Part shown: positions 1-64,000 of the stretch, one piece after another
How the letters are laid out: each line of letters begins with the position of its first letter
How positions within the stretch are numbered: position 1 is the stretch's first letter
Translations under genes and position numbers: made by a program
The notes under the pieces: generated by a model
The model's database searches: none
Seen by the model: the letters and a program-made list of their open reading frames with translations, nothing else
What the model was told of the DNA's origin: nothing
Source: a virus
Lineage: Duplodnaviria; Caudoviricetes
Virus record (IMG/VR): IMGVR_UViG_3300031992_000012
Coordinates: 64,001 to 128,000 of that record
Direction: 5' to 3' (one strand)
Length of the DNA stretch: 64,000 nt

Positions 1-1
1 C

Positions 2-406
2 CAGTTCTACACGAACTATCCGCGCAATGACGCCCGTGACGCCTCCAACTACTTCAAGAGCATGCTGAACCATCTCGGCAGCACCGTCATCACCTCGCTT
101 GTCAGGAGTGAAGGCCTTCTCCCGGACTCCGAGACCGCCGGCGCCACCATCGCCAAGGTTTTCGATGAATTCGAGAACATCTACAAGGTAATCTCACAGG
201 AAGGCAACAAGCTAAAGGACCGCATCATGCTGGACAAGGACGCCGACGCGCTGGTCAAGGCGCTTGCGGATTTCGAGACCATGCTCACCGTCCGCACGAA
301 CACTCTGCTGGCGGAGTACAAGGATAAAAAGGAAGCCCCCGCCGACATCCCTGCGCCGGTCAAGCCGAAGGTTCGCCGCTGCCGCCGTGAAGTCCGCAAG
401 AAATAA
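2..406 (+). CDS. hypothetical protein, 5'-truncated
   Basis: Frame is open from position 2 (QFYTNYPRND...) into ORF 62..406. Confidence 0.7.
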   Translation, partial: QFYTNYPRNDARDASNYFKSMLNHLGSTVITSLVRSEGLLPDSETAGATIAKVFDEFENIYKVISQEGNKLKDRIMLDKDADALVKALADFETMLTVRTNTLLAEYKDKKEAPADIPAPVKPKVRRCRREVRKK

Positions 407-441
407 TCATCGCATTTGTTTGTTCAAAAAGGAGGCTTGCA

Positions 442-732
442 ATGAAAAGAATATCACTATTTTTGAGCAAGACCGGACAGGTCCGCTGCTCCCAGGAGGA
501 GGCGAGGCATCCCGACGAAGTGGTCGAAGGGCTGGCCGCGCGCTCCGGCGCGTCCTCCTGGGAAATCTATGTGAAGGACGATATGGGCGAACGTGGTCTT
601 CTTTCAGCCAACGCCAAACTGGCCGACAAGGCGGTGAGAGACCTCAAGACGTCTTTGGGTGGCGTGGAGGCGTTCGCCTCCTCGCTTCGTTCGAGAATGG
701 CGGAGGCGCCGGATGCTGCGGAAGAACCCTGA
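442..732 (+). CDS. hypothetical protein
   Basis: AAGGAGG RBS upstream of the ATG; 96 aa. Confidence 0.75.
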   Translation: MKRISLFLSKTGQVRCSQEEARHPDEVVEGLAARSGASSWEIYVKDDMGERGLLSANAKLADKAVRDLKTSLGGVEAFASSLRSRMAEAPDAAEEP

Positions 733-1282
733 CAAGGAAACGCTTGCGAGAATCGTAAGCCTTCTGGGCCAGTACTCGACCAACTGGGGGGATGTCGCCA
801 AGCGGCGCCCCCCGGGCACCAAGGCCTTCTTCGACTACCTGTTCGGCGACGTGGGCAGGATACAGGACCTTCTGCGCTCCATGACCGCCGAGCAGCATGT
901 CGAGATATCCAACCTAATAATTCGCTACGAGGGCGTTACATCAACGCCGTCTCGGGACAGGCGCCTGGTGCTCGAAGGCCACAACACAAACATGTACTCC
1001 CCCCTCATCTCTTTCGAGGACAAGCATTACATGAGCGCCATGATGGGCAACGAGGCGTACTGGAGATGGCTACGGGGCACCGTACCGCAATTTCGTGAAG
1101 GCGGTCCCAAAGCCGCCTATTTCGTGTGCGGGCTATGCTTCGGATCGAACAGACCTGGCACATGGTACTGGATTGACGCATCCCCTGACAGCGAGGAGAC
1201 AGTGACTTGCGACTACTACAAGACCATGTCCTCCTGGCTTGCGAGAAACTCCACCGCGCTTATGGAGGCAAGACGGACATGA
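713..1282 (+). CDS. hypothetical protein, paralog family A (divergent)
   Basis: GGAGG RBS; C-terminal WYWIDA..SEETVTCD resembles the three downstream paralogs. Confidence 0.7.
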   Translation: MLRKNPDKETLARIVSLLGQYSTNWGDVAKRRPPGTKAFFDYLFGDVGRIQDLLRSMTAEQHVEISNLIIRYEGVTSTPSRDRRLVLEGHNTNMYSPLISFEDKHYMSAMMGNEAYWRWLRGTVPQFREGGPKAAYFVCGLCFGSNRPGTWYWIDASPDSEETVTCDYYKTMSSWLARNSTALMEARRT

Positions 1283-1746
1283 CTTACAACGAAGCTTGCA
1301 AGAAACTGTATCCTAATGCCTGCGCAATCCTCTTGAAGCTCGGAATACAGTGGGGGCTGGACGACTCGGCCGCAAAGCTCCGTGCCGGGCTGATGGAGGA
1401 CGACGGCGCCTTCCTGGACGCCGTGGAGTTGTTTATCAAGTTCAAACGCATGGTGGACGGATTCGTGCGGATACACGGCAGGAACATATACGGGAATCTG
1501 ATTCGGTTCGACGACGTCCAGTCGTTAAGGGCCGGGATGGACCTGTTTCGCTTGAGAATAGAAAGAAGGGGGCGTTCCTTTGTCTTCCGTAACATACGGG
1601 AGGGAAACCAGATCGCTTTCTTGCGAACGGCAGAGGATTCCTGTTCGTACTGGATTGTGTTCAGCAAACGCGACGAGCTGGTAACGAGCGAGATTTTTGC
1701 CAGCGCCTACTGCACCGTTGTCAACGTAAGGGAAGGAGGCGTATGA
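1279..1746 (+). CDS. hypothetical protein, paralog family A
   Basis: ATGA overlap; DDGAFLDAVEL / YGNLIRFDD / YWIV..RDELVTSE motifs. Confidence 0.8.
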   Translation: MTYNEACKKLYPNACAILLKLGIQWGLDDSAAKLRAGLMEDDGAFLDAVELFIKFKRMVDGFVRIHGRNIYGNLIRFDDVQSLRAGMDLFRLRIERRGRSFVFRNIREGNQIAFLRTAEDSCSYWIVFSKRDELVTSEIFASAYCTVVNVREGGV

Positions 1747-2222
1747 TGTTCCGCGAATATCCAAAGAAAGTGCTGCAGAAGTATCATGGCATGGCCGTGG
1801 GCATACTTGAAAGGGCGGATATGAAACGATATCCTCCAAACGACCCGCAGCTCTACCATGCGATTTTTGAGCTTCTCTACGAAAACGACACGGCGTTCAT
1901 GGACGCCCTGGAGCTGTACCTGAACGCCAAGCTCGAACAGGAAGGGAAGATGGAGATTCACGATTCCATCATCCAGCAGATGATACGTCTGGACGACCCC
2001 GATTCCATAAAGAGGGCCGCCGGATGGCTTCGCGAATGCGCGATAAGGAGCAGGAACACGTGGGAGGCGTTCACAGGGGCGAGGGTCCTGGCCTTTCTGA
2101 GGGCAGATAATACTGCCTGCGGCCAGTGGTTCGTCTATCCTGAACGCGAAGAGTTCTTCACCAACGAGTGCATGAAGGATTCCGCCAAGTTCATGTCGCA
2201 GGTATTGAGGTCTTGCTCATGA
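1743..2222 (+). CDS. hypothetical protein, paralog family A
   Basis: NDTAFMDALEL / MIRLDDPDSI / WFVY..REEFFTNEC. Confidence 0.8.
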   Translation: MMFREYPKKVLQKYHGMAVGILERADMKRYPPNDPQLYHAIFELLYENDTAFMDALELYLNAKLEQEGKMEIHDSIIQQMIRLDDPDSIKRAAGWLRECAIRSRNTWEAFTGARVLAFLRADNTACGQWFVYPEREEFFTNECMKDSAKFMSQVLRSCS

Positions 2223-2704
2223 TTACGTCATTGACTGCTGTATACCGCGCGGAGGCCCTCAGGCTACTGCAGCGGATGTCCCTGTCGGCCACACAACCTG
2301 ACCGGGACAAGCTCGTGGCGGACATCAAGGACCGTATGGAGACGGACGACAAACTCTTCCTCGACGGTCTCGACCTTCATATCCGATGGCATCACGAAGT
2401 CGAGAACCGGGTGGTGAACATATACGGCAGGACGGTGTTCGGAAACCTGGTGCGGTTCGACAACCGGGAGTCCATCAGGGCGAGCGCCGACATGGTCAGG
2501 TACGTAATCTATGGCACAGGCCGCAGGTTCCGCTTCATGCCTCGCGGCATCGAGACCGGCGAATTCATCGGTCTTCTCAAGACGTCCATGAACGACCCTG
2601 ACTCATTCTGGGTGATACACGATGACAAGAGCGAGAGCGTCACGCGTGAGTGCCTAGAGTGCGCCGCCCTGATAGTCCCGGAAATAATGGAGGACACCAG
2701 ATGA
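2219..2704 (+). CDS. hypothetical protein, paralog family A
   Basis: DDKLFLDGLDL / FGNLVRFDN / FWVI..KSESVTREC. Confidence 0.8.
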   Translation: MITSLTAVYRAEALRLLQRMSLSATQPDRDKLVADIKDRMETDDKLFLDGLDLHIRWHHEVENRVVNIYGRTVFGNLVRFDNRESIRASADMVRYVIYGTGRRFRFMPRGIETGEFIGLLKTSMNDPDSFWVIHDDKSESVTRECLECAALIVPEIMEDTR

Positions 2705-3120
2705 GCAGGACCTGGCCTGAGCCGTGGAGGGACGATTCCGCCCATATGGAGACCGACCTGCTTGTCCAGAGGGTGAACCTTCTCATCGACAACAACGTCG
2801 ATATACACTTCACCATAAACATGGTTTCCTTCGAGGTAATCGGCCACGTGCACAACATGGACGACGAGGAGGTGCGCGACGTCCTCTGCAAGTACGAGAA
2901 GACAAGCCTGCTGGAGCGTCCGACCAAACCAGAGCTCCGTGACAGGGCATGGAGAAGGGGGATGATGGTGAGGCTTCACTACCAGACCCCTCCTGCCCGC
3001 AACGGAGGCGTAGTCCAGTGGGCGTTCATAGAAAGGGGCTCCAACTTCTTCAACGAGCTGGAGAGATTCGTCAGAGCTAACATGCCCGAAGCATATGGAG
3101 GAATGGTGCCTGATGGATAG
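2701..3120 (+). CDS. hypothetical protein
   Basis: ATGA overlap, GGAGG RBS. Confidence 0.7.
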   Translation: MSRTWPEPWRDDSAHMETDLLVQRVNLLIDNNVDIHFTINMVSFEVIGHVHNMDDEEVRDVLCKYEKTSLLERPTKPELRDRAWRRGMMVRLHYQTPPARNGGVVQWAFIERGSNFFNELERFVRANMPEAYGGMVPDG

Positions 3121-3589
3121 GACCTACAGGGAGGCTGTCGACGCTGTCACTTTGCTCAACGACGAGCTTGCGATGACCGGCACACGGGTGGGGCCAGTCC
3201 TCCTGTGCTGGCGTCGCGGCAGTCGCTACATAACCTATGTTCAGAGGGGACAGGCGTCCCTGATCGATTCAGAAGAGGGATTCGGCCTTCTCCAAGACAA
3301 GATAAGGCTGGACCCTTATTTCGCAAAAGGGCGGGACGATCGTGTGACAAGGCTGCTCAAACCTATCAGGGACGGGTTCGAGATAATACTCGTGCCCGTA
3401 AAGGCCGTCTATGGAAACCACGGCTACACCGCCACGACAATGGAACGCTCCGTCTTCGGGTACACCGGGGTCCTGCTCCTGTATGTGCCCGGGGAGTGGT
3501 GCAGGCATGCCCTGAATATGGCCAGAAGGCGGATTCAGGAAAGACAACGGGAAACAATGAGGCCGTTATGGATGTCAAGGATTTTATGA
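3113..3589 (+). CDS. hypothetical protein
   Basis: Coupled ORF in an operon-like array. Confidence 0.65.
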   Translation: MDRTYREAVDAVTLLNDELAMTGTRVGPVLLCWRRGSRYITYVQRGQASLIDSEEGFGLLQDKIRLDPYFAKGRDDRVTRLLKPIRDGFEIILVPVKAVYGNHGYTATTMERSVFGYTGVLLLYVPGEWCRHALNMARRRIQERQRETMRPLWMSRIL

Positions 3590-4026
3590 AACTTCCGGAG
3601 ATTGAGCGCATAGACATGGTGAACTCCTGGTTCAGGAGGGCTACGAGCAACAGGGCCGGGATGTTCCCTATAATAGCAAGACTCACGGAAACACGCGAAG
3701 GCACCCGGTTCGTAATGTGTCTGACAGGAACTGTAATGCCTGTTAACTACAACTCCGTTCTCAGGTTCATAAGGCAGTCCAGGCAGGACAGAATCGGCAA
3801 GATGGACTTGCGGGACTTGATAAAAGACCTGGAGTTCGGGATCGCGGAGCCGGACATTCTTTTTGCGCCTACCGCCATAGGCTTTTTCGATGAAGGGTAT
3901 ACGGGCTTTCCCTGGCTTCGCCCCGGAACGGGCTGTCTGAAGGCCTGTAATTGGAAGTCTTCCATAATCGGGTGCATCGTGGAGGCCGTTTTAGGAAAGG
4001 GCACATTCGAAGGAGTCGAACTATGA
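3568..4026 (+). CDS. hypothetical protein, paralog family B
   Basis: N-terminus MDVKDFMKLPEIERIDMVNSWF resembles the next two ORFs. Confidence 0.75.
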   Translation: MDVKDFMKLPEIERIDMVNSWFRRATSNRAGMFPIIARLTETREGTRFVMCLTGTVMPVNYNSVLRFIRQSRQDRIGKMDLRDLIKDLEFGIAEPDILFAPTAIGFFDEGYTGFPWLRPGTGCLKACNWKSSIIGCIVEAVLGKGTFEGVEL

Positions 4027-4499
4027 ACAGAAAACAATTCTCGCAGCTTCCTACTGAAAGGATAACGGAAATGGTGAACCAGTGGTTCGACGAATTCCCA
4101 AAGTGCAGGCCATTGCTGGTCGTGCCTAGGAACCCGCGCCACTCGGACTGCTTCTGCATGACCCGGCGCATGATATGCGAGTCCGACGAGGAGGGGATTG
4201 GCAGCACAATCCTCTGGCTCAAGAAGAACAATCGTTCCTCGTCCTCCATTCTGGGCGAAATGAGGAAGGAGATAGAGCGGCAGGACTTCGTCGGCTTTAT
4301 TTTCTATACCACAATCGTCGCGTTCCAGGTGAACTTGACGACGCTGCCCAGCAAGGCGCTGTCCTACTCGCCTTCCGATGGGTTGATATTCGTCACGCGC
4401 GAAAATCTGCTCCATGGCTGCAACGGAATGCTGGTGGATGTCGTGAACGACATAACAGGGGCGCAAAGGAGGTTCCAGGAATGGAGAAACGTAAAATAA
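4023..4499 (+). CDS. hypothetical protein, paralog family B
   Basis: MNRKQFSQLPTERITEMVNQWF. Confidence 0.75.
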   Translation: MNRKQFSQLPTERITEMVNQWFDEFPKCRPLLVVPRNPRHSDCFCMTRRMICESDEEGIGSTILWLKKNNRSSSSILGEMRKEIERQDFVGFIFYTTIVAFQVNLTTLPSKALSYSPSDGLIFVTRENLLHGCNGMLVDVVNDITGAQRRFQEWRNVK

Positions 4500-4909
4500 G
4501 GGAACTGTCCCCCATGGACTTCATTGCGCTCTGCAACGAGTTCTACTACAAGTACAGGGATGTCGACAAAGGTCTGTGCCCGGTAATCGACGTGACCTCG
4601 ACACCGATGTTCTGGTATGTGTTCGAGCCTTTCTGTCCGGCGACGGACGAGGGGTTATACATGTTCCTCCGCAAAGCCACGGTTAACCATGTCTTGTCCG
4701 GACGTTATCACACCATGGCGATACGACACGCCGACAAGCTTGAGGACCCCAACCTTCTAGGATTCTCCCCGGCTGTAGGCCACAACGGAGGAATGCTCAT
4801 AAACGACTATTCCTTCGAGGCGAAGACAGGGCCGTCCTACTACTGGACGATAGAGCGATCAGGGCCTTCATATGAAGCGTTTATCTCGATATTGTCCAGA
4901 GCCATGTGA
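4481..4909 (+). CDS. hypothetical protein, paralog family B (divergent)
   Basis: MEKRKIRELSPMDFIALCNEFY..LCPVI. Confidence 0.7.
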   Translation: MEKRKIRELSPMDFIALCNEFYYKYRDVDKGLCPVIDVTSTPMFWYVFEPFCPATDEGLYMFLRKATVNHVLSGRYHTMAIRHADKLEDPNLLGFSPAVGHNGGMLINDYSFEAKTGPSYYWTIERSGPSYEAFISILSRAM

Positions 4910-4914
4910 ACAAC

Positions 4915-4947
4915 GCCGCCGGGCGTCAAACCCCGGCGGTCTTTTTT
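4915..4947 (+). terminator. intrinsic terminator
   Basis: GCCGCCGGG/CCCGGCGGT stem followed by T6. Confidence 0.8.
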
Positions 4948-5017
4948 AGCTTGTAGAACCCGTTGTAAATTAAAACTGTTGCACTCATATACTCTTAATA
5001 ATAAAGCAGGCCTTGAG

Positions 5018-6148
5018 ATGACCGAGGAACTTAGGAAAATATTGATTAAGACGGCTGCAGAACCGCAGGAGGAGCCTTTCCGCCCGGCCCTGATAGGCGA
5101 CCCTGTTAAGTTCGCCAAGCAGACCAAGCCGTTCAAGATTAGCGACGCGGCCATATCGGCCGGCGTCTGGATGGCAGGCGCCCTGTTCTGGGGCAAGATG
5201 ATGGAGATATGGAACGGGAAGACCATCGACAACTACTGGGAGCGCACCGACCCTTATGCCGGACTAAAGGACGAGAACGGCAATCCTACCGAGGATTACG
5301 ACAAGGCCAGGTTCCATGACAGGATGGGGAAGATCGCACGTCTTCTGTCGGCGGGCGGAGCCGGTTTCCTGTCCAGTGTCGTTGACCAGGCGATAGGCGG
5401 GCAGCCGTACAACTACATGGGCTACAAGGTTCCTACAACGCCCAAGGACATAGTGATAGCTTTCACGGGCGCGGGCTCCGGCGCGCACCGCGCAAGGAAA
5501 GGCCGTGAGCACGACATGGACGTAGCCGACCTTGACAGCCGTTATGGAAAGGGCCGCTACGCCCTGTTCAACCACAAGCATCTCAGGGAGGCCCAGGAGT
5601 TTCTCATGAACCTTCCGCCCGGATGCCGTATAAGAATCCAGGGACACTCGTATGGCGGCTCATCGGCATGGAAGCTGGCGCAGTTCGCCAGCGATAACGG
5701 CATTCCAATAGACCGTCTCGACACCTTGGACCCAATCGGAATGTCCCCCGAAATGCAGTTCAAAGGCAAACCTGAGCTGGTAAAGACATGGGAGAACCAT
5801 CTCCCCAAGAAGCGCCGGCTATGGTACTGGCCTGACTTCCTCGCCACAATTGGCCATGTCCGTCGTGAACTCAAGGGGGCGGACAACAAGATTTACACGG
5901 AGCCGCAGTACAACGATCATAGCGGAATCCGTCTTGTCGACTTCGCGGGCGACAAGAAGCGCAATCTCCAATATGACATGAACGCCGACCACCCGTTAAG
6001 CGCGTTCACCGAGGAAGGGCTTCTTACCAAGACCGCTTCGGACTGGAAGAACTGGTACAGGGAGCGTAAAGCTGCCGTCAACACAGACGCCAAGGATTAC
6101 GCAAGCTCCTCTTTCCGTGCACTTGTAGGAAAGTTGACGGGTATATAG
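5018..6148 (+). CDS. alpha/beta-hydrolase fold protein (putative virion cargo)
   Basis: GHSYGG nucleophile elbow, TLDP acid motif, later His (DHSG); KTAA near the N-terminus and KTAS near the C-terminus. Confidence 0.75.
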   Translation: MTEELRKILIKTAAEPQEEPFRPALIGDPVKFAKQTKPFKISDAAISAGVWMAGALFWGKMMEIWNGKTIDNYWERTDPYAGLKDENGNPTEDYDKARFHDRMGKIARLLSAGGAGFLSSVVDQAIGGQPYNYMGYKVPTTPKDIVIAFTGAGSGAHRARKGREHDMDVADLDSRYGKGRYALFNHKHLREAQEFLMNLPPGCRIRIQGHSYGGSSAWKLAQFASDNGIPIDRLDTLDPIGMSPEMQFKGKPELVKTWENHLPKKRRLWYWPDFLATIGHVRRELKGADNKIYTEPQYNDHSGIRLVDFAGDKKRNLQYDMNADHPLSAFTEEGLLTKTASDWKNWYRERKAAVNTDAKDYASSSFRALVGKLTGI

Positions 6149-6176
6149 CACGACGTTCAAATAATAAGGAAACAAT

Positions 6177-6761
6177 ATGAACTGGAATGACATCAAGGCG
6201 ATTGCCAAGCGTGGCATCGCGCAGAAGAAAGCAACGGAAGAGAAGATTGAACGCACCAACGAGCTGATGACGAAGTACGCCGTAGCCAAGCAGGCCAGCG
6301 ACACGGTCGACCTTATGAAGCGCACCGCCGAGATGCTGCGGGGCAAGATGCCGGCGCCAAAGCTGGGCAGCGACCCCTGTCTCCGCTCCCTGCGTCGCAA
6401 GCTCATAGCGGCCAAGCACGCCAACGACGGCTCCGACAGTTTCCAACGCGTTGGAAAATTGATACATGGGTTTATCAAAAGAGACCCGCTTGCCCGCATC
6501 GCCAAGATAGCGGCCGACCGCGATGAACGGCTTGAGAAGGCCAAGTACAAGGAGGAGCAGGCGAAGACGGTCACCGAGGAAACCCGCAAGGGACAGCCCG
6601 AAAAACCCACCACGGCCCCGATGGAAGGTCAGCCGCATGACGGCGAAGGCCGTGAGGTAACTTTTGGCGACGGTCGCACAGTCACTTTCAAGAGCGCCTC
6701 CGAACGTCAGCAATGGCTCGCCAACAAGGTAAAGGAAGCATACAAGAGGGCCGGGATGTGA
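6177..6761 (+). CDS. K-x-A motif helical protein (putative internal head protein)
   Basis: MNWNDIKAIAK start; KQAS, KIAA and KSAS motifs. Confidence 0.7.
   Translation: MNWNDIKAIAKRGIAQKKATEEKIERTNELMTKYAVAKQASDTVDLMKRTAEMLRGKMPAPKLGSDPCLRSLRRKLIAAKHANDGSDSFQRVGKLIHGFIKRDPLARIAKIAADRDERLEKAKYKEEQAKTVTEETRKGQPEKPTTAPMEGQPHDGEGREVTFGDGRTVTFKSASERQQWLANKVKEAYKRAGM
6440..6457. repeat. dispersed palindrome, copy 1
   Basis: TTTCCAACGCGTTGGAAA inside a CDS. Confidence 0.85.
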
Positions 6762-7465
6762 TTGACTGGGTCGGCGTAAAGCAGGCGGCCGACCCGCTCT
6801 GGAACCCTGAGCCCAACGTCCCGCCTGTATACAACAAATGGGTTCCTCGCCCCGCTTCCGGTTTTCACACGTTCGGAAGAGGCGACAATCTTATGGGGAT
6901 AGCCGACAGGTACGGTGTCTCTCATCGTCGTCTCGCTCTTGCCAATCCAACGCTTAGCCCGAACTCCATAAGGGAGGGTACCCGTGTAAACATTCCGATG
7001 AATGAGAGGGAATGGCTGATGAAGACTAAGGGCTTCGACCCGGAGGCCGTGTCCGCTCTTCCGGCAAATTTCGCAAAGGCCGTGCGGATGCAGGAGTCGC
7101 AGGACGGAAAGTACCTACGTCCGTTCGGCAACGCGTCGTCGGCCAGGGGCATCTACCAGATGCTGCGTGACAGGTTCAACATAACCAAGTCGCGCCACCC
7201 CGAGATGAAGACGTGGAACCACGACGACCTGCTCACCGACAACAGGAAGGCACAGCAGGCCTTCGACTGGACGATAAAGGACAACATGCGCCGTTACAAC
7301 TACCTCAACGGGACACCAATGCCGGTCAACATGATGATCCGCTCCTGGCACCAGCCAGGCAACTTGTACAACCAACGCGCAATCGACTACGAGAAAGCCG
7401 TAATGAAGCAGATGGAGCTTATCCTGCAGGCGGCGCAGAACAACCAGGTCACCAAGCTCAAATAG
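6758..7465 (+). CDS. LysM-domain lytic transglycosylase/lysozyme-like protein with MIDW leader
   Basis: GTG start VIDWVGVKQAA; LysM (GDNLMGIADRYGVS..LALANP..IREGTRVNIP); QES..SSARGIYQM lysozyme-family motif. Confidence 0.8.
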   Translation: MIDWVGVKQAADPLWNPEPNVPPVYNKWVPRPASGFHTFGRGDNLMGIADRYGVSHRRLALANPTLSPNSIREGTRVNIPMNEREWLMKTKGFDPEAVSALPANFAKAVRMQESQDGKYLRPFGNASSARGIYQMLRDRFNITKSRHPEMKTWNHDDLLTDNRKAQQAFDWTIKDNMRRYNYLNGTPMPVNMMIRSWHQPGNLYNQRAIDYEKAVMKQMELILQAAQNNQVTKLK

Positions 7466-7528
7466 CTAAAAAAGAACCTGCTTCGAGTAATAATATTGTA
7501 GGAGGCAAGTTAGCAGCTTCCCTCCTGC
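7465..7528 (+). promoter_or_regulatory. putative phage promoter motif plus GTTA-loop hairpin
   Basis: GCTAAAAAA..GTAATAAT followed by GGAGG-CAAGTTAGCAGCTT-CCTCC; similar elements at four other loci. Confidence 0.55.
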
Positions 7529-7572
7529 GTCATGGCGGTACCCTTTGTGCTGCCGCCATTAAAGGTTTTACT

Positions 7573-7607
7573 GACCGGGGTTTCACAAACCCCGGTCTTT
7601 TTATTTT
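7573..7607 (+). terminator. intrinsic terminator
   Basis: GACCGGGGTTT-CAC-AAACCCCGGTC plus T tract. Confidence 0.8.
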
Positions 7608-7626
7608 AGGTCGTTGGTTTCAACTG

Positions 7627-7667
7627 GCGGCCCTGCTCCAATGTGCTTAGGAGTGGGGCCGCTTTTT
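7627..7667 (+). terminator. intrinsic terminator
   Basis: GCGGCCCTGCTCC/GGAGTGGGGCCGC plus T5. Confidence 0.75.
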
Positions 7668-7700
7668 ATTAGTTTGTTTAGCACATAAAAAGGAGGGTTT

Positions 7701-8348
7701 ATGACAGTGCATGAAGTTACAATGCTCGACCTTGTGGGGACCAAGAAGATGCCGCCCGTTGACCGGCAGCATGTGCAGCTCCTGCTCAAGGCGGTACTGA
7801 GGTTCGTCAACATCCGTTACCAGACATCCCTGCAGCGTCCATGGGAGTTCTCGGCGGGGGACTGCGCCGAAGCTGTTTTCTCGCCGCTTGACCACGATAA
7901 CGTCGTCCATTGCCTTGCCGTGATAAAGCGGCTCCTTTGGCGTGTGCAGCTTCGTGTGTCGTCGTCGGTGGGCGTTTGGAACGTGGTTACGGACGGTGGC
8001 ATCAACGAGCAGGACGGCCCTGTGTTCTGGGCAGCCAAGGACGAGTTGCGGGCGGCCAAGGGGGAGAATGTCCGTGCACGGGTAAGGAAGGCGGTCTACC
8101 GTGACGACGAGTTTTCCGGCACAGTACCGGATACGGAGTCCTGCTTCCGTCTTGAAGCGGATTTCGCCAACGTCGACGGCATGACGCTGGAGGAGTCCAA
8201 CAGTGACTTTGAACGAATCTTCGACAGCGTCATAGGCGTAAACCGTCAGTTGGCGGATGTCATAAACCAGTCCAGGGCAGTGGTATGGCTTGCCAGACAG
8301 GCCGCCTTCGGAACCGATGGAAATTACTGGAGGTCCGCCCGTGTGTAG
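7701..8348 (+). CDS. hypothetical protein
   Basis: AAGGAGG RBS; 215 aa. Confidence 0.75.
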   Translation: MTVHEVTMLDLVGTKKMPPVDRQHVQLLLKAVLRFVNIRYQTSLQRPWEFSAGDCAEAVFSPLDHDNVVHCLAVIKRLLWRVQLRVSSSVGVWNVVTDGGINEQDGPVFWAAKDELRAAKGENVRARVRKAVYRDDEFSGTVPDTESCFRLEADFANVDGMTLEESNSDFERIFDSVIGVNRQLADVINQSRAVVWLARQAAFGTDGNYWRSARV

Positions 8349-8757
8349 CGATTTCCTGTCATTATGCGGCATAGCGCAGCCGGACTGGCTTATAGCGCTG
8401 ATGATTCTGTGGGTGGTAGTCTGTTTCCTGCAGTACATCACGCTCGTTGGACGTGTCGACGACATGCTTGTTATAGCCGTCTTTGTCTTCGAGGTTCTCC
8501 TGATGTTCGCCGTGGAATGCAAGTGGTGGGAGAACAAGGGGAACGAGATGGCCAAGGACGTACAAATGCAGATTTTCTACAACAGGTACGAATCCTGGGG
8601 AAATCACTGGAAGGACGAGAAGGCCCTTCCGTCGCTTGAAAGAATCGGCACCGAGGCGAAAGCCTATTTATACCGTAAGCAAAAAGGAGAAAACAATGAA
8701 GAGGAAAAGACTGTTCTTCGGGGGCACGTTCGACCCCATACACATGGGCCACATTAA
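8341..8757 (+). CDS. hypothetical membrane protein
   Basis: Two hydrophobic segments; start uncertain (GTG at 8341). Confidence 0.5.
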   Translation: MCSDFLSLCGIAQPDWLIALMILWVVVCFLQYITLVGRVDDMLVIAVFVFEVLLMFAVECKWWENKGNEMAKDVQMQIFYNRYESWGNHWKDEKALPSLERIGTEAKAYLYRKQKGENNEEEKTVLRGHVRPHTHGPH

Positions 8758-9322
8758 CCTGGCGCTAAAGACAATAGAAATGGGGTACGCTGACGTCGTG
8801 TCGTTCATGCCCTGCGGCCATCCTTCGCATAAATCCTCGACAGGCGCCGACATGAACAGCCGACTAGCCATGGTCCGTCTCGCCTCGAAGGAATACAAAA
8901 ATCTAGAGTACACGGATTTGGACATCCATTCGGATTTGTCCTACACCTACATTACCGTGGACAGGATTCGCCGCGTGTTCCTGATCGACGAGGTAGGAAT
9001 GCTTATCGGCATGGACAGCCTTATCGACATGCACAACTGGGAGAAGGCGAAGGAGTTCACGAAGAAGATTCACTTCTTCACCTACCCGCGACCAGGAGTA
9101 ACGCCCCCTACCCTGGATCAGCTCACCGAGTGGTTCGACAGTGAAACCGCCTTCTCGCTGATGAGCGGGATAATGGGCGGAGTTACCGATCGAGACACAA
9201 TGAACGTTTCCAGCACTGAAATCCGCAAGGCGGTCAAGGAGCACAAGGGGCTTGAGAACCTTGTCCCGGCGTCCGTGGCCGAATATATCTACGACAACCA
9301 TTTATACGAAGAGGAGGATTAA
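8696..9322 (+). CDS. nadD: nicotinate/nicotinamide-nucleotide adenylyltransferase
   Basis: FGGTFDPIHMGH (HxGH), IGMDS, VSSTEIR and VAEYI..HLY motifs. Confidence 0.9.
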   Translation: MKRKRLFFGGTFDPIHMGHINLALKTIEMGYADVVSFMPCGHPSHKSSTGADMNSRLAMVRLASKEYKNLEYTDLDIHSDLSYTYITVDRIRRVFLIDEVGMLIGMDSLIDMHNWEKAKEFTKKIHFFTYPRPGVTPPTLDQLTEWFDSETAFSLMSGIMGGVTDRDTMNVSSTEIRKAVKEHKGLENLVPASVAEYIYDNHLYEEED

Positions 9323-9324
9323 CA

Positions 9325-9840
9325 ATGACCGTCTACATCTATTTCTGGGGCCATACCTCGGTGCCGGGGCGCATTACGCGTTCCTGTCTGAGCCAATGGT
9401 ATCCAGCGCCGTTCACCGAGAACGACGTGACATTCCCCACGGCCGAGCATTACATGATGTACCAGAAGGCGAAGCTGTTCGGCGACAAGGAGGCCATGAA
9501 GGCGATTCTCGAGGCCGGCACGCCGAAGGCGGCCAAGGAACTGGGCCGCCATGTGAAGCATTTCCGCCCGGATGTCTGGGAGAAACATTGCCGTGAAATC
9601 GTCGCGCAGGGCAATTACCTGAAGTTCTCGCAGAACAAGGAGCTTGGCCATTACCTCAACCGCACCGGCAAGGCAATCCTTGTCGAAGCGAGCCCCTACG
9701 ACAAAATCTGGGGCATCGGAATCAGCCGTGAGGACGCCGAGAAAGGCGTCGACTGGCAAGGCACCAACTGGCTCGGCGAGGCGCTCATGCGGGTGCGCGA
9801 CTGGTTAAAGCCCTGGCATCCGGAAGGAACGGTGAAATGA
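9325..9840 (+). CDS. NADAR (YbiA-like) family protein
   Basis: LSQWY..F, TAEHYMMYQKA..F, KFSQN, LVEASPYDKIWGIG, G.NWLGEALM.VR. Confidence 0.92.
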   Translation: MTVYIYFWGHTSVPGRITRSCLSQWYPAPFTENDVTFPTAEHYMMYQKAKLFGDKEAMKAILEAGTPKAAKELGRHVKHFRPDVWEKHCREIVAQGNYLKFSQNKELGHYLNRTGKAILVEASPYDKIWGIGISREDAEKGVDWQGTNWLGEALMRVRDWLKPWHPEGTVK

Positions 9841-9856
9841 AGAGGGGGAGGTGAAT

Positions 9857-10117
9857 ATGTGGAAATGTGTTTGCGACATCTGCGGAAAGGAGATGATACC
9901 GCTTGACGCGCATGAGTGCAGAATTAGCTTCAAGGACAAAAGCAAGCGTTTTATCCATGCTCTGACAATCACGATAGACACAGGCCATTATGTAGAAAAC
10001 CCGATTCCGTTGTTCGAAGGTCAGGTGTGCAACGACTGCGCCCGCAAACTGGAACAAGGGCTACGGGAAGACATCAAAAAAATACAAAGTGACATAAAAG
10101 ACAAGGAGGCGAAATGA
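9857..10117 (+). CDS. small CxxC zinc-binding protein
   Basis: CDICG...CNDC; GGAGG RBS. Confidence 0.75.
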   Translation: MWKCVCDICGKEMIPLDAHECRISFKDKSKRFIHALTITIDTGHYVENPIPLFEGQVCNDCARKLEQGLREDIKKIQSDIKDKEAK

Positions 10118-10227
10118 CACAGAAACAAACATGGCACGAACGACATGTCCGACTGGTCGCCAAAGCGCGGGACATGCGGATGTGCGACCGGCTCAAACCA
10201 CGGCATCCGGAAGGAACGGTGAAATGA
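10114..10227 (+). CDS. 37-aa ORF duplicating the NADAR C-terminus
   Basis: MTQKQ...MRMCDRLKPRHPEGTVK vs NADAR MRVRDWLKPWHPEGTVK. Confidence 0.5.
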   Translation: MTQKQTWHERHVRLVAKARDMRMCDRLKPRHPEGTVK

Positions 10228-10367
10228 AGAAGAAGCCCGATGAAGAGCAGAGCTACGAGCCAATCCAGTGGACTCGTCTTTACGTGGACGACGAGACGTT
10301 CCAGGCAACCCAGGACGTTACCATGATAATCATGGCCGTCGTCTTCCTGTGGAGAATGTTCGCATGA
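10224..10367 (+). CDS. small membrane protein
   Basis: ATGA overlap; hydrophobic C-terminus. Confidence 0.55.
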   Translation: MKKKPDEEQSYEPIQWTRLYVDDETFQATQDVTMIIMAVVFLWRMFA

Positions 10368-10474
10368 GAAGGAACACCGATCCAGGAGACCCCAGGATTG
10401 TCGTTCTGGCGATAGGATGCGCCATGTTCATGACACTGGCGTGGTTTGTCTTGGCCGTCTTTTCGACCCGCTGA
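10364..10474 (+). CDS. small membrane protein
   Basis: ATGA overlap; single TM segment. Confidence 0.5.
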   Translation: MRRNTDPGDPRIVVLAIGCAMFMTLAWFVLAVFSTR

Positions 10475-10617
10475 AAAGCACTCTCACGGGCAACCGCGAA
10501 CCCCCGTTGGAATAACTGTCTTAAAGACAGTCCGGCGGGGTCATTGCATTTACTGGCTAAAATAAAGCTAAGTAATTGCGTGTCAATAAGTTAAAACAAG
10601 CACAAAAATGGGCGTAA

Positions 10618-10641
10618 GATTTTCCAACGCGTTGGAAAATC
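10618..10641. repeat. dispersed palindrome, copy 2 (perfect 24-bp)
   Basis: GATTTTCCAACGCGTTGGAAAATC, intergenic. Confidence 0.9.
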
Positions 10642-10666
10642 GAGTCGCCGGAACGGGTGAAAGGAA

Positions 10667-10963
10667 ATGCCCAATTCCAAGGAGTTGTTCATACAGTATT
10701 TGAAGGGAAAACTGAGGCGTCTTGGTTTCAGTTCGAGAAGGAAAATAGATGTCACCCTAGAGGGCTGGGTGATTGACGGCGGATTTCATTCAGCGTGGGT
10801 TTTCCATGCCCTGCCGTATGTGACGCACGCCCTGAAAGTCAGGCACCCCGGCGAGTTCGTCAATACGGAGGACGCGTATGAAGCCGCCGTGTCGCTGGCG
10901 CACCAGCTCTCGGACAACTACCGCTACCACAACGTAGGGGTATCCATCGTAACAAGAGCTTAA
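10667..10963 (+). CDS. hypothetical protein
   Basis: AAAGGA RBS. Confidence 0.7.
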   Translation: MPNSKELFIQYLKGKLRRLGFSSRRKIDVTLEGWVIDGGFHSAWVFHALPYVTHALKVRHPGEFVNTEDAYEAAVSLAHQLSDNYRYHNVGVSIVTRA

Positions 10964-10973
10964 AGGAGAAGAA

Positions 10974-11240
10974 ATGTCGAAGAGATTCAAACTGGTCCTT
11001 AACAAGGACATCGTCCGGTACATGGTGGAAGACAATGCGCCGGGCGACAAGAAGAAGGACATCACGCTTGAGCGCCCGCTTCCGGGCGTTGTCGAGTTCA
11101 CGGCCCACTTCGGCGACGGCCCGCAGTCACGCGCGGACGCCGCTTCACAGCTCCGTCTGGCGGTATCCGAGTGGATTCGCCAGGAAGTCGTCGGCGAGGT
11201 CGTCGACGTAATCAACAGAACAGAGAAAGGAGGAAAATGA
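10974..11240 (+). CDS. hypothetical protein
   Basis: AAGGAG RBS. Confidence 0.7.
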   Translation: MSKRFKLVLNKDIVRYMVEDNAPGDKKKDITLERPLPGVVEFTAHFGDGPQSRADAASQLRLAVSEWIRQEVVGEVVDVINRTEKGGK

Positions 11241-11824
11241 CAATGGCAAACAAGAATGATTTTGTAGCGTACTGGAAGCAGCGTGTCAATGATGTCAAGA
11301 CGAAGTGCCACGGCGCCATACAGAAGGCCAGCCGTGAAGCGCATGAAACCCTTAACGTCGAGGTCACGACGAGACTGATGACCGAGCTCAAACCGGAAAT
11401 CCAGAAATTGCTTCGCAATGCAGTCATCGAGATGTTCAAACCACAGTCCCGTCCGAAGGCGGTATCAGTACCATGGACGGCGTTCGCCACCGGCGACGGG
11501 GCGTTCCGAACCAGCATGGTCGGCATCGTTCAGACGGTCGCAAAGAACGTGCAGGAGAGAACGGGTACGCTTACAGGCATAGAAGACCTTGAAATAAGCA
11601 AGGTGTATAAAAACGCCAAGGAGGAAATAAGCGAGCTGGCCAATAAGTCGTTCTCCGAGCTGGACGATATAGCCGTAAGGACCTTGGACGTCATGCTTGC
11701 CGACAACTCCGAAGACAATACCGACACATGGGACGACGCCCAGAGCGACATGGAGGATGTGGCGAAGGGCTGTATAACCAAAATCACAGGAGTGGTCGAC
11801 GCGTTCCGGGAGACCGAGCAATGA
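11237..11824 (+). CDS. hypothetical helical protein
   Basis: AGGAGG RBS, ATGA overlap. Confidence 0.75.
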   Translation: MTMANKNDFVAYWKQRVNDVKTKCHGAIQKASREAHETLNVEVTTRLMTELKPEIQKLLRNAVIEMFKPQSRPKAVSVPWTAFATGDGAFRTSMVGIVQTVAKNVQERTGTLTGIEDLEISKVYKNAKEEISELANKSFSELDDIAVRTLDVMLADNSEDNTDTWDDAQSDMEDVAKGCITKITGVVDAFRETEQ

Positions 11825-12417
11825 TGCAATGCGGAACAATGACGGCAGTGTTGCTCCTGTCGTTGGTAATCTGCCTGGTAATACACGTAGCGCGCGGTTT
11901 CATTGTGGGAGATTTTGACGACGGTGTTCCCCCCTTGTGCATATTAGGCATACTAACGCTTCTTTTCGGAGTAGGGGCGGCCACAATGACGGAGGACGGC
12001 GACATATCCACCTACTCCGGCGCAAGGCAGTACGCCAACAAACACAAAGACGATGAAGAAAAGGAAAAACAAAATGAAAAACAAAGTGAAAAAGCCGATG
12101 CTCCTGCTGACGCTGTTCCTTCTGACATTCCTCCTATCGACCTCCGCGTCTGCGATGTCAGGGTCGAGAACATGGGTCCTGGTGGAAACCATGTTCTCGT
12201 CGTCGTCCCCAGGACTGGCAAGGGTGTGGAGCGACGGTCTGGCTATATCCCGGGCTCGGGAAGGCCTGTTGATTTTCAGGATGCGGGACGCGTCGTCGGA
12301 GGAGGAGCGGTGGCTGAAGGACAAGCGGGGTGTCTGGACGGGAAAGGCGACCACCCTCTATTGCGACACGATGAAGGTGATTCTCGTGCAGGGGGAGAAG
12401 GACGAGAAGGGAAGTGA
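11821..12417 (+). CDS. hypothetical membrane protein
   Basis: Two TM segments in the N-terminal half; the 3' half overlaps the next gene by ~340 nt. Confidence 0.5.
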   Translation: MMQCGTMTAVLLLSLVICLVIHVARGFIVGDFDDGVPPLCILGILTLLFGVGAATMTEDGDISTYSGARQYANKHKDDEEKEKQNEKQSEKADAPADAVPSDIPPIDLRVCDVRVENMGPGGNHVLVVVPRTGKGVERRSGYIPGSGRPVDFQDAGRVVGGGAVAEGQAGCLDGKGDHPLLRHDEGDSRAGGEGREGK

Positions 12418-12565
12418 ATACTGCAAAAGGGGAATCGCCTTCAAGCTCATGCCCGACGGCAAGTGGGAAAGCGGAGTCTACCTGATGAGGACCTACGGAT
12501 GGGGTACGTCCTACCGTGAAAGGTGGGGCGACTTCCTGTTCGGTCTCGGTGAAGGCAAGATATGA
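12074..12565 (+). CDS. putative secreted protein
   Basis: Signal peptide MKNKVKKPMLLLTLFLLTFLLSTSASA. Confidence 0.7.
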   Translation: MKNKVKKPMLLLTLFLLTFLLSTSASAMSGSRTWVLVETMFSSSSPGLARVWSDGLAISRAREGLLIFRMRDASSEEERWLKDKRGVWTGKATTLYCDTMKVILVQGEKDEKGSEYCKRGIAFKLMPDGKWESGVYLMRTYGWGTSYRERWGDFLFGLGEGKI

Positions 12566-13071
12566 CGACCCGGGAGGACAACAGGATAATAACGGTCAGG
12601 CTGTTCGAGTGCCCGATATGCGGGAGGCGTTTCCTGGACCGACCCACCTGCCGCTGCCACATGGACATGAAGCACCGCGCCATCGGCCATGTCACAAATA
12701 GTGAGCAGAAGCAGGTGACCGACGCTTTGCAGAACCTCAGGCTCAACAGGCTTATCGGCCACGGCTTCGTGATACTTCGCCGAGACGGAAACATCACCAA
12801 GGGGATATGCCTCGGCGTGCAGATATCGCGCACAATGGGACGTGACGCCAGGTTCAAGAACAGGATTTTCCTGGACCTGTACTACAAGGACTATGGAACA
12901 CAGCGCAACATAGACTACTGGCGTGAACAAGGAAGGCCCGCGAACATAAAGGGCTACCTCGGCAGCTTCGACATCTGCCATTTGTACCAGACCAGACGCG
13001 AGGCGCTGGCAGCCCGCGACCGTCTTAAAGAAGTGCCCGTACCCGATGAAAATAGCGGGGAAAACGGGTGA
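12562..13071 (+). CDS. C2H2 zinc-finger protein
   Basis: FECPICGRRFLDRPTCRCHMDMKH. Confidence 0.75.
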   Translation: MTTREDNRIITVRLFECPICGRRFLDRPTCRCHMDMKHRAIGHVTNSEQKQVTDALQNLRLNRLIGHGFVILRRDGNITKGICLGVQISRTMGRDARFKNRIFLDLYYKDYGTQRNIDYWREQGRPANIKGYLGSFDICHLYQTRREALAARDRLKEVPVPDENSGENG

Positions 13072-13120
13072 TAATCAATTGAAACGAGGGGCGCAGGTTA
13101 GGTGACCTGCGCCTTTTCGT
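13045..13120 (+). promoter_or_regulatory. putative phage promoter motif plus GTTA-loop hairpin
   Basis: GATGAAAA..GTGATAATCAATT followed by GGCGCAG-GTTAGGTGAC-CTGCGCC. Confidence 0.5.
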
Positions 13121-13152
13121 CTGTAAACACAAAGGACAAGGAGGTCCAAAAA

Positions 13153-13749
13153 ATGAGTTTCCACTTTATCACGCTCTCTCTGCCGTTCTACGCAATCAAC
13201 GCAAACAGCCCGGTTCCGGTGTCCGCCGTCAAGGCGGGTGGCCATCCCATGTGGGAGGCAATCGGCTATGACTACGACGGGCTCACAATCGGCCTCATTC
13301 CTGAGGCCTATCATTATGTGCTGTTTGCGGACAGCAATCGCAAATCCACTTGGGTTTATGACCGTAGATGTGGTCAAAACGTAAGCCGGTTTCCGGCCCG
13401 CTTCCAGGAAAAGTACTATCGCAAGTTCGACCCGAGCGATTGGAAATCCGTCTTGGATTTCATCCAGTCGCTTCCTACCACGGAGACGTATGACGCGCAA
13501 TACTTTGAGCCCGTTGACTACGTGTGGAACGTTTCCGCCCCCGCTAAGGACGAGTTCGATATCTTATTCAGAATGTACGGAAAGAACAGGATCGAACCGG
13601 ACGAGTGGGGCAATATAATCATCCCCAAGCCAACCACCGATGAGGTCAACATTATGCTCGACGCAGGCCTCTCCCTTTATAAGGACGACATAAGACCAAT
13701 ACGTTTACCCGAACATCTGCTCGGCGAAGGAGGTGAACAGAATGCTTAA
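13153..13749 (+). CDS. hypothetical protein
   Basis: AAGGAGG RBS. Confidence 0.75.
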   Translation: MSFHFITLSLPFYAINANSPVPVSAVKAGGHPMWEAIGYDYDGLTIGLIPEAYHYVLFADSNRKSTWVYDRRCGQNVSRFPARFQEKYYRKFDPSDWKSVLDFIQSLPTTETYDAQYFEPVDYVWNVSAPAKDEFDILFRMYGKNRIEPDEWGNIIIPKPTTDEVNIMLDAGLSLYKDDIRPIRLPEHLLGEGGEQNA

Positions 13750-14071
13750 GAAAATTTACCTGAGATGGCTCCTTCGGAAGCTTCCGCAGTTCACTCCCGC
13801 CAGGATGGAAGCCCTGTCCAAGGCTAGCTGGAGCGCGCTGAAGCTTCTGTCGCGGGCCGTCAAAGCCAACCTGAATTTCAAGATGGACGACGGCGCGACC
13901 CCGCCTGAGACCGTCATCCGCGTCTACCAGGACAAGATGAACTACACGCTCATCGTCCCGGTGAACGGCAAAATCATGTTGTGGAATCTTGTCCACGGCA
14001 TCTCGGTCGGAATGGAGTATGACTCCATATCCGGCGCCCTGGCCGCTCTGTTTTACGACTACATAAAATGA
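13742..14071 (+). CDS. hypothetical protein
   Basis: AGGAGGT RBS; weak similarity to the next ORF. Confidence 0.7.
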   Translation: MLKKIYLRWLLRKLPQFTPARMEALSKASWSALKLLSRAVKANLNFKMDDGATPPETVIRVYQDKMNYTLIVPVNGKIMLWNLVHGISVGMEYDSISGALAALFYDYIK

Positions 14072-14412
14072 GCTGGCTATATGAACTAAAGCAGGAGATT
14101 CTGGTACGGAGGATATTCCGCTACAAACCGGAAATCTACCTGCGGCGCGACAGGACGGAGGAGCTCAAGTCACTTACAAAGTGGCAGCTCCTCCGTTTGC
14201 TTCATTTTTTTAATGACGAGAGTCTATGCTGGGACTGGTCGGACGCGGACAACATCTTCCGTCGGACCGGGGGAGTATACAACACGGTGATGCTGTACCG
14301 CTCGCCCGCGAACAATCTCGTCGTCCGTTCTGAAACAGCCCACGAGTGCAACCATCGCATATGCGACACGTTCCACGAGGCCATAACCGTTTTTATTTCT
14401 TTACCATTGTAA
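14068..14412 (+). CDS. hypothetical protein
   Basis: ATGA overlap. Confidence 0.7.
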   Translation: MSWLYELKQEILVRRIFRYKPEIYLRRDRTEELKSLTKWQLLRLLHFFNDESLCWDWSDADNIFRRTGGVYNTVMLYRSPANNLVVRSETAHECNHRICDTFHEAITVFISLPL

Positions 14413-14424
14413 AAAGGAGGAAAA

Positions 14425-14811
14425 ATGACCCAGACAAGCTACTACTGCAAGTGCTGCTACAAGCCGTTCCCCACCATGACGGCCCGCGACGAGCACGAGA
14501 AGAAATGCCAGGAGATGTACTGCATCACCGTCAACCGCTATACCGACGGTGACTTCCGTGTCTCGAAGCGCCGTGTCTTCGAGAACGAGGACACCCTCAA
14601 GGACGACAACGGCAACAAAATCAAGCTGCTCGACTGCGCCCGCGATCTTGGCGGCGCCATATCCGAATACAGCATTTACTGCTGGAAGAGCGACATCGAG
14701 CACGCCTTCAACCTTCTCACCGAATACACGCTCCGCTTCCTCGACGACAAGGGGAAGCAGGACTTCCTGGCGGACGCGAAGAAATTCGTGGACAGGGGGT
14801 ACAGCATATGA
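14425..14811 (+). CDS. C2HC zinc-finger family protein
   Basis: YYCKCCYKPF....ARDEHEKKC. Confidence 0.8.
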   Translation: MTQTSYYCKCCYKPFPTMTARDEHEKKCQEMYCITVNRYTDGDFRVSKRRVFENEDTLKDDNGNKIKLLDCARDLGGAISEYSIYCWKSDIEHAFNLLTEYTLRFLDDKGKQDFLADAKKFVDRGYSI

Positions 14812-15197
14812 AGACAAGGGGGGATGCCTGGCTCTGTTCGCATTGCGGGAAGATGTTCCGCAATGCAAGAACCTGCAAGGAGCACGAGGACTCCTGTGAA
14901 CGCCATTACCTGATAGAGGTCTTCGACTACGGGTATGGCGTGTACGAAGTCGGCGACCAGCTTCTCTCGTGCGACGAGATGATCAGGCTGCGGGAGCGCA
15001 TGCCGCCGCTGTTGAAGGACGCCCCGGAGAAGGAGCGCATGGAGGACGAGTCAATCGTCTACCGTGTTCTTACGACCGAGAGCGGAATGGAGGCCGCCTT
15101 CAACAAGCTTACCGCCTTCGTTCTCGAGCATATCGACAAGAAACTGCACAAGACATTTCTTGAGCAGGCGCAGGACTACGCGGAGGGACTGGAATGA
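14808..15197 (+). CDS. C2HC zinc-finger family protein
   Basis: WLCSHCGKMF..ARTCKEHEDSC. Confidence 0.8.
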   Translation: MKTRGDAWLCSHCGKMFRNARTCKEHEDSCERHYLIEVFDYGYGVYEVGDQLLSCDEMIRLRERMPPLLKDAPEKERMEDESIVYRVLTTESGMEAAFNKLTAFVLEHIDKKLHKTFLEQAQDYAEGLE

Positions 15198-15586
15198 AGG
15201 AGGAAGGCGGCTATTTCTTCTGCGAGAAGTGCGACAAGCCCCATCATTCCAAGGCCGATTGCCAGGAGCACGAGGTTTCATGCGTGCCCCTGGTCAAAAT
15301 CAGCGTGGAGAGACGTTCGGGCGTCATTTTCCGCATCGACACGACTCGTTTCGACTGGGACTGCATATACGCCAACATGCACGCTGTCGCCCCGCGTTCC
15401 GTGGGCTCCCCTTTCAGGGAAGGCCGCGACGTGTATTCGATAATCACGCCGGTCGAGACCGCCGGCGAGTCCTTCGGCCAACTGGCCGCCTACGTTCATA
15501 TATGCATGGACGCCGAGAAGGAGGCCTTCGACAAGGCGGCCGGTGTGTTCATAGAGAAAATGTTCATAAATGGAGAAAGCGAATGA
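15194..15586 (+). CDS. C2HC zinc-finger family protein
   Basis: FFCEKCDKPH..KADCQEHEVSC. Confidence 0.8.
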   Translation: MKEEGGYFFCEKCDKPHHSKADCQEHEVSCVPLVKISVERRSGVIFRIDTTRFDWDCIYANMHAVAPRSVGSPFREGRDVYSIITPVETAGESFGQLAAYVHICMDAEKEAFDKAAGVFIEKMFINGESE

Positions 15587-15960
15587 AGGTTCTTTACAAA
15601 TGCGACAAGTGCGGACGGCTGTTCGAGAACAAGAAGGAATGCCAGGAGCACGAGGTGTCGGAGATTACCGTCGCCTGGCTGCTGGTGGTGCATGTCGACC
15701 CGGGGAGAGGGACGGCCAGCAAGCGTCCGATGATATGGGCCTACCACAGCCTATCGCCCGAATTGTCGCGGCACAAGGCGCTGGACCCGTGGGGCGACGG
15801 CATGTCGTTCCGCATCCTGGTCTACCGTAAGGACGACGTCCCCGAAGGGACAAGGCTTCTCCAGGCGTTCGCGGAGGAGAGGCTGGAGTCTGCGAAAGGC
15901 GAGGTAAGGGCCATCGACCCGTCCAGGAAACTGGACGAAAATGACGTCCATAATGAGTAA
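15583..15960 (+). CDS. zinc-finger family protein
   Basis: YKCDKCGRLF..KKECQEHEV. Confidence 0.8.
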   Translation: MKVLYKCDKCGRLFENKKECQEHEVSEITVAWLLVVHVDPGRGTASKRPMIWAYHSLSPELSRHKALDPWGDGMSFRILVYRKDDVPEGTRLLQAFAEERLESAKGEVRAIDPSRKLDENDVHNE

Positions 15961-15990
15961 TAATGGATCAAGGGGAGAGTTACTCCCCCG
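15934..15990 (+). promoter_or_regulatory. putative phage promoter motif plus GTTA-loop hairpin
   Basis: GACGAAAA..GTAATAAT followed by GGGGAGA-GTTA-CTCCCC. Confidence 0.5.
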
Positions 15991-16047
15991 CCCGAACCCC
16001 GCCGGGCATTTCCAAAGAGCGGGAAAATCTCATGTAGGAGAAAAATC

Positions 16048-16662
16048 ATGTTTACAATCGCTGGCCTTTCCGACGCAATCTACAATGTCTCCAAGCTGGA
16101 TCTGACAGACTTCCTAAGGTTCCATCTGGACGACGCAATAAAATCAAACATGGACCCAATCGGGTATCTCGTCCACGAGTACCTGGCGCCGACCGCCGAT
16201 TACTCGGTCCGTCGCTACCTCTCGCCTGACCATGAGAAGCGGCTTCAGACGGTCCTGTTCAATGCCATGGCGCCTTTCCGTGGCGCCCTGTTGGCTGCCC
16301 GTGAATGGCTTCGCAACGAAGCCGCCAAGGCAAACGAAGCCGTCGAAGAAAAGCAGGCCGTCCGCTTCCAGCGCATCGCCAATGGCGAAATCCACACGCC
16401 CCTGCCGGTAGCGGGACCGTTCGACGCTTTCGAGGCCCTCTGGCCCGAAGAGCAAGAAGAAATAAACAAGAAGAAGGCTATCCGTCGAATCAAGCTGAAG
16501 CTTCGCCGGCGCGATGAACTCACAGTCGAGGAAGAGACGCTCCTGGAGAGCGTCCGCGAAAAACGCCGCGTCAGACTCCCCAAGGAACCGGGACGCTGGG
16601 TGGATATCGACGGCGTCACGTACCTCGAACTTCCCTCTGACTGGGAGGAGAGCGCAGAATGA
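16048..16662 (+). CDS. hypothetical protein
   Basis: AGGAG RBS; 204 aa. Confidence 0.75.
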   Translation: MFTIAGLSDAIYNVSKLDLTDFLRFHLDDAIKSNMDPIGYLVHEYLAPTADYSVRRYLSPDHEKRLQTVLFNAMAPFRGALLAAREWLRNEAAKANEAVEEKQAVRFQRIANGEIHTPLPVAGPFDAFEALWPEEQEEINKKKAIRRIKLKLRRRDELTVEEETLLESVREKRRVRLPKEPGRWVDIDGVTYLELPSDWEESAE

Positions 16663-16792
16663 AAGGACATCCCGTAATCCGTTTCCCGAAGCCGGACCTT
16701 GCCCTGCCGAAGGGAGGCCCGGCGATGTGCCGTCCTGAATTCGTGTCCGAAAACAAACCACAATCTCATATGCCCAAGGAGGGGCATAAACA

Positions 16793-17008
16793 ATGTCAAT
16801 ACTGCTATTCACTGCATCAGTAATCCTATTATTCTTCATGTATTCAGCGTGGCTGGCAATCAACCCGGTGGCCGTTCTCAAAGCCGCTGGCGTTGTCTCG
16901 GCCATACCGGTGTTTCTCATGGCATTCACCATCGAGTTCCTCCTCACGCTGCCCTTCTGGGCATTCGTGAAGTTCTTGTCTACACTCCAGGAAGGAGGAG
17001 TACTATGA
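16793..17008 (+). CDS. small membrane protein
   Basis: AAGGAGG RBS; two TM segments. Confidence 0.7.
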   Translation: MSILLFTASVILLFFMYSAWLAINPVAVLKAAGVVSAIPVFLMAFTIEFLLTLPFWAFVKFLSTLQEGGVL

Positions 17009-17091
17009 GCGATAAGAAAGAGCTTGCCATCATATTTGTGGTGATATTGGCGCTAATGTTCGTCGCCAATATCGTGTTGAACCTCGTGTAG
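17005..17091 (+). CDS. single-TM micro-protein
   Basis: AGGAGG RBS; MSDKKELAIIFVVILALMFVANIVLNLV. Confidence 0.6.
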   Translation: MSDKKELAIIFVVILALMFVANIVLNLV

Positions 17092-17214
17092 CACGCATGG
17101 CGGCCCCCTGACCGGGGCCGCCATCATCGCCTTCCTTTAGCCGGTAAATTAAGAGCGTGTCCCCATACCTTATATATAAGGGTCAACATTCCATTAGCTA
17201 AAGGAAAAAAGAAA

Positions 17215-17673
17215 ATGACGAACAAAGAGATTATGGCGGCCTACCGCTGTGCATACAAGATGGCCGGCGACGGCTATGAAAACCAAGCCCCAGCCCCGCC
17301 GGTCGAACAGCCTGTCCAAGCGCCTGCGCCTGTACCGGCAAAGCGCCCTAGCCTTGTCAACGGCATCGGCCGTGCAATCCGCTGGGGCCAGGCGGCCCGT
17401 GGCGTCTACGACAACGCCCTTACGCCCGAACAGCGCGCGGCCCTTGTCCAGGCGGGGCAGTCCGCCGCCGCAGCCGCCCAGAACGGTGTCAACAGAGTCG
17501 CCAACCCCGACCGTCACGCGGCGGGCCAGGCCGGTGTCAACGCCGCCAACGGTATACTGAACAAGCTTGACCGGCATAACCAGGGACTCCGTAACGGTAC
17601 TGTCGCGCCCGCCCCTGCCGTCCCCGCGCCCAACAAGGCGCAGGTGACAGTGCAGAAGCCGCGCGGTAACTGA
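17215..17673 (+). CDS. Ala/Gln/Pro-rich protein with AYKxA leader (putative internal head protein)
   Basis: MTNKEIMAAYRCAYKMAG leader shared with 18964 and 57177. Confidence 0.75.
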   Translation: MTNKEIMAAYRCAYKMAGDGYENQAPAPPVEQPVQAPAPVPAKRPSLVNGIGRAIRWGQAARGVYDNALTPEQRAALVQAGQSAAAAAQNGVNRVANPDRHAAGQAGVNAANGILNKLDRHNQGLRNGTVAPAPAVPAPNKAQVTVQKPRGN

Positions 17674-17692
17674 GCAACGACGGACTGACGAC

Positions 17693-18967
17693 ATGCCGAA
17701 ACGCAAAGGACAGGTGATGCACGGGGGAAGCCCGTTCCTCGCGTATCTGGGCTCCTTCTTCAAGCACGACACATGGGACCACTACTGGGATATGCGAAAG
17801 GCGATTCCCAAGGGTCTAGCGTCGGGCGCCAACATATACGGGCAGTCCGCCCTGGGCTTCTGGAAGGGGCAGAACGACGCCATTCTCAGAAACAAATACG
17901 CCCGGAAGGCGGAGGAGAGGCTGGGGCGAATCCTGACATCGAACCCCGGCTACAAGCCCCACGTTCTTGATGAGCTAGCCGACGACAACAGCAGGCGGTA
18001 CGACAGTTGGTCGGACTGGCTCTCCAGGGCGCACACCGACGCCCAGAAGTACTGGGGCGAGTACAAGTACAGGCGGGAGCCCGGCGAGAGCTGGTTCAAG
18101 GCGCTGACGTCGGCCCCTGGACAGGCGCTGCACCAGGCGATAGGATACGGCAGCCCGCTTCTTGTGCACTCAGCAGCGACCGGAGGCGCACCCACGGCGG
18201 CAGGCGCGTTGAGCGCGCTGCGGCCCGGGCTGGGCGGCGCATGGAAGACACTAAGCGGAATGGCCAAGATAGGAAAGACATTCCCCGCCATAGACAGGCT
18301 TACGGGACTGACGCATGTGCAGCCAGGCGACGGCCCGGTAAAGGCAGGTTTTAAGAGATGGGCCGGAAGACTCGTCCCGCCGCTTGTGTCCGCCGACCCG
18401 CTAGTGTCCGCCCGCGACATTGTCAGCCGCCACCCCGACCTGTACAACGGGAAGGTGGAGGGCCTTGCAAGAGGCGCCGTCGAGATGATGCCATATACAA
18501 GCAGCCCGGCCGGCCCTGTGGCCGACACCGCCGTGGAGCTCGCCGACAACGTGGAGGGAGCGGCCCAATCCTACGGCCCCAGGCTGTGGCGGTCGGCGAA
18601 GGGCTTCTGGGAGGCTTTCAAGAACGACAACGCCGACCAGGGCGCCCAGATACTCCGCAATGTCGCGGAAGGCCAGGAGCTCCGCGATGCCATGGACAAC
18701 ACGAGGACTAACAACATCCTCACCCTTACCGGCGGCCAGACCGTGAACAGCTATCCTTTCAACACAAGGGTGGCCCGTCACATTTTCGGCCCGGTCAACC
18801 CGAACAAGGCGGCAGCCCGTGGCGCGTGGAAGGCCACCCGGGGAAACCCCGACGTATTCCCGAGCTGGCTGGGCATAGGCGACCGTAATAGAAGCACGGC
18901 GTCGAAGCTTCCGCCACGCCCGGTCAATACGATAGCAGACAACCAACCAAACACCGCACAACCATGA
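17693..18967 (+). CDS. Ala/Gly-rich protein, putative virion protein
   Basis: 424-aa ORF flanked by leader-bearing genes. Confidence 0.7.
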   Translation: MPKRKGQVMHGGSPFLAYLGSFFKHDTWDHYWDMRKAIPKGLASGANIYGQSALGFWKGQNDAILRNKYARKAEERLGRILTSNPGYKPHVLDELADDNSRRYDSWSDWLSRAHTDAQKYWGEYKYRREPGESWFKALTSAPGQALHQAIGYGSPLLVHSAATGGAPTAAGALSALRPGLGGAWKTLSGMAKIGKTFPAIDRLTGLTHVQPGDGPVKAGFKRWAGRLVPPLVSADPLVSARDIVSRHPDLYNGKVEGLARGAVEMMPYTSSPAGPVADTAVELADNVEGAAQSYGPRLWRSAKGFWEAFKNDNADQGAQILRNVAEGQELRDAMDNTRTNNILTLTGGQTVNSYPFNTRVARHIFGPVNPNKAAARGAWKATRGNPDVFPSWLGIGDRNRSTASKLPPRPVNTIADNQPNTAQP

Positions 18968-19539
18968 CAAACCAGGAAATAATGGAAGCCTACCGTCTTG
19001 CCTACAAGCAGGCGGCGGCCCCTACGATAGACCAGATGAGAAGCGCCGTCCATCAGGTGTACGGCGACAACAACCTTAAAGGCCTTGGCGACGACGCGTA
19101 TGTGAGACGCAAGTTCGCGGCGGGCATGAAAGGCGCCAGGGCGAGGGCCCTTCAGGCGGCGCTGCAGTCCGGCGGCTCGATGACCGCAGGCGTCGGAGCA
19201 CAGTACCAGCCGGCCAGGAACTACGGCGTCTCCGACATCCAGGTCCGGCAGCCAGTCCGGAGACCGCTCAACCAGGCGCAGCAGGCCATGATGGCCCAGC
19301 GTGCGCAGATAGAGGCGATACGCCAGAGGCAGCAGCGGATGTCGGCGGCCTACAGGCAGCAGGCAAACAGCCAGGCGTTCTGGCGTCAGCCCGAAGCGCC
19401 GGCCTACGCCAACGCCGCCCTCAACAGGATAAACGCCAACACGGCGGCTCTTCGCGACAACGCACGTACACAGGCCTCCCGTTACCAGAACAACCGGCAG
19501 GCCACCCTCGCACGGCCCAATAACGTCGCCGTGCGCTAA
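18964..19539 (+). CDS. Ala/Gln/Arg-rich protein with AYKxA leader
   Basis: MTNQEIMEAYRLAYKQAA. Confidence 0.75.
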   Translation: MTNQEIMEAYRLAYKQAAAPTIDQMRSAVHQVYGDNNLKGLGDDAYVRRKFAAGMKGARARALQAALQSGGSMTAGVGAQYQPARNYGVSDIQVRQPVRRPLNQAQQAMMAQRAQIEAIRQRQQRMSAAYRQQANSQAFWRQPEAPAYANAALNRINANTAALRDNARTQASRYQNNRQATLARPNNVAVR

Positions 19540-19585
19540 AAAACCCTTTTTTAGCGTAATAATCAATTAAGGGGACTTTATCCCC
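19535..19585 (+). promoter_or_regulatory. putative phage promoter motif plus hairpin
   Basis: GCTAAAAAA..GTAATAATCAATTAA followed by GGGGA-CTTTA-TCCCC. Confidence 0.55.
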
Positions 19586-19591
19586 TAGCCC

Positions 19592-19638
19592 AAGACCCCG
19601 TATCAGAATGCCAGCCCTGATACGGGGTCTTTATTTTT
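19592..19638 (+). terminator. intrinsic terminator
   Basis: AAGACCCCGTATCAG/CTGATACGGGGTCTT plus T tract. Confidence 0.8.
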
Positions 19639-19661
19639 AACACTTAAAAAAGGAGGCACCA

Positions 19662-20153
19662 GTGAAAGTCCATTCTACATTCGAAGTCAACCCTGATCCA
19701 CCCTTCGACATCATAAAGCAGGTAGGCGGCAGTGAATACATCTGTGAGCACTGCGGGAAGGCGTTCAAGGACAAGGAAGAGTGCGGGAAGCACGAGAAGT
19801 CCTGCAAGAAGGGCAAGACGGGAAAAGGCTTTTTCTTCAACATCAACGCCCGTCCGACATTCGGCGGCAATTTCGAGGTGTCCGTCTTCGGCAGCCAGAA
19901 GGAACGCCCGAAGAAGACATACCTAATCAGCCAGACCGGCGAGCATCTGCTCACCGACACCGAGTTCGGCGACCAGCCCGTCCAGGTGTCGATCTGCCAG
20001 GTGCCGCTCGACCGTCTCGAGGGCGCCATAATCGACATCACGGCCCGTCTCAGCATCATGCTGAAGGATCAGCTTGCCGCCCTTCCGGCAATAGCCAAGG
20101 AGATTCGCGAGCAGGCCAGGAAAATCATGGAGGGCAAGGATGGGTCTGATTGA
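19662..20153 (+). CDS. C2HC zinc-finger family protein
   Basis: YICEHCGKAF..KEECGKHEKSC. Confidence 0.8.
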   Translation: MKVHSTFEVNPDPPFDIIKQVGGSEYICEHCGKAFKDKEECGKHEKSCKKGKTGKGFFFNINARPTFGGNFEVSVFGSQKERPKKTYLISQTGEHLLTDTEFGDQPVQVSICQVPLDRLEGAIIDITARLSIMLKDQLAALPAIAKEIREQARKIMEGKDGSD

Positions 20154-20556
20154 GCACACGTACACGACATGGGAATGCCCCGTATGCGGGCAGGTCTTCC
20201 ACGACAAGGACAAGGCGTTCAAGCATGAGAAGCTGTGCAAAAACGTGAAGGTCGACTCGATTGAGCTGACCTTCACCGAGAGCTACGGCTGCTTCACGAT
20301 GTACGAGTCGAGACGGTCCTCATGGAAGGAGGCGCTGTACAAGGTGAGGGTCTACGACGAGGACGTCCAGGAGGACAGCTCCTACGCCCGGAGATGGGTG
20401 GTCGAGGTCTTGCCCGGCGAGTACGACAAGGCGGTCCAGCTTCTTCTGGAGGCCGTCAACAAGGATTTCAGCGAACGCCTGAACAAGGCGTGCGAGACAT
20501 TGGTCAAGTACAAGGAAGAGAGAAATGCGAAAAGGAAACAGCATAAAGATGTCTGA
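20140..20556 (+). CDS. C2HC zinc-finger family protein
   Basis: WECPVCGQVF..KDKAFKHEKLC. Confidence 0.8.
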   Translation: MGLIEHTYTTWECPVCGQVFHDKDKAFKHEKLCKNVKVDSIELTFTESYGCFTMYESRRSSWKEALYKVRVYDEDVQEDSSYARRWVVEVLPGEYDKAVQLLLEAVNKDFSERLNKACETLVKYKEERNAKRKQHKDV

Positions 20557-20657
20557 GCTGACTGGGTACAGGCCTCCTTATTTCTGGATGGAAGAGGCGC
20601 TTCAGCGTCTTCAGCAGCAGACCAGCGATGTACGGCAACAACACAAGGAAGAGCAAG

Positions 20658-20945
20658 ATGAGAAAAGGAAACGTCAGGAAAACACTTGAGGAGCTCGGCT
20701 ACGAGCCCTATTATGCCAACGGATGGAAGAAGCATTTCGGCGGCTACACCTTCGACGTGAGCAAGGAGAAGACGGGCTGGGAGCTGAAGCTTCTTGACGA
20801 TAGCAGCTTCATTCTCGCATGCGTTCCTTGCCACGACGTGAATGAAGGCGAGACCGAGGCCCTGAAGATTGCGCACACGTACTACCTGAAGGCGTTGCAG
20901 GCGGTCAAGGCGGAGCTCGACGCCAGGGGCGTGCCATGTGAGTAG
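20658..20945 (+). CDS. hypothetical protein
   Basis: ORF with RBS; alternative start at 20628. Confidence 0.65.
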   Translation: MRKGNVRKTLEELGYEPYYANGWKKHFGGYTFDVSKEKTGWELKLLDDSSFILACVPCHDVNEGETEALKIAHTYYLKALQAVKAELDARGVPCE

Positions 20946-21192
20946 GGAGGAACTCGACGCCGTCACATTCCGGCTGGCGGAGCGCGACGACCGGGATGTG
21001 GGCGCCATGTTCGAGGAGTTTACCAGAATGCAGTTGTCGGGCGAGATTGCCGACGACGCCGGCCTCCTCGATTTCCTTATGTCGCTCCGCCGAAACGGTG
21101 TGCTTAAGAGCGCATATGAGGCCTACCGCATATGGCAGGTGCTCCAGGACAGGCCGCAGCGCTGGTACAACGTGACTCTGGAGGCGACATGA
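20938..21192 (+). CDS. small helical protein, paralog family C
   Basis: SREELDAVTFRLAERDD. Confidence 0.7.
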   Translation: MSREELDAVTFRLAERDDRDVGAMFEEFTRMQLSGEIADDAGLLDFLMSLRRNGVLKSAYEAYRIWQVLQDRPQRWYNVTLEAT

Positions 21193-21479
21193 CGGAACAA
21201 CGCACCGCATTAATCACGGACGAGGAATACGACAATCTTGTCCGTTCACTTGCCGAGAGCGACAACGGCTCTCTTTATGAAATCAGGCTCTCGCTTGTGA
21301 GGAAAAACATCGAGGGGGCTTTGCCCTTCAGCAGGACCCGTCCCGGGCGGATGATCGACGCGCTCGTCCGTCTGGGGATGGTGTCCGACAAAGACGAGGC
21401 CTTGAGACGATTCGAGGACGAGCGCATGGAGCACGCCATGCGCGGCGTTGAACGGATATTCATGCTGAGGCAGACATGA
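21189..21479 (+). CDS. small helical protein, paralog family C
   Basis: TDEEYDNLVRSLAESDNGSLY. Confidence 0.75.
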   Translation: MTEQRTALITDEEYDNLVRSLAESDNGSLYEIRLSLVRKNIEGALPFSRTRPGRMIDALVRLGMVSDKDEALRRFEDERMEHAMRGVERIFMLRQT

Positions 21480-21784
21480 CCTGCAGGGAATACGACGAAC
21501 TCGTACGCTCCCTCATGGAGAGCGACGACAACTCGCTTTACGCGGTGAAGCTGAAGCTCACCGGCATGTTCCGCCACGGTCTTCTCGAGCAGGACCTCGT
21601 AACTGACGAGGCGTTCATAGGGTCGCTTCTGCGCCTCGGCCTGGTCGATGATCCGGATGCCGTGCAGAAGACTATAAACGACCAGCGCGAGGCCTACATA
21701 ATGGGAAGGCGGTTCGGGACGAGGGGCTCGCTCCCCCTGTGGAGGAACCTCAGGCGCCTCCTAGATATTACGGACAACAGATGA
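21476..21784 (+). CDS. small helical protein, paralog family C
   Basis: TCREYDELVRSLMESDDNSLY. Confidence 0.75.
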   Translation: MTCREYDELVRSLMESDDNSLYAVKLKLTGMFRHGLLEQDLVTDEAFIGSLLRLGLVDDPDAVQKTINDQREAYIMGRRFGTRGSLPLWRNLRRLLDITDNR

Positions 21785-22017
21785 CACATGAACAACTGGA
21801 CGAGGAGGTGGGAAGGCTTATGGAGACAGACCGCGAGAGGGTGCAGGAAGTCTTCTGCGCCCTGGTGGACATGGTGAACGCCGGAATGCTGGAAGGTCCG
21901 GTAAGGGCCTTCGCCGTCATACGCAGCGTAATGCGGAGCCCCCGCTACAACAAGCGGCTCAAGGACGACGCGTTCTATTTGGCCGAGAAATTGGAAATCA
22001 ACCCTTTTGAGGACTAG
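21781..22017 (+). CDS. small helical protein, paralog family C
   Basis: THEQLDEEVGRLMETDRE. Confidence 0.7.
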   Translation: MTHEQLDEEVGRLMETDRERVQEVFCALVDMVNAGMLEGPVRAFAVIRSVMRSPRYNKRLKDDAFYLAEKLEINPFED

Positions 22018-22019
22018 AA

Positions 22020-22415
22020 ATGGCGACAAGATACAACACTACATACACATGCAGGAGATGCGGCAAGGCATTCAACTCCGTCAAGGAGTGCAAGGCCCAC
22101 GAGCCTAAGTGCAGGAAAATGGTCGAGGGATGCAAGCGCGTCCGCATAAGCCTCGAGGAGGGCGACGACATAAACATCTATGTCGGCCAGTGCCTGGAGG
22201 CCAAGGAGCCAGGCCTGCTTGACAAGCCCCTGGTGGATCACGGCTCCGAGGACGAAGGGTACGTGACATGCCGCGAGTGGTCCATGTACCTGCCCGGAGA
22301 CGCCGATGTCGACGAGGCCCTTGACAGGCTGGCGGACTTCATGAAGAAAGACCTCGCAGACCTGGCCTCGCGTCTTGCGACCAACGTCGACGAGTGGAAA
22401 GCCAGGCATAAATGA
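22020..22415 (+). CDS. C2HC zinc-finger family protein
   Basis: YTCRRCGKAF..VKECKAHEPKC. Confidence 0.8.
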   Translation: MATRYNTTYTCRRCGKAFNSVKECKAHEPKCRKMVEGCKRVRISLEEGDDINIYVGQCLEAKEPGLLDKPLVDHGSEDEGYVTCREWSMYLPGDADVDEALDRLADFMKKDLADLASRLATNVDEWKARHK

Positions 22416-22591
22416 CCGACGAATGGCTTGAGGATTTTCTGCGTCGCTCCATGGAGTGCGACGAGACCAATCACCTTGTAAGGACCTGGAACATGTTGAG
22501 GCAGATGCACGACGCCGGCGAAATCGACGAGTACATCCTGCTCCAGCGTCTGGTAAGAGTACTGAACAAGATAAGAAAGGAGGACGAATGA
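22412..22591 (+). CDS. 59-aa protein, paralog family C (absent from the ORF track)
   Basis: Translated by hand: MTDEWLEDFLRRSMECDETNHLV...MHDAGEIDE; coupled at both ends. Confidence 0.65.
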   Translation: MTDEWLEDFLRRSMECDETNHLVRTWNMLRQMHDAGEIDEYILLQRLVRVLNKIRKEDE

Positions 22592-22644
22592 GAAAGGACT
22601 ACCATTGCTTTTTCAAGTGCGACATATGCGGACGGGAGGAGTAA
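22588..22644 (+). pseudogene. truncated zinc-finger family remnant
   Basis: AGGAGG RBS; MRKDYHCFFKCDICGREE* stops after the first CxxC. Confidence 0.5.
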
Positions 22645-22648
22645 GGCG

Positions 22649-23023
22649 ATGAAAACAGAGATCAAGTACTACTGCGACACCTGCAACAGGATGTTCACCG
22701 ACGAGAAGGAGTGCAAGATGCACGAGCGCGAGTGCGGCAAGACAAAGGCCAAGATTGTGCGCATCGTGCTCTCGGCCACAGGGTATATCCAGCTACAGGC
22801 AGTCGACGTCCGTCTAAGCGACAAGAACCTAATCGGCAAGGAGGAGACCGAGAACATCGGCATGGGCAACGTGACAATCAAGTTCTACTGCCGTCCTGAG
22901 AATGAGCGTGAATACGTCATCAAGGCGCTCAGGAAGGCCAGGGAGGCGTCCGACAGAATCCTTGAGCGCATAGAGAAGGAAAAGAAGAAGTACGGCATAA
23001 CCTGGACGGAGGCCGGTCTATGA
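22649..23023 (+). CDS. C2HC zinc-finger family protein
   Basis: YYCDTCNRMF..EKECKMHEREC. Confidence 0.8.
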   Translation: MKTEIKYYCDTCNRMFTDEKECKMHERECGKTKAKIVRIVLSATGYIQLQAVDVRLSDKNLIGKEETENIGMGNVTIKFYCRPENEREYVIKALRKAREASDRILERIEKEKKKYGITWTEAGL

Positions 23024-23433
23024 AAACGATCCTTAAGCAGACTACAGTGACCCGCTATGAATGCGAGTTCTGCCACCATACGTTCGACGACGCCGACGAA
23101 TGCAAGGAGCACGAGAAGTACTGCGGAAGCAAGGACGACGTGATAAGCGTCATTGCACGGCTGTGGATCAACGGCACGTTCTCAGTGTCGGTGCAGAAGG
23201 CCCGTGGCTACATCTACGACCCCTGTCTGCAGGTTCATGGCTGCACCGGCATCAGCAATGTACTGGCGGAGTTCTGCGTCAACTCCGTCTCGCCGGACAA
23301 GTTCGACCAGGCGTGCGCCCTCATACAGGACGGCGTAAGGGATTTGAAGCTGAACATCGACCGCCATCGCGGGCCTGTGCTTAACGCCAGGCTCAAGGCT
23401 GAATTCGACAAAATAAACGACAGAAGCATCTGA
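23020..23433 (+). CDS. C2HC zinc-finger family protein
   Basis: YECEFCHHTF..ADECKEHEKYC. Confidence 0.8.
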   Translation: MKTILKQTTVTRYECEFCHHTFDDADECKEHEKYCGSKDDVISVIARLWINGTFSVSVQKARGYIYDPCLQVHGCTGISNVLAEFCVNSVSPDKFDQACALIQDGVRDLKLNIDRHRGPVLNARLKAEFDKINDRSI

Positions 23434-23488
23434 TTAAAGGGCCGCCGGGTGACGGCCCGTGTACAACAAAAAACAAAAGGAGCAAGCA

Positions 23489-24241
23489 ATGAAGAAACTG
23501 TTATTCGCAATCGCAATCGCACTCGTGACGTTGACGGCAACGGCGGTGACCGTGATGGACCGCGCCACGTACAACAAGACATGGGTTCCGCCGTCGGAGT
23601 ACGAGCAGAACACGGAGTACTACGAGTTCCGATTCCTGCTTTACACGCCATACGGCGTTGTCATGAAGGACGCGGAAGGCAACGTCGTGCTGGATGAGAA
23701 GAACAGCCCGGTGATTGTCTTCAACGACGTGGTCATCCAGTGGCGGGCGGTCCTGCGTGTCCAGAACTACAAAGGGAACAGGAAGATGGAGTGGGCCAGC
23801 CTGAAGATTGCCGAGAACGAGGACGTCCCGGCAGACGGCACCGGCGGTCTCGCATGGGAGGAGGCCAGAGGCGTGACCATGGTCAATGTCCTTATGGAGA
23901 GCGGAGACTGCAGGACCTATTTCAGGGTTCCGTTCCTTTCCCCGGAAAGGGGCGAATGCCTTGGCAGGGCGTCCTGCCTGGCGGCCGGAAGCTGCTTCAT
24001 GGAGGTCCAGCACGGCAAGATGGTTGTCACGAGCGGAAGCGGCGGCATCACCGGATACGGTCTAGACGAGAGCAGGGCGCTCGGATTGGCCGAACCCGCT
24101 ACCCCGCTGGTCCCCACGCCGATTGACAGCCTCGCGGTACATGGCAGCCTGTCCGTGTTCAGGCGCGGCGGCGAAATGAACTACAAAGCCATCAGGAACG
24201 TCCTGAATACAAAGACAAGCGTGAAGACAATCAGGAAATGA
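23489..24241 (+). CDS. putative secreted beta-rich protein
   Basis: Signal peptide MKKLLFAIAIALVTLTATA; AAGGAG RBS. Confidence 0.75.
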   Translation: MKKLLFAIAIALVTLTATAVTVMDRATYNKTWVPPSEYEQNTEYYEFRFLLYTPYGVVMKDAEGNVVLDEKNSPVIVFNDVVIQWRAVLRVQNYKGNRKMEWASLKIAENEDVPADGTGGLAWEEARGVTMVNVLMESGDCRTYFRVPFLSPERGECLGRASCLAAGSCFMEVQHGKMVVTSGSGGITGYGLDESRALGLAEPATPLVPTPIDSLAVHGSLSVFRRGGEMNYKAIRNVLNTKTSVKTIRK

Positions 24242-24702
24242 GCGCGTCCGACAATGTCTCAAGGAGCATCGTGACCGGTAGCTATCCGGGGTTCCGATGC
24301 TCCGTCTCGGATAACGAGACTACCATTCGTGTCCTTGGCGTGTCGGGTGATCTGACCTATCGCGTCAAGGAGGACGAGCTCTTCAACAAGGGCGACGTGC
24401 TGGCGGTCGTCGGCGGGATGGAGGTGAAGGCTCCATGCTACGCCACTGTGTACGAGCTGTCTAAAAGGGAGTTCCTGAACGATGGCGACGTTCTCATGCG
24501 CATACGGGATGTCAACCCCACGTACTCCTGCTACTTCGCCCCGCCGCTTGAAGTAGTCGGGCGCGAGAAAGAGGACATCACGGGGCTGGAGCTCTATCGC
24601 CGAATCCGCAAGAACATGAACCTCCCGAGCAAGAAGTGCAAGAACATAAGGGAAGTAGTAGAATACCTAACGGAAACCGTGAACAAGGAGGAGAAGAAAT
24701 GA
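24238..24702 (+). CDS. biotinyl/lipoyl-like (barrel-sandwich hybrid) domain protein lacking the acceptor Lys
   Basis: G.L.YRVKEDELFNKGDVLAVVGGMEVKAP..ATVYEL...GDVLMRI. Confidence 0.5.
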   Translation: MSASDNVSRSIVTGSYPGFRCSVSDNETTIRVLGVSGDLTYRVKEDELFNKGDVLAVVGGMEVKAPCYATVYELSKREFLNDGDVLMRIRDVNPTYSCYFAPPLEVVGREKEDITGLELYRRIRKNMNLPSKKCKNIREVVEYLTETVNKEEKK

Positions 24703-24842
24703 CCATGGACAACGAGAAAGGACTGGCTGCGTGAAGGGCTGAAGCCCGCCGTGCTCCCCCAGCAGGAGGATCAAGACAAGCAGAGGGCCCGTGACAAGGC
24801 CAGACGGGAAAAGGCGGAGAACGCCGCCGGCTGACGAACAAG

Positions 24843-24877
24843 GAACGGGGGTCCGTACAATCCCCGTTCTTTTTCTT
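24843..24877 (+). terminator. intrinsic terminator
   Basis: GAACGGGG/CCCCGTTC plus T5. Confidence 0.75.
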
Positions 24878-24906
24878 AGCCCGTAGAAGTTATATTAAGT
24901 GTCATT

Positions 24907-26211
24907 ATGACTCAATCTGCCAAAGGAATAAAAGACCGCGCAAACTACGGGGATTTAAGCTCCCTGCGCACCGACATACCGCTCACGCTGGTACGCCAGC
25001 TTCATCGTGCCAAACGCGCCGGGACACACACCGATCTGCGCATCGGCACCAACGCCGGGATGTTCAGTTGGGCCATGCCCAAGGACCTACCGGGCGAGGG
25101 CGAGAAGCATCTGGCCATACGCCAGCCGCTGCACGACTGGAGCTACAACGACTTCGAGGGCGAGATAGGCAGGGGTTACGGCAAAGGCGTCGTCAGCCGT
25201 CTTGAGAAGAGCCCGGTCATCCTCCTGAAGAACGACCCGGGCCACATAATGTTCACACGCGGCGACACGCGGAACAGCCCTGTATACAACATGGTTCAGA
25301 CAAGGAACGGCAACTGGCTGGTCATGATGAAGGGCGAGAACATCCCGCTGACGGTCAGGACGTACAGCAAGGAGCATTTCAAGTCGATACCGCTGGACAA
25401 GGTGGCCGACATAATGGACGACAACGCAATCGCCACGCCGAAGCTCGACGGGGCGGGCGCCCTGGCCTCCCTCGGCGACCGTGGCGTGCGCGTCTTCGGA
25501 ATACGCCCGGACAAGGGCGGGAATCCCATAGAGTACACCGACCACATCGGCGGGCTGAGGGACCTCGAGATACCCGAGGACCTTCGCGGCCTTACGCTCA
25601 GGGGCGAGGTAGTCGCCGAGCGTGACGGGAAGATACTGCCCCCGCAGGAGCTGTCGGGCTATCTCAACAGCGCCTTGATGAAGGCTGCAGCTAGAAGGGT
25701 AGACGACGGCATAGGGCTGCGCATGGCGCCCCTGGCCATCGTGGGTGACAAGGACGACTACGACAGGAAGCGCATAGACGAGATAGTGCGGCGGCTTAGG
25801 TCGGGCAAGTTCATCAGCCTGCCGACGTACAACCGCGAGGCAGCCCTCAAGGCGATAGAGGCCATGCGCAACGGGACCCACCCTTTGACCAGGGAGGGCC
25901 TCGTTATTCAGCGTCCGGGCGAACGGCCGGTCAAGGCCAAGCTGACGGACGATTCAGACGTGGTCGTAAGGAACATCTTCCCGGCGGTTACGAAGGACGG
26001 CTCTAGAAGGGCCGGCGGCTTCGAATATTCGCTTCCGGGCAGCGACAAGATAGTGGGTCGTGTCGGCACGGGCTTCAGCCATGAGCTGCTGAGGGACATG
26101 CTCGACAACCCCGGCAAGTACATAGGACGCACGGCGCGTATACACCACCTCGGGCAGTACGACGGTGGCGCTTATCGGGCGCCTGGCTTTATAAGCATGA
26201 AGGAAGACTAG
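24907..26211 (+). CDS. LigD-type 3'-phosphoesterase fused to an ATP-dependent DNA ligase
   Basis: PE motifs QLHRA..THTDLR, SWAMPK, LAIRQPLH..Y.DFEGEI..GYGKG; ligase KLDG, LRGE, EGLVI, KAK; OB-fold GRVGTGF. Confidence 0.85.
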   Translation: MTQSAKGIKDRANYGDLSSLRTDIPLTLVRQLHRAKRAGTHTDLRIGTNAGMFSWAMPKDLPGEGEKHLAIRQPLHDWSYNDFEGEIGRGYGKGVVSRLEKSPVILLKNDPGHIMFTRGDTRNSPVYNMVQTRNGNWLVMMKGENIPLTVRTYSKEHFKSIPLDKVADIMDDNAIATPKLDGAGALASLGDRGVRVFGIRPDKGGNPIEYTDHIGGLRDLEIPEDLRGLTLRGEVVAERDGKILPPQELSGYLNSALMKAAARRVDDGIGLRMAPLAIVGDKDDYDRKRIDEIVRRLRSGKFISLPTYNREAALKAIEAMRNGTHPLTREGLVIQRPGERPVKAKLTDDSDVVVRNIFPAVTKDGSRRAGGFEYSLPGSDKIVGRVGTGFSHELLRDMLDNPGKYIGRTARIHHLGQYDGGAYRAPGFISMKED

Positions 26212-26215
26212 GGCA

Positions 26216-26392
26216 ATGACCCACCCAAACCGCAACAGTGTGAAGGCAAGCGTTCACCCCGGCTTCTGGTGCTGGGGCTGCGACGCCGCTATTGTTTCGG
26301 CGGGAAGGAAATGCCCCGTCTGCGGCACAAGAAATTACAACGCGTTGAAAAATCGTCTAAGCGTGTCCGACATAAGGAGAATAAAGGAATGA
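26216..26392 (+). CDS. 58-aa zinc-ribbon protein (absent from the ORF track)
   Basis: Translated by hand: MTHPNRN..GFWCWGCDAAIVSAGRKCPVCG..; ATGA-coupled to the next gene. Confidence 0.7.
   Translation: MTHPNRNSVKASVHPGFWCWGCDAAIVSAGRKCPVCGTRNYNALKNRLSVSDIRRIKE
26335..26352. repeat. dispersed palindrome, copy 3
   Basis: TTACAACGCGTTGAAAAA inside a CDS. Confidence 0.75.
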
Positions 26393-26958
26393 TTGATTGG
26401 ATAGCAGTGAAGGAAGCGATGTCCGACGACGCGAAGGGCGCTATTATGGGTGCTCTTGTAGGAGGCGGTCTCGGCGCGGGCGGCGGAATACTGTTCGGTA
26501 AGAACAAACTTGTAGGCGGTCTTGTCGGCGGCGGTGCAGGAGCTGTTTCCGGCGGTCTGGCGGGGTATGGTCTCGGACGCGCGCATAGGCTGGGGAAGGA
26601 ACGCGACATAGCCCGGCTCAAGGGTGATTTGAAGGACATTTACTACAAGAACATGGACTCCCCGTCACAGCGGTTCCATTTAGGTGAAAACGGTGGCTGG
26701 AAGGACGATTATTCCCAGGAGGACTGGGAGCATAACTTGAAGGGAGACCTCGGCATAATAGAGGACACATTCGCCCTCCATCCGGACAACATAAAGAAAA
26801 TCCGCGAACGGCTGAAGGAGCGGTTGACGATGACCTACAACCACAAGCTCAATGGCAATAATTATGACCTTGAGCGCAGGATAAGCCCCGAGGACTTCCA
26901 CGCCGAGAGGATAGGAAGGGACAAGCATGTACGCTATTTCCGCAACAAATACGAATAG
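26389..26958 (+). CDS. glycine-zipper membrane protein with MIDW leader
   Basis: MIDWIAVKEA followed by GAIMGALVGGGLGAGGG / GGLVGGGAGAVSGGLAGYG. Confidence 0.8.
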   Translation: MIDWIAVKEAMSDDAKGAIMGALVGGGLGAGGGILFGKNKLVGGLVGGGAGAVSGGLAGYGLGRAHRLGKERDIARLKGDLKDIYYKNMDSPSQRFHLGENGGWKDDYSQEDWEHNLKGDLGIIEDTFALHPDNIKKIRERLKERLTMTYNHKLNGNNYDLERRISPEDFHAERIGRDKHVRYFRNKYE

Positions 26959-26967
26959 GAGACGGAG

Positions 26968-27876
26968 ATGATAGACTGGACTGCCGTTAAGAAAGCAGCC
27001 GAGTTCACCCCGGAGGCCCTGGCCGACCTTGACTACTACAAGGACTGGGAGACCCCGGAGGAGAAGGCTGAGGACGAGAAGACATCCAAGCGCAACATCA
27101 AGCAGTACCAGGAGTGGTACAAGGACTACACGCCGAAGGAGCTTCTCAAGAGATACGCGGAGTCCGAAGACTACAACGACCGTCTCAAGCGCAGGCTGGA
27201 CGAGCTTAACTACACCATAAGCAGTCATTTCCCGGTGGACAGCACGATGGACCCGGCACTCCGCATAGACAACATGTCCCGCGAGAAGCTTCTGCAGAAC
27301 GCCAGGCGTGTCCTTAGCTGGCAGCGATACGTGACAAAGGGAGCGACCGACGTCGCCGTCTCCCCCATATACTCCAACTTCGACAAGTACGCCGACCACG
27401 GTGTAAGCGACAAGGACTGGAAGCTTCTGACGGACTCCTTCGCGGAAGCCCGCAAGGCGTCACCGAACATCGAAGGCTACGGCGACGAGTGGGAGGCCGA
27501 CGAGGCAATCACAAACGGCATACCGCTGCGCATAACAGCCGGTGGCAAGGACATCGGGGCGGCCTCCTTGCATGGCGGAAGGAGCGAAATCCGCATAGAC
27601 GAGCTGGGACTCCTGCCGGAACACCAGGGCAAGGGATACGGGCGTGAGGCGCTCAAGCAAATAGCCCGTCACATCCTTGAACGCCGCAAGAGCGAATGGA
27701 CGTATCCGTGGGGTCTCGACTACCACAAGGGCATCGGCATAGGCGCCGACACGGCGAACACCCGCGCCAACCACCTTTACAGCTCGTTCGGCTTCAAGCC
27801 CGTCGAGAAGGAGGATACTTATATCAAGTACCACATGCCTTTCGACAAGGCCAGAAAGATAACAGGCGTGAAATGA
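26968..27876 (+). CDS. GNAT acetyltransferase with MIDW leader
   Basis: MIDWTAVKKAA; IDELGLLPEHQGKGYG; N.RA.HLYSSFGF. Confidence 0.85.
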   Translation: MIDWTAVKKAAEFTPEALADLDYYKDWETPEEKAEDEKTSKRNIKQYQEWYKDYTPKELLKRYAESEDYNDRLKRRLDELNYTISSHFPVDSTMDPALRIDNMSREKLLQNARRVLSWQRYVTKGATDVAVSPIYSNFDKYADHGVSDKDWKLLTDSFAEARKASPNIEGYGDEWEADEAITNGIPLRITAGGKDIGAASLHGGRSEIRIDELGLLPEHQGKGYGREALKQIARHILERRKSEWTYPWGLDYHKGIGIGADTANTRANHLYSSFGFKPVEKEDTYIKYHMPFDKARKITGVK

Positions 27877-28448
27877 TAGACTGGATAGCGGTCAAACAGG
27901 CTTCGGTCACCCTGGAGGACATACCGACCCTCCCGGACGACCCCGCCATGTTCAGCCCGGACGACAGGAAGCTCCTTGAGAGCACCCTGCGCGTCATCGG
28001 AGACGCTTCCGGCGAGCCCTTCGAGACTCATGAAGAGATGACCGGCGAGCTCGCGAGAATAGTGACGCGAGGACATCCTTACCGCATAATGAGCGACGGC
28101 AAGCCTGCCGGCATAGCCGTCACGGGCGGTTTCAGCCACTGGGACGACGACAATAAGAAGTTGTACATCGGCAAGTCGATTGACGAGCTGGGCCTTCTGC
28201 CGGAGTACCAGGACAAGGGCATAGGCAAGGAGGCAATAAAGCTGCTTGTCCGCGACATGCTGAAGGACAAGCCGAAATGGCTTCATATAGCGCACGCCAA
28301 CGCCAACCCCAGGGCCGCGCATGTGTACGGCGAGATGGGGTTCGCCCACCCGATGAAGTGGGACGAGAGGGCGACCTCCCTTCATATGAAGGGAAGCGAC
28401 GCCAGAAGGAAAGTCAAGGAGTGGTTCGCCGGAGAGGCGGACGCATGA
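27873..28448 (+). CDS. GNAT acetyltransferase with MIDW leader
   Basis: MIDWIAVKQAS; IDELGLLPEYQDKGIG; NPRAAHVYGEMGF. Confidence 0.85.
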   Translation: MIDWIAVKQASVTLEDIPTLPDDPAMFSPDDRKLLESTLRVIGDASGEPFETHEEMTGELARIVTRGHPYRIMSDGKPAGIAVTGGFSHWDDDNKKLYIGKSIDELGLLPEYQDKGIGKEAIKLLVRDMLKDKPKWLHIAHANANPRAAHVYGEMGFAHPMKWDERATSLHMKGSDARRKVKEWFAGEADA

Positions 28449-28477
28449 CTCTTTTTTAGCTGCTAAAATAAGGGCTT

Positions 28478-28519
28478 CAAAGGCCGTGGATCGACTTGAA
28501 TCCACGGCCTTTGTTTTTT
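28478..28519 (+). terminator. intrinsic terminator
   Basis: CAAAGGCCGTGGA/TCCACGGCCTTTG plus T6. Confidence 0.8.
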
Positions 28520-28577
28520 GCTAAAAACACCCCTTTTTCGTGTAAGAATCACTTAATGGGAGAAGTTAATTCCCCCG
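28520..28577 (+). promoter_or_regulatory. putative phage promoter motif plus GTTA-loop hairpin
   Basis: GCTAAAAA..GTAAGAATCACTTAA followed by GGGAGAA-GTTAA-TTCCCCC. Confidence 0.55.
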
Positions 28578-28624
28578 ATTTTATTTTTAGTTCACACTCA
28601 AAAAACAAAAAGGAGAAAACAATT

Positions 28625-30088
28625 ATGAGTGACTGGAAAACCGATTACGACAACGCCGTCGCGACTGTGCAGGACATCCTCTTCAACAAGTACAAGCTCG
28701 ACCCGAACCAGTACTACAGATGCTGCAGCGGCGTCGACTCCTATTTCGGTTCGCACAACATCAAGAAAATCGACAAGTGCATAAACTTGCCCGGGTGGCA
28801 CATCTACGCCTGGTTCACGCTCTCCGGCCCGGAGTACTACGCTACCATGGGAGAGGCCATCGAACGCTTCATGATGATTCCGTCGTACAAGGATGTCGCG
28901 TGCGACCGTTTCGACCCTCTCGCCCCCGCCCGTGGCATCATCTGGAAAGACCCGAAGGGTCTCGCCAACAAGCATTTCCCCTACTACAATCCAGGCGTCA
29001 AGAAGGACGGGCGCAACTCGTCTGCCGACGACGGGCGGTCAACGTCGAAGAACGTCGACAAGAAGAGATACTCCTGCGATGATGATTGTCCGAACAAGTA
29101 CACGGACGTCTGCAATGACTGCCCGTTCAACCCGTCTTCCAAGCGTGACGAAGTCTGCACAGAGGGGCGCAGGGAAGACAAGGACAAGTCCGCCGACAAG
29201 GTCGCCGAGCTTCAGCGAATTTTGTTCGACGAGCACAAGCTCTCCCGCACTGAATACCTCCCCACCAAAATCGGCGTCCGCTCCGACGACCTCCACTTCA
29301 ACACCAGCAAACGCATCGAGACGTCCAACGACGGCGCCCATTTCCTCGTGTCCGGCTGGTTCGGCTGCGAGCTGTTCTCGGACCTCGACGAGGCCGTCAA
29401 GCGCTTCCTCGAGATTCCGCCGCTCCGCGACGTCCATCTCAGCGACTATCACGGATTCGCATCGCCCTCGGTTTCCTGGAAAGACCCCAGGGGCAAGATC
29501 AACGAAAAGTTCCGCTACCTCGACCCGTGCGCGCCGCGCCATACCGATGTCCACGAGACTTGTCATAACCCCTGGCAGTCTCAGGAGGAGCTCGACAACA
29601 TGTTCGCACGCCAGGGCATTGTCCGGAATCACGCTCTCAAGGGCAAGCTATCCAGGCTCGACACGCTTCTCGGGGTCACGCCCCGCCGCCAAAGCGAGAC
29701 ATGGCTCTGGAACCACGGCTTCGTCCCGGCTTCCGAGTCCTTCCGCTTCACGCCCGACGCGCACAACGAACCGTCCAACGCCATCTCTCTGGAGACCGAC
29801 AAATGGACACGGGACATCGACGTCGTCTGCAAGACCAACAGCGAACTGACATTCAAAATCAAGCTGACCGTACTTCTCATCGACGGGAAGTGGCGTGTCG
29901 ACTGCGAAGTCGTTGCCGGTGAAGACCCCCGGACTACCGTCTACTTTAACGCCCGAGTCAAGATTGGCGAGCGGTGTTTCAAGAACGCGGAGCTCCATGA
30001 CACCGTCGAGGAGGCCTTCGGAGCCCTGCATGCCAAGATCGAGGCTGTCTACGACAAGCTCTCCGACATCGAGGAGGCGCACGAATAA
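28625..30088 (+). CDS. multidomain hypothetical protein with an internal duplication
   Basis: Two copies of an ILF..KL....Y / WF / EA..RF..IP...DV / WKDP.G domain; the C-terminal domain resembles the next gene. Confidence 0.8.
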   Translation: MSDWKTDYDNAVATVQDILFNKYKLDPNQYYRCCSGVDSYFGSHNIKKIDKCINLPGWHIYAWFTLSGPEYYATMGEAIERFMMIPSYKDVACDRFDPLAPARGIIWKDPKGLANKHFPYYNPGVKKDGRNSSADDGRSTSKNVDKKRYSCDDDCPNKYTDVCNDCPFNPSSKRDEVCTEGRREDKDKSADKVAELQRILFDEHKLSRTEYLPTKIGVRSDDLHFNTSKRIETSNDGAHFLVSGWFGCELFSDLDEAVKRFLEIPPLRDVHLSDYHGFASPSVSWKDPRGKINEKFRYLDPCAPRHTDVHETCHNPWQSQEELDNMFARQGIVRNHALKGKLSRLDTLLGVTPRRQSETWLWNHGFVPASESFRFTPDAHNEPSNAISLETDKWTRDIDVVCKTNSELTFKIKLTVLLIDGKWRVDCEVVAGEDPRTTVYFNARVKIGERCFKNAELHDTVEEAFGALHAKIEAVYDKLSDIEEAHE

Positions 30089-30471
30089 TGCTGGAGAATC
30101 TCGAGCAAATCTTCGACCTGCCATTCTCCCGGAAGAGCGAAATCTGGCTGTGGCAGCACGGCTTCGACCCGCTGGTCCACCATTACGGAATCGACCAGTG
30201 GGTGCGGAAACTGACCCTCGGCGAACCGCCGCACGGGTTCATCGTAATCGTCGTCGCAAGACGAACCGGGGAGGAGTGGACCGTCTCCTACGAGGTCCGC
30301 CCCTCCGATTATCCCAACATGGACGAGACCGTCTTCCGAAAGGCCAAGGTCAATCCCTACAACGCCTATACAAGCAGGCGCCACAAGGATGTCTTCGATT
30401 GCTTCAAGGAAATCCAGGACGAGTTCCTGCGAGTGCACGGCGTTTTCAGCAATGTACAGGAGTGCCAATGA
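30088..30471 (+). CDS. hypothetical protein (paralog of the preceding C-terminal domain)
   Basis: SEIWLWQHGF vs SETWLWNHGF. Confidence 0.75.
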   Translation: MLENLEQIFDLPFSRKSEIWLWQHGFDPLVHHYGIDQWVRKLTLGEPPHGFIVIVVARRTGEEWTVSYEVRPSDYPNMDETVFRKAKVNPYNAYTSRRHKDVFDCFKEIQDEFLRVHGVFSNVQECQ

Positions 30472-30830
30472 AGGAAGTTAAAATCTACGAATGCGAGAAG
30501 TGCGGTTATAGGTCGGAAAGCAAGGGGCAGATGGAGGACCATGAGAAGGCCCACATGGCCCTCTGGCGTTTCCAGTTCAACTGGCCCAAGTTCAACATGG
30601 AGAAGGACAACGCCTTTGTCGAGTACGAGAAGGTGGACCTTGTCCCGGCCTTCGTCGACGAAGTGTTCGTCTGGGACCGCAACAACAGCGTCTCCCTCGC
30701 CATGTACGTCACCGAGCCGGACGAGAAGAAGGCCGTCGAGTTCTTCGAGAAGAAAATCGACGAGTACCTGCGCCTGCTCAACAGCATGAAAGCGGTCTGC
30801 TTCAGCCGCCTGGAGGACAGTCTGGGATGA
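30468..30830 (+). CDS. C2H2 zinc-finger family protein
   Basis: YECEKCGYRS..KGQMEDHEKAH. Confidence 0.8.
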   Translation: MKEVKIYECEKCGYRSESKGQMEDHEKAHMALWRFQFNWPKFNMEKDNAFVEYEKVDLVPAFVDEVFVWDRNNSVSLAMYVTEPDEKKAVEFFEKKIDEYLRLLNSMKAVCFSRLEDSLG

Positions 30831-31168
30831 GCATTGCCTATGACATGCACGGGGGAAGCGACGAACTTGATCACAACCATGTTCACGGAGTGATGATCGA
30901 GGCGAGGCTCAAAAAGGACTTCCATATCGACTACTCCATCCGCTACGTGATCGTCGGGGGCAATGAGAAGTTCAACGAGGTGTCTGTGAAGACTAGCTGC
31001 GAGTACGACTTCGTGGACACCCTCGTCTTTTTCAGAATCCTGACGACCAGCAACCCAGTCGACATAGCGGAAGGCAGGAGAAGGTTGACGACGTGCGTAG
31101 CCGTCAACCTCGCCCGGGCCGCCACGCATGTCAGCAGGATAATACACGAAGCCAAGGAGCCGACATGA
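30827..31168 (+). CDS. hypothetical protein (finger-less family relative)
   Basis: Paralog of the next ORF (DFHIDY / GRRRL..ATHVSRII). Confidence 0.7.
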   Translation: MSIAYDMHGGSDELDHNHVHGVMIEARLKKDFHIDYSIRYVIVGGNEKFNEVSVKTSCEYDFVDTLVFFRILTTSNPVDIAEGRRRLTTCVAVNLARAATHVSRIIHEAKEPT

Positions 31169-31479
31169 GCGCAGCCGAAAGAAACTGGTTCTTTGAAACG
31201 GCGGACCACTGCGCCATACAGTCGGTCACCGTCAGCCCGGACTTCTCAGTTGACTACGACGTGGAGGCAACGAACGTCTCGGTGTCCAAGGGCCGCCTCA
31301 ACAAGGTCTTCAGCGACAGTGGCCGCTACGCCCCTTACATGGTCAAGCTATCCATAACCACCTACGACAACGAGCAGGACATGCGCCGTGGACGGCACAA
31401 GCTGTTTGCGGCGCTGTCTTCCAGAATCGGCCGCATGGCGACAGAACTAAGCGAAATCATAAAAAAGCAAGGAGGCTAG
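31165..31479 (+). CDS. hypothetical protein (finger-less family relative)
   Basis: DFSVDY / GRHKL..ATELSEII. Confidence 0.7.
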   Translation: MSAAERNWFFETADHCAIQSVTVSPDFSVDYDVEATNVSVSKGRLNKVFSDSGRYAPYMVKLSITTYDNEQDMRRGRHKLFAALSSRIGRMATELSEIIKKQGG

Positions 31480-31480
31480 A

Positions 31481-31822
31481 ATGTACGCGTTAATAACGGT
31501 AAGCGAAGCCCTGCTTGACGACGGGAAGTTCGTTTTCGACATCAAGCGCAAGCGGGACATCGTCTATTTTGACAAGCTCCGCCTGGGGAAACCGTTCACG
31601 GTTGAGCGAAGCGTATCCAACATCCCGCCGAATGAACGGTCGAGGAAAGGCGGATACAAGTACGACATATCCGACAAGGTATGGCGGATCTGGGTCGACG
31701 CCAAGGACATCGACAAGGGCATGGCCGCTCTTACGGAGCACATCAAGGCGCATTTCAACGCGCGGCTGAAAAAGCTGGACGAGGGAATATTCCCAAGGAA
31801 GGACTGCAAATGGACGGACTGA
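31481..31822 (+). CDS. hypothetical protein (finger-less family relative)
   Basis: AAGGAGG RBS; WRIWV..KDIDKGMAAL. Confidence 0.7.
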   Translation: MYALITVSEALLDDGKFVFDIKRKRDIVYFDKLRLGKPFTVERSVSNIPPNERSRKGGYKYDISDKVWRIWVDAKDIDKGMAALTEHIKAHFNARLKKLDEGIFPRKDCKWTD

Positions 31823-32139
31823 CGGAAAACCGCAGGATTTTTCTTAACGACGAGAAGGGCGTGTTCAAATTCTCTGTCGAGGCTTCTCTCGTGACGGACG
31901 ACAAATTCCCGCCGTTCTACAGAGTATGGCAGAACAACGCGCACGCTCTTCCAATCACCGTCAGATGGAACCGCCAGTGGGGCGTGCGTGTAAGGACGGG
32001 GGACGAGGAAAAGGGGAAGAGGCTGCTGATAATAGCGGCCCTTAAGGACACGGAGGACATGTTCATGAATCTTTCAAGACTTCTTAAAGGAGAACCGCAG
32101 AATGAAGATAACAACAATAACGGAACAGGACATTCTTAA
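31810..32139 (+). CDS. hypothetical protein (finger-less family relative)
   Basis: WGVRV..GDEEKGKRLL. Confidence 0.65.
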   Translation: MDGLTENRRIFLNDEKGVFKFSVEASLVTDDKFPPFYRVWQNNAHALPITVRWNRQWGVRVRTGDEEKGKRLLIIAALKDTEDMFMNLSRLLKGEPQNEDNNNNGTGHS

Positions 32140-32863
32140 GGCGCCGCCACAGGAGCTGTATTCGCTGCTGTCACTCGTGGCGCAAGCATGCTCGCTGTTC
32201 ACCCGGCTACTTCAATACCCGTTGCTGAACCTTGACGGCGAGGCTTGCCTGGGCGTGGAGCGCGTCGACATGAAGGACGGACGGTGGCAGTTCACGCTGA
32301 TGCTCTACGACAGCAGGGAAACCTGGTACGAGACCGGCGATTGCATGGAATGCACGAGGAAGGCGCTTGAGCATGTCAGGAACTCAATCGCGGCCTCCTT
32401 CCTCAAGAAGGTCTACCCTGACAGGAACATCGAGCTGATCGAAGGTCTTGTTGTGTTCGTGGGGCACAATGTCGAGCGGCTTGCCGATGCCAACGGCTGG
32501 CGGTACGACATGCTCGACGAGAACCGGCATCCCGACGACCTCGTCGAGATGGGCAGGGACATCGTGGCGCGCCTCAAGGAAAACGGGGAGCAGCGAATCA
32601 TCAAGGTGAACAACCCGGACACCCTGCAGTCAATCAACCTTCACGCGATGGACATGGATGTCTACGACAAGGTCCAGTTCATCCTCATGGAGGGCGACAA
32701 GGCCGTCGACGTCGGAAAGGACACCGACAAGCTGTTCGAGACATTCACGCCGTCTTTTGACAAGCTGCAGGCGCTTCGCACGAAGCTGCTTCATGAAAAC
32801 AAGTACAAACGCAATCCCGACAGGGAAAAGGAGGACAACATGGATGGACAGGAACAGATGTGA
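32102..32863 (+). CDS. protein with a degenerate ABC/AAA-ATPase-like C-terminal half
   Basis: LVVFVGHN (P-loop lacks GKS), DENRHP, QRIIKVNNP. Confidence 0.5.
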   Translation: MKITTITEQDILKAPPQELYSLLSLVAQACSLFTRLLQYPLLNLDGEACLGVERVDMKDGRWQFTLMLYDSRETWYETGDCMECTRKALEHVRNSIAASFLKKVYPDRNIELIEGLVVFVGHNVERLADANGWRYDMLDENRHPDDLVEMGRDIVARLKENGEQRIIKVNNPDTLQSINLHAMDMDVYDKVQFILMEGDKAVDVGKDTDKLFETFTPSFDKLQALRTKLLHENKYKRNPDREKEDNMDGQEQM

Positions 32864-33201
32864 GAACTGCGGATATTACGAAAATGCGGGCGGCTATTCC
32901 TATTGTCTTCGCCATTCGCCGATACTGATCGTCGACCCCGAGAAGGGGGCGCAGACACAGTGGGGCCGGACAGCCCCTAAAAGAGTGGTGCTCGGAATTC
33001 CGCGACGCCAAGCTGCACATACGTGGCGACAACTGCTGCCGCCACTGCCGCAACGCTTTCATAAGGGACAACGGGCAGCTTACATGCTGCAAGAATCCCC
33101 CGGCATTGCAGTTCAACAAGGCAAACACAATATGGCATCTATCCATCAGCGCCGACATGTGGTGCGGTGAATTCGAGTCAAAGGACGCCGACCATGATTA
33201 G
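32844..33201 (+). pseudogene. frameshifted Cys-rich two-repeat protein (paralog of 35341..35724)
   Basis: Frame 0 CENC..CLRHSP continues in the +1 frame as EWCSEF..CRHC..CKNPP..WCGEF; one extra base near 32974-32982. Confidence 0.65.
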
Positions 33202-33505
33202 GAAGACAAGCTATCTGCAGGAGGTGCCCTTCGTGCACTACGAGGGGCCGGGGTCGCTCAAGGACGTGCGCGCCATCGTGCGCATGGCCAACAGGCACGA
33301 CCCAATCTACGAGGTGGTGGCGAAGAAGGGCGAGGAGCCCTATGTCGCCTACTACACCGGATACCAGCATGGAAGCATCCGCCTGAAGAACGACTGCTTC
33401 CTTGTCTGGTTCGACAAGGAGCTCGTGGTCATGGACGCCATGACGTTCTGCCACAAGTTCGGAACCTACCGGCGAGTAGTGGACGAAGAGCATTACGGGA
33501 CATGA
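33194..33505 (+). CDS. hypothetical protein
   Basis: Coupled ORF; weak paralog of 34138. Confidence 0.7.
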   Translation: MIRKTSYLQEVPFVHYEGPGSLKDVRAIVRMANRHDPIYEVVAKKGEEPYVAYYTGYQHGSIRLKNDCFLVWFDKELVVMDAMTFCHKFGTYRRVVDEEHYGT

Positions 33506-33514
33506 GGAGGCCCA

Positions 33515-34141
33515 ATGGAAGAACTTAAATTCAACACCAAGGACGTCGGCCGCCTGAAGGAAGGCGAGATACGCGTAGCCGGAATCACGCTGCTGACCGG
33601 CGACGTGGATTTGTCCGACATATTCTCCGACATCATCATGAGCCCCGGGTCGTGCACGGTAGAGGGCGACTGCTCGCTCTCCGACAGGCCAGGCCCGGAC
33701 ATTTTTCGCGGCATCATCTACGGCAATGTCCGCATGGACGATCATGGAAACCCGCAGATAGAGTCGCCGGACTCGCTGTTAGGGAGAAGGACGTACGTGC
33801 TGCGCCAGCCCGAGGTGGGCCAGTACTATCAAATCGACCGGAACTACGGGCACTACATCTACCCTCCTAAGCAGCTCAAGATAGTCGAGGAGCTTGTGTC
33901 ACTGTTCAACAGCGGCGTGCGCATAATCGTGCTGTCAAACAGCGACTACGTCCTGTTCGGGCTGCGCATCGCGCTGAAGAACGGGCTGATAACGCCCTCC
34001 GACCTTTCGATCGTCTACTTTCAGGACGACGGACGTGCAATCGACTACGTCGGCATACGCTCCTACCCGGACGGGATGCTGGAGGACTGGCCGATGGGTT
34101 TCTTCGACACGTTTGACAAATGCCTTATGGAGCTAATGTGA
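33515..34141 (+). CDS. DUF3696-like, degenerate ABC-ATPase-derived protein
   Basis: ITLLTG (no GKS), LRQPE, YPPKQ, GVRIIVLSNSDYVLFGLRIA, DGMLEDWPMGFFD. Confidence 0.65.
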   Translation: MEELKFNTKDVGRLKEGEIRVAGITLLTGDVDLSDIFSDIIMSPGSCTVEGDCSLSDRPGPDIFRGIIYGNVRMDDHGNPQIESPDSLLGRRTYVLRQPEVGQYYQIDRNYGHYIYPPKQLKIVEELVSLFNSGVRIIVLSNSDYVLFGLRIALKNGLITPSDLSIVYFQDDGRAIDYVGIRSYPDGMLEDWPMGFFDTFDKCLMELM

Positions 34142-34398
34142 CAGGAAAGGAAAACGAACCGCATTGCGTTTTCAACGGCGTGAGTGTCAAGTCGCTGAAG
34201 GCGCTGTGCGAGAAGGCAAGCAGGGAGACCTTGTCCGACTGGGTGGTAACCAGGGAGGACGGCAAGGTCTTCATCGACCGCTATGACAACAACATCCCCC
34301 ACAGGACGCGTGTCAACGAGGGGGACGCCGTAATCTTCCACAACGGATGGCTTTTCGTATGCCCCGAAGAGGAGTACAGGAGGTTCCATGGCGAATGA
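34138..34398 (+). CDS. hypothetical protein
   Basis: GTGA overlap; VNEGDAVI..LFVC.EEEY. Confidence 0.65.
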   Translation: MTGKENEPHCVFNGVSVKSLKALCEKASRETLSDWVVTREDGKVFIDRYDNNIPHRTRVNEGDAVIFHNGWLFVCPEEEYRRFHGE

Positions 34399-34780
34399 GT
34401 ACACACCTACAAAACGGGACAAGCCGGACTTCGAGACGTCCAGCCACTACAAGGGCGACATGTGGGACAAGCCGCTGGGGCACTGCTGCAACTGCAGGTT
34501 CTTCCGGATGGACGACTACATAATGAAACCCGGCGACCCGAGTATGCTTGTGCATTTCTGCGCCCTTACGACGTCGTACACCGCCGACTGCCGTCCTTAC
34601 AAATGCGTAGCCTACCGCTACTGGTACATGGACAGGCTAAGAAAGCGTAGGAAGCGTCTGAAGGAAATAGGCGACTTGGCGCTTGCGGTATTCCTCCTCC
34701 TGCTGCTGATATGCGTGGTGGCGGGAATAATCACGGGCGTTTCAATTCTGATAGTCAACGGGATAAGGGGGATGAAATGA
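34388..34780 (+). CDS. Cys-rich protein with a C-terminal TM helix
   Basis: CCNCRFF..C..C..C; AGGAGG RBS. Confidence 0.7.
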   Translation: MANEYTPTKRDKPDFETSSHYKGDMWDKPLGHCCNCRFFRMDDYIMKPGDPSMLVHFCALTTSYTADCRPYKCVAYRYWYMDRLRKRRKRLKEIGDLALAVFLLLLLICVVAGIITGVSILIVNGIRGMK

Positions 34781-35082
34781 GAAAAGGGACGCCTTTCATG
34801 AGCCGTGTAATCCTTACCGAGCGGGAGCTCGGGTATTCGGTGCAAATCGAGAAGGCCTGCTATCCCGACATGCACTGGGACGGGAAGATTGTCGCCATCC
34901 CTGCCGTTGTTTGCGCGGACGGCCGTGTCCGGCAGGACAGGGAGTGGTGGACGTTCTCGAAGCCGGGCAAGGAGGACATACGCCAGACGGTCTTCGCCCT
35001 GTGCGAACAGGCGAGGAAGGACAATCAGACAAGGACAGACAATCTGGAGAAGTTCGTTAATGAAAGAAATAAAGGTAAGTGA
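34777..35082 (+). CDS. hypothetical protein
   Basis: ATGA overlap. Confidence 0.65.
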   Translation: MRKGTPFMSRVILTERELGYSVQIEKACYPDMHWDGKIVAIPAVVCADGRVRQDREWWTFSKPGKEDIRQTVFALCEQARKDNQTRTDNLEKFVNERNKGK

Positions 35083-35344
35083 TTTGATCAAGCTCCTGCA
35101 GGGTGTCCTGAAGGAGCATGGCGATTTGGACGTCTGCACCTACGACGACGAGCGCTGCCGTCTGTACCCGCTTGTCAACGACGGTCGCGGGCCTGATCTC
35201 ATGGTGCTTCCGAACCAGTACCGTCCGTCGTACGGCGACGACGACTGGGACAAGTCCAAGGAGGACGAGTACCACAAAATCGAGTACCCGATGTGCAGCA
35301 AGGACTGCGCGAAAAACCTTACGCCAAAGGTATTCGTCGTATGA
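35060..35344 (+). CDS. hypothetical protein
   Basis: IKVSDLIKLLQ..LKEHGDLDV, an N-terminus common in small phage proteins. Confidence 0.7.
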   Translation: MKEIKVSDLIKLLQGVLKEHGDLDVCTYDDERCRLYPLVNDGRGPDLMVLPNQYRPSYGDDDWDKSKEDEYHKIEYPMCSKDCAKNLTPKVFVV

Positions 35345-35724
35345 AAGGAAAGTGCGAGACCTGCCTGTACGCCCGCGAGGAGCCGGGTTGCGTCCGCTGC
35401 TACCGTTATCCGCCAAGCGTGGTGTCGTATGAGGGCAGGCTTGAACAGGTATTCCTGAAGGTGGTGCCGAACACGGTGTGCGGAGAGTATGTGAACAAGT
35501 ACGACCGCCCTGACGAGGATCGCCCGGGTGTTGTGCATACCTGCGCAACGTGCGAATACCTGAATCCTGAGGCGACGGGCCTGTTCTGCCTCAGATACCC
35601 GCCGACGGTGCTTGTGCACAAAGGCGGAATAATAAGCGCCACTCTCTGCGTGAACTCCACCGGCTTCTGCGGGGAGTGGAGGAAACGGGACAATCCCGAA
35701 GAACAGCATGGAGAGGCACAATGA
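35341..35724 (+). CDS. Cys-rich two-repeat (CxxC..C.RYPP..CGE) protein
   Basis: CETC..CYRYPP..CGEY and CATC..CLRYPP..CGEW. Confidence 0.75.
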   Translation: MKGKCETCLYAREEPGCVRCYRYPPSVVSYEGRLEQVFLKVVPNTVCGEYVNKYDRPDEDRPGVVHTCATCEYLNPEATGLFCLRYPPTVLVHKGGIISATLCVNSTGFCGEWRKRDNPEEQHGEAQ

Positions 35725-36134
35725 GAAGACAGGAGACATTTGTATGCGACATATGCGGGCGCGCCTTCTTCACGGAGGACGCCTGTCTTAAGCATGAAAG
35801 GGAATGCGGGGCGGCGAAGGTCAAGTGCGTCCGCGTCTCGCTGACAGACAAGGACAGCGAGGCCAAGTTCGCATTCGGACTTCAGTTCAACTGCTCCGGC
35901 GAAAAGAGCAACCTCGGAGTCATCTGCGTGCACCCATGCGGGCTTGGCTTCCTTATGGACACGTATGTGCAGGAAAGCCTTGTCCACCAGGCCGTGGAGT
36001 CCCTTGCCGCCAAGGCTGAAAAGCTTATACTGGAACGCGAGGAAAGGCTTCTGCATCTGCGTAAGTCGCTCACAGGCGCGAAAGAGGATGTAAAGCGCGA
36101 GCTCGACCGTTACCAGCTACGTGACTCCGAATGA
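35721..36134 (+). CDS. C2HC zinc-finger family protein
   Basis: FVCDICGRAF..EDACLKHEREC. Confidence 0.8.
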   Translation: MRRQETFVCDICGRAFFTEDACLKHERECGAAKVKCVRVSLTDKDSEAKFAFGLQFNCSGEKSNLGVICVHPCGLGFLMDTYVQESLVHQAVESLAAKAEKLILEREERLLHLRKSLTGAKEDVKRELDRYQLRDSE

Positions 36135-36137
36135 GCG

Positions 36138-36184
36138 AGCCCCCTTCCTTTGCCGGGAAGGGGGCTTTTCGTTATTTCTTTTTT
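36138..36184 (+). terminator. intrinsic terminator
   Basis: AGCCCCCTTCC/GGAAGGGGGCT plus T-rich tail. Confidence 0.75.
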
Positions 36185-36215
36185 AATCTGTATATTAAGC
36201 CAAGGAGGACAACAA

Positions 36216-36644
36216 ATGCCCGATATCAACAACACATTCTGGGTTCTGCTTCTGGTGTGCGCCTATATGCACATCATCGACGATTTCGTTCTGCAAAAGG
36301 CCACGCTGTGCGACCTCAAGCAGAAGAGCTGGTGGTTCAAGCAGTTCGGACCCGACTTGAACAGGAGCCAGTACAGCCACGACTACATAGCCGCCCTCAT
36401 CGTCCATGCGGCGCAGTGCTCCATAGGCATGCTGCTGCCTATGATTGCCCTCACGCTGTGGAAGGGTATTCCGGTGGACACGCTGTACTTCTGCCTGGCG
36501 TTTCTGCTCAACACGGTTGTCCACGCCTTCACCGACAATCTGAAGGCGAACGAACTGTCCATTAACCTTATTGAGGATCAGATGGTGCATGCGGTGCAGA
36601 TTGTCGTCACCGTGGCGATATTCTGCTCGAGGAACCTTATATGA
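36216..36644 (+). CDS. DUF3307-like membrane protein
   Basis: HIIDDFVLQ, HAFTDNLK and EDQMVH motifs with TM helices. Confidence 0.75.
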   Translation: MPDINNTFWVLLLVCAYMHIIDDFVLQKATLCDLKQKSWWFKQFGPDLNRSQYSHDYIAALIVHAAQCSIGMLLPMIALTLWKGIPVDTLYFCLAFLLNTVVHAFTDNLKANELSINLIEDQMVHAVQIVVTVAIFCSRNLI

Positions 36645-37237
36645 TTGACTGGATTGCGGTGAAGGAGGCATCCCTTCCAAAAGGATATACAGGGGGAAGG
36701 ATTCACTGGAACCCGTGGATTGGTGAGTACAGGGCCCATCCGAGCGACAATGACCTGGAAGCCCTTAGCAAGCTGCCCGAAAGCAAGTACCGGCGAATCC
36801 GCGACATAATAGCCGACAACGACCAGTGGGCGCGTGAGGACGCCGCGTTGAAACGGTCGATGCACCACTGGAAGGCGTTGGACGTGGTTCCCGTCCCGGC
36901 GGTCACCATGCCGGATATAGCGGCAGTGGACGCCAAGGCGGCGCAGAAATCCGAGGGGAATCCGGAATACGAGGCCGCCAGGAAAGCCATGCACGAGACA
37001 ATGCAACTGGACCCCAAACGCGTGGAGAAATACCGCAAGAAGATTGACGGCCTTGTCGCAGACCTCAGGGCGCACGCCGCAAAGACCGCCCGCGACACCT
37101 CCCCGCGTTACACCGACCGTCTACGCCGCAACGCCGAGTTCTTCATGGAAATGCGCAACCGCAAGGGCATCTGGGACGTAATCGACATAAACGGAAATCC
37201 CGGTAAAGTAAACGGCGTAGGCCTTTTACACAACTGA
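36641..37237 (+). CDS. protein with MIDW leader (putative virion cargo)
   Basis: MIDWIAVKEAS. Confidence 0.8.
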   Translation: MIDWIAVKEASLPKGYTGGRIHWNPWIGEYRAHPSDNDLEALSKLPESKYRRIRDIIADNDQWAREDAALKRSMHHWKALDVVPVPAVTMPDIAAVDAKAAQKSEGNPEYEAARKAMHETMQLDPKRVEKYRKKIDGLVADLRAHAAKTARDTSPRYTDRLRRNAEFFMEMRNRKGIWDVIDINGNPGKVNGVGLLHN

Positions 37238-37284
37238 AAAAAATTCTGAGAAATCTTGCTTTCGTCTTTTGACGAACTATCTTA

Positions 37285-37316
37285 ATGGCTGTTCCAAAAG
37301 GGACGGCCATTTTTTT
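37285..37316 (+). terminator. intrinsic terminator-like hairpin
   Basis: ATGGCTGTTCC/GGGACGGCCAT plus T tract. Confidence 0.65.
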
Positions 37317-37340
37317 AGCTAGTAGAAAGGAAGAAGCAAG

Positions 37341-38528
37341 ATGACAGAACAGAACAACGACTACAATTGGACTGAGTTTCGCGCCATTGAGGAAGTGGCG
37401 CCTGCACCCGCATACCTAAACGACCAGGCGCTTCGCGGACTTGTAAGGGATATCGAACGCACACATTTCAGGAGGACCGCGCGGGAGTGGGCGGCGAACG
37501 TCACGGCGGGGGACACCCCGCAGGAATGGACGGTGGACGTAACGGCGGGCGACGCCGTGATAGAGGACACGGGCACGGCCGATGCGGCATTTGCCGCCGG
37601 CGACTTCTTCCGCGTCCGCAACCGCGAGGAAGGCGTAGGCAACGGCATCTACGTACCACGCCCGCTTATCAAATGGGCCGGCGGAAAGCAGAGGCTCATG
37701 CCGGAAATCGTCAAACGCCTCCCTGGCGGAATCGGCAAGCTGGACGGAAGGATAACAAAGTATGTGGAGCCCTTCCTCGGCGGCGGCTCCGTGTTCATAG
37801 AGATGCTGCACCATCCGTTCAGCGACCGGATAGTGTCCGACATAAACCCGGCCCTCATCAACATGTACCAGACCGTGAAGGAAGCGACCGACCGGGTGTT
37901 CTCGCGCCTGTACGAATTGGAGCGTGCGTGGAACGACCTTGATACGGAAGAGGAAAGAAGGGCCTGCTACAACGGCGTGCGTGACTCATTCAACACCTAC
38001 AACCCGCAGAGCGACATGGGAAGCCCCGAATGGGCGGCGGCCTTCATCTTCCTCAACAAGACATGCTACAACGGCCTGTACCGCGTAAACTCAAGGGGGT
38101 TGTTCAACGTTCCCATGGGAACCAACACTCACCTTGACTTCCGCGCCGGCGAGTACATGGGCTTCCGCTACGCCGTCAGGAACGTACGGTTTGAGTGCAG
38201 GGACTACATGGAGTGCCTGGACGACATCGACAGCCATACCTTCGTGTACATCGACCCGCCGTACCGCCAGCTTCCCGGAAAGAACAGCTTCACCGGCTAC
38301 ACGCCTAACGCCTTCACCGACGTCGACCAGGAGGGCGTGGCGCGCTTCTGCGACCTTATAACCGACAAGGGCGCAAAGTTCCTGCTGAGCAATAGCGACA
38401 CAGGCGACGGGTACTTCGAGAGACTTTACGAACGCTTTACCATCGAGCATATAAAGGCGCCACGCAGCATCAGCCGTGACGGCGCTACCCGAGTCAAGAC
38501 GGGCGAGATACTTGTGAGAAACTACTAA
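37341..38528 (+). CDS. dam: Dam-family DNA adenine methyltransferase with an N-terminal extension
   Basis: KWAGGK, YVEPFLGGGSV, LNKTCYNGLYRVN..G.FNVP.G, DPPY, LSNS. Confidence 0.92.
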   Translation: MTEQNNDYNWTEFRAIEEVAPAPAYLNDQALRGLVRDIERTHFRRTAREWAANVTAGDTPQEWTVDVTAGDAVIEDTGTADAAFAAGDFFRVRNREEGVGNGIYVPRPLIKWAGGKQRLMPEIVKRLPGGIGKLDGRITKYVEPFLGGGSVFIEMLHHPFSDRIVSDINPALINMYQTVKEATDRVFSRLYELERAWNDLDTEEERRACYNGVRDSFNTYNPQSDMGSPEWAAAFIFLNKTCYNGLYRVNSRGLFNVPMGTNTHLDFRAGEYMGFRYAVRNVRFECRDYMECLDDIDSHTFVYIDPPYRQLPGKNSFTGYTPNAFTDVDQEGVARFCDLITDKGAKFLLSNSDTGDGYFERLYERFTIEHIKAPRSISRDGATRVKTGEILVRNY

Positions 38529-38540
38529 GGAGGAAGAAGA

Positions 38541-39410
38541 ATGAACGAAAAGAAAGTTGCGGAAGAAATCGAGCGCGCAATAGACAATGTTATGGGCAGG
38601 TTCGCAAAGGAGCTGGCGGACGTCATCGTGGAGGCAATCTTCCCGAGCAGCACCATTGGGTCGATGTCGCCCAAGGACGCCAAGGGGCTCCGTGAGTTAA
38701 TTGAAGCGGTGGCCGACCGTCTGGAGGAGGTGGAGAAGGCGGAAGCTGAGCCAATCAAGGCGGATTTCGTCGACGGCATGCAGTCGGAGGCGGACGAAGT
38801 CTGGGCGGAGGAGCACCCGGACGAAACGCCAAAGGACAACACCTGGACAGGCGTTCACAACAGCCATCTGGAAGCTGCCCTCAAGCAGGAGCGCAAGGAG
38901 GAGATGAATAGGAAGCCCGACAAGACAGCGTGGAAATGCGGCTCCCCGTATTTAGCCGAACACGCAGACAACCCGCTTGACTCCCTGGCGGAGGACATGA
39001 GCAGGCGCAAACCGCGCGCCGAGGTTGGTGGGACTACCGATCGTTTCGGGCACAAACAGTGCATGAACTTCGCTGAGGCCATGAAGTCGCTGGAGCAGGG
39101 AATAGCGGTACGACGCTCCTCATGGCCTACCTACGACTTCATCTGGAAGCCAAAGCAGATACCGCTGCCTGAAGGATGCAGGTTCTCGCAAGTTGACCCC
39201 GTCATGAAGATGGCCATAAGCATACGCCCGGGCAATACATTCTTTGATTCCAATATCCTTGAGTACCGCCTTGAGTTCGACGAGAACAGGAAGCTCCAGG
39301 GGCGCGTCATAGCGGGGTTCGATTTCATGGGCATCGACGGCGGAGACCGCGACTGGGAGGAGTTCTTCGTTCCCGGCAAGGATTCTCCGGTTTGCGATAA
39401 AACTGAGTGA
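38541..39410 (+). CDS. protein with a C-terminal DUF2829/Tad2-like domain
   Basis: MNFAEAMKSLEQGIAVRRSSW...DRDW. Confidence 0.6.
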   Translation: MNEKKVAEEIERAIDNVMGRFAKELADVIVEAIFPSSTIGSMSPKDAKGLRELIEAVADRLEEVEKAEAEPIKADFVDGMQSEADEVWAEEHPDETPKDNTWTGVHNSHLEAALKQERKEEMNRKPDKTAWKCGSPYLAEHADNPLDSLAEDMSRRKPRAEVGGTTDRFGHKQCMNFAEAMKSLEQGIAVRRSSWPTYDFIWKPKQIPLPEGCRFSQVDPVMKMAISIRPGNTFFDSNILEYRLEFDENRKLQGRVIAGFDFMGIDGGDRDWEEFFVPGKDSPVCDKTE

Positions 39411-39487
39411 TAGTATCTTATGTAGTCGCCACGGCACCCGTGGCATTCCTCTGGGTTTTTATTAGCTAGTAAAAAAGGAAGAAAGCG

Positions 39488-40021
39488 ATGAAAAAGGAAA
39501 AGAAGGAACAGGATGTCGTAAGCCACGTCATGATCAACGGCCATGACTGCACCGAAGTCGTCAAGGAAGGCGAAGGCAAGAAGCTGTTCGCCAAGCTCCG
39601 CAAGGCCGCCAAGATCGAGGACGAAGACACGGTCATCGAGTGCGCGGAGCAGATTCTCGGAATGCTTCCGAAGGACAAGAAGGAAATCAGCGTCAAAGAA
39701 GCCGTCGAGAAGCTGGACGACAAGGAATGGGACATGCTGGCCGACCAGCTTGAAGAAAGCGCCCCCGTCGACGCCCGCACGGCTGATTCCATCCGCAAGT
39801 CCGTAAAGGCCCAGAAGCAGAACCGCGACGCCAGCGGCAAGTTCGTCAAGGGCAACAAGCCTGAGAAGTGCTGCAAGGGCAAGTGCAAATGCGCCAGGAA
39901 AGCCCAGTTCGGCAAGCCAATCCGCAAGAAGGAAGAGGAGATCGACGACGCCTACGTCGACGCCTTCCTGCGCCGTATGGCCGCTTTGGACGCAATCCTC
40001 AGTCTCCTCTGCGAGGACTGA
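39488..40021 (+). CDS. hypothetical Lys/Glu-rich protein
   Basis: RBS; RDASGKF motif. Confidence 0.75.
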   Translation: MKKEKKEQDVVSHVMINGHDCTEVVKEGEGKKLFAKLRKAAKIEDEDTVIECAEQILGMLPKDKKEISVKEAVEKLDDKEWDMLADQLEESAPVDARTADSIRKSVKAQKQNRDASGKFVKGNKPEKCCKGKCKCARKAQFGKPIRKKEEEIDDAYVDAFLRRMAALDAILSLLCED

Positions 40022-40044
40022 GCAGTCCATGACTAGATAGTGGT

Positions 40045-40089
40045 AAAACCCATCAGGATATATATTGTCCTGATGGGTTTTCGGTTTTT
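40045..40089. terminator. hairpin, possibly a bidirectional terminator
   Basis: AAAACCCATCAGGA/TCCTGATGGGTTTT. Confidence 0.65.
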
Positions 40090-40107
40090 ACAACGCGTTG
40101 AAAATTT
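40085..40107. repeat. dispersed palindrome, copy 4
   Basis: TTTTTACAACGCGTTGAAAATTT upstream of the virion module. Confidence 0.8.
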
Positions 40108-40121
40108 CAAGGAAGATAAGT

Positions 40122-40721
40122 ATGCCTTCAGAACTAGAAGCAAGGATTGAAGCCGTCATGAAGCGGCTTAGCAGCAAGGTGGCGTTCGCGCCACAGGGCA
40201 GCATGCCTGCCCCGGACCCGACAATGGGTGGCGCGGTTCCTCCGATGGACCCCGCTGCGATGGGCGGCGCCCCTATGCCTCCTATGGACCCGGCCGCAAT
40301 GGGTGGTATGCCGCCTATGGACCCAGCTGCGATGGGTGGTATGCCTCCTGCTGATCCGGCCGCTATGGGCGGTATGCCTCCGATGGACCCTGCCGCGATG
40401 GGCGGCGCTCCTGCCGAGCCGGCTCCTCCGGGATTGCAGCAAGGGGGAGGCGACCCGATGCAGATGCTCTCGGACGTCAACGACAAGATTGACGCCCTTG
40501 GCGACCTTGTGCTGAAGCTGTGCCGCCACTTCAACGTCTCCCTCGCGGAGGATGAAGGCGGTGCCGAACAGCTTGTCAATGACGAAGAGCTTGACACGAT
40601 GGAAGCCGCCAAGGCAGAGGACGCGGCCGCGCAGGAACCCCTGTCCGACCAGGCGCAGGAAGCCATTGGCGGAAACGACTTCATAAAGAAGCAGCTTGAA
40701 GGTCTTGGAGGCGGTTACTAA
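40122..40721 (+). CDS. Pro/Met/Gly-rich repeat protein (putative head-assembly protein)
   Basis: SKVAF motif followed by five PPMDPAAMGG-type repeats. Confidence 0.75.
   Translation: MPSELEARIEAVMKRLSSKVAFAPQGSMPAPDPTMGGAVPPMDPAAMGGAPMPPMDPAAMGGMPPMDPAAMGGMPPADPAAMGGMPPMDPAAMGGAPAEPAPPGLQQGGGDPMQMLSDVNDKIDALGDLVLKLCRHFNVSLAEDEGGAEQLVNDEELDTMEAAKAEDAAAQEPLSDQAQEAIGGNDFIKKQLEGLGGGY
40220..40410 (+). repeat. coding tandem repeat (~30 nt x5)
   Basis: Repeats encode PPMDPAAMGG with synonymous variation. Confidence 0.85.
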
Positions 40722-41533
40722 TGGGAATGGATTTCTACAAGAAAGAAGCCGATGAACCGCGCAGCCCCTGGGTAAGCGCAGGAATCGGCGCGGGCGGTGG
40801 TGGATTGCTTGCAGCCGCCCTAGGCTATATCTACGGGCATCGTGGCAAGTGGCTGGCGTATGATACGCTTACAGGCGGTCTTGCCGGCGGTGCGGCCGGG
40901 TACGCTATTGAACAGAGTAATAAGAACAGGATAGAAAACGGGCCTAAAGAAGGCCCGGAGACAGACTATGCCCACAACCCCGTAGGTGTCAGCGCCGGCG
41001 CCCGCATGAAGATAGACCGGGATTACGACGCCGCTAACAAGGAGCGAATGAAGGGTCTGGAAAAATTCGGTAACTGGAAAGACGCTCTCTTGGCCGGATA
41101 CAAAGGGCAGACAGCACATCCAGGTAGCAGGTCGGCCGAGTATACAAGGGACGAAATAAAGTCTCTGGTGGAATACACCAATATGTCCCCGGACACGGCC
41201 AGAAAGATTGTTGAATGGAGTCCCTTCCACGCCCTGGGCAGAGGAATAGCATCCATAATGGATACTGTCAGAGGACCCAAGAGAGCAGACCCGTTCCGTG
41301 ATGAAGATGCCCAGCTTGCGTCCGCCGGAAAGAAGTATGAAAACGGCAGGATAGTCAATCTCAGGCCAGGGGAGCATAGTCTAGTTAATCCTGATTCAAA
41401 GCATGAACGCTTTAAGAAAGCGTTCGCCGCCAGACTGAAAGCCGAGCGTGCCAAGGCGGCGGAAGAGAAGATGAAATTCTGGATGCAGGACCCGGAGGAA
41501 ATCAGAAATCCGAGACTTGCCAGGAATAAGTAA
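40721..41533 (+). CDS. glycine-zipper membrane protein with K-x-A leader
   Basis: MGMDFYKKEAD; GIGAGGGGLLAAALG / GGLAGGAAGY. Confidence 0.75.
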   Translation: MGMDFYKKEADEPRSPWVSAGIGAGGGGLLAAALGYIYGHRGKWLAYDTLTGGLAGGAAGYAIEQSNKNRIENGPKEGPETDYAHNPVGVSAGARMKIDRDYDAANKERMKGLEKFGNWKDALLAGYKGQTAHPGSRSAEYTRDEIKSLVEYTNMSPDTARKIVEWSPFHALGRGIASIMDTVRGPKRADPFRDEDAQLASAGKKYENGRIVNLRPGEHSLVNPDSKHERFKKAFAARLKAERAKAAEEKMKFWMQDPEEIRNPRLARNK

Positions 41534-41537
41534 ATAA

Positions 41538-43829
41538 ATGCCGACCACAACAACAGTAGGACGCATAATGCTCGACGCCGCCCTCCCGCCATCGGCGAGG
41601 GGGCATTACGACGAGCTTAACAGCAAGGGCCTGTCCAAGCTCCTCACCTACATGGCGCAGGAGCACCCGGAGGACACGGCCGCGACTCTTCGCGCCCTTG
41701 TCGACGTCTCCCGTGACACCATCTACTACCGTGGACGTGACGCCTCCCTGGGTCTGGCCGATCTTGTCATGCCGCCGGAGCTCCAGAAGTACCGGGACTC
41801 CGTCCGTGACGAGGTCAGGCTCATAATGGAAGGGCCAGGTTCCGCCAAGGAGAAGCAGAAGCAGACTATAGCCCTGCTTATGAAGCGCATCGGGGAAATA
41901 CCCGACACGCTGCTCCAGAAGCTCCCGGAGGACAACGCACTCGCCATGCAGGTTCGATCAGGCGCCCGAGGAAACAAGAGCCAGCTAATGCAGACGCTTT
42001 TCGGCGACGTTCTTGTCGTAGACGCGCAGGACCGTCCGGTCCCTATTCCCTCGCTTCACGGATATGGCGAAGGCGTCACCCCGATGGAGTACTGGGCCGC
42101 CTCAAACGGGGCCCGTAAAGGCTCCGTGTCGGTCCAGTTCAGCACGGCTGAAGGCGGTTATTTCGGCAAGCAGATGAGCAACGTGGGCCATCGTATCGTC
42201 GTCACCTCCCGTGACTGCGGTACCACGCGCGGCATACCTGTCGACGCGGACGACGAGGACAACGTGGGCTCCGTTCTGGCCGCCGACGTCGGACCATACA
42301 AGGCCGGCACGATTATAACCAAGGACATGATGGGCAAGCTGGGCGACGGGAAAATCCAGGTTCGCTCGCTTGTGACATGCGAACAAGGAGACGGAGTGTG
42401 CAGCAAGTGCTGCGGCATGCGCGAGAAAGGGCGTCTTCCGGACATCGGAGACCCGGTCGGAATCGTCGCGACCCGTTCCATTTCAGAGCCTGTCACGCAG
42501 GCCGGCCTGAAGTGCCTTGACCCGCGCACCGAAGTGCGCATGGCCGACGGCTCCGTGAAGAAGCTGATGGACATGCAGATAGGCGACATGGTTCTCGGCG
42601 TCGACAAGGACGGCAAGACGTCGCCCGCCAAGGTGCTCAACGTCTATTACAACGGATACAAGAAGACAATCTGGTCTGTCTGGGTCAGCGAGGACGGCAG
42701 CGACGCCGCCAGCCTGGTCTGCACGCCCGACCACAAGTTCCTCTGCCTCAACGACGACAACGAGATCGAGGAACGACCAATAAAGGATATTACGCGGCTT
42801 CTTTCGCAGGAAGGCAAGCCGCTTCTGCTTATCGACTACATGTCGCTGGACGGTCCGTCCGAGACAATGGACATAGAGGTCGACAACAAGGACCACCTGT
42901 TCATGCTGGCGGAAGGCGTCAGCACATCCAACTCCAAGCACACCGGCGGCGTCGCCGGTTCGGACGACAAGCAGGTGTCCGGCTTTAAGGAAATGAATCA
43001 GTTCGTCCAGGTGCCCGAGAACTTCATCGGCGCCGCGACCCTGGCCAGCGAAGACGGCCTTGTAACGGCTGTCCAGGCCGCCCCGGCAGGCGGCTGGAAC
43101 GTGTCGATTGACGGAAAGATCAACTACGTCCCGGCGGGACGCAACGTCATCGTCAAACCCGGCGAGCGCGTGTACGCAGGCGACATGCTTTCAGACGGCA
43201 CGCCCAACCCGGCCGAGCTCACCAAGTATAAAGGTATAGGAGAGGGCAGGCGCTACTTCGTCGAGAAGTACCGCGAGCTGCTAAAGAAGAACGGCGCGGC
43301 CGTCCACCGCCGCAACATCGAGGCGCTTGCCCGTGGCTTCATCAACCGCGTGGAGATAGACGACCCGGACGGATACGACGGATACATAATGGGCGACGTG
43401 ACGCCGTACGACTCATTCGCGCATGACTACAGGCCGAGGCCCGGCTCCTTGAAAGCCGACCCGAAATCGGCCACTGGAATGTACCTGGAGCACCCGGCGA
43501 TGCACTACTCCATCGGCACAAGGCTTACACCCCGTGTCGTGGACGAGCTGCGCAAGGGAGGTGTGAACGAGGTCATAGTCAACAAGAACGAGCCCGTGTT
43601 CAACGCCAAGGTGGTCCGCGCACGTTCAATGCTTTCCACCGACCCCGACTGGATTACGCGAATGGCGGGGGAAAACCTCAAGAAGAACATGCTGGAAAGC
43701 GCCCGTATGGGAGCGTCCAGCACACCGGCCGGAACATCGTACTTCCCCGCGATGGCCAATCCGACGCAGATAGACAAGTATCTCGGAGGACGCCCACGCT
43801 CCACCGACACCATGTACACGGAGATTTGA
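41538..43829 (+). CDS. phage multisubunit RNA polymerase beta' subunit, C-terminal fragment (intein-containing)
   Basis: TTVGR, SGARG, Y.EG.T..EYW....GARKG, TAEGGY, DCGT, VRSLVTC..GVCSKCCG, VG..A.SISEP.TQ; lacks NADFDGD. Confidence 0.9.
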   Translation: MPTTTTVGRIMLDAALPPSARGHYDELNSKGLSKLLTYMAQEHPEDTAATLRALVDVSRDTIYYRGRDASLGLADLVMPPELQKYRDSVRDEVRLIMEGPGSAKEKQKQTIALLMKRIGEIPDTLLQKLPEDNALAMQVRSGARGNKSQLMQTLFGDVLVVDAQDRPVPIPSLHGYGEGVTPMEYWAASNGARKGSVSVQFSTAEGGYFGKQMSNVGHRIVVTSRDCGTTRGIPVDADDEDNVGSVLAADVGPYKAGTIITKDMMGKLGDGKIQVRSLVTCEQGDGVCSKCCGMREKGRLPDIGDPVGIVATRSISEPVTQAGLKCLDPRTEVRMADGSVKKLMDMQIGDMVLGVDKDGKTSPAKVLNVYYNGYKKTIWSVWVSEDGSDAASLVCTPDHKFLCLNDDNEIEERPIKDITRLLSQEGKPLLLIDYMSLDGPSETMDIEVDNKDHLFMLAEGVSTSNSKHTGGVAGSDDKQVSGFKEMNQFVQVPENFIGAATLASEDGLVTAVQAAPAGGWNVSIDGKINYVPAGRNVIVKPGERVYAGDMLSDGTPNPAELTKYKGIGEGRRYFVEKYRELLKKNGAAVHRRNIEALARGFINRVEIDDPDGYDGYIMGDVTPYDSFAHDYRPRPGSLKADPKSATGMYLEHPAMHYSIGTRLTPRVVDELRKGGVNEVIVNKNEPVFNAKVVRARSMLSTDPDWITRMAGENLKKNMLESARMGASSTPAGTSYFPAMANPTQIDKYLGGRPRSTDTMYTEI
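42513..42932 (+). mobile_element. mini-intein (140 aa, no homing endonuclease)
   Basis: Starts CLDPRTEVRMADG; block B CTPDHKF; ends DIEVDNKDHLF..GVSTSN followed by a Ser extein residue. Confidence 0.88.
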
Positions 43830-43832
43830 TTA

Positions 43833-44348
43833 ATGGACAGGAAATACCTGGCCGGGCTGATGAAGCTAGGGGCCGCCATGAAGAAGGCCGACGGCTTAGA
43901 CCTCCCGCTCGGCATGATAATAGGAAGTTCCATAGCAAGCGGAACGCCACGCGAGGAGTCGCCGAGCTACGCCGACGCGCAGGTAGTGGCCAACGTAAGT
44001 AACCCCGACCAGCGTGAAGCGCTTATAAAGAGGATGACAGCCCAGGCCCGTACCAACAACGGGCATATGAGCCGTGCCGGAAGCATGATTACCGGCGGTA
44101 TCGTCGGCGACATGCTGGGCGTCGGTCTCGGCGGGCTGATCTCCTCCATACTGGCCTCCCGCAAAGGACGTACCGTCGCAAACACTCTTACTCCCCTGGC
44201 AATGGGACACGCCCTCGGCATAGGCGGAGGCGTACTTGCAGGGTATGGTATTGACAAACGCAATCGCAGACTGCGCAAGGAACGCTACGAGCGCGAGCTG
44301 CGCGACAAGATAACAGCCCTTCGGTCTTCGGAGGAGATGGACGCATAA
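43833..44348 (+). CDS. glycine-zipper membrane protein with K-x-A leader
   Basis: MKKAD; GGIVGDMLGVGLGGLI / ALGIGGGVLAGYG. Confidence 0.75.
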   Translation: MDRKYLAGLMKLGAAMKKADGLDLPLGMIIGSSIASGTPREESPSYADAQVVANVSNPDQREALIKRMTAQARTNNGHMSRAGSMITGGIVGDMLGVGLGGLISSILASRKGRTVANTLTPLAMGHALGIGGGVLAGYGIDKRNRRLRKERYERELRDKITALRSSEEMDA

Positions 44349-46415
44349 ATGGCTACTGAACCTTTTGAACAAAAATTTGGCATTCTCGCGGACAGCACGC
44401 TCAACGCCAAGCTGCCGGAGATGAAGACTTTCGCTATCGGCTTCCAGGTCGTAGACACGGAGGACGAGAACAGCCGGGCCTTTGGCGTCCAGCTCTACAA
44501 CATAGGCAAACACCTCGTAATGGTCCCCATGTTCTGGCTCAAGGGCAAGGTCAAGGGCGGCGAGGTCATGTACGTAAAGGACCTGAACCGTTTCCTCCCG
44601 TTCACCGAGGTCGACGTGAACAACCTAAAGACGGGCAAGACCTTCAGCATGGGCGACCCCGAGCCGGAAGGCGACAAGAAGAGCAAGGGCGACGCGTACA
44701 GCGTCTCCACGATGGAGCTCAACTGGCTCAATACCAAACGGGCAGGCGAAGTCACGCTGATCGACAAGCGCGACATCGCGCAGATGCTAGCCCATACAGG
44801 CGAGTACAAGATGCCCGAACTGAAGGACATCAGGATGTTCGGCCCCAAGGCCGCCGCCGACTTCACGCAGACCATGAAGGACCATCCGGAGTTCACGAAT
44901 ACCCTCATGCGTTTCCACACGCCGGAGGAAATAGCGGACGCCGTGATGCCTGGGCTGCGCAACGGCGCCCTTATAGAGAAGACGGCCTCGATAAAGCCGA
45001 AGACCGCACTCTACTTCGTGGACGACCCCTTCTGCAAGGAGGCCAAGGAGCTTCCTATGGAGCTCAAGCAGCTCCTCATGCGGGAAGGCATAGTGGCCGT
45101 GGACTCCCGTAAGGAGGCTTCAATCGCTCTCAAGGAGAAGAAGGCCGTAACTCGCTATGCGAACCCGACGTCGTCCGGCAAGTACAAGCTTGTAGGCTAT
45201 GACGGGACGCTCAAGGACGCAGAAATTATCGTCTTCAACGGGAAGGCCCCGGGATGCGAGGAAGTCCCGTGTTGCTGCGCCGCCGACACGCCGCTCATGC
45301 CCGGAAAGGCCCTCGTGGTCATGGACGGGAGGGCTAGCTACGCCAAGCCATCCCAGCTTACCGTCGACACCGAGGACGTTAAGGATGCCGACCTGGGCAA
45401 GTCCGTCACTGTCGAGGGAATACGTTCCAGCCTTGCCAAGCCAGACGGCGAATGGCAGAGGGACGTCTTTGAGCAGAAAGGCAACGTCGTGTTCTACGAC
45501 AAGTCGCATGATACGGCCTACTGCGGTGAATTAAGGACGGAAGGCGCAGAAATCGTCTTCCGTACAGGCTGGGACCAGCCAACGCTTCGGCTTGTCCTTA
45601 CAGGAAAGCCGGGAACGCTCTTCATCGAGGCCGGTGTCATGTACATACCCTCGACTGCGAAGATGATTGACCTTAGCTCATACAAGCGCAACGACCAGCG
45701 AGAGTTCAAGAGCGTCCAGAGCGCGGTGTCCGACACGCTCGTCCGTGGCGGGTTCGAGACCGTGAAGGTCGCCTCCGACGGTTCGCTGTGGCGCATCGCC
45801 GACAGCAAGGGCGGAAAGGACATGGTCGGATACAACGACAGCTTCCGCTACCTGGTGTCGGAGGTGGGTCTTCGAGCCAAGCAGGCCGCCGAGATTCTCG
45901 CCGACGCAAAGGCCGACAGCAAGTTCGGTCGTTTCGGCGACGGTGTCTCGTTCTGGGTCAAGCGCGCTTCGTTCGACCCGGCGGACGACCCATGGAGGGG
46001 CATCGGCAACGACATCTACGAAACGCGCGAGGCCGGTCTCAAGCTGAGCGGGCCGCTGGACGACAAGGCGCTCAAGCGCATAGAAGACGCCAGCAAGACA
46101 GACGTCAAGGAACTTTTCGACACACAGGTCATGACCGAGCTCGCAAAGAGCGCGTACAGCGTGGACAAGGTGCAGGAATACCTGCCTTACATGGCCCGCG
46201 CCCTCGACCGCGTCTGCCGCACGCTCATCATGTTCTATTGGCATAACGAGGACTTCGAGGAACGCTACGGAAAACAGAACATCCCGCAGCTCGAGGACTC
46301 CCTCAAGGACAATATCCAGTCGCTCGGCGGTCTTATCAGCTACCTGAAGGACAAGACGGTAAAGGACGACGACATGGAAGAGGATGAAGACGAACTCTCG
46401 GAGGAGATGGCATAA
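44349..46415 (+). CDS. large K-x-A-rich virion/head-core protein
   Basis: 688 aa in the head module; KRAG, KTAS, KEAS, KVAS, KQAA, KRAS. Confidence 0.7.
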   Translation: MATEPFEQKFGILADSTLNAKLPEMKTFAIGFQVVDTEDENSRAFGVQLYNIGKHLVMVPMFWLKGKVKGGEVMYVKDLNRFLPFTEVDVNNLKTGKTFSMGDPEPEGDKKSKGDAYSVSTMELNWLNTKRAGEVTLIDKRDIAQMLAHTGEYKMPELKDIRMFGPKAAADFTQTMKDHPEFTNTLMRFHTPEEIADAVMPGLRNGALIEKTASIKPKTALYFVDDPFCKEAKELPMELKQLLMREGIVAVDSRKEASIALKEKKAVTRYANPTSSGKYKLVGYDGTLKDAEIIVFNGKAPGCEEVPCCCAADTPLMPGKALVVMDGRASYAKPSQLTVDTEDVKDADLGKSVTVEGIRSSLAKPDGEWQRDVFEQKGNVVFYDKSHDTAYCGELRTEGAEIVFRTGWDQPTLRLVLTGKPGTLFIEAGVMYIPSTAKMIDLSSYKRNDQREFKSVQSAVSDTLVRGGFETVKVASDGSLWRIADSKGGKDMVGYNDSFRYLVSEVGLRAKQAAEILADAKADSKFGRFGDGVSFWVKRASFDPADDPWRGIGNDIYETREAGLKLSGPLDDKALKRIEDASKTDVKELFDTQVMTELAKSAYSVDKVQEYLPYMARALDRVCRTLIMFYWHNEDFEERYGKQNIPQLEDSLKDNIQSLGGLISYLKDKTVKDDDMEEDEDELSEEMA

Positions 46416-46939
46416 TGAACGAACTTAAGCAAAAACTCCATGAAAAGCTTCTGGCGAAGAAGCAGGCCGGCCTCGGGGGGGATGCCTCGGAGGGCATCAA
46501 CGCCCCGCTGTCCCGTATGAGCGACGGCCGTTACAACATGGCCGGCGCGGCTCTCATGGGTGGTGGAACCGGTCTTGCAACCTACCTGATCAGCCGTCTG
46601 TTCGGACTCAAGAACGGCCCGAGCATCGTGGCTGCGCTGCTGGGCGGCCTCGGCGGAATCCACTATTCAATGGGCAAGCAGTACGCCAACGGCGGCGTAT
46701 ACAGCCCCATGAACTTCGACTGGTTCAACGACGCCTACAAAAGATGGCAGCAGGCCAAGAAGGGCATTCTGCCAACACCTGAACAGGCTGCACAGACTGC
46801 GCACAATATGGAAGTCGCCAAGAATCAGCGCAGACGTCCGGCCCCCTCTCCAATCCAGCAGCCGGAAACACATATGGCTGAAACAGAAATGAACAGGGAA
46901 GCGCTGAACAGCCGGGCCGAACAAAACGGCCTCCAGTGA
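46415..46939 (+). CDS. glycine-zipper membrane protein with K-x-A leader
   Basis: LLAKKQAG; GAALMGGGTG / ALLGGLGG. Confidence 0.75.
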   Translation: MNELKQKLHEKLLAKKQAGLGGDASEGINAPLSRMSDGRYNMAGAALMGGGTGLATYLISRLFGLKNGPSIVAALLGGLGGIHYSMGKQYANGGVYSPMNFDWFNDAYKRWQQAKKGILPTPEQAAQTAHNMEVAKNQRRRPAPSPIQQPETHMAETEMNREALNSRAEQNGLQ

Positions 46940-46967
46940 TAATTGATTTTTTAAAAGGGACAACACA

Positions 46968-47801
46968 ATGCTAGACTACCGGCAGGACATCTCAGAGGGT
47001 CCGGCCCGGCTATGGCGGAGGATTCAAAAAAGGGCGCAGATGCGTTCCCGTGGCGAGTCCCCCGCCGTATTGCCGATACCTGTCGAGGATACGGACATCG
47101 AATCCTTCTACGAGGTTATGACGGACCATACGATACCCATGGAGGTCGTGGAGCAGGCCTTCCCCGACCACTACAGGGCTGTCCGCTGGTATTTGTCGAC
47201 TTCGCAGAGCAGCCCACGCTGGCTGCTCGAGGCCTACCTGCTCACAGGACGCCCGATGGACGGCATACTGCAGGAGACGGGGATGAAGAATTTCTCCCTC
47301 TCCGTCGACATCTACCGTAGGGCCTTCTTCAATGTCCTGCCTGAGCAACTTGAGAGCCCGGTCTGGATGAACACGCACATATGGGTGCCTGGATCACTCC
47401 ACGCCAACGGGCTATACTACTATGATTACATATTGAAGCTGGCCGCCGTATCGCGTCCGGACCTTATATTAATACTGGCGTCACCCAGGCACCTACCCAG
47501 CGAGGCGCAGAAGTGGCTGCGCCACACAGTCGAGGACCACCGTGACAGGCAGGCCCTCGCCGCAGGCAACATCGCATCCAAGGCCCCTGTGGAGACACAG
47601 GTGATGATTACGGAGAACACTCTCCGCGATTGGCGCGCCGACCGCGAAAGCGAAGGCCTCGCCGCCCAGGACAGCGAGGCGCTGCGGGAACTAATGGAAG
47701 TAGTCGAACGCAACGTGTCCATACCGAGACCGGAGGACAAGCTGCCAGACATACAGGAATTCATATCAGAGAAATACTCCGACGAGGACATTATCAAATG
47801 A
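46968..47801 (+). CDS. hypothetical protein (head module)
   Basis: 277-aa ORF with RBS. Confidence 0.75.
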   Translation: MLDYRQDISEGPARLWRRIQKRAQMRSRGESPAVLPIPVEDTDIESFYEVMTDHTIPMEVVEQAFPDHYRAVRWYLSTSQSSPRWLLEAYLLTGRPMDGILQETGMKNFSLSVDIYRRAFFNVLPEQLESPVWMNTHIWVPGSLHANGLYYYDYILKLAAVSRPDLILILASPRHLPSEAQKWLRHTVEDHRDRQALAAGNIASKAPVETQVMITENTLRDWRADRESEGLAAQDSEALRELMEVVERNVSIPRPEDKLPDIQEFISEKYSDEDIIK

Positions 47802-49897
47802 AGAAGATAAGCCCCATGGCGGAAATGCGGATGGTTGACACAATCCGTGCCGCCCGAGAATCCAGTGGCCGGGGAACGAACCCCAGCGAGGCCGTGGCGA
47901 AACTCGCCATGGAGCAGAACATGTCCACCGAACAGGCGGCCCGCATCTGCGAGGCCTTCAACAAGCTCGCGTCCATAGACCACCTGTCCAGTGATCAAGG
48001 GGACAGGGCGGCCAACTTCCCGCTGGCCGACAGCTCGGCGGTGCGGAAGATTATGCGCGACTCGCTCAAGATCGCCAACGAGCCGTTCAAGTTCCGCCGT
48101 ACGATAAACGACGATTTGCCTTTGCCCAAGATGACGGACAAGCAGGCTATGGAAATGATCTACAAGCCGACCGAGGAAGAGCGGAAGATGCTCGACACGG
48201 CGACAGACCGCATGCAGTATCTCGCGGACTGGGAGAGGATGCAGAGCGGAGTCAAGGCCATGAAGGTCGCCTCGGAGGAGGCGCGTCTCGGCGAGCTGAT
48301 GTTCGGCGAGGCTTTTATCAAGTTCGGGAACAAGGTCGCGTCCATGGATGACAGGGCCGTCGACAACATGGCCCGCTACGCTGTCTACAACTATGGAAAG
48401 GACGGTGTGAATTTTCTAACGGCGTTGGAAAATTTGACAGGCCGTGAGATCGACAAGAGCAGCCGCCCCTGCATGAAGACAGGGAGCGACGCCGAGAACG
48501 AAGTCGACAGGCTCATGTTCATGGCGGACAACGCCAAGGCGCTCAAAGTGGCGGCCGACCTTGTGATCGACGGGAATAAAATACCTTTTGGGTACTCGAT
48601 GTCTATTTACGACCCGAACCTCAATCCAGCGCAAGTAAACCAGGCGTCGAGTGACCTTACAGCTAAAAGAAAGGCTCTACAGAACATAAACTCTAACTAC
48701 GCCTATCAGGTTAACGAGGATTTGGCAGAGAAGCTGGATCGTCCCGACCTTACCGGAGCCGGCTCCGAGGCTGTCAAACAGTGGAATAGCCGGCTGAATA
48801 CTGTTGGGAAGCTAAAGGACACGACGTTTAATGAATCGCAGCGTGACACCGTTGAGGACACTAAGAAGATTCAGAACGCCATAAGCAAGATCAGGGCTGA
48901 GTTTGAGAAAAACGAGCTTGGTACTGTCCAGGACACCCAGCACATCCGTAATGAGATGGGTCATACCCAGGCTCAGCACGACCAGGCCACACAGGCCACT
49001 CGGAACAGCACCGACGCAATCCGTGTCAGCCTTGATAACGCCAGGGCGTTGTTCGACCAGCGGCAACAGCCCGGAAAGCTGATTACGGAAGCTGACAGAA
49101 ACCAGGTCGAAGCGGCCAAGGCCCGTGACGCGGCGGCCGAGCAGAGGGCCATAGACAACGCCCGTGCTACCGGTCGTTTGAGCACCGTCGAGGACAACGC
49201 CCTTAGGACGGAGGAAACAAGAGAGCTGGAGGCAGAGCAGAAATACCAGCATGCCCAGGCCGTCAAGGACTACGAGAACGCCCTTGCCGGTCGAGGGGAT
49301 ACAGAAGCCAAGCGCATGCTGCGCCAGTATGAGCGCGCCGAGGCCGACCGTGCATGGATGGAGGAGGAACGCCTCCGCAAGTCACGCGTCGACAATTTCA
49401 ACAGGCTGAAGGAACAGGGCGACCGCACGTCCAAGGCCCTGCAGGAAATGGCGAACAACACGCTCGCCAACACCAAGAGCGTCCTCAGCGGCGCCGTCGG
49501 CATAATGCAGAAAGCCGACGCGATCCGTCAGGCCCTCACACCGGAACAGCGTTCGGGAAACGCGGCCGCGCGCCCGCTCTCCAACGCGGCCACCAAGTAT
49601 CTTGAGAATCTCCGCCTCCACGACGTCTTCGCAAAGACATACCTTTCCGACCCGTACCTGCACCAGTATTCGCCGTCGGAAGTTGCGGAAGCCTTCAATA
49701 TCGTCTATGAGGTCGCCCCCGAGCTTGTGCGCCACGGGAGCAACCCGCATATAATCGGCGCCCTTATCAGGAAGTACCTCGCCAACACCAACCAGCTTGA
49801 CCCGCTCGAAATCCGCGACCTCACCTCGACAGAGAAGGACCGTGTGGACACGATGCTCAAGCAGGAGCAGCTCGAGGCGATTAAGAGGGGCAAGTAA
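47798..49897 (+). CDS. coiled-coil K-x-A-rich virion/head-core protein
   Basis: ATGA overlap; KLAM, KLAS, KIAN, KVAS x2, KVAA. Confidence 0.7.
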   Translation: MKKISPMAEMRMVDTIRAARESSGRGTNPSEAVAKLAMEQNMSTEQAARICEAFNKLASIDHLSSDQGDRAANFPLADSSAVRKIMRDSLKIANEPFKFRRTINDDLPLPKMTDKQAMEMIYKPTEEERKMLDTATDRMQYLADWERMQSGVKAMKVASEEARLGELMFGEAFIKFGNKVASMDDRAVDNMARYAVYNYGKDGVNFLTALENLTGREIDKSSRPCMKTGSDAENEVDRLMFMADNAKALKVAADLVIDGNKIPFGYSMSIYDPNLNPAQVNQASSDLTAKRKALQNINSNYAYQVNEDLAEKLDRPDLTGAGSEAVKQWNSRLNTVGKLKDTTFNESQRDTVEDTKKIQNAISKIRAEFEKNELGTVQDTQHIRNEMGHTQAQHDQATQATRNSTDAIRVSLDNARALFDQRQQPGKLITEADRNQVEAAKARDAAAEQRAIDNARATGRLSTVEDNALRTEETRELEAEQKYQHAQAVKDYENALAGRGDTEAKRMLRQYERAEADRAWMEEERLRKSRVDNFNRLKEQGDRTSKALQEMANNTLANTKSVLSGAVGIMQKADAIRQALTPEQRSGNAAARPLSNAATKYLENLRLHDVFAKTYLSDPYLHQYSPSEVAEAFNIVYEVAPELVRHGSNPHIIGALIRKYLANTNQLDPLEIRDLTSTEKDRVDTMLKQEQLEAIKRGK
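48412..48434. repeat. dispersed palindrome, variant copy
   Basis: TTTTCTAACGGCGTTGGAAAATT (1-nt insertion, 1 mismatch). Confidence 0.5.
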
Positions 49898-51309
49898 TGA
49901 ACAAGAACTACGCGTATAAATCCCTTCTGCCGGACGACAACAAGACCGAGCCCGCTGTCCTCATCGACAGCAAGGTCCTGCCGGACAAGCTCGCGTCCAA
50001 GTGCGCGTCCGACACGAAGGAGTTCATAAAGGGCATAAAGCCTGACAAGGACCACAGCTACGTCCACCTTATCAGCACAGGCGCCCTGGAGTGGTACGGC
50101 CCCAACAAGCGCGGCGACTCCTTCAACGAGGCCGGCGGCATCTACAAGCCGACCGAGCCTTACTGCAAGGAGGCGTCGGAAGTCGAGCTTGACGGCGGGC
50201 TTACCAAGTACCACAACCCGACCTTCCAGGCCAACGGCAAGGTCTACCGCGAGCACCACAGCATTGTCGAGGACGCGTCCAACAAGCCGCTCGGAGAAGT
50301 GGTGTTCGCCACATACAACCAGCCGATGCACCGTGGCGAGCTTGTTGTAAAGCTCTCCAACGAGGAATGGAAGGACGACCTTGAACGCCTGGCCAAGGGA
50401 AAGCCCTGCTATTACAGCATGGGCTGCCTGACACCGGACGATGTCTGCTCTGTCTGCGGAAAGAGGACAAACCCAAACGACACCAAGAACCGCTGCGAAC
50501 ACCTCAAGGACCATTTGCTCGAGTACACGGACAAGGGCGTCCAGGTGCATGCGATAACCGACCATCCAATCTTCTACGACATCAGCCGTGTCGCGCGTCC
50601 CGCCGACAAGATTGCGTTCTCGCTCGGCAAAGTCGCCTCCGACCGTGGCCCTCTTCCTGTAATCCCGGTAAGGATGGTGGATGGCTCAATGTCCCGCCGC
50701 GCCGACCGCCTCGACCTGATTATGAAAATCGCCGCCGAGGAGAAGACGATGACGGAGCAGGAGAAAGTCCCGGTAGAGGACGTCTCCGAGGAGGACAAGG
50801 AGACAATCAAGAAGCTGAAGGGAAAGGACGGCGGAAAGGTTCTCATCATCCTGCGGAAGCACAACACCATGCTACCCCCGCCCGCTTTCCTTGAACTGCT
50901 GGCAGGCGACGGCAACGTCCCGCATGACGCCCTTCCCTTGATCGGTGAACACCTTGATGGTATCTTTAACTCGTTGTTGAAGGACGGCTCCATCAACGGG
51001 TTTGTTGACGACGGGACGTATGACGGCGACGCAGACGACAGGGAAATAGAAGACATTGTCATGCCCCTTGTCAGACGCTACTCGTTCGATGACGTTCCCT
51101 TCCAGAAGAGAATAATAAGAATCACAATCTGCCCTGGCTCGAAGATAGCCTCCGACAGACGAATGATAGTTACCCCCGGGGCCGACGCGCTTGCCGCCAA
51201 GCTCGCCAGGGAGTATGCCCGTTATCAGTTGTCGTTCCTAACAGAGCATCCGGATCGCCGCACGATAAGGCAGGCCCTATCGGGCAACCACCCGTTCGTG
51301 ATGGCATGA
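49897..51309 (+). CDS. putative prohead maturation protease
   Basis: N..GD.F, YREH, SMGC, CSVCG..C.H, FYDISRV..PAD (HK97/U35-like); located upstream of the scaffold and MCP. Confidence 0.7.
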   Translation: MNKNYAYKSLLPDDNKTEPAVLIDSKVLPDKLASKCASDTKEFIKGIKPDKDHSYVHLISTGALEWYGPNKRGDSFNEAGGIYKPTEPYCKEASEVELDGGLTKYHNPTFQANGKVYREHHSIVEDASNKPLGEVVFATYNQPMHRGELVVKLSNEEWKDDLERLAKGKPCYYSMGCLTPDDVCSVCGKRTNPNDTKNRCEHLKDHLLEYTDKGVQVHAITDHPIFYDISRVARPADKIAFSLGKVASDRGPLPVIPVRMVDGSMSRRADRLDLIMKIAAEEKTMTEQEKVPVEDVSEEDKETIKKLKGKDGGKVLIILRKHNTMLPPPAFLELLAGDGNVPHDALPLIGEHLDGIFNSLLKDGSINGFVDDGTYDGDADDREIEDIVMPLVRRYSFDDVPFQKRIIRITICPGSKIASDRRMIVTPGADALAAKLAREYARYQLSFLTEHPDRRTIRQALSGNHPFVMA

Positions 51310-51405
51310 TGCTGAGAAACGCCGCCCTGTCCGGCGGCCCGCGCCAGGCACGCCACGCGTCCTGGAAGGCTCGAAGACACGAGTCATGGACACATAGAAG
51401 AGATT

Positions 51406-52650
51406 ATGGCAAACAAGACTACTTATCAGGACGCGATGCAATTCGCCATGCAGTTCCTCCAGAACTACGGGGCTGACCCGAAGCTCGCCGAGGACCCCAA
51501 CCGCCCGGCGCTTGTCCCCGATGACATGAAGGAAGGCAAGCCACAGACCGACGAAGTCGACAAGGGCGACGGAAACAAGCAGGAACAGGGTGCCCCCGGC
51601 AAGGAAACAGCCGAGGACGTCGCCAAGATGGAACCCGACGGCGCCAGCGTCGAAGGTGATCGCAAGAACACCGGCGACAGCGCGGAAGGCATCATCAAGA
51701 ACCCGCCCACCGTCTCGACCTCGGAAGAGCCGAAAGACGACATCGACAAGATGGACAATGTCGACCCCGCCTTCAAGAAGGCGTACGCCAGCTACCTCAA
51801 GCTGTCGAACGGAGTCATTGGCCTGATTGACGACACGTTCAACGAAGCCGCTGAAAAGAACGCCTCCGACGACGCCGTCCTCGACGAAATCGTCCAGAGC
51901 GCAATCAACACCAAGGCCCAGCACATCGACTTTCTCGTCCATGAATTCGGCGTCTCGCCGAAGCAGGCGAACGACATGCTGAACCAGTTGGCCGACCAGG
52001 ACCCTACCGCCGTCCTCCCTCCCGAAGCCATCAGCGATGAAGAGGCCGAACAGGTCCTCGCAGACGCCGCTGCCGCCGACGCGGGCGCCCCTGCCCCCGA
52101 AGCCGCTCCTGAAGGCGGCGACGATGTCGACGCCGACATCCAGCAGTTCATTGAAGAGATGCAGGGTCAGGGCTACTCCGATGATGAAATCATGGCAGCC
52201 CTAGAACAGGCCGCCGACATCGTTGGGCAGGAAGAAGGCGGCGCCGCCGCCCCGGAAGGCGAAGTCGCGCCGGAAGCCGCGAAGGCCGCCTCGGACCCTA
52301 CTGAGCCGGGCGCCGCTGAAGTCGGTGGCCCGGGAGAAGCCGAAGCCGCTGCCGCCCCTGCCCCTGAAGCCGCTCCTGAAGGCGGCGACATGGGCAACGT
52401 CGAAGGCGAGCTGAGCGAAATCGTCTCGCAGCTCCAGGACGAAGGCTACAGCCAGGAGGATATCGCGCAGGCCCTCATGGAAGAACTCGACATTTCGCCT
52501 GACGAAATCGTCGACACCGTCATGCAGGACCTCCAGTCCAAAGGCTTCACCGAAGAGGAAGCCGGTGAGTTGCTCTCCAATCTCGGGGAGCTTGAACAGC
52601 AAGGTGTGACACCTGAGCAGTTCGCGCAGGTCATCGACCAGCTCCAGTAA
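51406..52650 (+). CDS. acidic scaffold-like protein
   Basis: Very Asp/Glu/Ala-rich; duplicated APAPEAAPEGGD; lies between the protease and MCP. Confidence 0.65.
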   Translation: MANKTTYQDAMQFAMQFLQNYGADPKLAEDPNRPALVPDDMKEGKPQTDEVDKGDGNKQEQGAPGKETAEDVAKMEPDGASVEGDRKNTGDSAEGIIKNPPTVSTSEEPKDDIDKMDNVDPAFKKAYASYLKLSNGVIGLIDDTFNEAAEKNASDDAVLDEIVQSAINTKAQHIDFLVHEFGVSPKQANDMLNQLADQDPTAVLPPEAISDEEAEQVLADAAAADAGAPAPEAAPEGGDDVDADIQQFIEEMQGQGYSDDEIMAALEQAADIVGQEEGGAAAPEGEVAPEAAKAASDPTEPGAAEVGGPGEAEAAAAPAPEAAPEGGDMGNVEGELSEIVSQLQDEGYSQEDIAQALMEELDISPDEIVDTVMQDLQSKGFTEEEAGELLSNLGELEQQGVTPEQFAQVIDQLQ

Positions 52651-52662
52651 GGGAGGTTGACA

Positions 52663-53058
52663 ATGCCCGACATCGCAAAACTGTCTGCACTTTCGTTGCA
52701 GGCCCTCAAGGCAGCCGAAGAGGTCCGCCTCTTGCAGTCGAGCAAGATCGCCAGCCAGGAGGCGGAGATCAACCGTCTCCGCTCCCAGCAGCAAGGCGCG
52801 GAGCAATTCCGCGCCCTTGTGGCAAAACTTGCCTCCGTCGGAGTTGTAGACCGCCTCAACGCAGTGTATTTTGATAAAAACGTTACCGACGAGAACGTGA
52901 CCGAGTTCATCACAAAACTTGCGAGCGCCGTCGATACGCCCAAGCAGAAGACAACCGTGTCACCCTACGAAGTGACGGGAGTCACGGAACAGAGTACCAA
53001 CAGGGACCAGGCAGCCGGTGACTGCGAGCGCAAGCTCCGCGACATCGTAGGCCGATAG
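52663..53058 (+). CDS. small coiled-coil head-assembly protein
   Basis: GGAGG RBS; KIAS, KLAS x2. Confidence 0.7.
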   Translation: MPDIAKLSALSLQALKAAEEVRLLQSSKIASQEAEINRLRSQQQGAEQFRALVAKLASVGVVDRLNAVYFDKNVTDENVTEFITKLASAVDTPKQKTTVSPYEVTGVTEQSTNRDQAAGDCERKLRDIVGR

Positions 53059-53139
53059 GTTTAACCACAGAACGCGGCGAGCCACGCCGTATGCGCCTTT
53101 CGAGAGGAAGGAAGCCCGTCAAGGGCATGGCCACTAGAT

Positions 53140-53712
53140 ATGCCGAATACAAGATTTACTGCCCAGATGTACGACCACATCATCGACCCTGTCCGTGGCC
53201 CCCAGGTCGGACACCGTCTTGAATACTACGCGCCTGCGGCCATCGGCGAAAGCTGGAACCGTGGCGCGGTCATCAGCGCTGACAACACCGGCAAGCTCGT
53301 TGCCGGCTGCCTTGCGGGTTCCTCCTTCAACCGCCCCATGCCGATGTTCGCCCTTCAGGGCACCGATGACCTCGACGTGTGGTCGGACGACGTCAATCCC
53401 CAGCGCGACGGCGCGGGCGCCCCTGCCGGCGTCCCCTCGGCGCTGGTCGCCTCCGGCGGTTTTGAAATCGCCACCTCGGAATTCGAAGCTGAAGACAGCG
53501 GCGACGCCGTCATCTACAACGTCAACGACCAGCTCACCTGCGATGAAACGGGCAAGCTGATCAAGAAGACCTCCGCTTCGGAACCCACCGTCGGTATCGT
53601 CTCGGCCGCTCGTACGGCCAACGGCGTCCGCAAGAACGAACTCGGTGTCCAGGTCCGCCGCTACACGACCGACCTGCTCTTCCTCTGGACGTTCTTCATC
53701 CCGGCCGAATAG
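53140..53712 (+). CDS. putative capsid decoration/cement protein
   Basis: Beta-rich; Y.VNDQLT..G.L / VGIVS; immediately upstream of the MCP. Confidence 0.6.
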   Translation: MPNTRFTAQMYDHIIDPVRGPQVGHRLEYYAPAAIGESWNRGAVISADNTGKLVAGCLAGSSFNRPMPMFALQGTDDLDVWSDDVNPQRDGAGAPAGVPSALVASGGFEIATSEFEAEDSGDAVIYNVNDQLTCDETGKLIKKTSASEPTVGIVSAARTANGVRKNELGVQVRRYTTDLLFLWTFFIPAE

Positions 53713-53867
53713 TTAATCGCGGCGCCAGCCGCTTTCGACAAGCCCCGTGTAAAAAGCGGGGCTTCAGGCATAAACAAAAGACATGCGGTGAAGCTACATC
53801 GTGTAAGTCCGCAGCCCGCTGCGGGAACAGGAGGGGCCAAGGCCCTGACGCTTAGCCAAATAAACAT

Positions 53868-54896
53868 ATGAGTATTGTTGACCCCAACATCAGAGAAAGC
53901 AACGCCGTCCTTATCGAAGGTCTGCGCAATGAAGCGACACGCAAGGAAGCGGCCGACACCGTCCGCGATTATTTGCGTATTCGTAACCGTGAAGACGGCA
54001 TGGTTGGCAAAATCCTGCCGCGTACGAATATCACCTCCGCCCAGCTCGACCGCCAGGTCGACACCCCCGACCCCGTGGTCGTGAACGACATCGAAGCCGA
54101 CAGCTCCGGCGCCGACGTCGTGGCGTTTGGTACTGGCCCCAAGACCGTCATGATCGACGCCGGTCGTTATGCCGTCGTCTTCAAGCGTATTGAGTCGCGC
54201 CGGTATCAACAGGACGTCAACCGCATGCTGACGTGGAACATGGACATCAAGCAGCAGCTCAAGGACTTCCTCCTGAAGGATATCCAGTACGCTGAAGACG
54301 CCGGTTTCATCGCGGCCTGCAACAGCATCGTCGGCGAAGTCAACACCGTCAACGAGAACGTCGAAAGCTGCCTCTGGACAACCCAGGGCCCGCTGGACCG
54401 TGTCTCCTTCTCCAACGCCCGCAAGGGTCTCCAGGCGACCAACCGTCACCTGCGCTCCACAATCGGTCTGATGAACGACCTCACGGTCTGGGACATCCCG
54501 AAGCTGAACCGCAACGAAATCGGTGGCGACCTTGCTGAAAAGCTGTTCACCGACGGCAACATCATGACCAACGTCATGGGCCTGAACCTGGTTGTCACCA
54601 TCAAGAACGAGCTGGTTGCCGACAACGACCTCTGGCAGTTCGCCAACCCGGAATACCTGGGTGACTTCCTCGTCCTGGACGACATCATCCTCTCTACCGA
54701 GAACATCAACTTCTGGATTGAGTTCTTCGGCTATGAAACCATCGGTATGGCCATCAAGAACATCGCGGCCCTGTGCCGTACATCGTTCACCGGCACCGCC
54801 ACCAACTGGCGTACCGGCGCTCCGGACGGCAACGCCCGTAGCTACTACACCATCCCGAATACCCCGGCGGAAGACGCCAGCAGCTCGGGTAACTGA
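53868..54896 (+). CDS. major capsid protein
   Basis: 342 aa; IR.REDG...KILP and DIQ..ED..F motifs; strong codon bias; position in the head module. Confidence 0.75.
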   Translation: MSIVDPNIRESNAVLIEGLRNEATRKEAADTVRDYLRIRNREDGMVGKILPRTNITSAQLDRQVDTPDPVVVNDIEADSSGADVVAFGTGPKTVMIDAGRYAVVFKRIESRRYQQDVNRMLTWNMDIKQQLKDFLLKDIQYAEDAGFIAACNSIVGEVNTVNENVESCLWTTQGPLDRVSFSNARKGLQATNRHLRSTIGLMNDLTVWDIPKLNRNEIGGDLAEKLFTDGNIMTNVMGLNLVVTIKNELVADNDLWQFANPEYLGDFLVLDDIILSTENINFWIEFFGYETIGMAIKNIAALCRTSFTGTATNWRTGAPDGNARSYYTIPNTPAEDASSSGN

Positions 54897-54907
54897 GTAA
54901 TCCATGG

Positions 54908-54988
54908 TGCGGTGTAGAGCAGTGGTAGCTCGCTGGCCCCATAAGCCAGGTCATTAAGTCGTGCGTTCGATTCGCACCACCGCTACCA
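54908..54988 (+). tRNA. tRNA-Met(CAT), initiator-like but atypical
   Basis: Acceptor TGCGGTG/CACCGCT plus ACCA; D-arm GAGC/GCTC; anticodon arm CTGGC-CCCATAA-GCCAG; T-arm GTGCG-TTCGATT-CGCAC. Confidence 0.85.
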
Positions 54989-54995
54989 AATCTCC

Positions 54996-55029
54996 AGCCC
55001 TGACGACAGAGATGCCGTCAGGGCTTTTT
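54996..55029 (+). terminator. intrinsic terminator
   Basis: AGCCCTGACG/CGTCAGGGCT plus T tract. Confidence 0.8.
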
Positions 55030-55100
55030 GCGTTATATTTATAGATGTCCCCGGCCAACGCCGGAATTAAAAGGGAACGAAACAGAAAAGGAATCAAGAC

Positions 55101-55616
55101 ATGATTTACTGCAAGATTATCAACAAAACGAAAACGCCGCTTGCCCTCAACTGGATTCCTGGCGGGATTTCCATTCCGGTAGGTTCGGCAGCTATTCTCG
55201 AATACGACCCCTTCACGCTCCTCGACAAGCGCGGCAGCGTGTACAGCGGCGCCATGGCCATGCTGGACAACGGCCTTATCGAAGTCCAGTACTGCGCGAT
55301 GCCGCCAGCGAAGACAATCCCGTCGCTGACCTCCCAGGCTGAAGTCAAGGAGGAGGCCCCCAGGAAGGTCGAGCCACCGAAACAGCGCAAGTCAGTGTTC
55401 GAGACCGACGAGGAAAAAGGTTCCGCCCTTGACCTGGAAGTCTCGGTGGCTGCGGCTAAACCGGCCGAGAAGAATACCGACGAAGGTGTCGCGGTCTCCG
55501 TCCCGAAGGACGCCCCCAAGACCGAAGCGCCTGCAGAGAGCGTTGCCGACGAGGCTGTTGCGGAAGCCCCCGCAGAAGAGGCCCCGAAACGCAAGCGCGG
55601 TTCCAAGAAGATTTAA
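55101..55616 (+). CDS. hypothetical virion-module protein
   Basis: Low-complexity C-terminus; RBS. Confidence 0.7.
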   Translation: MIYCKIINKTKTPLALNWIPGGISIPVGSAAILEYDPFTLLDKRGSVYSGAMAMLDNGLIEVQYCAMPPAKTIPSLTSQAEVKEEAPRKVEPPKQRKSVFETDEEKGSALDLEVSVAAAKPAEKNTDEGVAVSVPKDAPKTEAPAESVADEAVAEAPAEEAPKRKRGSKKI

Positions 55617-55625
55617 GGAGACCAC

Positions 55626-55940
55626 ATGAACGGTCAAGTCTGTTTTGGCGACGCTGTCCCGCTGTCCGCTTCGGTCAGCACGACCAGCACGGCCATTATA
55701 AGCACGATTGGCGACCCCAGCCTTCGCAACGACGCGAAGTACCTCCGTGTCTCCAATCTTTCGTCGAACTATGTCTACCTGTCGGTGAACGCCCCGGCCG
55801 AAAAGAACAAAGGCCTTGTCCTGGCCCCGAAGGGCACGGACGGCTGGTACGTCGAGTTCAACAACACGAACATGTTCTACGGCACGCTCAACGCGATCTC
55901 GGATGGCTCGGGAACGCTTGCCCTTCTCATCGGAGGCTGA
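55626..55940 (+). CDS. putative small structural beta-sandwich protein
   Basis: LRVSNLS.NYVYL..GLVL.P pattern; AAGGAG RBS. Confidence 0.65.
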   Translation: MNGQVCFGDAVPLSASVSTTSTAIISTIGDPSLRNDAKYLRVSNLSSNYVYLSVNAPAEKNKGLVLAPKGTDGWYVEFNNTNMFYGTLNAISDGSGTLALLIGG

Positions 55941-55941
55941 C

Positions 55942-56361
55942 GTGACGTCAAGGGATGTCCTGAAAGAAAGGTTCAGGCTCCTTCTGGGTGAGGCGGCCGC
56001 CGGTGTAGGTGAATCAATGCACCGGGTGGTCGCCGCTTCGTATTCCCTGGGAGTGAAGTACTCCATTCCGGAGGCGATCGAATTTTTCAACGCGTTGGAA
56101 GATCCGACCAAGGTCCCGGGGTGGCTGGACTATCTCCCCGAAGAAGTGGAGTGCGAGTTCCCGGTAAGGGAGAAATGCTTCGACTGTTTTTATGTAAGAC
56201 TGTGCGCGGCCAGCGCGGCCGAAGGCGTGACAAGGGAGGCTCTGCTGATGGACGCCTACGAGTACATGCCCGAGGATTTCCACACCAAGCCTGAGTGGGG
56301 TATCGGTCTTCTTATGGATGCAGCCGATTCGTACAGGGAGCTAAAGGATTTGGAAGCATGA
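55942..56361 (+). CDS. hypothetical protein
   Basis: GTG start after GGAGG. Confidence 0.65.
   Translation: MTSRDVLKERFRLLLGEAAAGVGESMHRVVAASYSLGVKYSIPEAIEFFNALEDPTKVPGWLDYLPEEVECEFPVREKCFDCFYVRLCAASAAEGVTREALLMDAYEYMPEDFHTKPEWGIGLLMDAADSYRELKDLEA
56083..56102. repeat. dispersed palindrome, copy 5
   Basis: TTTTTCAACGCGTTGGAAGA inside a CDS. Confidence 0.75.
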
Positions 56362-57167
56362 TTTTCGACACCGTCTTTTCAAGCACAGCCGAGTCTACCT
56401 CCCTCCCTGTGATAACAGGGCTGGAAGGAGCCAAGAGGGAATGGAACATAACACTGCGCATGGACGCCGGCGAGTCCTCCCTCCCTTATGACCTGTCCGA
56501 CATATGGAAGGTCAAGTTCATATGCAAGACTTCGCCGGAGGACCGTCGCATAGCCATTGAGAAGGACTGCGAGATAATCAACCCGAAAGCAGGCGTAGTC
56601 CGTCTCATGCTGGAGCCGAAGGACATGAAGCGCTCCGGCTTGTGGTGGGGCGCTATACAGCTTTTCGACAATGACAAGGTTCTTGTCGAGCAGTTCAAAT
56701 GCTGGCTGCTCGTCAGGCAGACGATAGACGGCACAAGCAAGCACAAGACGCTTACCGTCCCGGAAGTCAGGGCGTTCCTGTTCGACAGGTGCGCCGAGGA
56801 CAACCGCCTGCTGGCCTCCACGCAGTTCACCGATGACGAGATAATGGAGGCCATGAAGAATCCCGTCGACGAGTGGAATTCCACTCCGCCCTCGGTATGC
56901 TGCTTCACCACCGTCAACTTCCCCTGGCGACTTCCCTGGATGAAGGGGACAGCCGCCTACCTGCTCAAAAGCCTGGCCATCCAGCAGATTCGCAACAACG
57001 CCACCTACCAGACAGGCACGGTCAGCGTGAACGACAGCGACAAGGGGCAGGCCTTCCTTCAGATAGGGGAAATGCTTTACAAGGAATGGCGCGACTGGCT
57101 AATGGCCAAGAAGCGCGAAATAAACATCGACATGGGCTGGGGTCACGCAGCCTGGGCCGACTTCTAA
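56358..57167 (+). CDS. putative head-tail adaptor (neck) protein
   Basis: N-terminal Ig/BppU-like beta domain; VR.FL.D..EDN.LL..FTD.EI..WN..PP; position. Confidence 0.6.
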   Translation: MIFDTVFSSTAESTSLPVITGLEGAKREWNITLRMDAGESSLPYDLSDIWKVKFICKTSPEDRRIAIEKDCEIINPKAGVVRLMLEPKDMKRSGLWWGAIQLFDNDKVLVEQFKCWLLVRQTIDGTSKHKTLTVPEVRAFLFDRCAEDNRLLASTQFTDDEIMEAMKNPVDEWNSTPPSVCCFTTVNFPWRLPWMKGTAAYLLKSLAIQQIRNNATYQTGTVSVNDSDKGQAFLQIGEMLYKEWRDWLMAKKREINIDMGWGHAAWADF

Positions 57168-57176
57168 GGAGTTACA

Positions 57177-57380
57177 ATGAAGAACATCGACATCTTTAAG
57201 AGCTACCTGTACGCATACAAGCAGGCTTCCGAAGCCGAGTGCTGCGGTCCTCAGACGACTAGCAAGGCCAACGAAAAACCGGTCGACTGGCGCGAACGCG
57301 TCCGTCGCGGAGTCATGAAAGGACTTGGCAAGGCCAAGCAGACCGTCGGAAAAGGAACTGACGCCGTAAAAGGCAAGTAA
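57177..57380 (+). CDS. small protein with AYKxA leader
   Basis: MKNIDIFKSYLYAYKQAS. Confidence 0.7.
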   Translation: MKNIDIFKSYLYAYKQASEAECCGPQTTSKANEKPVDWRERVRRGVMKGLGKAKQTVGKGTDAVKGK

Positions 57381-58246
57381 TGGAATTCAACCCCTTCGAC
57401 GATATCACCCCTCCTGAACAGGCGTTCTCGTCGGTGGACATCATGCTGGACACTTCCCTGCGCACTGTTGTGAGCTGGAAGCTCAAGCAGGCGATGCCCG
57501 CCGAGGACGGCCTGTTCTGTGTTGAACGCTCCGTGTATGGCGAGCCCTTCCAGCCGGTCACGGGCATGCTGGATGACTGCTCGGCAGTCATAGAGGGCAT
57601 GCCGGTTCCGTCGCCTGACAAGGACTCCATACAATGGCGTGTCGTCTATATCGCCGGGGGTCGCCGGTGGGAGTCGATACCGCTACGCGTGGCGTCTACA
57701 ATAGACAAACGCGAGAGAGGCCTGCTGGACGTCATCGCCCACAGGGAGGCCGTCACCATCGAGAGATACAGCGGGGCAAAAGGTCTTCTGCTAAAGTCAA
57801 GGACATCCGGGCGCCCGTGCCCCATATGCTTCGACAAGGGCATAGAGTCCGCGACAAGGACATCCTGCCCGAACTGCTTCGGAACGGGGCATGCAGGAGG
57901 CTTCTACCATGGAAAACCATGGACGGTCAATATCCTCGGCGAGCCCGACACGTCCAAGGACACCCACCCCGTACTGGGCGCGGTCGAAAAGAACAACAAG
58001 GTAACGGCCAGGGCCATGCACCTCTACCCGGCGGAGCCCGGCGACATATGGATTGACTCCAACAGCCAGGAACGATGGGTCATAGGTGACGTCCAGCCGG
58101 AAATATCCTTCCGTGGGGTCGTGTTGACGGTAAAGATGAGCATGTCCCGTCTGCAGCGCTCCGCCGCCCATCCAATCAACGAGCCGGAAGTGTCCGAGGA
58201 ACTGCAGAAGACGCTTACAGAGGAGGAGAAATGGGCCCAGCTCTGA
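57380..58246 (+). CDS. putative head-closure/neck protein
   Basis: G..CP.C..CPNCFGTG..GGF Zn module; PGDIWI..RW.I. Confidence 0.55.
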   Translation: MEFNPFDDITPPEQAFSSVDIMLDTSLRTVVSWKLKQAMPAEDGLFCVERSVYGEPFQPVTGMLDDCSAVIEGMPVPSPDKDSIQWRVVYIAGGRRWESIPLRVASTIDKRERGLLDVIAHREAVTIERYSGAKGLLLKSRTSGRPCPICFDKGIESATRTSCPNCFGTGHAGGFYHGKPWTVNILGEPDTSKDTHPVLGAVEKNNKVTARAMHLYPAEPGDIWIDSNSQERWVIGDVQPEISFRGVVLTVKMSMSRLQRSAAHPINEPEVSEELQKTLTEEEKWAQL

Positions 58247-58911
58247 CATTCGAGAAGCCGAAGTTCCCGGACGCGGTGCAGATGGAATGCGCTACGCCTC
58301 CGGGCGCGCGCACACCGGTCCTTCCCTCCGTTCTCATGAGCCGTGTGGCAGACCTGCTACGCGCCATGTTCAGCGACCCGGCGAACATATGGCATACGCA
58401 GCTCCGCGACATGCTCTTCTCGGACGACCACGAGAAGACCAAGGTGTTCGTGATGATGGGGTTCTCGACCACTCCGGAAACAGAGCAGGCCGAGACCTTC
58501 CCCAGAGTTGTCGTAAACGGAACGGACGCCTACTTCGGCAATCTCACGCCGGTCACGGACGGACTGTTCGTCAACACGGATTCCCCTGAGGGAGAAGTGT
58601 TTGGGCTGGACGACAGCCTTGAGCACTTCGAGGGGCAGCTACATATAACGTGCGCCTCCAGAGGCGCCCTGGAAGCCCTCCTTATGGCCGAATCAGTTGT
58701 CATGTTCTTCCGGCAAAACTCAAATTATATAAGGAAGGACTTGTGCCTATCCAACTTTGATGTTAGGGTACTTAAAAGCCCTCGTAAAGCCGAAGGCGCG
58801 GATGGAATCTACGAGTCATCCCTCACCGTCGCATGGAGCAGCGGAATGGCCTGGACAAGCGTCCAGGACGGTCCCGCCCTCGGTGCAGTGGGTGCCCAAG
58901 GCATCGGTTAA
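58231..58911 (+). CDS. putative tail terminator/completion protein
   Basis: PRVVV, ITCAS..ALEA..AE motifs; directly upstream of the sheath. Confidence 0.55.
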   Translation: MGPALTFEKPKFPDAVQMECATPPGARTPVLPSVLMSRVADLLRAMFSDPANIWHTQLRDMLFSDDHEKTKVFVMMGFSTTPETEQAETFPRVVVNGTDAYFGNLTPVTDGLFVNTDSPEGEVFGLDDSLEHFEGQLHITCASRGALEALLMAESVVMFFRQNSNYIRKDLCLSNFDVRVLKSPRKAEGADGIYESSLTVAWSSGMAWTSVQDGPALGAVGAQGIG

Positions 58912-58989
58912 ACAATCAGACGCGGTGTGCTGCACCGTGCGTGTCAGCGGAGACGCTGAAAGTCCCTAGACAACAGCATAGAGATATAA

Positions 58990-61284
58990 ATGAGTTATCA
59001 ACCTCCACAGACCAGGGTCTTCACAGAGTTTGCGGAATCGACAACTGTCACGGCTGCCGAACTGTCCGCCTGCCTTGTCGGCCCCTACTACGATGTCCAT
59101 GACAATGTGAAGCTGGGTTCCTACGCCTCCACGGCCACGACATATCCCTATGTCGACCTCGACGGCACGGATTCCATCGAGCCTAGCGACATGGCCAATG
59201 TCTTCACCTGCGTTCTTCGCAACGCCCAGGTCCAGGCTTACCGTAACATCACCTACTCCGACACGGAAGGAACTGCCGGATTCATCGGCTCGGACGGCAA
59301 GTCCCTGCTTACCGGCATGACCGTCGCCAACGGCGGCGGCGTTTCCGTCCCTGCTGGCTTCCCTGCACTGTCCATCGGCGACACCGTTCTTCGCTACGGT
59401 TCGGACAACGCTCTCAAGAGCACCAACACCGTGGCCGGCTTCCTTCCGGCTAACGCCACATCCTATGGAATAGGGCTCGCCAAGTTCGACACGGCCAACG
59501 AACATAGTGCCGGTGACATCACACTCGGCGGAACGCATACCTACACTTCCGACGCGGTCCTCGTCTTCACGATTACCGCCGGTGGCAAGATTGGCACCGA
59601 CAGCGTCAAGGCGTCCCTCAGCATCAACGGCGGCGCGGCCATCCAGACCAACATCACCTGCGGCACCAGCGCGGTCTCGCTCTCCGGTGCAACGGGTCTC
59701 ACAACCCTTACTGTCTCGTTCGCTACGAACGTCACCTGGACGACCGGCGACAAGATTTCCTTCGGCATCAGCGCCCCGACGAACTATACCTCCCCCAGCG
59801 ACATGGGCTACGGTGTCGTCGTCCTAACCAACGCCGAAACATCCATGGCCGAAGGCGACTATTTCGTCCTCTACTACAACGCGGGCGACATCGAGAACCC
59901 GACCGGCGCCACATTCGGCGCGGAAGGTCTTACGGTCACCGCTTCCCTTACATCTGGCGGTCTCTCGCTCTACTCTGGCACGTTCTACGCCACGTACCGC
60001 GTCCGCAAGCACGAGTTCACCGAGAAGGTCTACACGGTCGGCACCACGGCCGAACTCACAGGCATGATTGGTGCCCCGCACCCGTTGAACCCGTTGTCCA
60101 TGATGTGCAGCCTCGCGCTCGCCAACAGCAACGGCAGCTCCGTCACCTTCGTGGCGGTCGCGGACGACTCGGATAATGCTTACGCCAAGGCCTTTGAAAT
60201 CGTCGGGACGAACGGCAACGCCTGGGCCGTCACGCCCTACAGCGAATCCGTCACTGTCCAGCAGTACGCTTTCAACGCCGTCAAGGAATTCGGCAGCCCC
60301 GAGAACATGAACTGGAAGACCGCGTGGCTAGGCTACGACACGGAATCGCTCCAGACAGTCATGGCGACGCTTGCCGGCGAAGTCCATACCCCCGAATACT
60401 ACACGAACAGCGGCACGGAGTCCGCTGCCACGTCGAACCGCATCTACGTCAGCGCGGCCAGCTACGACATCACGGTCCTGAAGGCCGGCGACGTCATCCA
60501 GTACAACGGAAACACCTACACGGTCGTGAGCGTCTTCACGGCGGTCACCAACCCGTATATCCTCATCAACGCCCAGCTCGCCGTCGGCGCCATCAGCGGT
60601 GCCTCGGTCATCCGCCCTGTCAGCGCAGCCGACAAGGTGGCCGAGGTAAGCGCGTACGCGTCCTCGTTCAACAGCGAGCTCGTCCGTGTGTTCTACGGCG
60701 ACACGCCATACCTCACCGCCTTCCCGACCGCCGACTGCCCCATGAGCTATGTCGCGGCTGCCTGGGCTGGCAAGCGTTCGGGCGTTCCCCCGCACCAGAG
60801 CCTGACCCGTTCGACCATCGACGGAATCTCGTTCGCCGGCCTGTCCGGCTTCTCCACCTCGGAACTCAACGAGATGGGTGGCGCCGGTGTCTGGCTGACA
60901 ATCACGGACTCCACCGACGGTACGACCTATTGCCGTCATCAGTTGACAACCAAGAGCCAGACCGAGAACTACAACCTCAAGGAAGACTCCAAGATTGCCA
61001 ACGCGCATGAAATCAGCATGACGGTCCGTACGGCCCTGGACGTCTACTACGGCCGTGCCAACGTCGTCGACGCCGCGCTCGAACTTATCCGCCTGAAGTC
61101 CATCAGCGTCATCAACAACGTCCAGGCGCGTGCCTGGAGCGACCTGCTTGGCCCGCAGATTACGGAGCTGGAGAGCATCAGCGTCGAGAAGGACGCCAAC
61201 TACAGCGACCGCGTCAACGTCTACATCAACTGCGCGACGCCTGACCCGCTGAACAACCTCGACGTCTACCTGACAATCCGATAA
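58990..61284 (+). CDS. contractile tail sheath protein
   Basis: N-terminal P.T.VF.EF..ACLVG; C-terminal AG..S..PHQSLT, ELNEM..GV, RHQLTT, P.PLN.L.V.L. Confidence 0.8.
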   Translation: MSYQPPQTRVFTEFAESTTVTAAELSACLVGPYYDVHDNVKLGSYASTATTYPYVDLDGTDSIEPSDMANVFTCVLRNAQVQAYRNITYSDTEGTAGFIGSDGKSLLTGMTVANGGGVSVPAGFPALSIGDTVLRYGSDNALKSTNTVAGFLPANATSYGIGLAKFDTANEHSAGDITLGGTHTYTSDAVLVFTITAGGKIGTDSVKASLSINGGAAIQTNITCGTSAVSLSGATGLTTLTVSFATNVTWTTGDKISFGISAPTNYTSPSDMGYGVVVLTNAETSMAEGDYFVLYYNAGDIENPTGATFGAEGLTVTASLTSGGLSLYSGTFYATYRVRKHEFTEKVYTVGTTAELTGMIGAPHPLNPLSMMCSLALANSNGSSVTFVAVADDSDNAYAKAFEIVGTNGNAWAVTPYSESVTVQQYAFNAVKEFGSPENMNWKTAWLGYDTESLQTVMATLAGEVHTPEYYTNSGTESAATSNRIYVSAASYDITVLKAGDVIQYNGNTYTVVSVFTAVTNPYILINAQLAVGAISGASVIRPVSAADKVAEVSAYASSFNSELVRVFYGDTPYLTAFPTADCPMSYVAAAWAGKRSGVPPHQSLTRSTIDGISFAGLSGFSTSELNEMGGAGVWLTITDSTDGTTYCRHQLTTKSQTENYNLKEDSKIANAHEISMTVRTALDVYYGRANVVDAALELIRLKSISVINNVQARAWSDLLGPQITELESISVEKDANYSDRVNVYINCATPDPLNNLDVYLTIR

Positions 61285-61359
61285 CGGAGACAGGACGGCC
61301 AGAATAAACCGGCCGGGGCTTGAACAGGCTCCGGCCGAACACCAACGGAATAAGTAAAA

Positions 61360-61860
61360 ATGCCTGACAACACGTATTCTTCGATATTCGGAACATCGAC
61401 CACCCCGGTCGCCCTTTCCCTCGGCAAGCGTATCCTGACAATCGCCGGCGACAACAACACGTCATACAAGCTGGCTGTCAACAGCCTCCGCTACACCTTC
61501 TCCCGTACCATGACCCCCTACTACCCGCTGAACGCCGCCGATATCGGCAAGATTCTCGTCGCGGGCGAACCGGTCGGACAGCTCACGCTGACCTACCTCA
61601 TGGGCGTCGGCACGAATGTCACGGCTTTCCTGAAGAAGTTCAGCGACGTCTGCAGCATCGACAGCAACAGCATGTCGATTGACGTCGGCACGAACAGCGA
61701 CTGCGGCAACAACGCCACCAACACATTCAACGTCAACCAGAAGTTCACCTTCACCGGCATGCTGATTACCTCGGTGTCCGGCGATGTGACTCGTTCCGAA
61801 CGCGGTAACCTCTGCGTTGGCACGGTCACCATGTCGTTCATGGACATGGTAGCCCAGTAA
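61360..61860 (+). CDS. tail tube protein
   Basis: 166-aa beta-rich ORF immediately after the sheath. Confidence 0.65.
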   Translation: MPDNTYSSIFGTSTTPVALSLGKRILTIAGDNNTSYKLAVNSLRYTFSRTMTPYYPLNAADIGKILVAGEPVGQLTLTYLMGVGTNVTAFLKKFSDVCSIDSNSMSIDVGTNSDCGNNATNTFNVNQKFTFTGMLITSVSGDVTRSERGNLCVGTVTMSFMDMVAQ

Positions 61861-61995
61861 GCTTGTCATCTCACATTTGTATCTTCTTCCCGGCGGGTAT
61901 CACACCCCGCTGCAACCGAGGTGACAATCCCCCCGCCAGCGGTGGCTTTTCCTCCCTTTTCCCACCGCTGACGGGTTTTTCTTTAACGGAGCCTT

Positions 61996-64000
61996 ATGAA
62001 TACCACAGCAACAGCGAAACGCTTCTATCAGAACACAACGATGCTGGGCGGCTCACCGTCTGTTCCCGCCGCCATTGAGTTGGAATGTGTTGTCGTGGCG
62101 CAACTGACAGGGACGAACGGCTATGTCCTGAGACGCGCCGAGGGCCCCGTTGTCCCCCAGGGAGGACTTATAATCGGCGTGGACGGTTCTTCGCTCATGC
62201 CTTATGGAACAGGCGTGTCCACGACAGGAGTCCCTTACCCTCCGGGTACAAGGGTCAGGGTCGTGGAAGTCCCTATCGCCGCCGACGCAGGCTCGGTAGG
62301 GCGTTCAGGAGCGTTGCAGATTACCGGCGTGTGCAACGAGTCCCCGGCACCAAATACAAGCTTCTACCCGGTGTGGAAGATGGATGCGGATGGTCTTGAC
62401 ACTAGCGAGTATGACAACGCGCTATTTGGATACGCAGTCGCCGACAAAGTGGATCGACTGCGTGGAAAGCCGAGTGATTTGACCCCTGGAGACTGGGGCG
62501 TGTTCGGCTTTATGAAGAACAATATTTTTGTCGGCGGGTGCAGGACGTCAATTGAGGGGAGCCCCTACGCAGGACTGCACATGTACGCCGACGACTCCAC
62601 AGTGATATTCAACAAGGGTCTCAAGTATGTCGAGGACAGTCCCGCGTCCCGCAGGGCGGAGATACTTGACGTCGACGGCCGCTCCGTCGACATGGAGATG
62701 CTGGCCGACGACTTCATCGACGCCGCAGGCGTCTCAAGGGAAGCTCCAACGACACCTGCCATAGACGAAGCGTTCACCTCCCCGGCTGACACTGAAGTGA
62801 GACTGCCTGGAACGGAACTACCACGCTGGCATGAGGTTAATCTGCGTGGTGGCGCGGTTGGCGGAAAGATTTTACAACGCGTTGGAAAAAGGGAAAGCGA
62901 CACGCTCTCCCCGATAGTCACCGATTTCACAGGCAACGACGGCGTCTTCTATAAAGGTTCGATACACAGCCTTACCTTCTCCCGTTCCTTTGAACTTCCG
63001 CTTCTGGAATACACAAGGGAACTGGACAGCACCGAACCGGAAACGCCGGACGACACAGGGAACTCGCCCGACCCGGCCGGCTCGCTTGATTTCGAGGGGT
63101 ACGCGTCGCTATATGCAGATTTGCTGTATGAGCTTATGCGCGTGCGTTTTGCAGAACGCTACTGGGCGAAGCTGAGAAGACGCACAAAGGAGTGGACAGC
63201 CCTGGGACCCAAGGAAGTAGCGGAAAGAATGGCAAGGGCCATGACGAGAGACGCCCGTCTTCCAAAGATTGAAGACGGCGCCCCGGCCTATCAGGACGAC
63301 CTTGTTCCCGTGACCGACCCGCTTGTCGACGACGACCTGGAAATGCGTCTGGCAAGGCTTGAGTCCTACATTCACCTGTCGCAGACGGGCTCGCTAGTCC
63401 TGTCGGACTCCCGTGGTTCGGAAATAAGGCTGGAAGGGGGCAACATCACGATTTCCCCGGCTGTCGACATGAGGCTTGTCCCGGGACGCGACATGACCGT
63501 TCTCGCCCCACGGACACTGTCCATTACAGGCGGCAACCGTGTCGAGCTTAACGCTGACAGCGGGGAGTTGGACATACACGGAAACAAGAATGTCGTCGTG
63601 TCGGCGGAGGGCGTGCTTACGATGGAATCCCGCGACACGTCGAACGTCGCTTTTGCGGACTATGACAAGAGGAACGCAGGCGGTGGAGGTGTAATCATAC
63701 GTAGCGCGACAGGAACCCATGTCATAGGCGCCAGCGTCAGGCTTGCCGTACAGGGGCCGACGGACCGCGAGGAGGACGGCGTGACGCCTTTCGGCGGCGG
63801 CGCAATCATACTGGACGCCGGCGCATCGCCCCTTTGCCTGATGGGCGACAGCATAAGCGAGCACGCCGACAGGGACATCTGCATAGTGTCCGGCGCCAGC
63901 GGCTCGGGTATTGTAATCAACCCGTCCGGCACGACCGTGGCCGGTGATTCGTTCGTCGCATGCGTTGGCTCCGCCCTGTTCGGCGGTGAGGCCGAGATGC
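61996..64000 (+). CDS. baseplate hub/spike (gp5/VgrG-like), 3'-truncated
   Basis: Translated by hand from ATG 61996 (MNTTATAKRF..YPPGTRV.., DLTPGDW); later beta-helix-like SYIHLSQTGSLVLSDSRGSEIRLEGGNITIS; no stop seen before the window end. Confidence 0.6.
   Translation, partial: MNTTATAKRFYQNTTMLGGSPSVPAAIELECVVVAQLTGTNGYVLRRAEGPVVPQGGLIIGVDGSSLMPYGTGVSTTGVPYPPGTRVRVVEVPIAADAGSVGRSGALQITGVCNESPAPNTSFYPVWKMDADGLDTSEYDNALFGYAVADKVDRLRGKPSDLTPGDWGVFGFMKNNIFVGGCRTSIEGSPYAGLHMYADDSTVIFNKGLKYVEDSPASRRAEILDVDGRSVDMEMLADDFIDAAGVSREAPTTPAIDEAFTSPADTEVRLPGTELPRWHEVNLRGGAVGGKILQRVGKRESDTLSPIVTDFTGNDGVFYKGSIHSLTFSRSFELPLLEYTRELDSTEPETPDDTGNSPDPAGSLDFEGYASLYADLLYELMRVRFAERYWAKLRRRTKEWTALGPKEVAERMARAMTRDARLPKIEDGAPAYQDDLVPVTDPLVDDDLEMRLARLESYIHLSQTGSLVLSDSRGSEIRLEGGNITISPAVDMRLVPGRDMTVLAPRTLSITGGNRVELNADSGELDIHGNKNVVVSAEGVLTMESRDTSNVAFADYDKRNAGGGGVIIRSATGTHVIGASVRLAVQGPTDREEDGVTPFGGGAIILDAGASPLCLMGDSISEHADRDICIVSGASGSGIVINPSGTTVAGDSFVACVGSALFGGEAEM
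62868..62890. repeat. dispersed palindrome, copy 6
   Basis: GATTTTACAACGCGTTGGAAAAA inside a CDS. Confidence 0.8.

Follow-up and report, generated by a model that had tools for sequence, protein, structure and literature searches.

Bacteriophage T4 loads unrelated proteins into its head by means of capsid-targeting sequences of 10-19 residues that are afterwards removed by the protease gp21, and these sequences have been described as an evolutionary device to load varied proteins (PMC9026906). In the phages SPN3US and phiKZ a gp21-type protease (gp245 and gp175, respectively) removes the N-terminal propeptides of many head and ejection proteins and also cuts itself (PMC10052503). The herpesvirus assemblins cut after alanine (for example YLQA-T and VQA-S) at two places, a release site that follows the protease domain and a maturation site close to the C-terminal end (PMC4498786). 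Here we describe an uncultured phage of the Caudoviricetes (IMGVR_UViG_3300031992_000012; genome of 205,081 bp, ~205 kb) in which the tags found on unrelated enzymes are most likely head-loading signals that are cut off like those of T4, although written in a different code. The window analysed is the 64,000-nt stretch at positions 64,001-128,000 of the record; coordinates refer to the window and genes are named by their start in it (Table 1). The relatives compared (P0002, P0003, L119, L122, L130, L154 and L156) come from public assemblies.

Table 1. Leader-bearing and head-module genes of the window; a slash marks the predicted cut
Feature	Coordinates	Strand	Leader or motif	Remarks
Looser-leader protein	5018..6148	+	IKTA/A (aa 11-13)	second K-F-A at aa 32-34
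Looser-leader protein	6177..6761	+	QKKA/T (aa 17-19)	
Class-1 gene	6758..7465	+	VIDWVGVKQA (6758-6787)	GTG start overlaps upstream stop; LysM (Pfam E = 1.8e-6) and probable GH23/SLT-like lysozyme domain
Class-2 gene	17215..17673	+	MTNKEIMAAYRCAYKMA (17215-17265)	
Class-2 gene	18964..19539	+	MTNQEIMEAYRLAYKQA	
Class-1 gene	26389..26958	+	MIDWIAVKEA (26389-26418)	glycine-zipper (membrane-type) body
Class-1 gene	26968..27876	+	MIDWTAVKKA	~170-aa domain and GNAT acetyltransferase
Class-1 gene	27873..28448	+	MIDWIAVKQA	GNAT acetyltransferase, paralogue of 26968
Class-1 gene	36641..37237	+	MIDWIAVKEA	
First head-module gene	40122..40721	+	SSKVA/FAPQG (aa 19-21)	Pro-, Met- and Gly-rich body
Glycine-zipper-type protein	40721..41533	+	MGMDFYKKEA/	glycine-zipper match weak
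RNA polymerase beta' C-terminal fragment	41538..43829	+		inserted Hint/intein domain; within head module
Small protein	43833..44348	+	...AAMKKA/DGLD (aa 17-19)	compared with close relatives only
Gly-rich membrane-type protein	46415..46939	+	...LAKKQA/GLGG (aa 16-18)	
Putative prohead protease	49897..51309	+		gp21/assemblin-fold domain (aa ~38-235) fused to helical C-terminal domain
Acidic helical scaffold-like protein	51406..52650	+	GADPKLA/EDPNRP (aa 26-28)	
Small head-module protein	52663..53058	+	SSKIA/SQE (aa 28-30)	
Major capsid protein, HK97-type	53868..54896	+	TRKEA/AD (K26, A28)	342 aa; phrog_2522
Class-2 gene	57177..57380	+	MKNIDIFKSYLYAYKQA	67-aa protein within structural module

Two interchangeable classes of leader

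Both classes of leader stand at ORF starts in the places given by the original prediction. In a six-frame translation of the whole genome the class-1 pattern [MV]IDW..VK.A has five copies, each at a gene start, and the relaxed pattern [A-Z]IDW..[VIL]K.. returned the same five places only, all on the plus strand and all at gene starts; class 2, M.N..I...Y..AYK.A, has three copies at gene starts in the genome. It had been proposed that the peptide rather than the DNA is conserved, and the pairwise codon differences, 39 synonymous against 23 non-synonymous, agree with this. Nucleotide identity is 0.74 inside the 30-nt leader and ~0.3 in the 30 nt flanking it on each side, so that the likeness between leader genes ends at the leader codons, which themselves vary at synonymous sites. 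Hence, the leaders are selected at the peptide level. The bodies, also as predicted, are largely unrelated: BLASTP of the leaderless proteins links the two GNATs only, and Pfam gives LysM, the two GNATs and a weak glycine zipper (in 26389; Gly-zipper_YMGG at E = 0.0012, which falls short of the Pfam cutoff). Protein 6758 had been called a LysM-transglycosylase. The LysM part stood (fold probability 1.0), while the transglycosylase part is a tentative assignment from weak fold matches to GH23 chitinase and Slt and from an E-S...G-x-Y-Q signature, whose E113-S114 and G-x-Y-Q are invariant. Five orthologues of this protein retain M-I-[DNV]-W..[IVL]K.A with ADP[IL]W after it, the remaining leader residues being variable; the orthologues of 27873 begin with MIDWLAVKQA in L119 and MINWLAVKQA in L122.

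The leaders are modular. The P0003 orthologue of 36641 retains the class-1 leader at 100% over a body that is 43% identical; in the P0002 orthologue, with a 70% identical body, the class-1 leader is swapped for a class-2 leader, MNVDLYIYAYKKA, joined exactly at K-x-A/SLPKGY and followed by the same SLPKGYTGG continuation as in 36641. A 2-kb contig of a relative (L122) contains four leader genes in succession, both classes being present. In L154, whose protease is 56% identical, at least five genes with unrelated bodies begin with a class-2 leader (QFELYRLAYK.A / NLYMFAYKKA). One of them encodes a glycine-zipper protein, whereas the one described here (26389) bears class 1. The orthologue of 57177 in L130 begins with MNDRELLDVYVNAYKQA/GDT, and its body has diverged downstream of K-x-A. 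A tag that can be swapped, as had been anticipated, is therefore seen in orthologues that bear a leader of the other class, with the junction at K-x-A.

A functionless origin of the leaders, by chance or as remnants of duplication or recombination, is scarcely credible. Its starting point might be fragments of the GH25 muramidase motif (IDW..VK.AG), and a metagenome scan with the leader DNA pattern gave GH25-type internal matches, such as GIDISRWQG-MIDWQAVKSAG; moreover, the two GNATs are paralogous. This origin is nevertheless refuted by the placement of the leader in the genome (five copies in exact register, each opening a gene, and none elsewhere in 205 kb), by its retention while the body falls to 43% identity, by its presence on four unrelated body families and by the conservation of the peptide despite synonymous divergence. 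The GH25 continuation (G.dF.iiKatEG) is absent as well.

Lys-x-Ala in the head module

A K.A within the first 45 residues was found in 10 of 13 head-module proteins versus 26 of 199 other genes, in a head-module count that leaves out the eight strong leaders, and K-x-A ranks first among 400 a-x-b patterns in head-module N-termini (Fisher p = 1.2e-6; ~5e-4 after correction). Over the genome as a whole, the bare K.A with its last residue at positions 8-32 shows no enrichment (30/219 genes, ~27 expected), and the mature regions of the head proteins are not depleted in K-x-A (51 copies observed, 39 expected). Since the motif is short, occurs at chance level in N-termini genome-wide and is undepleted in mature head proteins, context must decide which sites are used. 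The looser K-x-A leaders of the original prediction are present as described and enriched in the head module, but elsewhere the motif is an unreliable flag. Protein 6177, absent from that prediction, has an L156 orthologue with SKQA/N in the same place, and the L156 orthologue of 5018 retains IKSA/ and DPLKMA/.

In the head module, every orthologue of 40122 seen has the motif (ARKQA/FAP, ASKQA/FAP, VSKEA/FVP), and the L130 orthologue of 40721 has MEYVKKVA/ETPP, while that of 46415 has a different leader, ending in FTKGA/DGYN. The scaffold-like protein retains K-x-A/ED in 4/4 orthologues at 39-52% identity, and the small protein 52663 has K-[IV]-A/S in 4/4. The capsid protein matches the PDB 6wkk capsid protein (E = 9e-15); its family yielded 615 representative homologues, and over the 83 used to count N-arm conservation (27-57% identity) K26 and A28 are each kept in 74. 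A [VLIM]-R-E at residues 40-42 is highly conserved too; it conforms to the [LI]-x-E rule of the T4 type and may be the real cut site of the capsid protein. The head module of the distant cultured relative Arash contains TKQA/A, TKQA/S, VKEA/G and VKVA/S, and no such K-x-A was found in the 12 proteins examined of its tail/baseplate module. The RNA polymerase beta' fragment (41538) has no N-terminal K-x-A. The phage possesses phiKZ-type multisubunit RNA polymerase genes, and in the Arash virion RNA polymerase beta and beta' rank among the most abundant proteins (PMC10585845).

The putative prohead protease

ORF 49897 had been put forward as the protease of the leader system, and a gp21/assemblin fold was indeed found, a likeness at the level of the fold. 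Its structure matches T4 gp21 (5jbl_A) with a VIA Z of 9.6 (rmsd 3.4, 143 aligned), the next matches being twenty herpesvirus protease entries with Z of 5-7.5. Conserved K-x-A/S motifs stand at residues 35-37, 245-247 and 416-418, in or beside low-confidence linkers (pLDDT <50 at 9-33, 236-265 and 409-421). The first two are kept in at least 93% of homologues (K35 and K245 in 40/43, A37 and A247 in 41/43) and the third, K416/A418, in ~55-63%; K-x-A/[SAG] at about residues 30-47 occurs in 68/69 homologues of the family. Its presence on capsid protein, scaffold and head protease ties the motif to head maturation. K-x-A, kept in the capsid protein, the scaffold-like proteins and the linkers of the protease, thus behaves like a maturation cleavage motif, as predicted, and is the best candidate for the cleavage code of the head protease.

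Alternatively, the leaders could be docking or assembly tags that stay on the mature protein. K-x-A and the preceding residues would then form a short helix for binding to a partner in the head, portal or membrane, and the K-x-A of the capsid N-arm would be a structural contact instead of a cut site. A short helix is predicted at residues 4-11 of the LysM-protein leader, and the residues ahead of K-x-A are moderately conserved in the capsid family. Some head-module proteins of Arash are listed with 100% coverage in its virion proteome (116 proteins listed in the preparation), which would mean that their N-terminal segments are still present if the coverage values, which look unreliable in that table, could be relied upon. 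An uncleaved tag is unlikely, however: a docking helix is implausible in the disordered linkers at the borders of the protease domain, where K-x-A is conserved; leaders that differ widely in sequence and length have just K-x-A in common; and a fixed Lys and Ala with variable middle and post-Ala residues is a typical protease subsite code.

In some Gram-positive phages it is a host protease that trims the N-termini of capsid and scaffold proteins, as Prp does for Staphylococcus phage 80alpha. This precedent counts for a reading in which a protease of the host, or yet another one, processes the leaders, or in which they direct proteins not to the prohead but elsewhere, for instance to the cell envelope or to a phage compartment inside the cell, and so do the LysM and glycine-zipper cargo acting at the envelope and the phiKZ-type RNA polymerase genes. 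We regard it as quite improbable, because the leaders have neither a hydrophobic core nor a lipobox Cys, the phage's head protease bears the same motif, as do its capsid and scaffold proteins, and leaders were never seen in a relative without the protease family.

Proposed mechanism

The leaders are probably N-terminal propeptides of a head-loading system. As the Lys-x-Ala of the tags recurs in the capsid protein, scaffold and head protease, the tags are most likely removable head-loading signals; the location of 17215, 18964 and 6758, which are surrounded by small genes at a great distance from the head module, counts against this reading. Lys-x-Ala, with Ser, Ala or Gly as the usual next residue, would mark the substrates of the gp21/assemblin-fold protease. 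It stands at about 10-45 residues from the N-terminus in the capsid and scaffold-like proteins and in several more proteins of the head module, and also within the inter-domain linkers of the protease itself. The putative accessory cargo, including the LysM/lysozyme-like protein, glycine-zipper membrane-type proteins and the two GNAT acetyltransferases, bears class 1 (M-I-D-W-x-x-V-K-x-A) or class 2 (M-x-N-x-x-I-x-x-x-Y-x-x-A-Y-K-x-A), both ending in the mark. By analogy with T4, the leader residues ahead of K-x-A most likely serve to dock each protein to the core of the assembling prohead; the protease would then cut the leader off, probably after Ala, freeing the cargo inside the head, from which it could exit together with the DNA and so be injected. 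The swappable head-loading tag of the original prediction is supported, every computationally testable part of it having come out as predicted.

Comparison with known systems

The cargo-loading peptides of encapsulins are also short and transferable and direct unrelated enzymes into an HK97-fold shell, but they are usually C-terminal and uncleaved, and no protease is involved. The T7 core/ejection proteins gp14-gp16 are stored in the capsid and exit with the DNA, and include proteins that insert into membranes as well as a lytic transglycosylase domain, a set that the glycine-zipper and LysM/lysozyme-like cargo resembles; however, they are not known to carry a shared leader that is cleaved off, nor is T7 known to possess a prohead protease.

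The relation to the herpesvirus assemblins (protease-scaffold precursors of the pUL26 type) does not go beyond the fold, at 8-16% identity. The layout of assemblin-fold domain, linker and helical scaffold-like part is similar, with one conserved candidate site just past the protease domain of ORF 49897 and another ~50 residues from its C-terminus; Ala would occupy P1 here as it does there, the herpesvirus P1' being usually Ser or Thr. In contrast, P3 would be Lys here and is Val/Leu there, and herpesviruses have no N-terminal cargo tags. The phage, which belongs to a non-T4 jumbo-phage clade, has Ala at the predicted cut as herpesviruses do. It resembles phiKZ and SPN3US in being a jumbo phage with a virion-associated multisubunit RNA polymerase and a gp21-type protease, but SPN3US uses A-x-E, which puts Glu at P1, in place of K-x-A, and its propeptides are mostly long (111-254 residues), with no short tag shared by unrelated proteins.

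From T4 the phage differs in its motif (K-x-A, by prediction cut behind the Ala, versus [LI]-x-E), in leader sequences that are unrelated to MKTYQEFIAE and come in two interchangeable classes, in a small HK97-type capsid protein of a different family and in the multisubunit RNA polymerase genes of its head module. Nevertheless, as with the T4 capsid-targeting sequences (IPI-III, Alt), a short N-terminal leader is borne by unrelated proteins, which in T4 are dispensable; a host-modifying enzyme is among the cargo (Alt in T4 and, here, the GNATs); the two proteases agree in fold; and the last residues of the leader form the motif at which, here by prediction, the head protease cuts the capsid and scaffold proteins.

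Leader peptides on unrelated proteins

The two leader classes, [MV]IDW..VK.A (class 1, five genes) and M.N..I...Y..AYK.A (class 2, three genes), stand each at the start of an open reading frame and exactly at the positions originally predicted, and a scan of the whole genome in any frame showed that the pattern IDW..[VIL]K is absent elsewhere. Pairwise codon comparison of the leaders gave 39 synonymous and 23 non-synonymous differences, bearing out the predicted divergence of the leader DNA at synonymous sites. Nucleotide identity is 0.74 within the 30-nt leader and drops to about 0.3 directly on both sides. As the codon changes are mostly synonymous and identity falls at the leader edges, it is the peptide that is conserved, and the similarity does not belong to any longer duplicated stretch. 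The synonymous changes also rule out an mRNA-level element as the cause of the similarity. Simple paralogy is ruled out as well, since BLASTP of the proteins deprived of their leaders found similarity between the two GNATs alone. The bodies, which belong to at least six unrelated families over both classes, are indeed largely unrelated. Among the leader proteins Pfam recognized LysM and two GNATs, with a weak match to a glycine zipper, and gave no match for the C-terminal domain of the LysM protein or for the remaining cargo bodies. That C-terminal domain shows an invariant E-S and a G-x-Y-Q motif, and it matches GH23/Slt folds weakly.

A Sec, Tat or lipoprotein signal peptide would display a hydrophobic core of at least 10 residues and A-x-A or a lipobox Cys; the 10-residue leaders contain neither a hydrophobic stretch nor a Cys. 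The remnant of a GH25 muramidase, in which IDW..VK..G leads into the strand.dF.iiKatEG, is likewise rejected, the continuation being missing in five of five proteins, where Pfam finds no GH25 domain.

Leader exchange among relatives

The search with the protein of the class-1 gene w36641 returned three homologues. One is 96% identical, and a second has a body just 43% identical with the leader MIDWIAVKEA unaltered. The third, P0002, has a body 70% identical and the N-terminus MNVDLYIYAYKKA, a class-2 leader, followed by SLPKGYTGG as in the window protein. Sharing SLPKGYTGG right after a leader of the other class indicates a leader swap exactly at K-x-A. The 2-kb contig bearing P0002 carries four leader genes in a row, a GNAT with MINWLAVKQA and three M..D.YIYAYKKA proteins. 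On L154, an ENA scaffold whose protease is 56% identical, at least five genes with unrelated bodies start with QFELYRLAYK.A or NLYMFAYKKA leaders; one of them codes for a glycine-zipper protein (Pfam), whereas the glycine-zipper protein of the window bears a class-1 leader. Five LysM-protein orthologues retain M-I-[DNV]-W-x-x-[IVL]-(x)-K-x-A with ADP[IL]W after it; one LysM orthologue has a longer leader, still ending in W-A-A-I-K-K-A. The swappable tag of the original prediction is thus found exchanged in nature, on orthologues and at the K-x-A junction, and the two classes can therefore be regarded as interchangeable address labels with K-x-A as their common end.

Two further genes of L154, coding for a SNF2-type helicase that starts MTLLSSKTA/A (the slash marks a predicted cut) and for a LigD_N-domain protein, are found between class-2 leader genes, immediately ahead of the head module. 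On another relative's contig, L156, genes of the isochorismatase, NAD-synthase and NAPRTase families immediately precede the orthologues of the three K-x-A genes w5018, w6177 and w6758, and a Thg1-family gene is next.

Genome setting

The source record of the window is a 205,081-bp IMG/VR virus, with a completeness estimate of 94% and nearly all genes on the + strand. Its cultured relatives are distant only: Salmonella phage Arash, whose capsid protein is 28% identical to that of the window, three Vibrio phages and a Moorella phage. Megablast of 20 kb of sequence against cultured phages gave no match. Within IMG/VR there were zero matches to the leader's exact DNA pattern, isolated chance matches to a looser pattern, all in prophage-like contigs of 40 kb, and no close relatives of the capsid protein. 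The degenerate leader pattern had 21 matches in JGI metagenomes against about 16 expected by a rough estimate, all of them chance or an internal GH25 motif; hence, the class-1 leader is found solely in Logan/ENA assemblies, via protein searches.

The window also holds a palindrome of 22-24 nt, (A)TTTTnCAACGCGTTGnAAAAT, with 14 sites genome-wide, spaced about every 12-18 kb over the 205-kb genome. Eight copies occupy intergenic gaps and the remainder lie within ORFs; the first MIDW leader gene is preceded by a copy at a distance of 49 nt, and the first head-module gene by one at 29 nt. The element could serve as a late promoter or operator, or else as a structural site in the DNA. Another intergenic motif, gcGTAATAAT(n)ATT, has 12 sites genome-wide, mainly in the left arm and upstream of small genes, and may be an early or middle promoter. 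About nine small proteins have in common the C2H2-like zinc-finger motif Y.C..CGK.F........HE..C, the rest of their sequence being variable. The RNA polymerase beta' fragment has orthologues of 625-626 aa on two relatives' contigs (L124, L128), which lack the Hint/intein domain.

Features of the window and of relatives' contigs (window positions unless a contig is named)
Feature	Position	Remarks
Class-1 leader genes	6758, 26389, 26968, 27873, 36641	gene starts
Class-2 leader genes	17215, 18964, 57177	gene starts
Capsid protein	53868-54896	head module; weak phrog_2522 match; 615 representative homologues; PDB capsid 6wkk, E = 9e-15
Cement-like protein		head module
Scaffold-like protein		head module; acidic, helical
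ORF 49897	49897-51309 (+)	head module; 470 aa
RNA polymerase beta' C-terminal fragment	41538-43829	head module; Hint/intein domain inside (Pfam Hom_end_hint, Hint, Intein_splicing)
688-aa protein	44349-46415	head module
Palindrome (A)TTTTnCAACGCGTTGnAAAAT	6446, 10627, 26340, 40093, 56090, 62877	
Motif gcGTAATAAT(n)ATT	7487, 15957, 19556	
Zinc-finger-motif family	12562-13071, 14425-14811, 15194-15586, 19662-20556, 22020-22415, 23020-23433, 35721-36134	
SNF2-type helicase	L154:4742-6202	
LigD_N-domain protein	L154:6771-8072	
w5018/w6177/w6758 orthologue trio	L156:1210-3828	

K-x-A in the head module

Bare K-x-A is at chance level in N-termini genome-wide, with no enrichment. The looser K-x-A leaders of the original prediction therefore count because they are conserved in orthologues and lie in the context of the head module, and not by virtue of the tripeptide as such. 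In a comparison of the N-terminal 45 residues, with the eight strong leader proteins left out, K-x-A was the most enriched of 400 a-x-b patterns in the head module, being present in 10 of 13 head-module proteins and in 26 of 199 other genes (Fisher p = 1.2e-6). In the capsid alignment (83 homologues, 27-57% identity) K26 and A28 are each found in 74 sequences, the middle residue is variable and the residue after Ala is mainly A, Q or S. Conserved sites also occur in the scaffold-like protein (K-x-A/ED, 4/4 orthologues), the w52663 protein (K-[IV]-A/S, 4/4) and the w40122 protein (K-x-A/F[AV]P, 6/6), with surrounding leader residues that differ. The head module of Arash presents TKQA/A in the protease homologue, VKEA/G in the capsid protein, TKQA/S and VKVA/S, and none of the 12 proteins of its tail/baseplate module has K-x-A. 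Judging from this conservation, K-x-A is the putative head-maturation mark.

A test for avoidance of stray cutting found no depletion of K-x-A in mature head proteins, where it is if anything over-represented (51 vs 39 expected). The capsid family has moreover a highly conserved [VLIM]-R-E at residues 40-42, which fits the T4 rule; an x-E rule suits neither the leaders nor the sites in the protease and the scaffold, however. A cut at capsid residue 28 is favoured, because residues 29-50 are better conserved than residues 1-25. The coverage values from mass spectrometry of Arash virions are too coarse, and apparently unreliable, for judging removal of the N-terminus.

The 688-aa head-module protein contains 13 K-x-A motifs, against 5 expected by composition, and may be an internal protein that is processed at several sites. 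The counterpart in Arash, gp218, is abundant in virions.

The ORF 49897 protease

The AlphaFold model of ORF 49897, built from 43 sequences (mean pLDDT 79.6), comprises a beta-rich domain (residues 38-235) and, towards the C-terminus, a helical part, with low-confidence segments at 9-33, 236-265 and 409-421. Upon VIA re-alignment T4 gp21 (5jbl_A) ranked first, with Z 9.6 and an rmsd of 3.4 Å over 143/165 residues, followed by twenty herpesvirus protease entries (VZV, PrV, HSV, KSHV, HCMV and EBV; Z 4.7-7.5) matching model residues ~50-247. The gp21/assemblin match came from this re-alignment only: Foldseek alone gave nothing significant with the model, and the sequence profile found no meaningful match in the PDB. 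The sequence matches phrog_18299, a head maturation protease, weakly. The modelled fold agrees with the proposal that ORF 49897 is the prohead protease of the head module.

In this family, K-x-A followed by S, A or G occurs at about residues 30-47, before the conserved core, in 68 of the 69 homologues, the most distant of which are 28% identical. The 43-sequence alignment shows K35 and A37 conserved at 93-95%, K245-V-A247-S equally conserved, and a third site, K416-x-A418-S, in about 60% of the sequences. These three K-x-A/S motifs lie in or beside the three flexible segments, that is, before the domain, just after it and ~50 residues from the C-terminus. H106, H120, S174, H202 and S230 are invariant in the alignment and may supply a Ser-His-His catalytic triad of the assemblin type. 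Invariance of C184, C187, C200 and H202 within the 184-202 region of the protease domain looks like a zinc site, which to our knowledge is not a feature of gp21 or assemblin.

Proposed mechanism and significance

Leader peptides, leader swapping, motif conservation and the fold of the protease are what the analysis demonstrates; from them we infer, as the most likely route, docking, K-x-A cleavage and injection. Leader-bearing proteins would be synthesized as precursors, and the residues before K-x-A (I-D-W, or the Y..AY helix) would dock them onto the assembling prohead core. The ORF 49897 protease would cut the leaders at K-x-A, probably after Ala, and would cut itself, the capsid protein and the scaffold in the same way. 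The freed cargo proteins would remain in the head and exit with the DNA. A cargo of the LysM protein, glycine-zipper membrane-type proteins and two acetyltransferases is coherent with head loading. RNA polymerase genes sit within the head module; in Arash virion preparations the RNA polymerase subunits and the helicase adjoining RNAP beta' are abundant (PMC10585845).

The chances seem to us about even that a virion-RNAP jumbo-phage clade, distantly related to Arash, combines a gp21-type protease, a herpesvirus-like K-x-A/S specificity and protease-linker-scaffold layout, and two interchangeable capsid address tags for any enzyme. Were it so, acetyltransferases, a cell-wall hydrolase and membrane-inserting proteins would be delivered with the DNA, a second and independent capsid-targeting language would exist beside that of T4, and phage and herpesvirus maturation chemistry would possibly be linked. 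The novelty lies in a non-T4 jumbo-phage clade as bearer of the leader system, in two leader classes that are naturally interchangeable, in a different predicted code (Lys at P3 and Ala at P1 of the putative cut) and in a protease-scaffold layout nearer to herpesviruses. The capsid-targeting tags of T4 let foreign proteins be packaged and delivered into cells, and experimental knowledge of such tags comes, as far as we know, almost solely from that phage. The existence of a second system would mark the loading of protein cargo as a general, evolvable phage strategy, would allow the injected proteome of uncultured relatives to be predicted from a sequence rule and would supply a new 10-residue tag for engineering. 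An Ala-specific protease-plus-scaffold architecture would also bear on how head maturation in phages relates to that in herpesviruses. Candidate host-takeover or anti-defence effectors are found in the predicted cargo, which comprises two GNATs, a LysM/lysozyme-like enzyme, glycine-zipper proteins and a number of further proteins.

Comparison with known systems

The guiding principle of the leader system is that of T4's capsid-targeting sequence (CTS). As in T4-type cargo systems, a short N-terminal leader is borne by unrelated bodies, and the motif at the leader end, here K-x-A, recurs as a mark in the protease, the capsid protein and the scaffold. The system differs from the T4 CTS/gp21 family proper, in which a MKTYQEFIAE-like CTS goes with the cleavage motif [LI]-x-E (PMC9026906), whereas the leaders described here end in K-[EQKM]-A, the Glu position being variable. 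The A-x-E (S/A/G-x-E) motif of phiKZ/SPN3US gp175/gp245 substrates, A-x-E being that of SPN3US gp245 (PMC10052503), does not fit the sites described here either. The gp21-fold phage proteases of known specificity cut after glutamate (T4 gp21, PMC9026906; SPN3US gp245, PMC10052503). The ORF 49897 model also has the fold of herpesvirus assemblin. The herpesvirus precursor is cut after alanine at two places, a release site that follows the protease and a maturation site close to the C-terminus, e.g. YLQA-T and VQA-S (PMC4498786). The K-x-A/S sites of ORF 49897 at 245-248 and 416-419, in low-pLDDT linkers, are putative cuts that would give the layout of the herpesvirus precursor.

Follow-up and report, generated by a model that had tools for sequence, protein, structure and literature searches.

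A dispersed palindromic sequence in the phage genome

The stretch of DNA analysed in this work (64 kb, referred to below as the window) is part of the 205,081-bp genome of an uncultured rumen jumbo phage (designated G0), in which almost all genes are oriented one way and which encodes split beta/beta' RNA polymerase subunits, a divergent sigma-like protein (genome 134861-135595), and RuvC-like and RecA-like proteins. An initial annotation of this DNA had drawn attention to a short palindromic word recurring within it, and the core CAACGCGTTG is indeed present in six exact copies in the window, starting at positions 6444, 10625, 26338, 40091, 56088 and 62875, in comparison to 0.13 copies expected (mean of dinucleotide shuffles, none of which reached 6). 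The individual copies, and one look-alike, are as follows (window coordinates; no strand is assigned to any of them).

6437..6460, in-gene copy with the exact core, 46% along a 194-aa gene (6177-6761), read F-Q-R-V-G-K
10618..10641, intergenic copy, a perfect 24-bp palindrome, 33 nt upstream of a 98-aa gene
26331..26354, copy with a DNA-ligase-like gene ending 127 nt upstream and the next gene beginning 42 nt downstream
40084..40107, intergenic copy immediately following a hairpin that resembles a terminator (40045-40081)
48412..48433, doubtful, non-palindromic look-alike whose core has a 1-nt insertion
56081..56104, in-gene copy in a fast-evolving 139-aa gene (55942-56361), read F-N-A-L-E
62868..62891, in-gene copy in an 883-aa gene (starts 61996), read L-Q-R-V-G-K

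As had been noted earlier, the flanks of every copy are T-rich on the left and A-rich on the right, and the copy at 10618 is a perfect palindrome over its 24 bp (10618-10641). The assignment of the gene before the 26331..26354 copy as DNA-ligase-like comes from PHROGs. Four of the copies had been placed in coding sequences, in two reading frames, and this holds for those at 6444 and 62875 (both Q-R-V-G-K) and at 56088 (N-A-L), but the copy at 26338 is read as N-A-L only if a weak zinc-ribbon-like ORF of 58 aa (26216-26392), in whose 3' part it would lie, is taken as real. The 40084..40107 copy lies 58 nt ahead of an operon with an RNA polymerase subunit gene, and the same position is also occupied (site 102877) in a related phage, G2, of which 113 kb was examined. 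The sequence at 48412, previously listed as a variant of the motif, is regarded here as doubtful due to the insertion in its core, its lack of palindromic structure and the absence of a counterpart in either G2 or the related lineage L040.

In the entire G0 genome there are 11 exact cores, compared to about 0.2 expected from base composition, and three further cores with one mismatch but with the correct flanks (genome 34865, 139029 and 193680). The resulting 14 sites, corresponding to about one site per 13 kb, have the consensus RATTTT(C/A)-CAACGCGTTG-(G/T/A)AAAATY. When synonymous codons were shuffled, 0.66 copies were obtained in coding DNA in comparison to the 6 observed, and none of the 300 shuffles reached 6. 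Further, the copies within genes are read in three frames (viz. Q-R-V, N-A-L and T-R-L). The constraint acts on the DNA itself, and the earlier proposal to this effect is upheld by the codon-shuffled null against which it was to be judged. Outside the motif, the MluI-type word ACGCGT is neither avoided nor enriched genome-wide, either in G0 (75 observed versus 61-69 expected) or in G2 (10 observed versus 7-15 expected), and due to these near-expected counts restriction avoidance was rejected as the cause. A full-text literature search for the 10-mer core matched only unrelated primers and cloning sequences, and nothing relevant turned up in the literature on jumbo-phage palindromes or promoters.

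Symmetry of the element

The two-fold symmetry of the element extends over about 24 bp. Across the copies, 73.8% of the cells in the arms are paired, compared to 74.2% in shuffles, the covariation score is 0.079 versus 0.088, and half of the copies (13 of 26) have no pairing at the position beside the core. Since the arms vary independently of each other, they represent two half-sites on duplex DNA rather than the stem of a hairpin. If the element is nevertheless viewed as a hairpin, its best-conserved part is the loop together with the upper end of the stem. The perfect copy (10618..10641) would fold as RNA at -10.8 kcal/mol, whereas the value for the 40091 copy is -1.7 kcal/mol (z = +0.5), which is no better than that of shuffled sequences. 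The sequence downstream of the element is A-rich, and the palindrome shows neither the compensated stem nor the U-tract of an intrinsic terminator.

Conservation of the element in related phages

The word is carried by at least seven related phage lineages (G2, L040, L047, L060, L104, L105 and L108), and the relatives with an identical core and flanks span 38-57% GC. In the part of G2 examined, seven exact copies and one variant are present. Comparisons among relatives show that the identical core is kept at the same in-gene position in three genes, and the check for conservation at synonymous positions that had been suggested earlier was thereby passed. One of these is the gene with the 56081 copy, whose proteins are only about 15-30% identical between relatives, and yet the site is found at the orthologous position in both L060 (46.5% GC) and L040 (42% GC). 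The 62868 copy is likewise kept in L060, and in a 2.6-kb codon alignment of this gene, with 57% nucleotide identity, the site is the sole window in which 24 of 24 positions are identical. A 37%-identical homologue of the 883-aa protein reads ILQRVVK, which is compatible with the allowed variant TTGTAAAA. The alignments, both of codons and of proteins, show no indel exactly at the site, and with the positions being orthologous, a mobile mini-insertion was rejected. No copy was found in segments of 12-21 kb from three relatives (L107, L109 and L110), and part of the clade may thus lack the motif. A megablast search of 12 kb against GenBank phages gave no match, and scans of viral contigs with two conserved proteins matched only G2 and an 18-kb contig in which the motif does not occur.

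Spacing and position relative to genes

The sites in G0 are spaced more evenly than random (the CV is 0.52 and the smallest gap 4.2 kb, each with P about 0.01), and the spacing in G2 is likewise even (P about 0.04). The sites are enriched in intergenic DNA both in G0 (6/15 sites, P = 0.001, where the 15 include the doubtful look-alike at genome 112418 besides the 14 sites) and in G2 (7/8 sites, P = 4e-6). The intergenic copies follow terminators and precede gene starts by 10-58 nt, among them the starts of the two RNA polymerase operons in both G0 and G2, and at genome 9689 the ATG is just 9 nt away from the core. Four of the G0 intergenic copies are directly 3' of strong hairpins with T-runs, and several copies in G2 lie 5-15 nt past stop codons. 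Eight of the G0 copies are mid-gene (mean fractional position about 0.45), with 180-1779 nt to the next gene start, and they show no bias toward gene ends. Both phages have a separate asymmetric promoter-like motif confined to intergenic DNA, viz. cTnAAAAc-N13-gcGTAATAAT in G0 and GTTATAAT in G2. The element has no fixed geometry to these motifs in either genome, and its position in relation to predicted promoters and terminators differs between the two. Lastly, two copies (genome 90338 and 104091) flank a 13.75-kb segment specific to G0, and at the corresponding place in G2 there is a single copy.

Search for a protein recognizing the sites

The initial annotation had suggested a site for a dimeric protein, and the symmetry and the two half-sites without arm covariation agree with this suggestion, but the searches for the protein itself, including those for the ParB and repressor genes it had named, found none. 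A six-frame search of the 205-kb genome for ParB_N (PF02195) gave no match at E <= 1, with the control genomes positive, and similar searches of G0 for HTH_3 (Cro/CI-type) and Sigma70_r4 domains were also negative. No repressor or integrase was recognised in the phage. When 162 small proteins were surveyed with Pfam, a single sub-threshold winged-helix match was obtained, and a tandem winged-helix candidate (genome 45849-46427, pI 9.6), which is below threshold, was not found in the relatives' DNA examined. A protein with a zinc ribbon and a Cro/CI-like HTH (genome 189070-189612) is conserved across the clade; it was rejected as the reader because its recognition helix is variable while the DNA word is invariant, and the partial sites located upstream of the gene for this protein consist of common words. 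A Dam-type methyltransferase near the 40091 site was also considered and has no ParB domain. A scan of 185,579 species genomes with the 20-mer gave 42 scattered single matches in unrelated taxa and no regulon-like set; multiple copies were seen only in one Victivallales MAG, where they belong to a repeated element with G/C next to the core.

Comparison with known systems

The genome of the mycobacteriophage Corndog is roughly 70 kb in size. It contains 34 copies of the 17-bp dyad repeat TGTTCGG-NNN-CCGAACA described for the Cluster O mycobacteriophages (Cresawn et al. 2015, PMC4351075). Similar to the element described here, that repeat is an invariant inverted repeat found genome-wide, both between and inside ORFs, and common to a whole cluster, and it has no known reader or function (PMC4351075). 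However, at this genome size its density is much higher than the one site per 13 kb seen here, and its 7-bp arms are separated by a 3-bp spacer showing some strand asymmetry, in contrast to a contiguous 10-bp core with A/T-tract flanks in a jumbo phage that has its own RNA polymerase. The element is thus a dispersed dyad repeat of phage genomes of the Cluster O type, which is a descriptive class without a known mechanism.

Membership of the element among the parS, matS or stoperator sites, to which it had been compared, is not supported. The parS consensus is a 16-bp palindrome of the TGTTNCACGTGAAACA type, whereas the sequence here is different from both parS and matS, and no ParB_N domain was found in the 205-kb genome. 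Nor do the sites cluster around a partition operon or keep to a single domain, although like those read by ParB and MatP they are palindromes of the kind bound by dimeric proteins, tolerate positions within genes, and are invariant over a wide evolutionary distance. Stoperators are oriented with transcription and occur in temperate phages. They share with the present sites the occurrence of many copies across a phage genome, in and between genes, and provide the working model for the role favoured below. In Cluster A mycobacteriophages they are sites of a repressor, present in many copies across the phage genome, at which the bound protein stops elongating RNA polymerase (PMC9283540, PMC6550527). 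The stoperator is asymmetric, and its reader, a repressor of two domains, is a monomer (PMC9283540); the site here, in contrast, is two-fold symmetric over about 24 bp. The operators (OB) of KorB in plasmid RK2, a dimeric ParB-family CTPase clamp that acts at a distance and has a partner repressor at promoters, are likewise palindromic and distributed over the whole replicon, including sites far from promoters (McLean et al. 2025, PMC11790492), but their sequence is unrelated, and G0 has neither a ParB_N protein nor a fixed promoter geometry of the sites.

Interpretation of the sites and alternative explanations

It is clear from these results that selection acts on the DNA itself, that the half-sites are independent, and that the geometry is neither promoter-like nor terminator-like. 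The retention of a word of 20-24 bases even inside fast-evolving genes points to a docking site for a paired DNA-binding protein, and the sites are thus probably docking sites, distributed genome-wide on double-stranded DNA, for a sequence-specific protein of two-fold symmetry, most likely a homodimer. We infer that a protein binds at them and that it is phage-encoded. Each of its subunits would read one half-site, RATTTT(C/A)CAACG, and the density kept in the clade would be about one site per 13 kb, at a spacing more regular than expected at random, with the sites placed in non-coding DNA where there is room and elsewhere written into genes via tolerated codons.

The presence of split polymerase subunits and a divergent sigma-like protein could instead suggest that the element is a promoter, or the site of a promoter-bound activator, used in middle or late operons. 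The intergenic copies that follow terminators and precede genes, including both RNA polymerase operons, fit with this, as does an unclustered density suiting one element per operon, and the right arm, (T/G)AAAAT, may be seen as resembling a -10 hexamer. However, phage promoters are asymmetric and located at a fixed short distance upstream of genes, whereas this element is symmetric, 8 of its G0 copies are mid-gene (two of them conserved there in relatives), the copy at genome 9689 leaves little room before the ATG, and both phages possess promoter-like motifs of another kind; this explanation is therefore unlikely. A hairpin, acting as a terminator, an RNA processing site or a cruciform, is very improbable. 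The folding of the perfect copy and the G2 copies shortly after stop codons could be cited in its favour, but the lack of covariation, the unpaired position beside the core, the poor folding of the 40091 copy, the missing U-tract and the concentration of conservation in the loop and stem top all argue against it, and conserved mid-gene copies of this kind would truncate mRNAs.

It is also conceivable, but distinctly unlikely, that the reader is a transcription factor or nucleoid protein of the host, which the phages exploit or decoy. The domain searches for a phage-encoded reader were negative, and a single conserved host factor as the reader would lead to an invariant word across lineages. 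In GC content, jumbo phages that carry out replication and transcription on their own can differ from the host. Against a host reader is the lack of a regulon-like set in the species genomes, although this is a weak test. Localized nick sites are present in T5-like and phiKMV-like phages, and the density and conserved positions of the present sites may be likened to them. A target for a site-specific enzyme, viz. a nickase, a clamp- or helicase-loading site, a recombination hotspot or a modification site, would also be in keeping with the G0-specific segment bounded by two copies and with the RuvC-like and RecA-like proteins. This explanation is quite improbable, as cleavage of a symmetric site would affect both strands and ACGCGT is neither avoided nor enriched outside the motif.

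For the docking sites of a symmetric protein, the role that we tentatively prefer is that of a genome-wide transcription barrier or boundary, in which RNA polymerases on a near-unidirectional genome would be halted, or insulated from one another, by the dimer at the site. Such a role would explain the intergenic copies at operon boundaries, beside intrinsic terminators and ahead of the RNA polymerase operons. However, conserved mid-gene sites acting as roadblocks would cut transcripts unless binding is timed, and the dissimilar placement of the sites in G0 and G2 with respect to predicted promoters and terminators also counts against this role. A genome-organising role, with the sites serving as landmarks for anchoring, condensation or segregation, is about equally compatible with the results. 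A more speculative and rather doubtful proposal is that the sites act as punctuation at even intervals, read by a core machine conserved in the jumbo-phage clade and not by an ordinary repressor. They could, for example, serve a minimal phage RNA polymerase, which possibly ignores hairpin terminators, as protein roadblocks that terminate or insulate transcription, or they could be landmarks for loading and anchoring in replication or in the compaction of the genome. This would explain the absence of sequence drift across lineages with 38-57% GC and, if true, it would represent a genome-wide system of cis-elements undescribed for phages with their own RNA polymerase.

The site described here is one of the few clearly selected and readily testable features of an almost unannotated jumbo-phage clade, and the motif provides a practical marker for members of this clade in metagenomes. 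Use of the 24-mer as bait should recover a DNA-binding protein whose specificity is frozen across very divergent genomes. Further, should the sites prove to be barriers to transcription or landmarks of genome organisation, they would reveal how a phage genome of 200 kb, with its genes all on one strand and an RNA polymerase of its own, is partitioned.

Identification and consensus of the palindrome

The phage genome containing the window (G0, of which the window covers bases 64,001-128,000; 205,081 bp, 56.4% GC and about 94% complete according to IMG/VR) carries nearly all of its genes on the + strand, and these genes encode split multisubunit RNA polymerase beta/beta'-like proteins as well as a Dam-type methyltransferase, a ligase-like protein, a RecA-like recombinase and pieces of a family-A DNA polymerase. 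No close relatives of G0 were found among GenBank phages by megablast with a 12 kb query, and most of the relatives examined were sampled as windows of 8-22 kb. Gene coordinates for G0 are from a simple codon-usage gene caller made for this analysis, and individual start codons may be off.

The six positions of the core CAACGCGTTG reported in the window by the initial annotation were all recovered (shuffle mean 0.13, with six copies never reached), and the whole genome contains 11 exact copies and three one-mismatch copies with correct flanks. The sites referred to below are as follows:

Window 6444: exact core
Window 10625: exact core, within the claimed perfect 24-bp palindrome (10618-10641), which is symmetric throughout
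Window 26338 (genome 90338) and 40091 (genome 104091): exact cores at the two ends of a 13.75-kb segment
Window 56088: exact core, in a 139-aa gene
Window 62875: exact core, in an 883-aa gene
Genome 34865: one mismatch, in the gene at genome 33439-35526 (L007:6439-8526), which has LAGLIDADG and intein-splicing domains and is where the RNA polymerase intein lies
Genome 139029 and 193680: one mismatch each
Genome 182274: site in the RecA-like gene

The variant earlier described at window 48412 contains one extra base, is non-palindromic and lacks a counterpart in relatives, and it was set aside. An alignment of 26 copies from five phage lineages gives the consensus RATTTT(C/A)-CAACGCGTTG-(G/T/A)AAAATY, with practically no variation in the central 10 bp and symmetry out to about 24 bp.

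Selection acts on the DNA sequence

The claim that the constraint is on the DNA itself is upheld on four counts, viz. codon shuffling, reading-frame usage, the cores in relatives and the orthologous in-gene sites. In the codon-shuffled null, which had been set as the test beforehand, six coding copies were observed versus 0.66 after within-gene synonymous shuffling, and none of 300 shuffles reached six. Three reading frames run through copies of this sequence, giving Q-R-V, N-A-L or T-R-L. In relatives of widely differing base composition the core and flanks are identical, as seen in the single copies of L040 (42% GC) and L047 (54% GC); two copies are present in L060 (46.5% GC), one each in L104 (38% GC), L105 (40% GC) and L108 (57% GC), and none in the related windows L107, L109 and L110, so that the motif may not extend over the whole clade. 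Seven exact copies and one variant are present on the 113-kb contig G2 (38.7% GC; protein identity to G0 of 25-57%).

The in-gene sites also occupy orthologous positions. One example is the site at window 56088, where the proteins of G0, L060 and L040 share only about 15-30% identity, yet a codon alignment shows that all three retain GAA-TnT-TnC-AAC-GCG-TTG-GAn. Another is the site at window 62875, for which the G0-L060 codon alignment has 57% nucleotide identity and just 32% of identical residues share a codon; the sole 24-nt window with 24/24 identity is this site, and the ten best windows all overlap it. A 37%-identical homologue of the 883-aa protein, known from its protein sequence alone, has ILQRVVK here, the product expected of the permitted variant TTGTAAAA. 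The site in the RecA-like gene is retained in L104 and L105 (38-40% GC); in L108 a copy is instead intergenic, about 1.3 kb upstream of this gene and some 1.7 kb away from the place that corresponds to the G0 site.

Distribution along the genome

The sites are enriched in non-coding DNA, both in G0 (6/15 sites versus 8.7% of the genome, P = 0.001; the 15 comprise the 14 sites and the doubtful look-alike at genome 112418) and in G2 (7/8 sites, P = 4e-6). Strong hairpins with T-runs directly precede four intergenic G0 copies; by eye, several G2 copies lie 5-15 nt past a stop codon and one lies before, not after, a terminator-like hairpin. In G0 and G2 alike, copies precede operons with RNA polymerase subunit genes. 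A site also stands at the same place in both phages ahead of a repeat-protein gene (window 40158-40721), which immediately precedes a gene for an RNA polymerase subunit. The repeat protein consists mostly of M-P-P-M-D-P-A-A-M-G-G repeats, is conserved in G2 and matches no Pfam family. Spacing is more even than random in G0 (CV 0.52, no gap below 4.2 kb; P ~0.01 each), the corresponding value for G2 being P ~0.04-0.06.

The segment at window 26338-40091 has no counterpart on the G2 contig, where a single copy and a TnpB remnant lie between the ligase-like and repeat-protein genes; flanked by two palindromes, this segment may be a module junction. In a 98%-identical strain, an IS605-type OrfB/TnpB gene (L061:4128-5159) lies between two genes adjacent in G0 (near window 57170). 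An isolated tRNA-Met (CAT) occurs in the structural-gene region (window 54908-54988), followed by a terminator-like hairpin.

Nature of the element and its presumed reader

Readings of the palindrome as a promoter, host-factor site, enzyme target or hairpin rank lower than that of a protein docking site. A promoter is unlikely, as eight G0 copies are mid-gene and show no preference for the ends of genes, and both phages have other, asymmetric and strictly intergenic promoter-like motifs, relative to which the palindrome has no fixed position. In G2 intergenic DNA this motif is of the GTTATAAT type, in place of that of G0:

Window 7487-7494 and 19556-19563; genome 4942, 20223, 35544, 37246, 46455, 63124 and 153522: bipartite cTnAAAAc-N13-gcGTAATAAT, nearly all copies lying between genes and in most cases with a hairpin after them

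In many intergenic regions (e.g. window 4910-5017, 28449-28624, 37238-37340 and 39411-39487), the T-run of a terminator often leads into TTAGC-nn-GTA(A/G)AA, placed immediately ahead of the ribosome-binding site; this sequence may belong to the terminator or represent another class of promoter-like motif. The element is not a hairpin: arm pairing is no better than with shuffled partners (73.8% versus 74.2%), half of the copies lack pairing at the position adjoining the core, and the window 40091 copy would fold at only -1.7 kcal/mol. A restriction link was rejected, ACGCGT outside the motif being as frequent as expected, as was recent mobile insertion, since no indel falls exactly at a site in the codon and protein alignments. 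When 185,579 species genomes were scanned for the 20-mer, 42 scattered matches were obtained, none of them in a relative of G0, and no genome had a regulon-like set. In one Victivallales MAG, whose proteins show no relationship to the phage, a repeated element with TTTTTGCAACGCGTTGCAAAAA, in which the base beside the core differs, is present in at least five copies (L068:3311-3934, L063:518-537, L080:6392-6411), three of them within 620 bp.

The ParB or repressor genes suggested by the initial annotation did not emerge, as six-frame searches of the G0 genome detected no ParB_N, HTH_3 or Sigma70_r4, and the Pfam census, which covered 162 small proteins, turned up a single winged-helix match that was below threshold. 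A 244-aa protein (genome 134861-135595; L009:6861-7595) with weak, correctly ordered matches to sigma-70 regions 2, 3 and 4 probably represents a divergent sigma-like factor of the phage; as the reader, i.e. the protein presumed to bind the palindrome, it would leave the site symmetry unexplained. A zinc-ribbon and Cro/CI-like HTH protein has a conserved, syntenic place in all lineages, and it was rejected as the reader because the DNA word does not change, whereas the putative recognition helix of this protein is freely variable.

Relationship to known systems and biological significance

The closest descriptive match is the 17-bp dyad repeat of Cluster O mycobacteriophages, which is without assigned function (PMC4351075). 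The closest working models are the Cluster A stoperators, which are asymmetric and have a monomeric reader (PMC9283540), and the RK2 KorB operators, whose reader is a ParB-family clamp (PMC11790492). The parS and stoperator analogies proposed initially do not extend to membership, as the palindrome differs from the ParB/parS, KorB and stoperator families in the defining features tested.

The best-supported interpretation is that the sites are docking sites, about one per 13 kb, for a two-fold symmetric reader of double-stranded DNA. They would be placed in non-coding DNA where possible and in tolerated codons elsewhere, and this placement, with the relocation within the neighbourhood in L108, suggests that the presence of a site in every region counts, in addition to its precise position. 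A role as a transcription barrier or boundary is slightly favoured, given that the genes are laid out on one strand, that sites occur at operon boundaries and that terminators lie close by; a genome-organising role would fit about equally well.

Follow-up and report, generated by a model that had tools for sequence, protein, structure and literature searches.

The locus and its genes

The window analysed here, a 64,000-nucleotide stretch of the 205-kb genome of a rumen phage, carries on its + strand two genes (positions 32102..32863 and 33515..34141) which a preliminary description had read as encoding miniaturized, apparently dead relatives of ABC-type ATPases. Both open reading frames are found at these positions and all the motifs quoted for them are present. 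ORF A (P0009) encodes a protein of 253 aa and has an AGGAG sequence 9 nt upstream of its start. ORF B (P0008) encodes a protein of 208 aa and is preceded, 4 nt ahead of its ATG, by a Shine-Dalgarno-like GAGGAGG (33504..33510, + strand) that, as read from the sequence, shares bases with the TGA stop of the preceding 103-aa gene.

ORF A is a real gene, a conserved orphan of this phage clade (dN/dS 0.25-0.40), and is unrelated to the mechanism considered below for ORF B. Searches of Pfam, PHROGs, PADLOC and NCBIfam, as well as a profile search of the PDB, reported no match, and an exhaustive phmmer search returned only one cluster of relatives plus one marginal match. The protein had been claimed to show the same erosion as ORF B, and the best local hhalign alignment with NsnB (the ATPase to which ORF B is related, see below) indeed falls in the register proposed earlier, setting RHP...QRIIKVNNPD of ORF A on LHP...VQIIIETHSD. 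However, its score of 18.0 (P 0.11-0.13) lies inside the range of shuffles (mean 15.5, maximum 22.8), and the hhalign alignment between ORF A and ORF B runs in a different register, incompatible with that between ORF A and NsnB. The Atlas model of ORF A is unreliable (pTM 0.21), with no ABC ATPase among its listed neighbours. Judged by sequence comparison, the proposed resemblance to ABC ATPases is no better than chance, and we consider it extremely improbable that ORF A is a second decoy derived from an ABC ATPase by erosion.

Relationship of ORF B to NsnB

The Menshen defence system was reportedly described by Millman et al. in 2022. NsnB is the middle subunit of Menshen NsnA-NsnB-NsnC and an ABC ATPase (AAA_15/OLD-ABC with DUF3696) (Li et al., NAR 2025, PMC12065111). 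The PADLOC model of NsnB matches ORF B with an E-value of 7.6e-18, residues 114-208 corresponding to profile positions 248-343 of 345; the match is confined to the C-terminal 95 residues and does not extend over the full-length model, of which genuine NsnB proteins cover positions 1-343 with E-values of 1e-105 to 1e-120. The only other PADLOC matches were PD-T4-4_A and two PDC candidates; the second-best family scored 4.8e-5, and other ATPase families trailed NsnB by 13 or more orders of magnitude. Pfam DUF3696 (PF12476) was identified with 31.1 bits (E-value 2.8e-7; cut-off 22 bits), and with 33.5 bits in a DUF3696 search of the phage's own genome. In tblastn searches, NsnB genes located in DUF262-DUF3696-NsnC operons exhibit 31-36% identity to ORF B. 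The hhalign comparison confidently (probability 98.5%) related ORF B to NsnB and placed residues 5-29 in register with NsnB residues 4-28 (score 22.7; maximum 19.2 in 60 column shuffles). A PDB sequence search with ORF B reported nothing meaningful. By sequence comparison, the nearest family of ORF B is Menshen NsnB and not Gabija, Septu or PARIS; the preliminary description was right in assigning to ORF B the ordered skeleton of AAA_15/AAA_21-DUF3696 ATPases, as the NsnB, Pfam and fold matches confirm, and imprecise in naming Gabija/OLD, Septu, PARIS and AbiE as targets, the specific relative indicated by PADLOC being NsnB.

The AF2 model of ORF B built from a 47-row alignment has a pLDDT of 79 and a pTM of 0.81, with residues 44-63 poorly modelled; this alignment included NsnB rows and could bias the model towards the NsnB fold, a concern mitigated by an independent single-sequence Atlas model, which has the same neighbours. 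The 47-row run superseded a single-sequence AF2 run (pLDDT 32). The top 50 structural matches in the PDB, with Z from 9.4 to 11.8, are all ABC ATPases; the alignments comprise 138-179 residues and span model residues 1-208. Comparison with the AAA_15/AAA_21/DUF3696 clusters gave a TM-score of 0.80 over 194 residues aligned at 2.8 A. Foldseek against the PDB also reported ABC ATPases, but with weak E-values of about 1e-3. Both the profile comparison and the structure searches match ORF B to ABC ATPases, and according to the models the fold of the whole protein is that of an ABC ATPase core.

Eroded and retained motifs

Residues 1-43 (33515..33643, + strand) comprise, according to hhalign and the AF2 secondary structure, an N-terminal beta-hairpin, the first strand of the core (ITLLTG) and, behind a destroyed P-loop, a helix. 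Only G29 of the P-loop is kept, while the Lys and Ser of GKS are gone and the sequence goes on as D-[VA]-D-L; in the column mapping, NsnB positions N30, G31, G33, K34 and S35 are gaps in ORF B. Further downstream, residues 57-61 (DRPGP; 33683..33697, + strand), whose R58 is invariant across the phage family, are aligned by MAFFT with AERxGP of NsnB and are probably a remnant of its Q-loop equivalent, for which an NsnB-specific Q-to-R substitution has been described (PMC12065111). This assignment is tentative because the region has low pLDDT (below 50 in AF2); it also lies outside the hhalign coverage.

Residues 93-120 (33791..33874, + strand) contain a remnant of the signature helix (TYVL..P), followed by a degenerate Walker B motif and the D-loop, as deduced from column mapping. 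The signature has lost its GxG, the GFG columns being absent, and inserts 1 and 2 of NsnB (~165 residues) are deleted. The invariant R109-N110 occupy the position of NsnB E271-N272, and Y114 and Y116 that of H276 and H278, while P117 (NsnB P279) and Q120 of the D-loop are retained. The earlier placement of Walker B on RQPE is probably wrong, since TYVL..P matches TYVLP of NsnB and RQPE more likely belongs to the signature-helix remnant. A register equating RQPE with ENPE at the cost of a 15-residue insertion (E271 = R/C97) was judged less likely than a nearly gapless one that is anchored on TYVL..P and on P117 = P279.

Residues 137-149 (IIVLSNSDYVLFG; 33923..33961, + strand) lie where the hhalign alignment is of high confidence and correspond in the column mapping to a degenerate H-loop, in which ETHSDH of NsnB is replaced by LSNSDY and H304 by the invariant Asn142; D144, G149 and R151 around it are retained. 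The DUF3696 region, to which the WPxGFFD motif and the terminal helix belong, encompasses residues 159-207 (33989..34135, + strand; Pfam PF12476), and P193, G195, F196, F197 and D198 of this tail are invariant in all six phage proteins.

The erosion is therefore selective according to the column mapping, in that catalytic columns are replaced and interface and tail columns are retained. The absence of the Walker A GKS, the Walker B acid, the switch His and the helical insert, noticed earlier, is corroborated by the same mapping. Since neither the lysine of the P-loop nor the acid of Walker B nor the histidine of the H-loop is left, and the GxG signature and both inserts have gone as well, canonical ATP binding or hydrolysis by ORF B appears impossible from its sequence. 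ORF B is a stripped-down ABC-type ATPase, a half-sized, phage-borne and non-catalytic NsnB-type derivative: the phage encodes a homologue of a defence subunit in which the catalytic residues are missing and those of the interface are kept.

Relatives, selection and genomic context

A word-indexed search with ORF B identified five close phage homologues and none among longer proteins. These homologues are 208-209 aa long, share 66-94% identity and occur in common synteny. The loss of all catalytic motifs and of ~165 residues would be expected of a captured NsnB gene that is now a functionless, decaying relic; however, the reading frame is intact and of constant length in all six phage genomes, although identity falls as low as 66%, dN/dS in the family ranges from 0.27 to 0.50 (dS reaching 0.88), the ribosome-binding site is strong, and the interface and tail motifs are invariant. 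ORF B is under purifying selection at constant length in related phages, and because of this conservation the relic reading is largely refuted and very improbable.

Beyond this clade, a pattern scan of viral contigs for relatives of ORF B returned nothing, and megablast and tblastn searches of 50,697 phage records reported no match at E <=0.01; the C-terminal part alone gave weak matches in these records (best 2e-3). In about 800 bacterial genomes of two phyla, the matches are to reading frames 269-435 aa long and are limited to ORF B residues ~101 to 208, so that among the genomes compared the short form is seen only in phages. With ORF B as a query, Menshen is rare (11 of 401 genomes in Bacteroidota and 1 of 401 in a Bacillota-type phylum). 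No recent host donor was found in these ~800 genomes, and the sequences show no sign that the gene was captured from a host recently, because the identity to bacterial NsnB is only 25-38% and is limited to the C-terminal half.

Analysis of the genomic neighborhood revealed that ORF B is not in an NsnA (DUF262)-NsnC operon but within a block of small genes of unknown function, upstream of a Dam methyltransferase gene; this array is conserved, and its junctions are tight or overlapping. Many dead ATPase domains work as scaffolds, and the position in such an array is in line with a role internal to the phage and outside counter-defence, in which the phage would have domesticated the dead ABC core as a scaffold or regulator, for instance to partner a neighboring small protein or to form part of a phage-borne exclusion module. 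Against such a role, models of NsnA and NsnC found no match in the 205-kb genome, the absence of NsnC being weakly shown because its model matched no control genome either. Moreover, the sole other ABC ATPase of the phage is of the SbcC/Rad50 type, lies 70 kb from ORF B beside an SbcD-like nuclease and lacks DUF3696, and is an unlikely partner of ORF B. Overall, we regard a phage-internal function as a minority possibility, albeit one of some weight.

Predicted complex with NsnB and proposed mechanism

The model of a complex between ORF B and NsnB (a stand-in taken from a Bacteroidetes MAG) reached an ipSAE of 0.62, whereas the best control scored 0.00. This value is also attained by 58 out of 80 solved complexes and 2 out of 110 mismatched pairs; as alignments of our own were supplied for the model, this calibration holds only roughly. 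Between runs, at least 85% of the contacts recur, and the partner has a pLDDT of 76 or more. The modelled interface comprises the canonical ABC dimer face and the DUF3696 helices, with reciprocal contacts of ORF B residues 114-117 to the NsnB H-loop (304-306) and of NsnB 278-279 to ORF B 142-144. These models support binding of ORF B to NsnB at the canonical ABC dimer interface; the high score may, however, merely reflect likeness to ABC head-to-head dimers, because these have been solved many times.

In NsnB itself, the paired DUF3696 tails at the dimer interface are predicted to clamp NsnC (PMC12065111). We speculate that ORF B is made during infection and pairs with host NsnB-type protomers via the head-to-head ABC dimer interface, in a form of subunit poisoning. 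The resulting hybrid dimers would be unable to close on ATP and would display a foreign DUF3696 pair, on which the effector NsnC could be neither held nor activated properly, and the defence would fail. The idea of a dominant-negative mimic put forward in the preliminary description is in keeping with the homology, erosion pattern, purifying selection and complex model of ORF B, and is unsupported for ORF A. In the light of the models, an anti-Menshen decoy that jams host NsnB is a plausible though unproven function of ORF B, which we advance tentatively.

The DUF3696 region, as the best-conserved stretch common to ORF B and NsnB, also brings to mind a sponge for the effector, whereby an ORF B homodimer would catch the N-terminal inPIN domain of NsnC-type effectors between its paired tails, and the nuclease would be sequestered or mis-regulated with NsnB left untouched. 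Published AlphaFold 3 models (PMC12065111), in which NsnC sits between a pair of DUF3696 tails for 23 of the 24 systems, agree with such a trap. However, the N-domains of NsnC are hypervariable, so that a single phage protein would have to fit a specific host variant, and the residues retained in ORF B include D-loop and H-loop neighbors, which in the model are turned towards the partner ATPase. We consider trapping of the effector rather improbable.

Comparison with known systems

ORF B and NsnB share the ABC core fold, the register of the N-terminal hairpin, the D-loop Pro and Gln, the Arg after the H-loop and the C-terminal WPxGFFD/DUF3696 helix, and NsnB is the best HMM match of ORF B among defence families. 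In contrast to NsnB (~345-430 aa), ORF B has 208 aa, lacks inserts 1 and 2 and the GxG signature, and has the Walker A GKS, the Walker B Glu and the H-loop His replaced; it is also phage-encoded, with no NsnA or NsnC genes nearby or found in the genome. The same fold class includes GajA (Gabija), PtuA (Septu), AriA (PARIS), the retron Eco8 ATPase and the OLD nucleases, and OLD-ABC proteins are among the structural matches of ORF B (9lp9_B, Z 11.4; 6p74_A, Z 9.5; GajA and PtuA by Foldseek), but these proteins lack the DUF3696 tail, and their sequence models miss ORF B. OLD-ABC defence ATPases form dimers that hold an effector (PMC12065111).

Foldseek comparison of the ORF B model with BFVD identified as the best match A0A8S5NJK7 (191 aa, Siphoviridae sp.; E-value 1.8e-8, TM 0.64/0.69), followed by 99-131-aa proteins of phages pf16, phiRSL1, AR9 and GAP32 (E-values 2e-4 to 1e-2). 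These short viral proteins without assigned function resemble ORF B in the structure match only, with no sequence similarity detectable in the phage tblastn search (E <=0.01). It is conceivable, though on the whole unlikely, that truncated and dead copies of OLD-ABC ATPases make up a broader class of phage anti-defence proteins that has yet to be described, including the first inhibitor of Menshen. Members of such a class would poison the ATPase oligomer or steal the effector, and would recur in several large phages, comprising this clade and perhaps phiRSL1, AR9, GAP32 and pf16 with their small ABC-like proteins. If ORF B does inhibit Menshen, the same logic would suggest a search of phage genomes for truncated PtuA, AriA, GajA and related ATPases.

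Neither the in vivo mechanism of Menshen nor a phage countermeasure is known, and a conserved, dead mini-NsnB offers a direct handle on the system. Should ORF B inhibit Menshen, it would reveal whether the dimer face or the DUF3696 tail is the NsnB surface that counts, and poisoning of an ABC ATPase by a subunit would join the known anti-defence strategies; should it not, ORF B would still exemplify a defence ATPase that a phage has domesticated and put to a different use. Our literature search found neither an anti-Menshen protein nor an anti-defence protein that mimics an ATPase: the word ATPase is absent from the main text of the EVADES preprint on 268 anti-defence proteins, and a November 2026 review gives as escapes from Gabija, PARIS and Septu only Gad1/Gad2 and tRNA-based ones. 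The nearest parallels are AcrIB4, proposed to replace Cas11 in "complex subunit poisoning" (bioRxiv 10.1101/2025.06.06.658234), and the orphan antitoxins by which T4-like phages counter DarTG1 (PMC11825919). Like ORF B, these are phage homologues of an immune component that would take its place; unlike them, ORF B mimics an ABC ATPase and is both catalytically dead and truncated.

Relationship of ORF B to the NsnB ATPases

ORF B (33515-34141, + strand, 208 aa) is related to NsnB, the ABC ATPase with a DUF3696 domain from the Menshen anti-phage system, in which it is accompanied by NsnA (DUF262) and the effector NsnC. Pfam identified DUF3696 in residues 159-207 (31.1 bits versus the curated cut-off of 22), and the PADLOC model of NsnB aligned residues 114-208 with profile positions 248-343 of 345 (E-value 7.6e-18); the second-best PADLOC family was PD-T4-4_A (E-value 4.8e-5), and the GajA, PtuA, AriA and Old models gave no match. 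The profile-profile comparison of the phage ORF B family with NsnB reported a probability of 98.5% over residues 115-208, and the N-terminus alone (ORF B 5-29, NsnB 4-28) was aligned in the correct register with a score of 22.7, above all 60 column shuffles (maximum 19.2). Searches of plasmids with tblastn revealed "DUF3696 domain-containing proteins" (31-36% identity, from about residue 95 to 208), most of them in three-gene operons (DUF262/DUF3696-ATPase/unknown) whose members score as NsnA, NsnB and NsnC, respectively. PHROG 12026, a 106-aa profile, also matches residues 123-208 (E-value 0.0013). Two Nostoc plasmids carry NsnB-like DUF3696 genes without flanking DUF262 or NsnC genes, in the neighborhood of genes for HNH endonucleases and a Nif11-like leader peptide, so NsnB-type ATPases occur outside the canonical operon too.

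Projection of NsnB columns conserved in at least 90% of sequences onto the phage family revealed which motifs have been lost. In Walker A, the columns of N30, G31, G33, K34 and S35 are gaps, leaving G29 alone, and the GFG signature is absent, as are inserts 1 and 2 (about 165 residues). The Walker B E271-N272 is replaced by an invariant R109-N110, P273-E274 by Y111-x, H276 and H278 by Y114 and Y116, E302 by L140, H304 by N142, H307 by Y/F145 and N310 by F148. Retained are G29, the TYVL..P stretch, P117, Q120, S143, D144, G149 and R151 and, in the tail, G187, W192-P193, G195-F-F-D198, L204 and L207; tentatively, the Q-loop Arg typical of NsnB also appears to be preserved (AERxGP to DRPGP, with R58 invariant). 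According to Li et al. (PMC12065111), NsnB has "EN" in Walker B, an Arg instead of the Q motif and GxG in place of SGG, which ties the comparison to NsnB itself and not to ABC ATPases at large. The preliminary description had placed Walker B at RQPE, probably owing to a register error: TYVL corresponds to TYVLP, which directly follows the signature in NsnB, and no large insertion is required if residues are counted backwards from P117 (NsnB P279). Whichever register is used, there is no conserved acidic residue at the Walker B position.

The AF2 model of ORF B, built from an alignment of six phage proteins with 41 NsnB sequences retrieved from genomes, has a pLDDT of 79.3 and a pTM of 0.81 and is poor only at residues 44-63. 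Compared with 48,161 PDB representatives, it matched ABC-type ATPases in all of the best 50 hits, which span model residues 1-208 and include UvrA (7sh1_B, Z 11.8, 166 aligned residues), the retron Eco8 ATPase (9lp9_B, Z 11.4, 179 aligned residues), the OLD nuclease (6p74_A, Z 9.5), SMC/RecN heads and transporter NBDs. In the ESM Atlas, the nearest clusters comprise AAA_15/AAA_21/DUF3696 proteins 363-394 aa long (TM by query 0.79-0.80, 194-195 residues at 2.8-3.0 Å). The NsnB rows of the alignment could bias the model, but this is mitigated by the single-sequence model of the ESM Atlas itself (pTM 0.71), which has identical neighbors. Matches over its full length therefore indicate that ORF B consists throughout of an ABC core stripped of the large inserts; its fold, the DUF3696/NsnB matches and the lost catalytic motifs bear out the earlier observation of a dead, miniaturized ABC ATPase.

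Genomic neighborhood and conservation

ORF B and ORF A (32102-32863, + strand, 253 aa) lie among densely packed small ORFs, where every plausible gene is on the + strand; the array leads into the gene of a D12-class Dam methyltransferase (37341-38528). Both are preceded by a Shine-Dalgarno-like sequence. Related contigs from other samples keep the order ORF A (248/253 aa), 120-aa gene, 103-aa gene, ORF B (208/209 aa), 86-aa gene, with the methyltransferase further downstream; the 120-aa gene is missing from contigs L002 and L003. The five ORF B homologs (208-209 aa) share 66-94% identity and those of ORF A 82-88%. Pairwise dN/dS values are 0.27-0.50 for ORF B, where dS reaches 0.88, and 0.25-0.40 for ORF A; they indicate purifying selection on both, and both are real genes. 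That ORF B, its catalytic motifs gone and its sequence under such selection, is a functionless relic appears highly improbable.

The stop codon of ORF B overlaps the GTG start of the 86-aa gene (ATGTGA, 34136-34141), which suggests translational coupling; L002, L092 and L093 have this 4-nt overlap in their gene calls as well. Directly after the methyltransferase, a 289-aa protein (38541-39410, + strand) matches a Tad2-like (Thoeris anti-defence 2) domain at residues 175-221, below the threshold (E-value 6.4e-4; 20.6 bits versus a cut-off of 25); a PDB sequence search gave no match for it, and it is possibly a further anti-defence gene. Elsewhere on the + strand are encoded a 434-aa protein with a LigD 3'-phosphoesterase domain (24907-26211, E-value 3.2e-10) and a 763-aa protein in which Hint/intein-like matches come after RNA polymerase Rpb1 domain 5 (41538-43829).

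For ORF A, the "same erosion" claimed in the preliminary description was not confirmed. No family match was found in Pfam, PHROGs, PADLOC or NCBIfam, the PDB profile search was empty, and exhaustive phmmer searches of 1.84 billion representatives reported one cluster of relatives and one marginal 129-aa match. The hhalign score against NsnB (18.0) falls within the range of shuffles (mean 15.5, maximum 22.8), the register differs from that of the alignment with ORF B, and the ESM Atlas model is unreliable (pTM 0.21). An ABC origin of ORF A is thus unsupported; it is an orphan protein conserved within this phage clade.

Predicted interaction of ORF B with NsnB

In the NsnB tetramer predicted by Li et al. 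(PMC12065111), the canonical ABC dimer interface joins two DUF3696 tails, and the paired tails clamp the inPIN domain of NsnC in 23 of 24 modelled systems. By sequence comparison, the elements at this predicted interface are exactly those that ORF B has retained, while those for binding and splitting ATP are lost. We modelled ORF B together with NsnB from a complete Menshen operon of a Bacteroidetes MAG, with an alignment for each protein. The complex scored 0.62 against 0.00 for the best of three controls, and passed a mark attained by 58 of the 80 solved complexes and by 2 of the 110 mismatched pairs; contacts agreed between runs by at least 85% and the partner pLDDT was at least 76. In the model, the two proteins meet reciprocally in a head-to-head arrangement: NsnB 272-283 and 303-318 contact ORF B 142-155 and 98-118, the P-loop sites (NsnB 28-30, ORF B 29-34) are in contact, and so are the terminal helices (NsnB 365-373, ORF B 197-207). 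The model thus supports, but does not prove, binding of ORF B to NsnB, here a stand-in for the host's protein and modelled with author-built alignments; since ABC dimers have been abundantly solved, the pass may also reflect mere likeness to them.

The ATPases of Gabija/OLD, Septu, PARIS and AbiE-like systems had been proposed as targets of dominant-negative mimicry. Modelling with a defence ATPase predicted binding, to the stand-in NsnB, with the reservation about likeness; mimicry of a defence ATPase is plausible for ORF B if the target is redirected to Menshen NsnB. We tentatively propose that ORF B could poison NsnB-type ATPases as a false subunit, a possibility tempered by the stand-in partner, the author-built alignments and the likeness to solved dimers. 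An ORF B dimer might instead capture the effector with its paired tails, which we consider quite unlikely.

A phage-internal role, somewhat doubtful though less so than effector capture, would have to be sought in a genome (205,081 bases, of which the window is 64001-128000; estimated completeness 94%) in which searches found no second DUF3696/NsnB-like gene and no NsnA; NsnC was not found either, by a model that also matched no control genome. The only other ABC ATPase there is a 547-aa SbcC/Rad50-type protein beside an SbcD-like phosphoesterase, about 70 kb from ORF B. At that locus (~165,700-168,800 of the whole record, outside the window), the SbcD-like Metallophos gene (336 aa), a glycine-cleavage H-protein-like gene (137 aa, PF01597, E-value 1.4e-17) and the ATPase gene are consecutive, so that a lipoyl-carrier-type protein separates the two halves of a recombination nuclease.

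Wider occurrence and comparison with known anti-defence proteins

In about 800 sampled bacterial genomes, all ORF B matches cover the C-terminal half only and lie in open frames of 269-435 aa, and a word-indexed search of 114-366-aa proteins reported only the phage homologs. Within the material searched, the short form is therefore confined to phage-derived sequences. Viral proteins in BFVD match the ORF B model in part or whole: A0A8S5NJK7 (191 aa, E-value 1.8e-8) and shorter ones from Pseudomonas phage pf16 (99 aa), Ralstonia phage phiRSL1 (117 aa), Bacillus phage AR9 (131 aa) and Cronobacter phage GAP32 (111 aa). These short structural matches hint at a possible wider class. Feature neighbors in the ESM Atlas include virus-only clusters of 123-175 aa. 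Weak tblastn matches to the C-terminal 99 residues were found in hypothetical proteins of temperate-sized Vibrio phages (PQ189377.1, 6068-6313, E-value 2e-3; OR762784.1, 5371-5658, E-value 1e-2) and in a set of 36.7-kb Klebsiella phages (E-value 1e-2).

In the literature we found no phage inhibitor of Menshen and no ABC-ATPase mimic serving as an anti-defence protein, and the sole relevant paper on DUF3696 was the Menshen analysis (PMC12065111). The main text of the EVADES preprint, which covers 268 anti-defence proteins, nowhere contains "ATPase", and subunit poisoning is proposed there only for AcrIB4/Cas11. Against Gabija, PARIS and Septu, a review of November 2026 lists Gad1/Gad2 and escapes based on tRNAs, and the OLD inhibitor Oad1 is not described as ATPase-like. 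Captured defence components are known to act in counter-defence, for instance orphan antitoxins against DarTG1 (PMC11825919); the principle is thus known, and its use on a defence ATPase of the ABC type would be novel.
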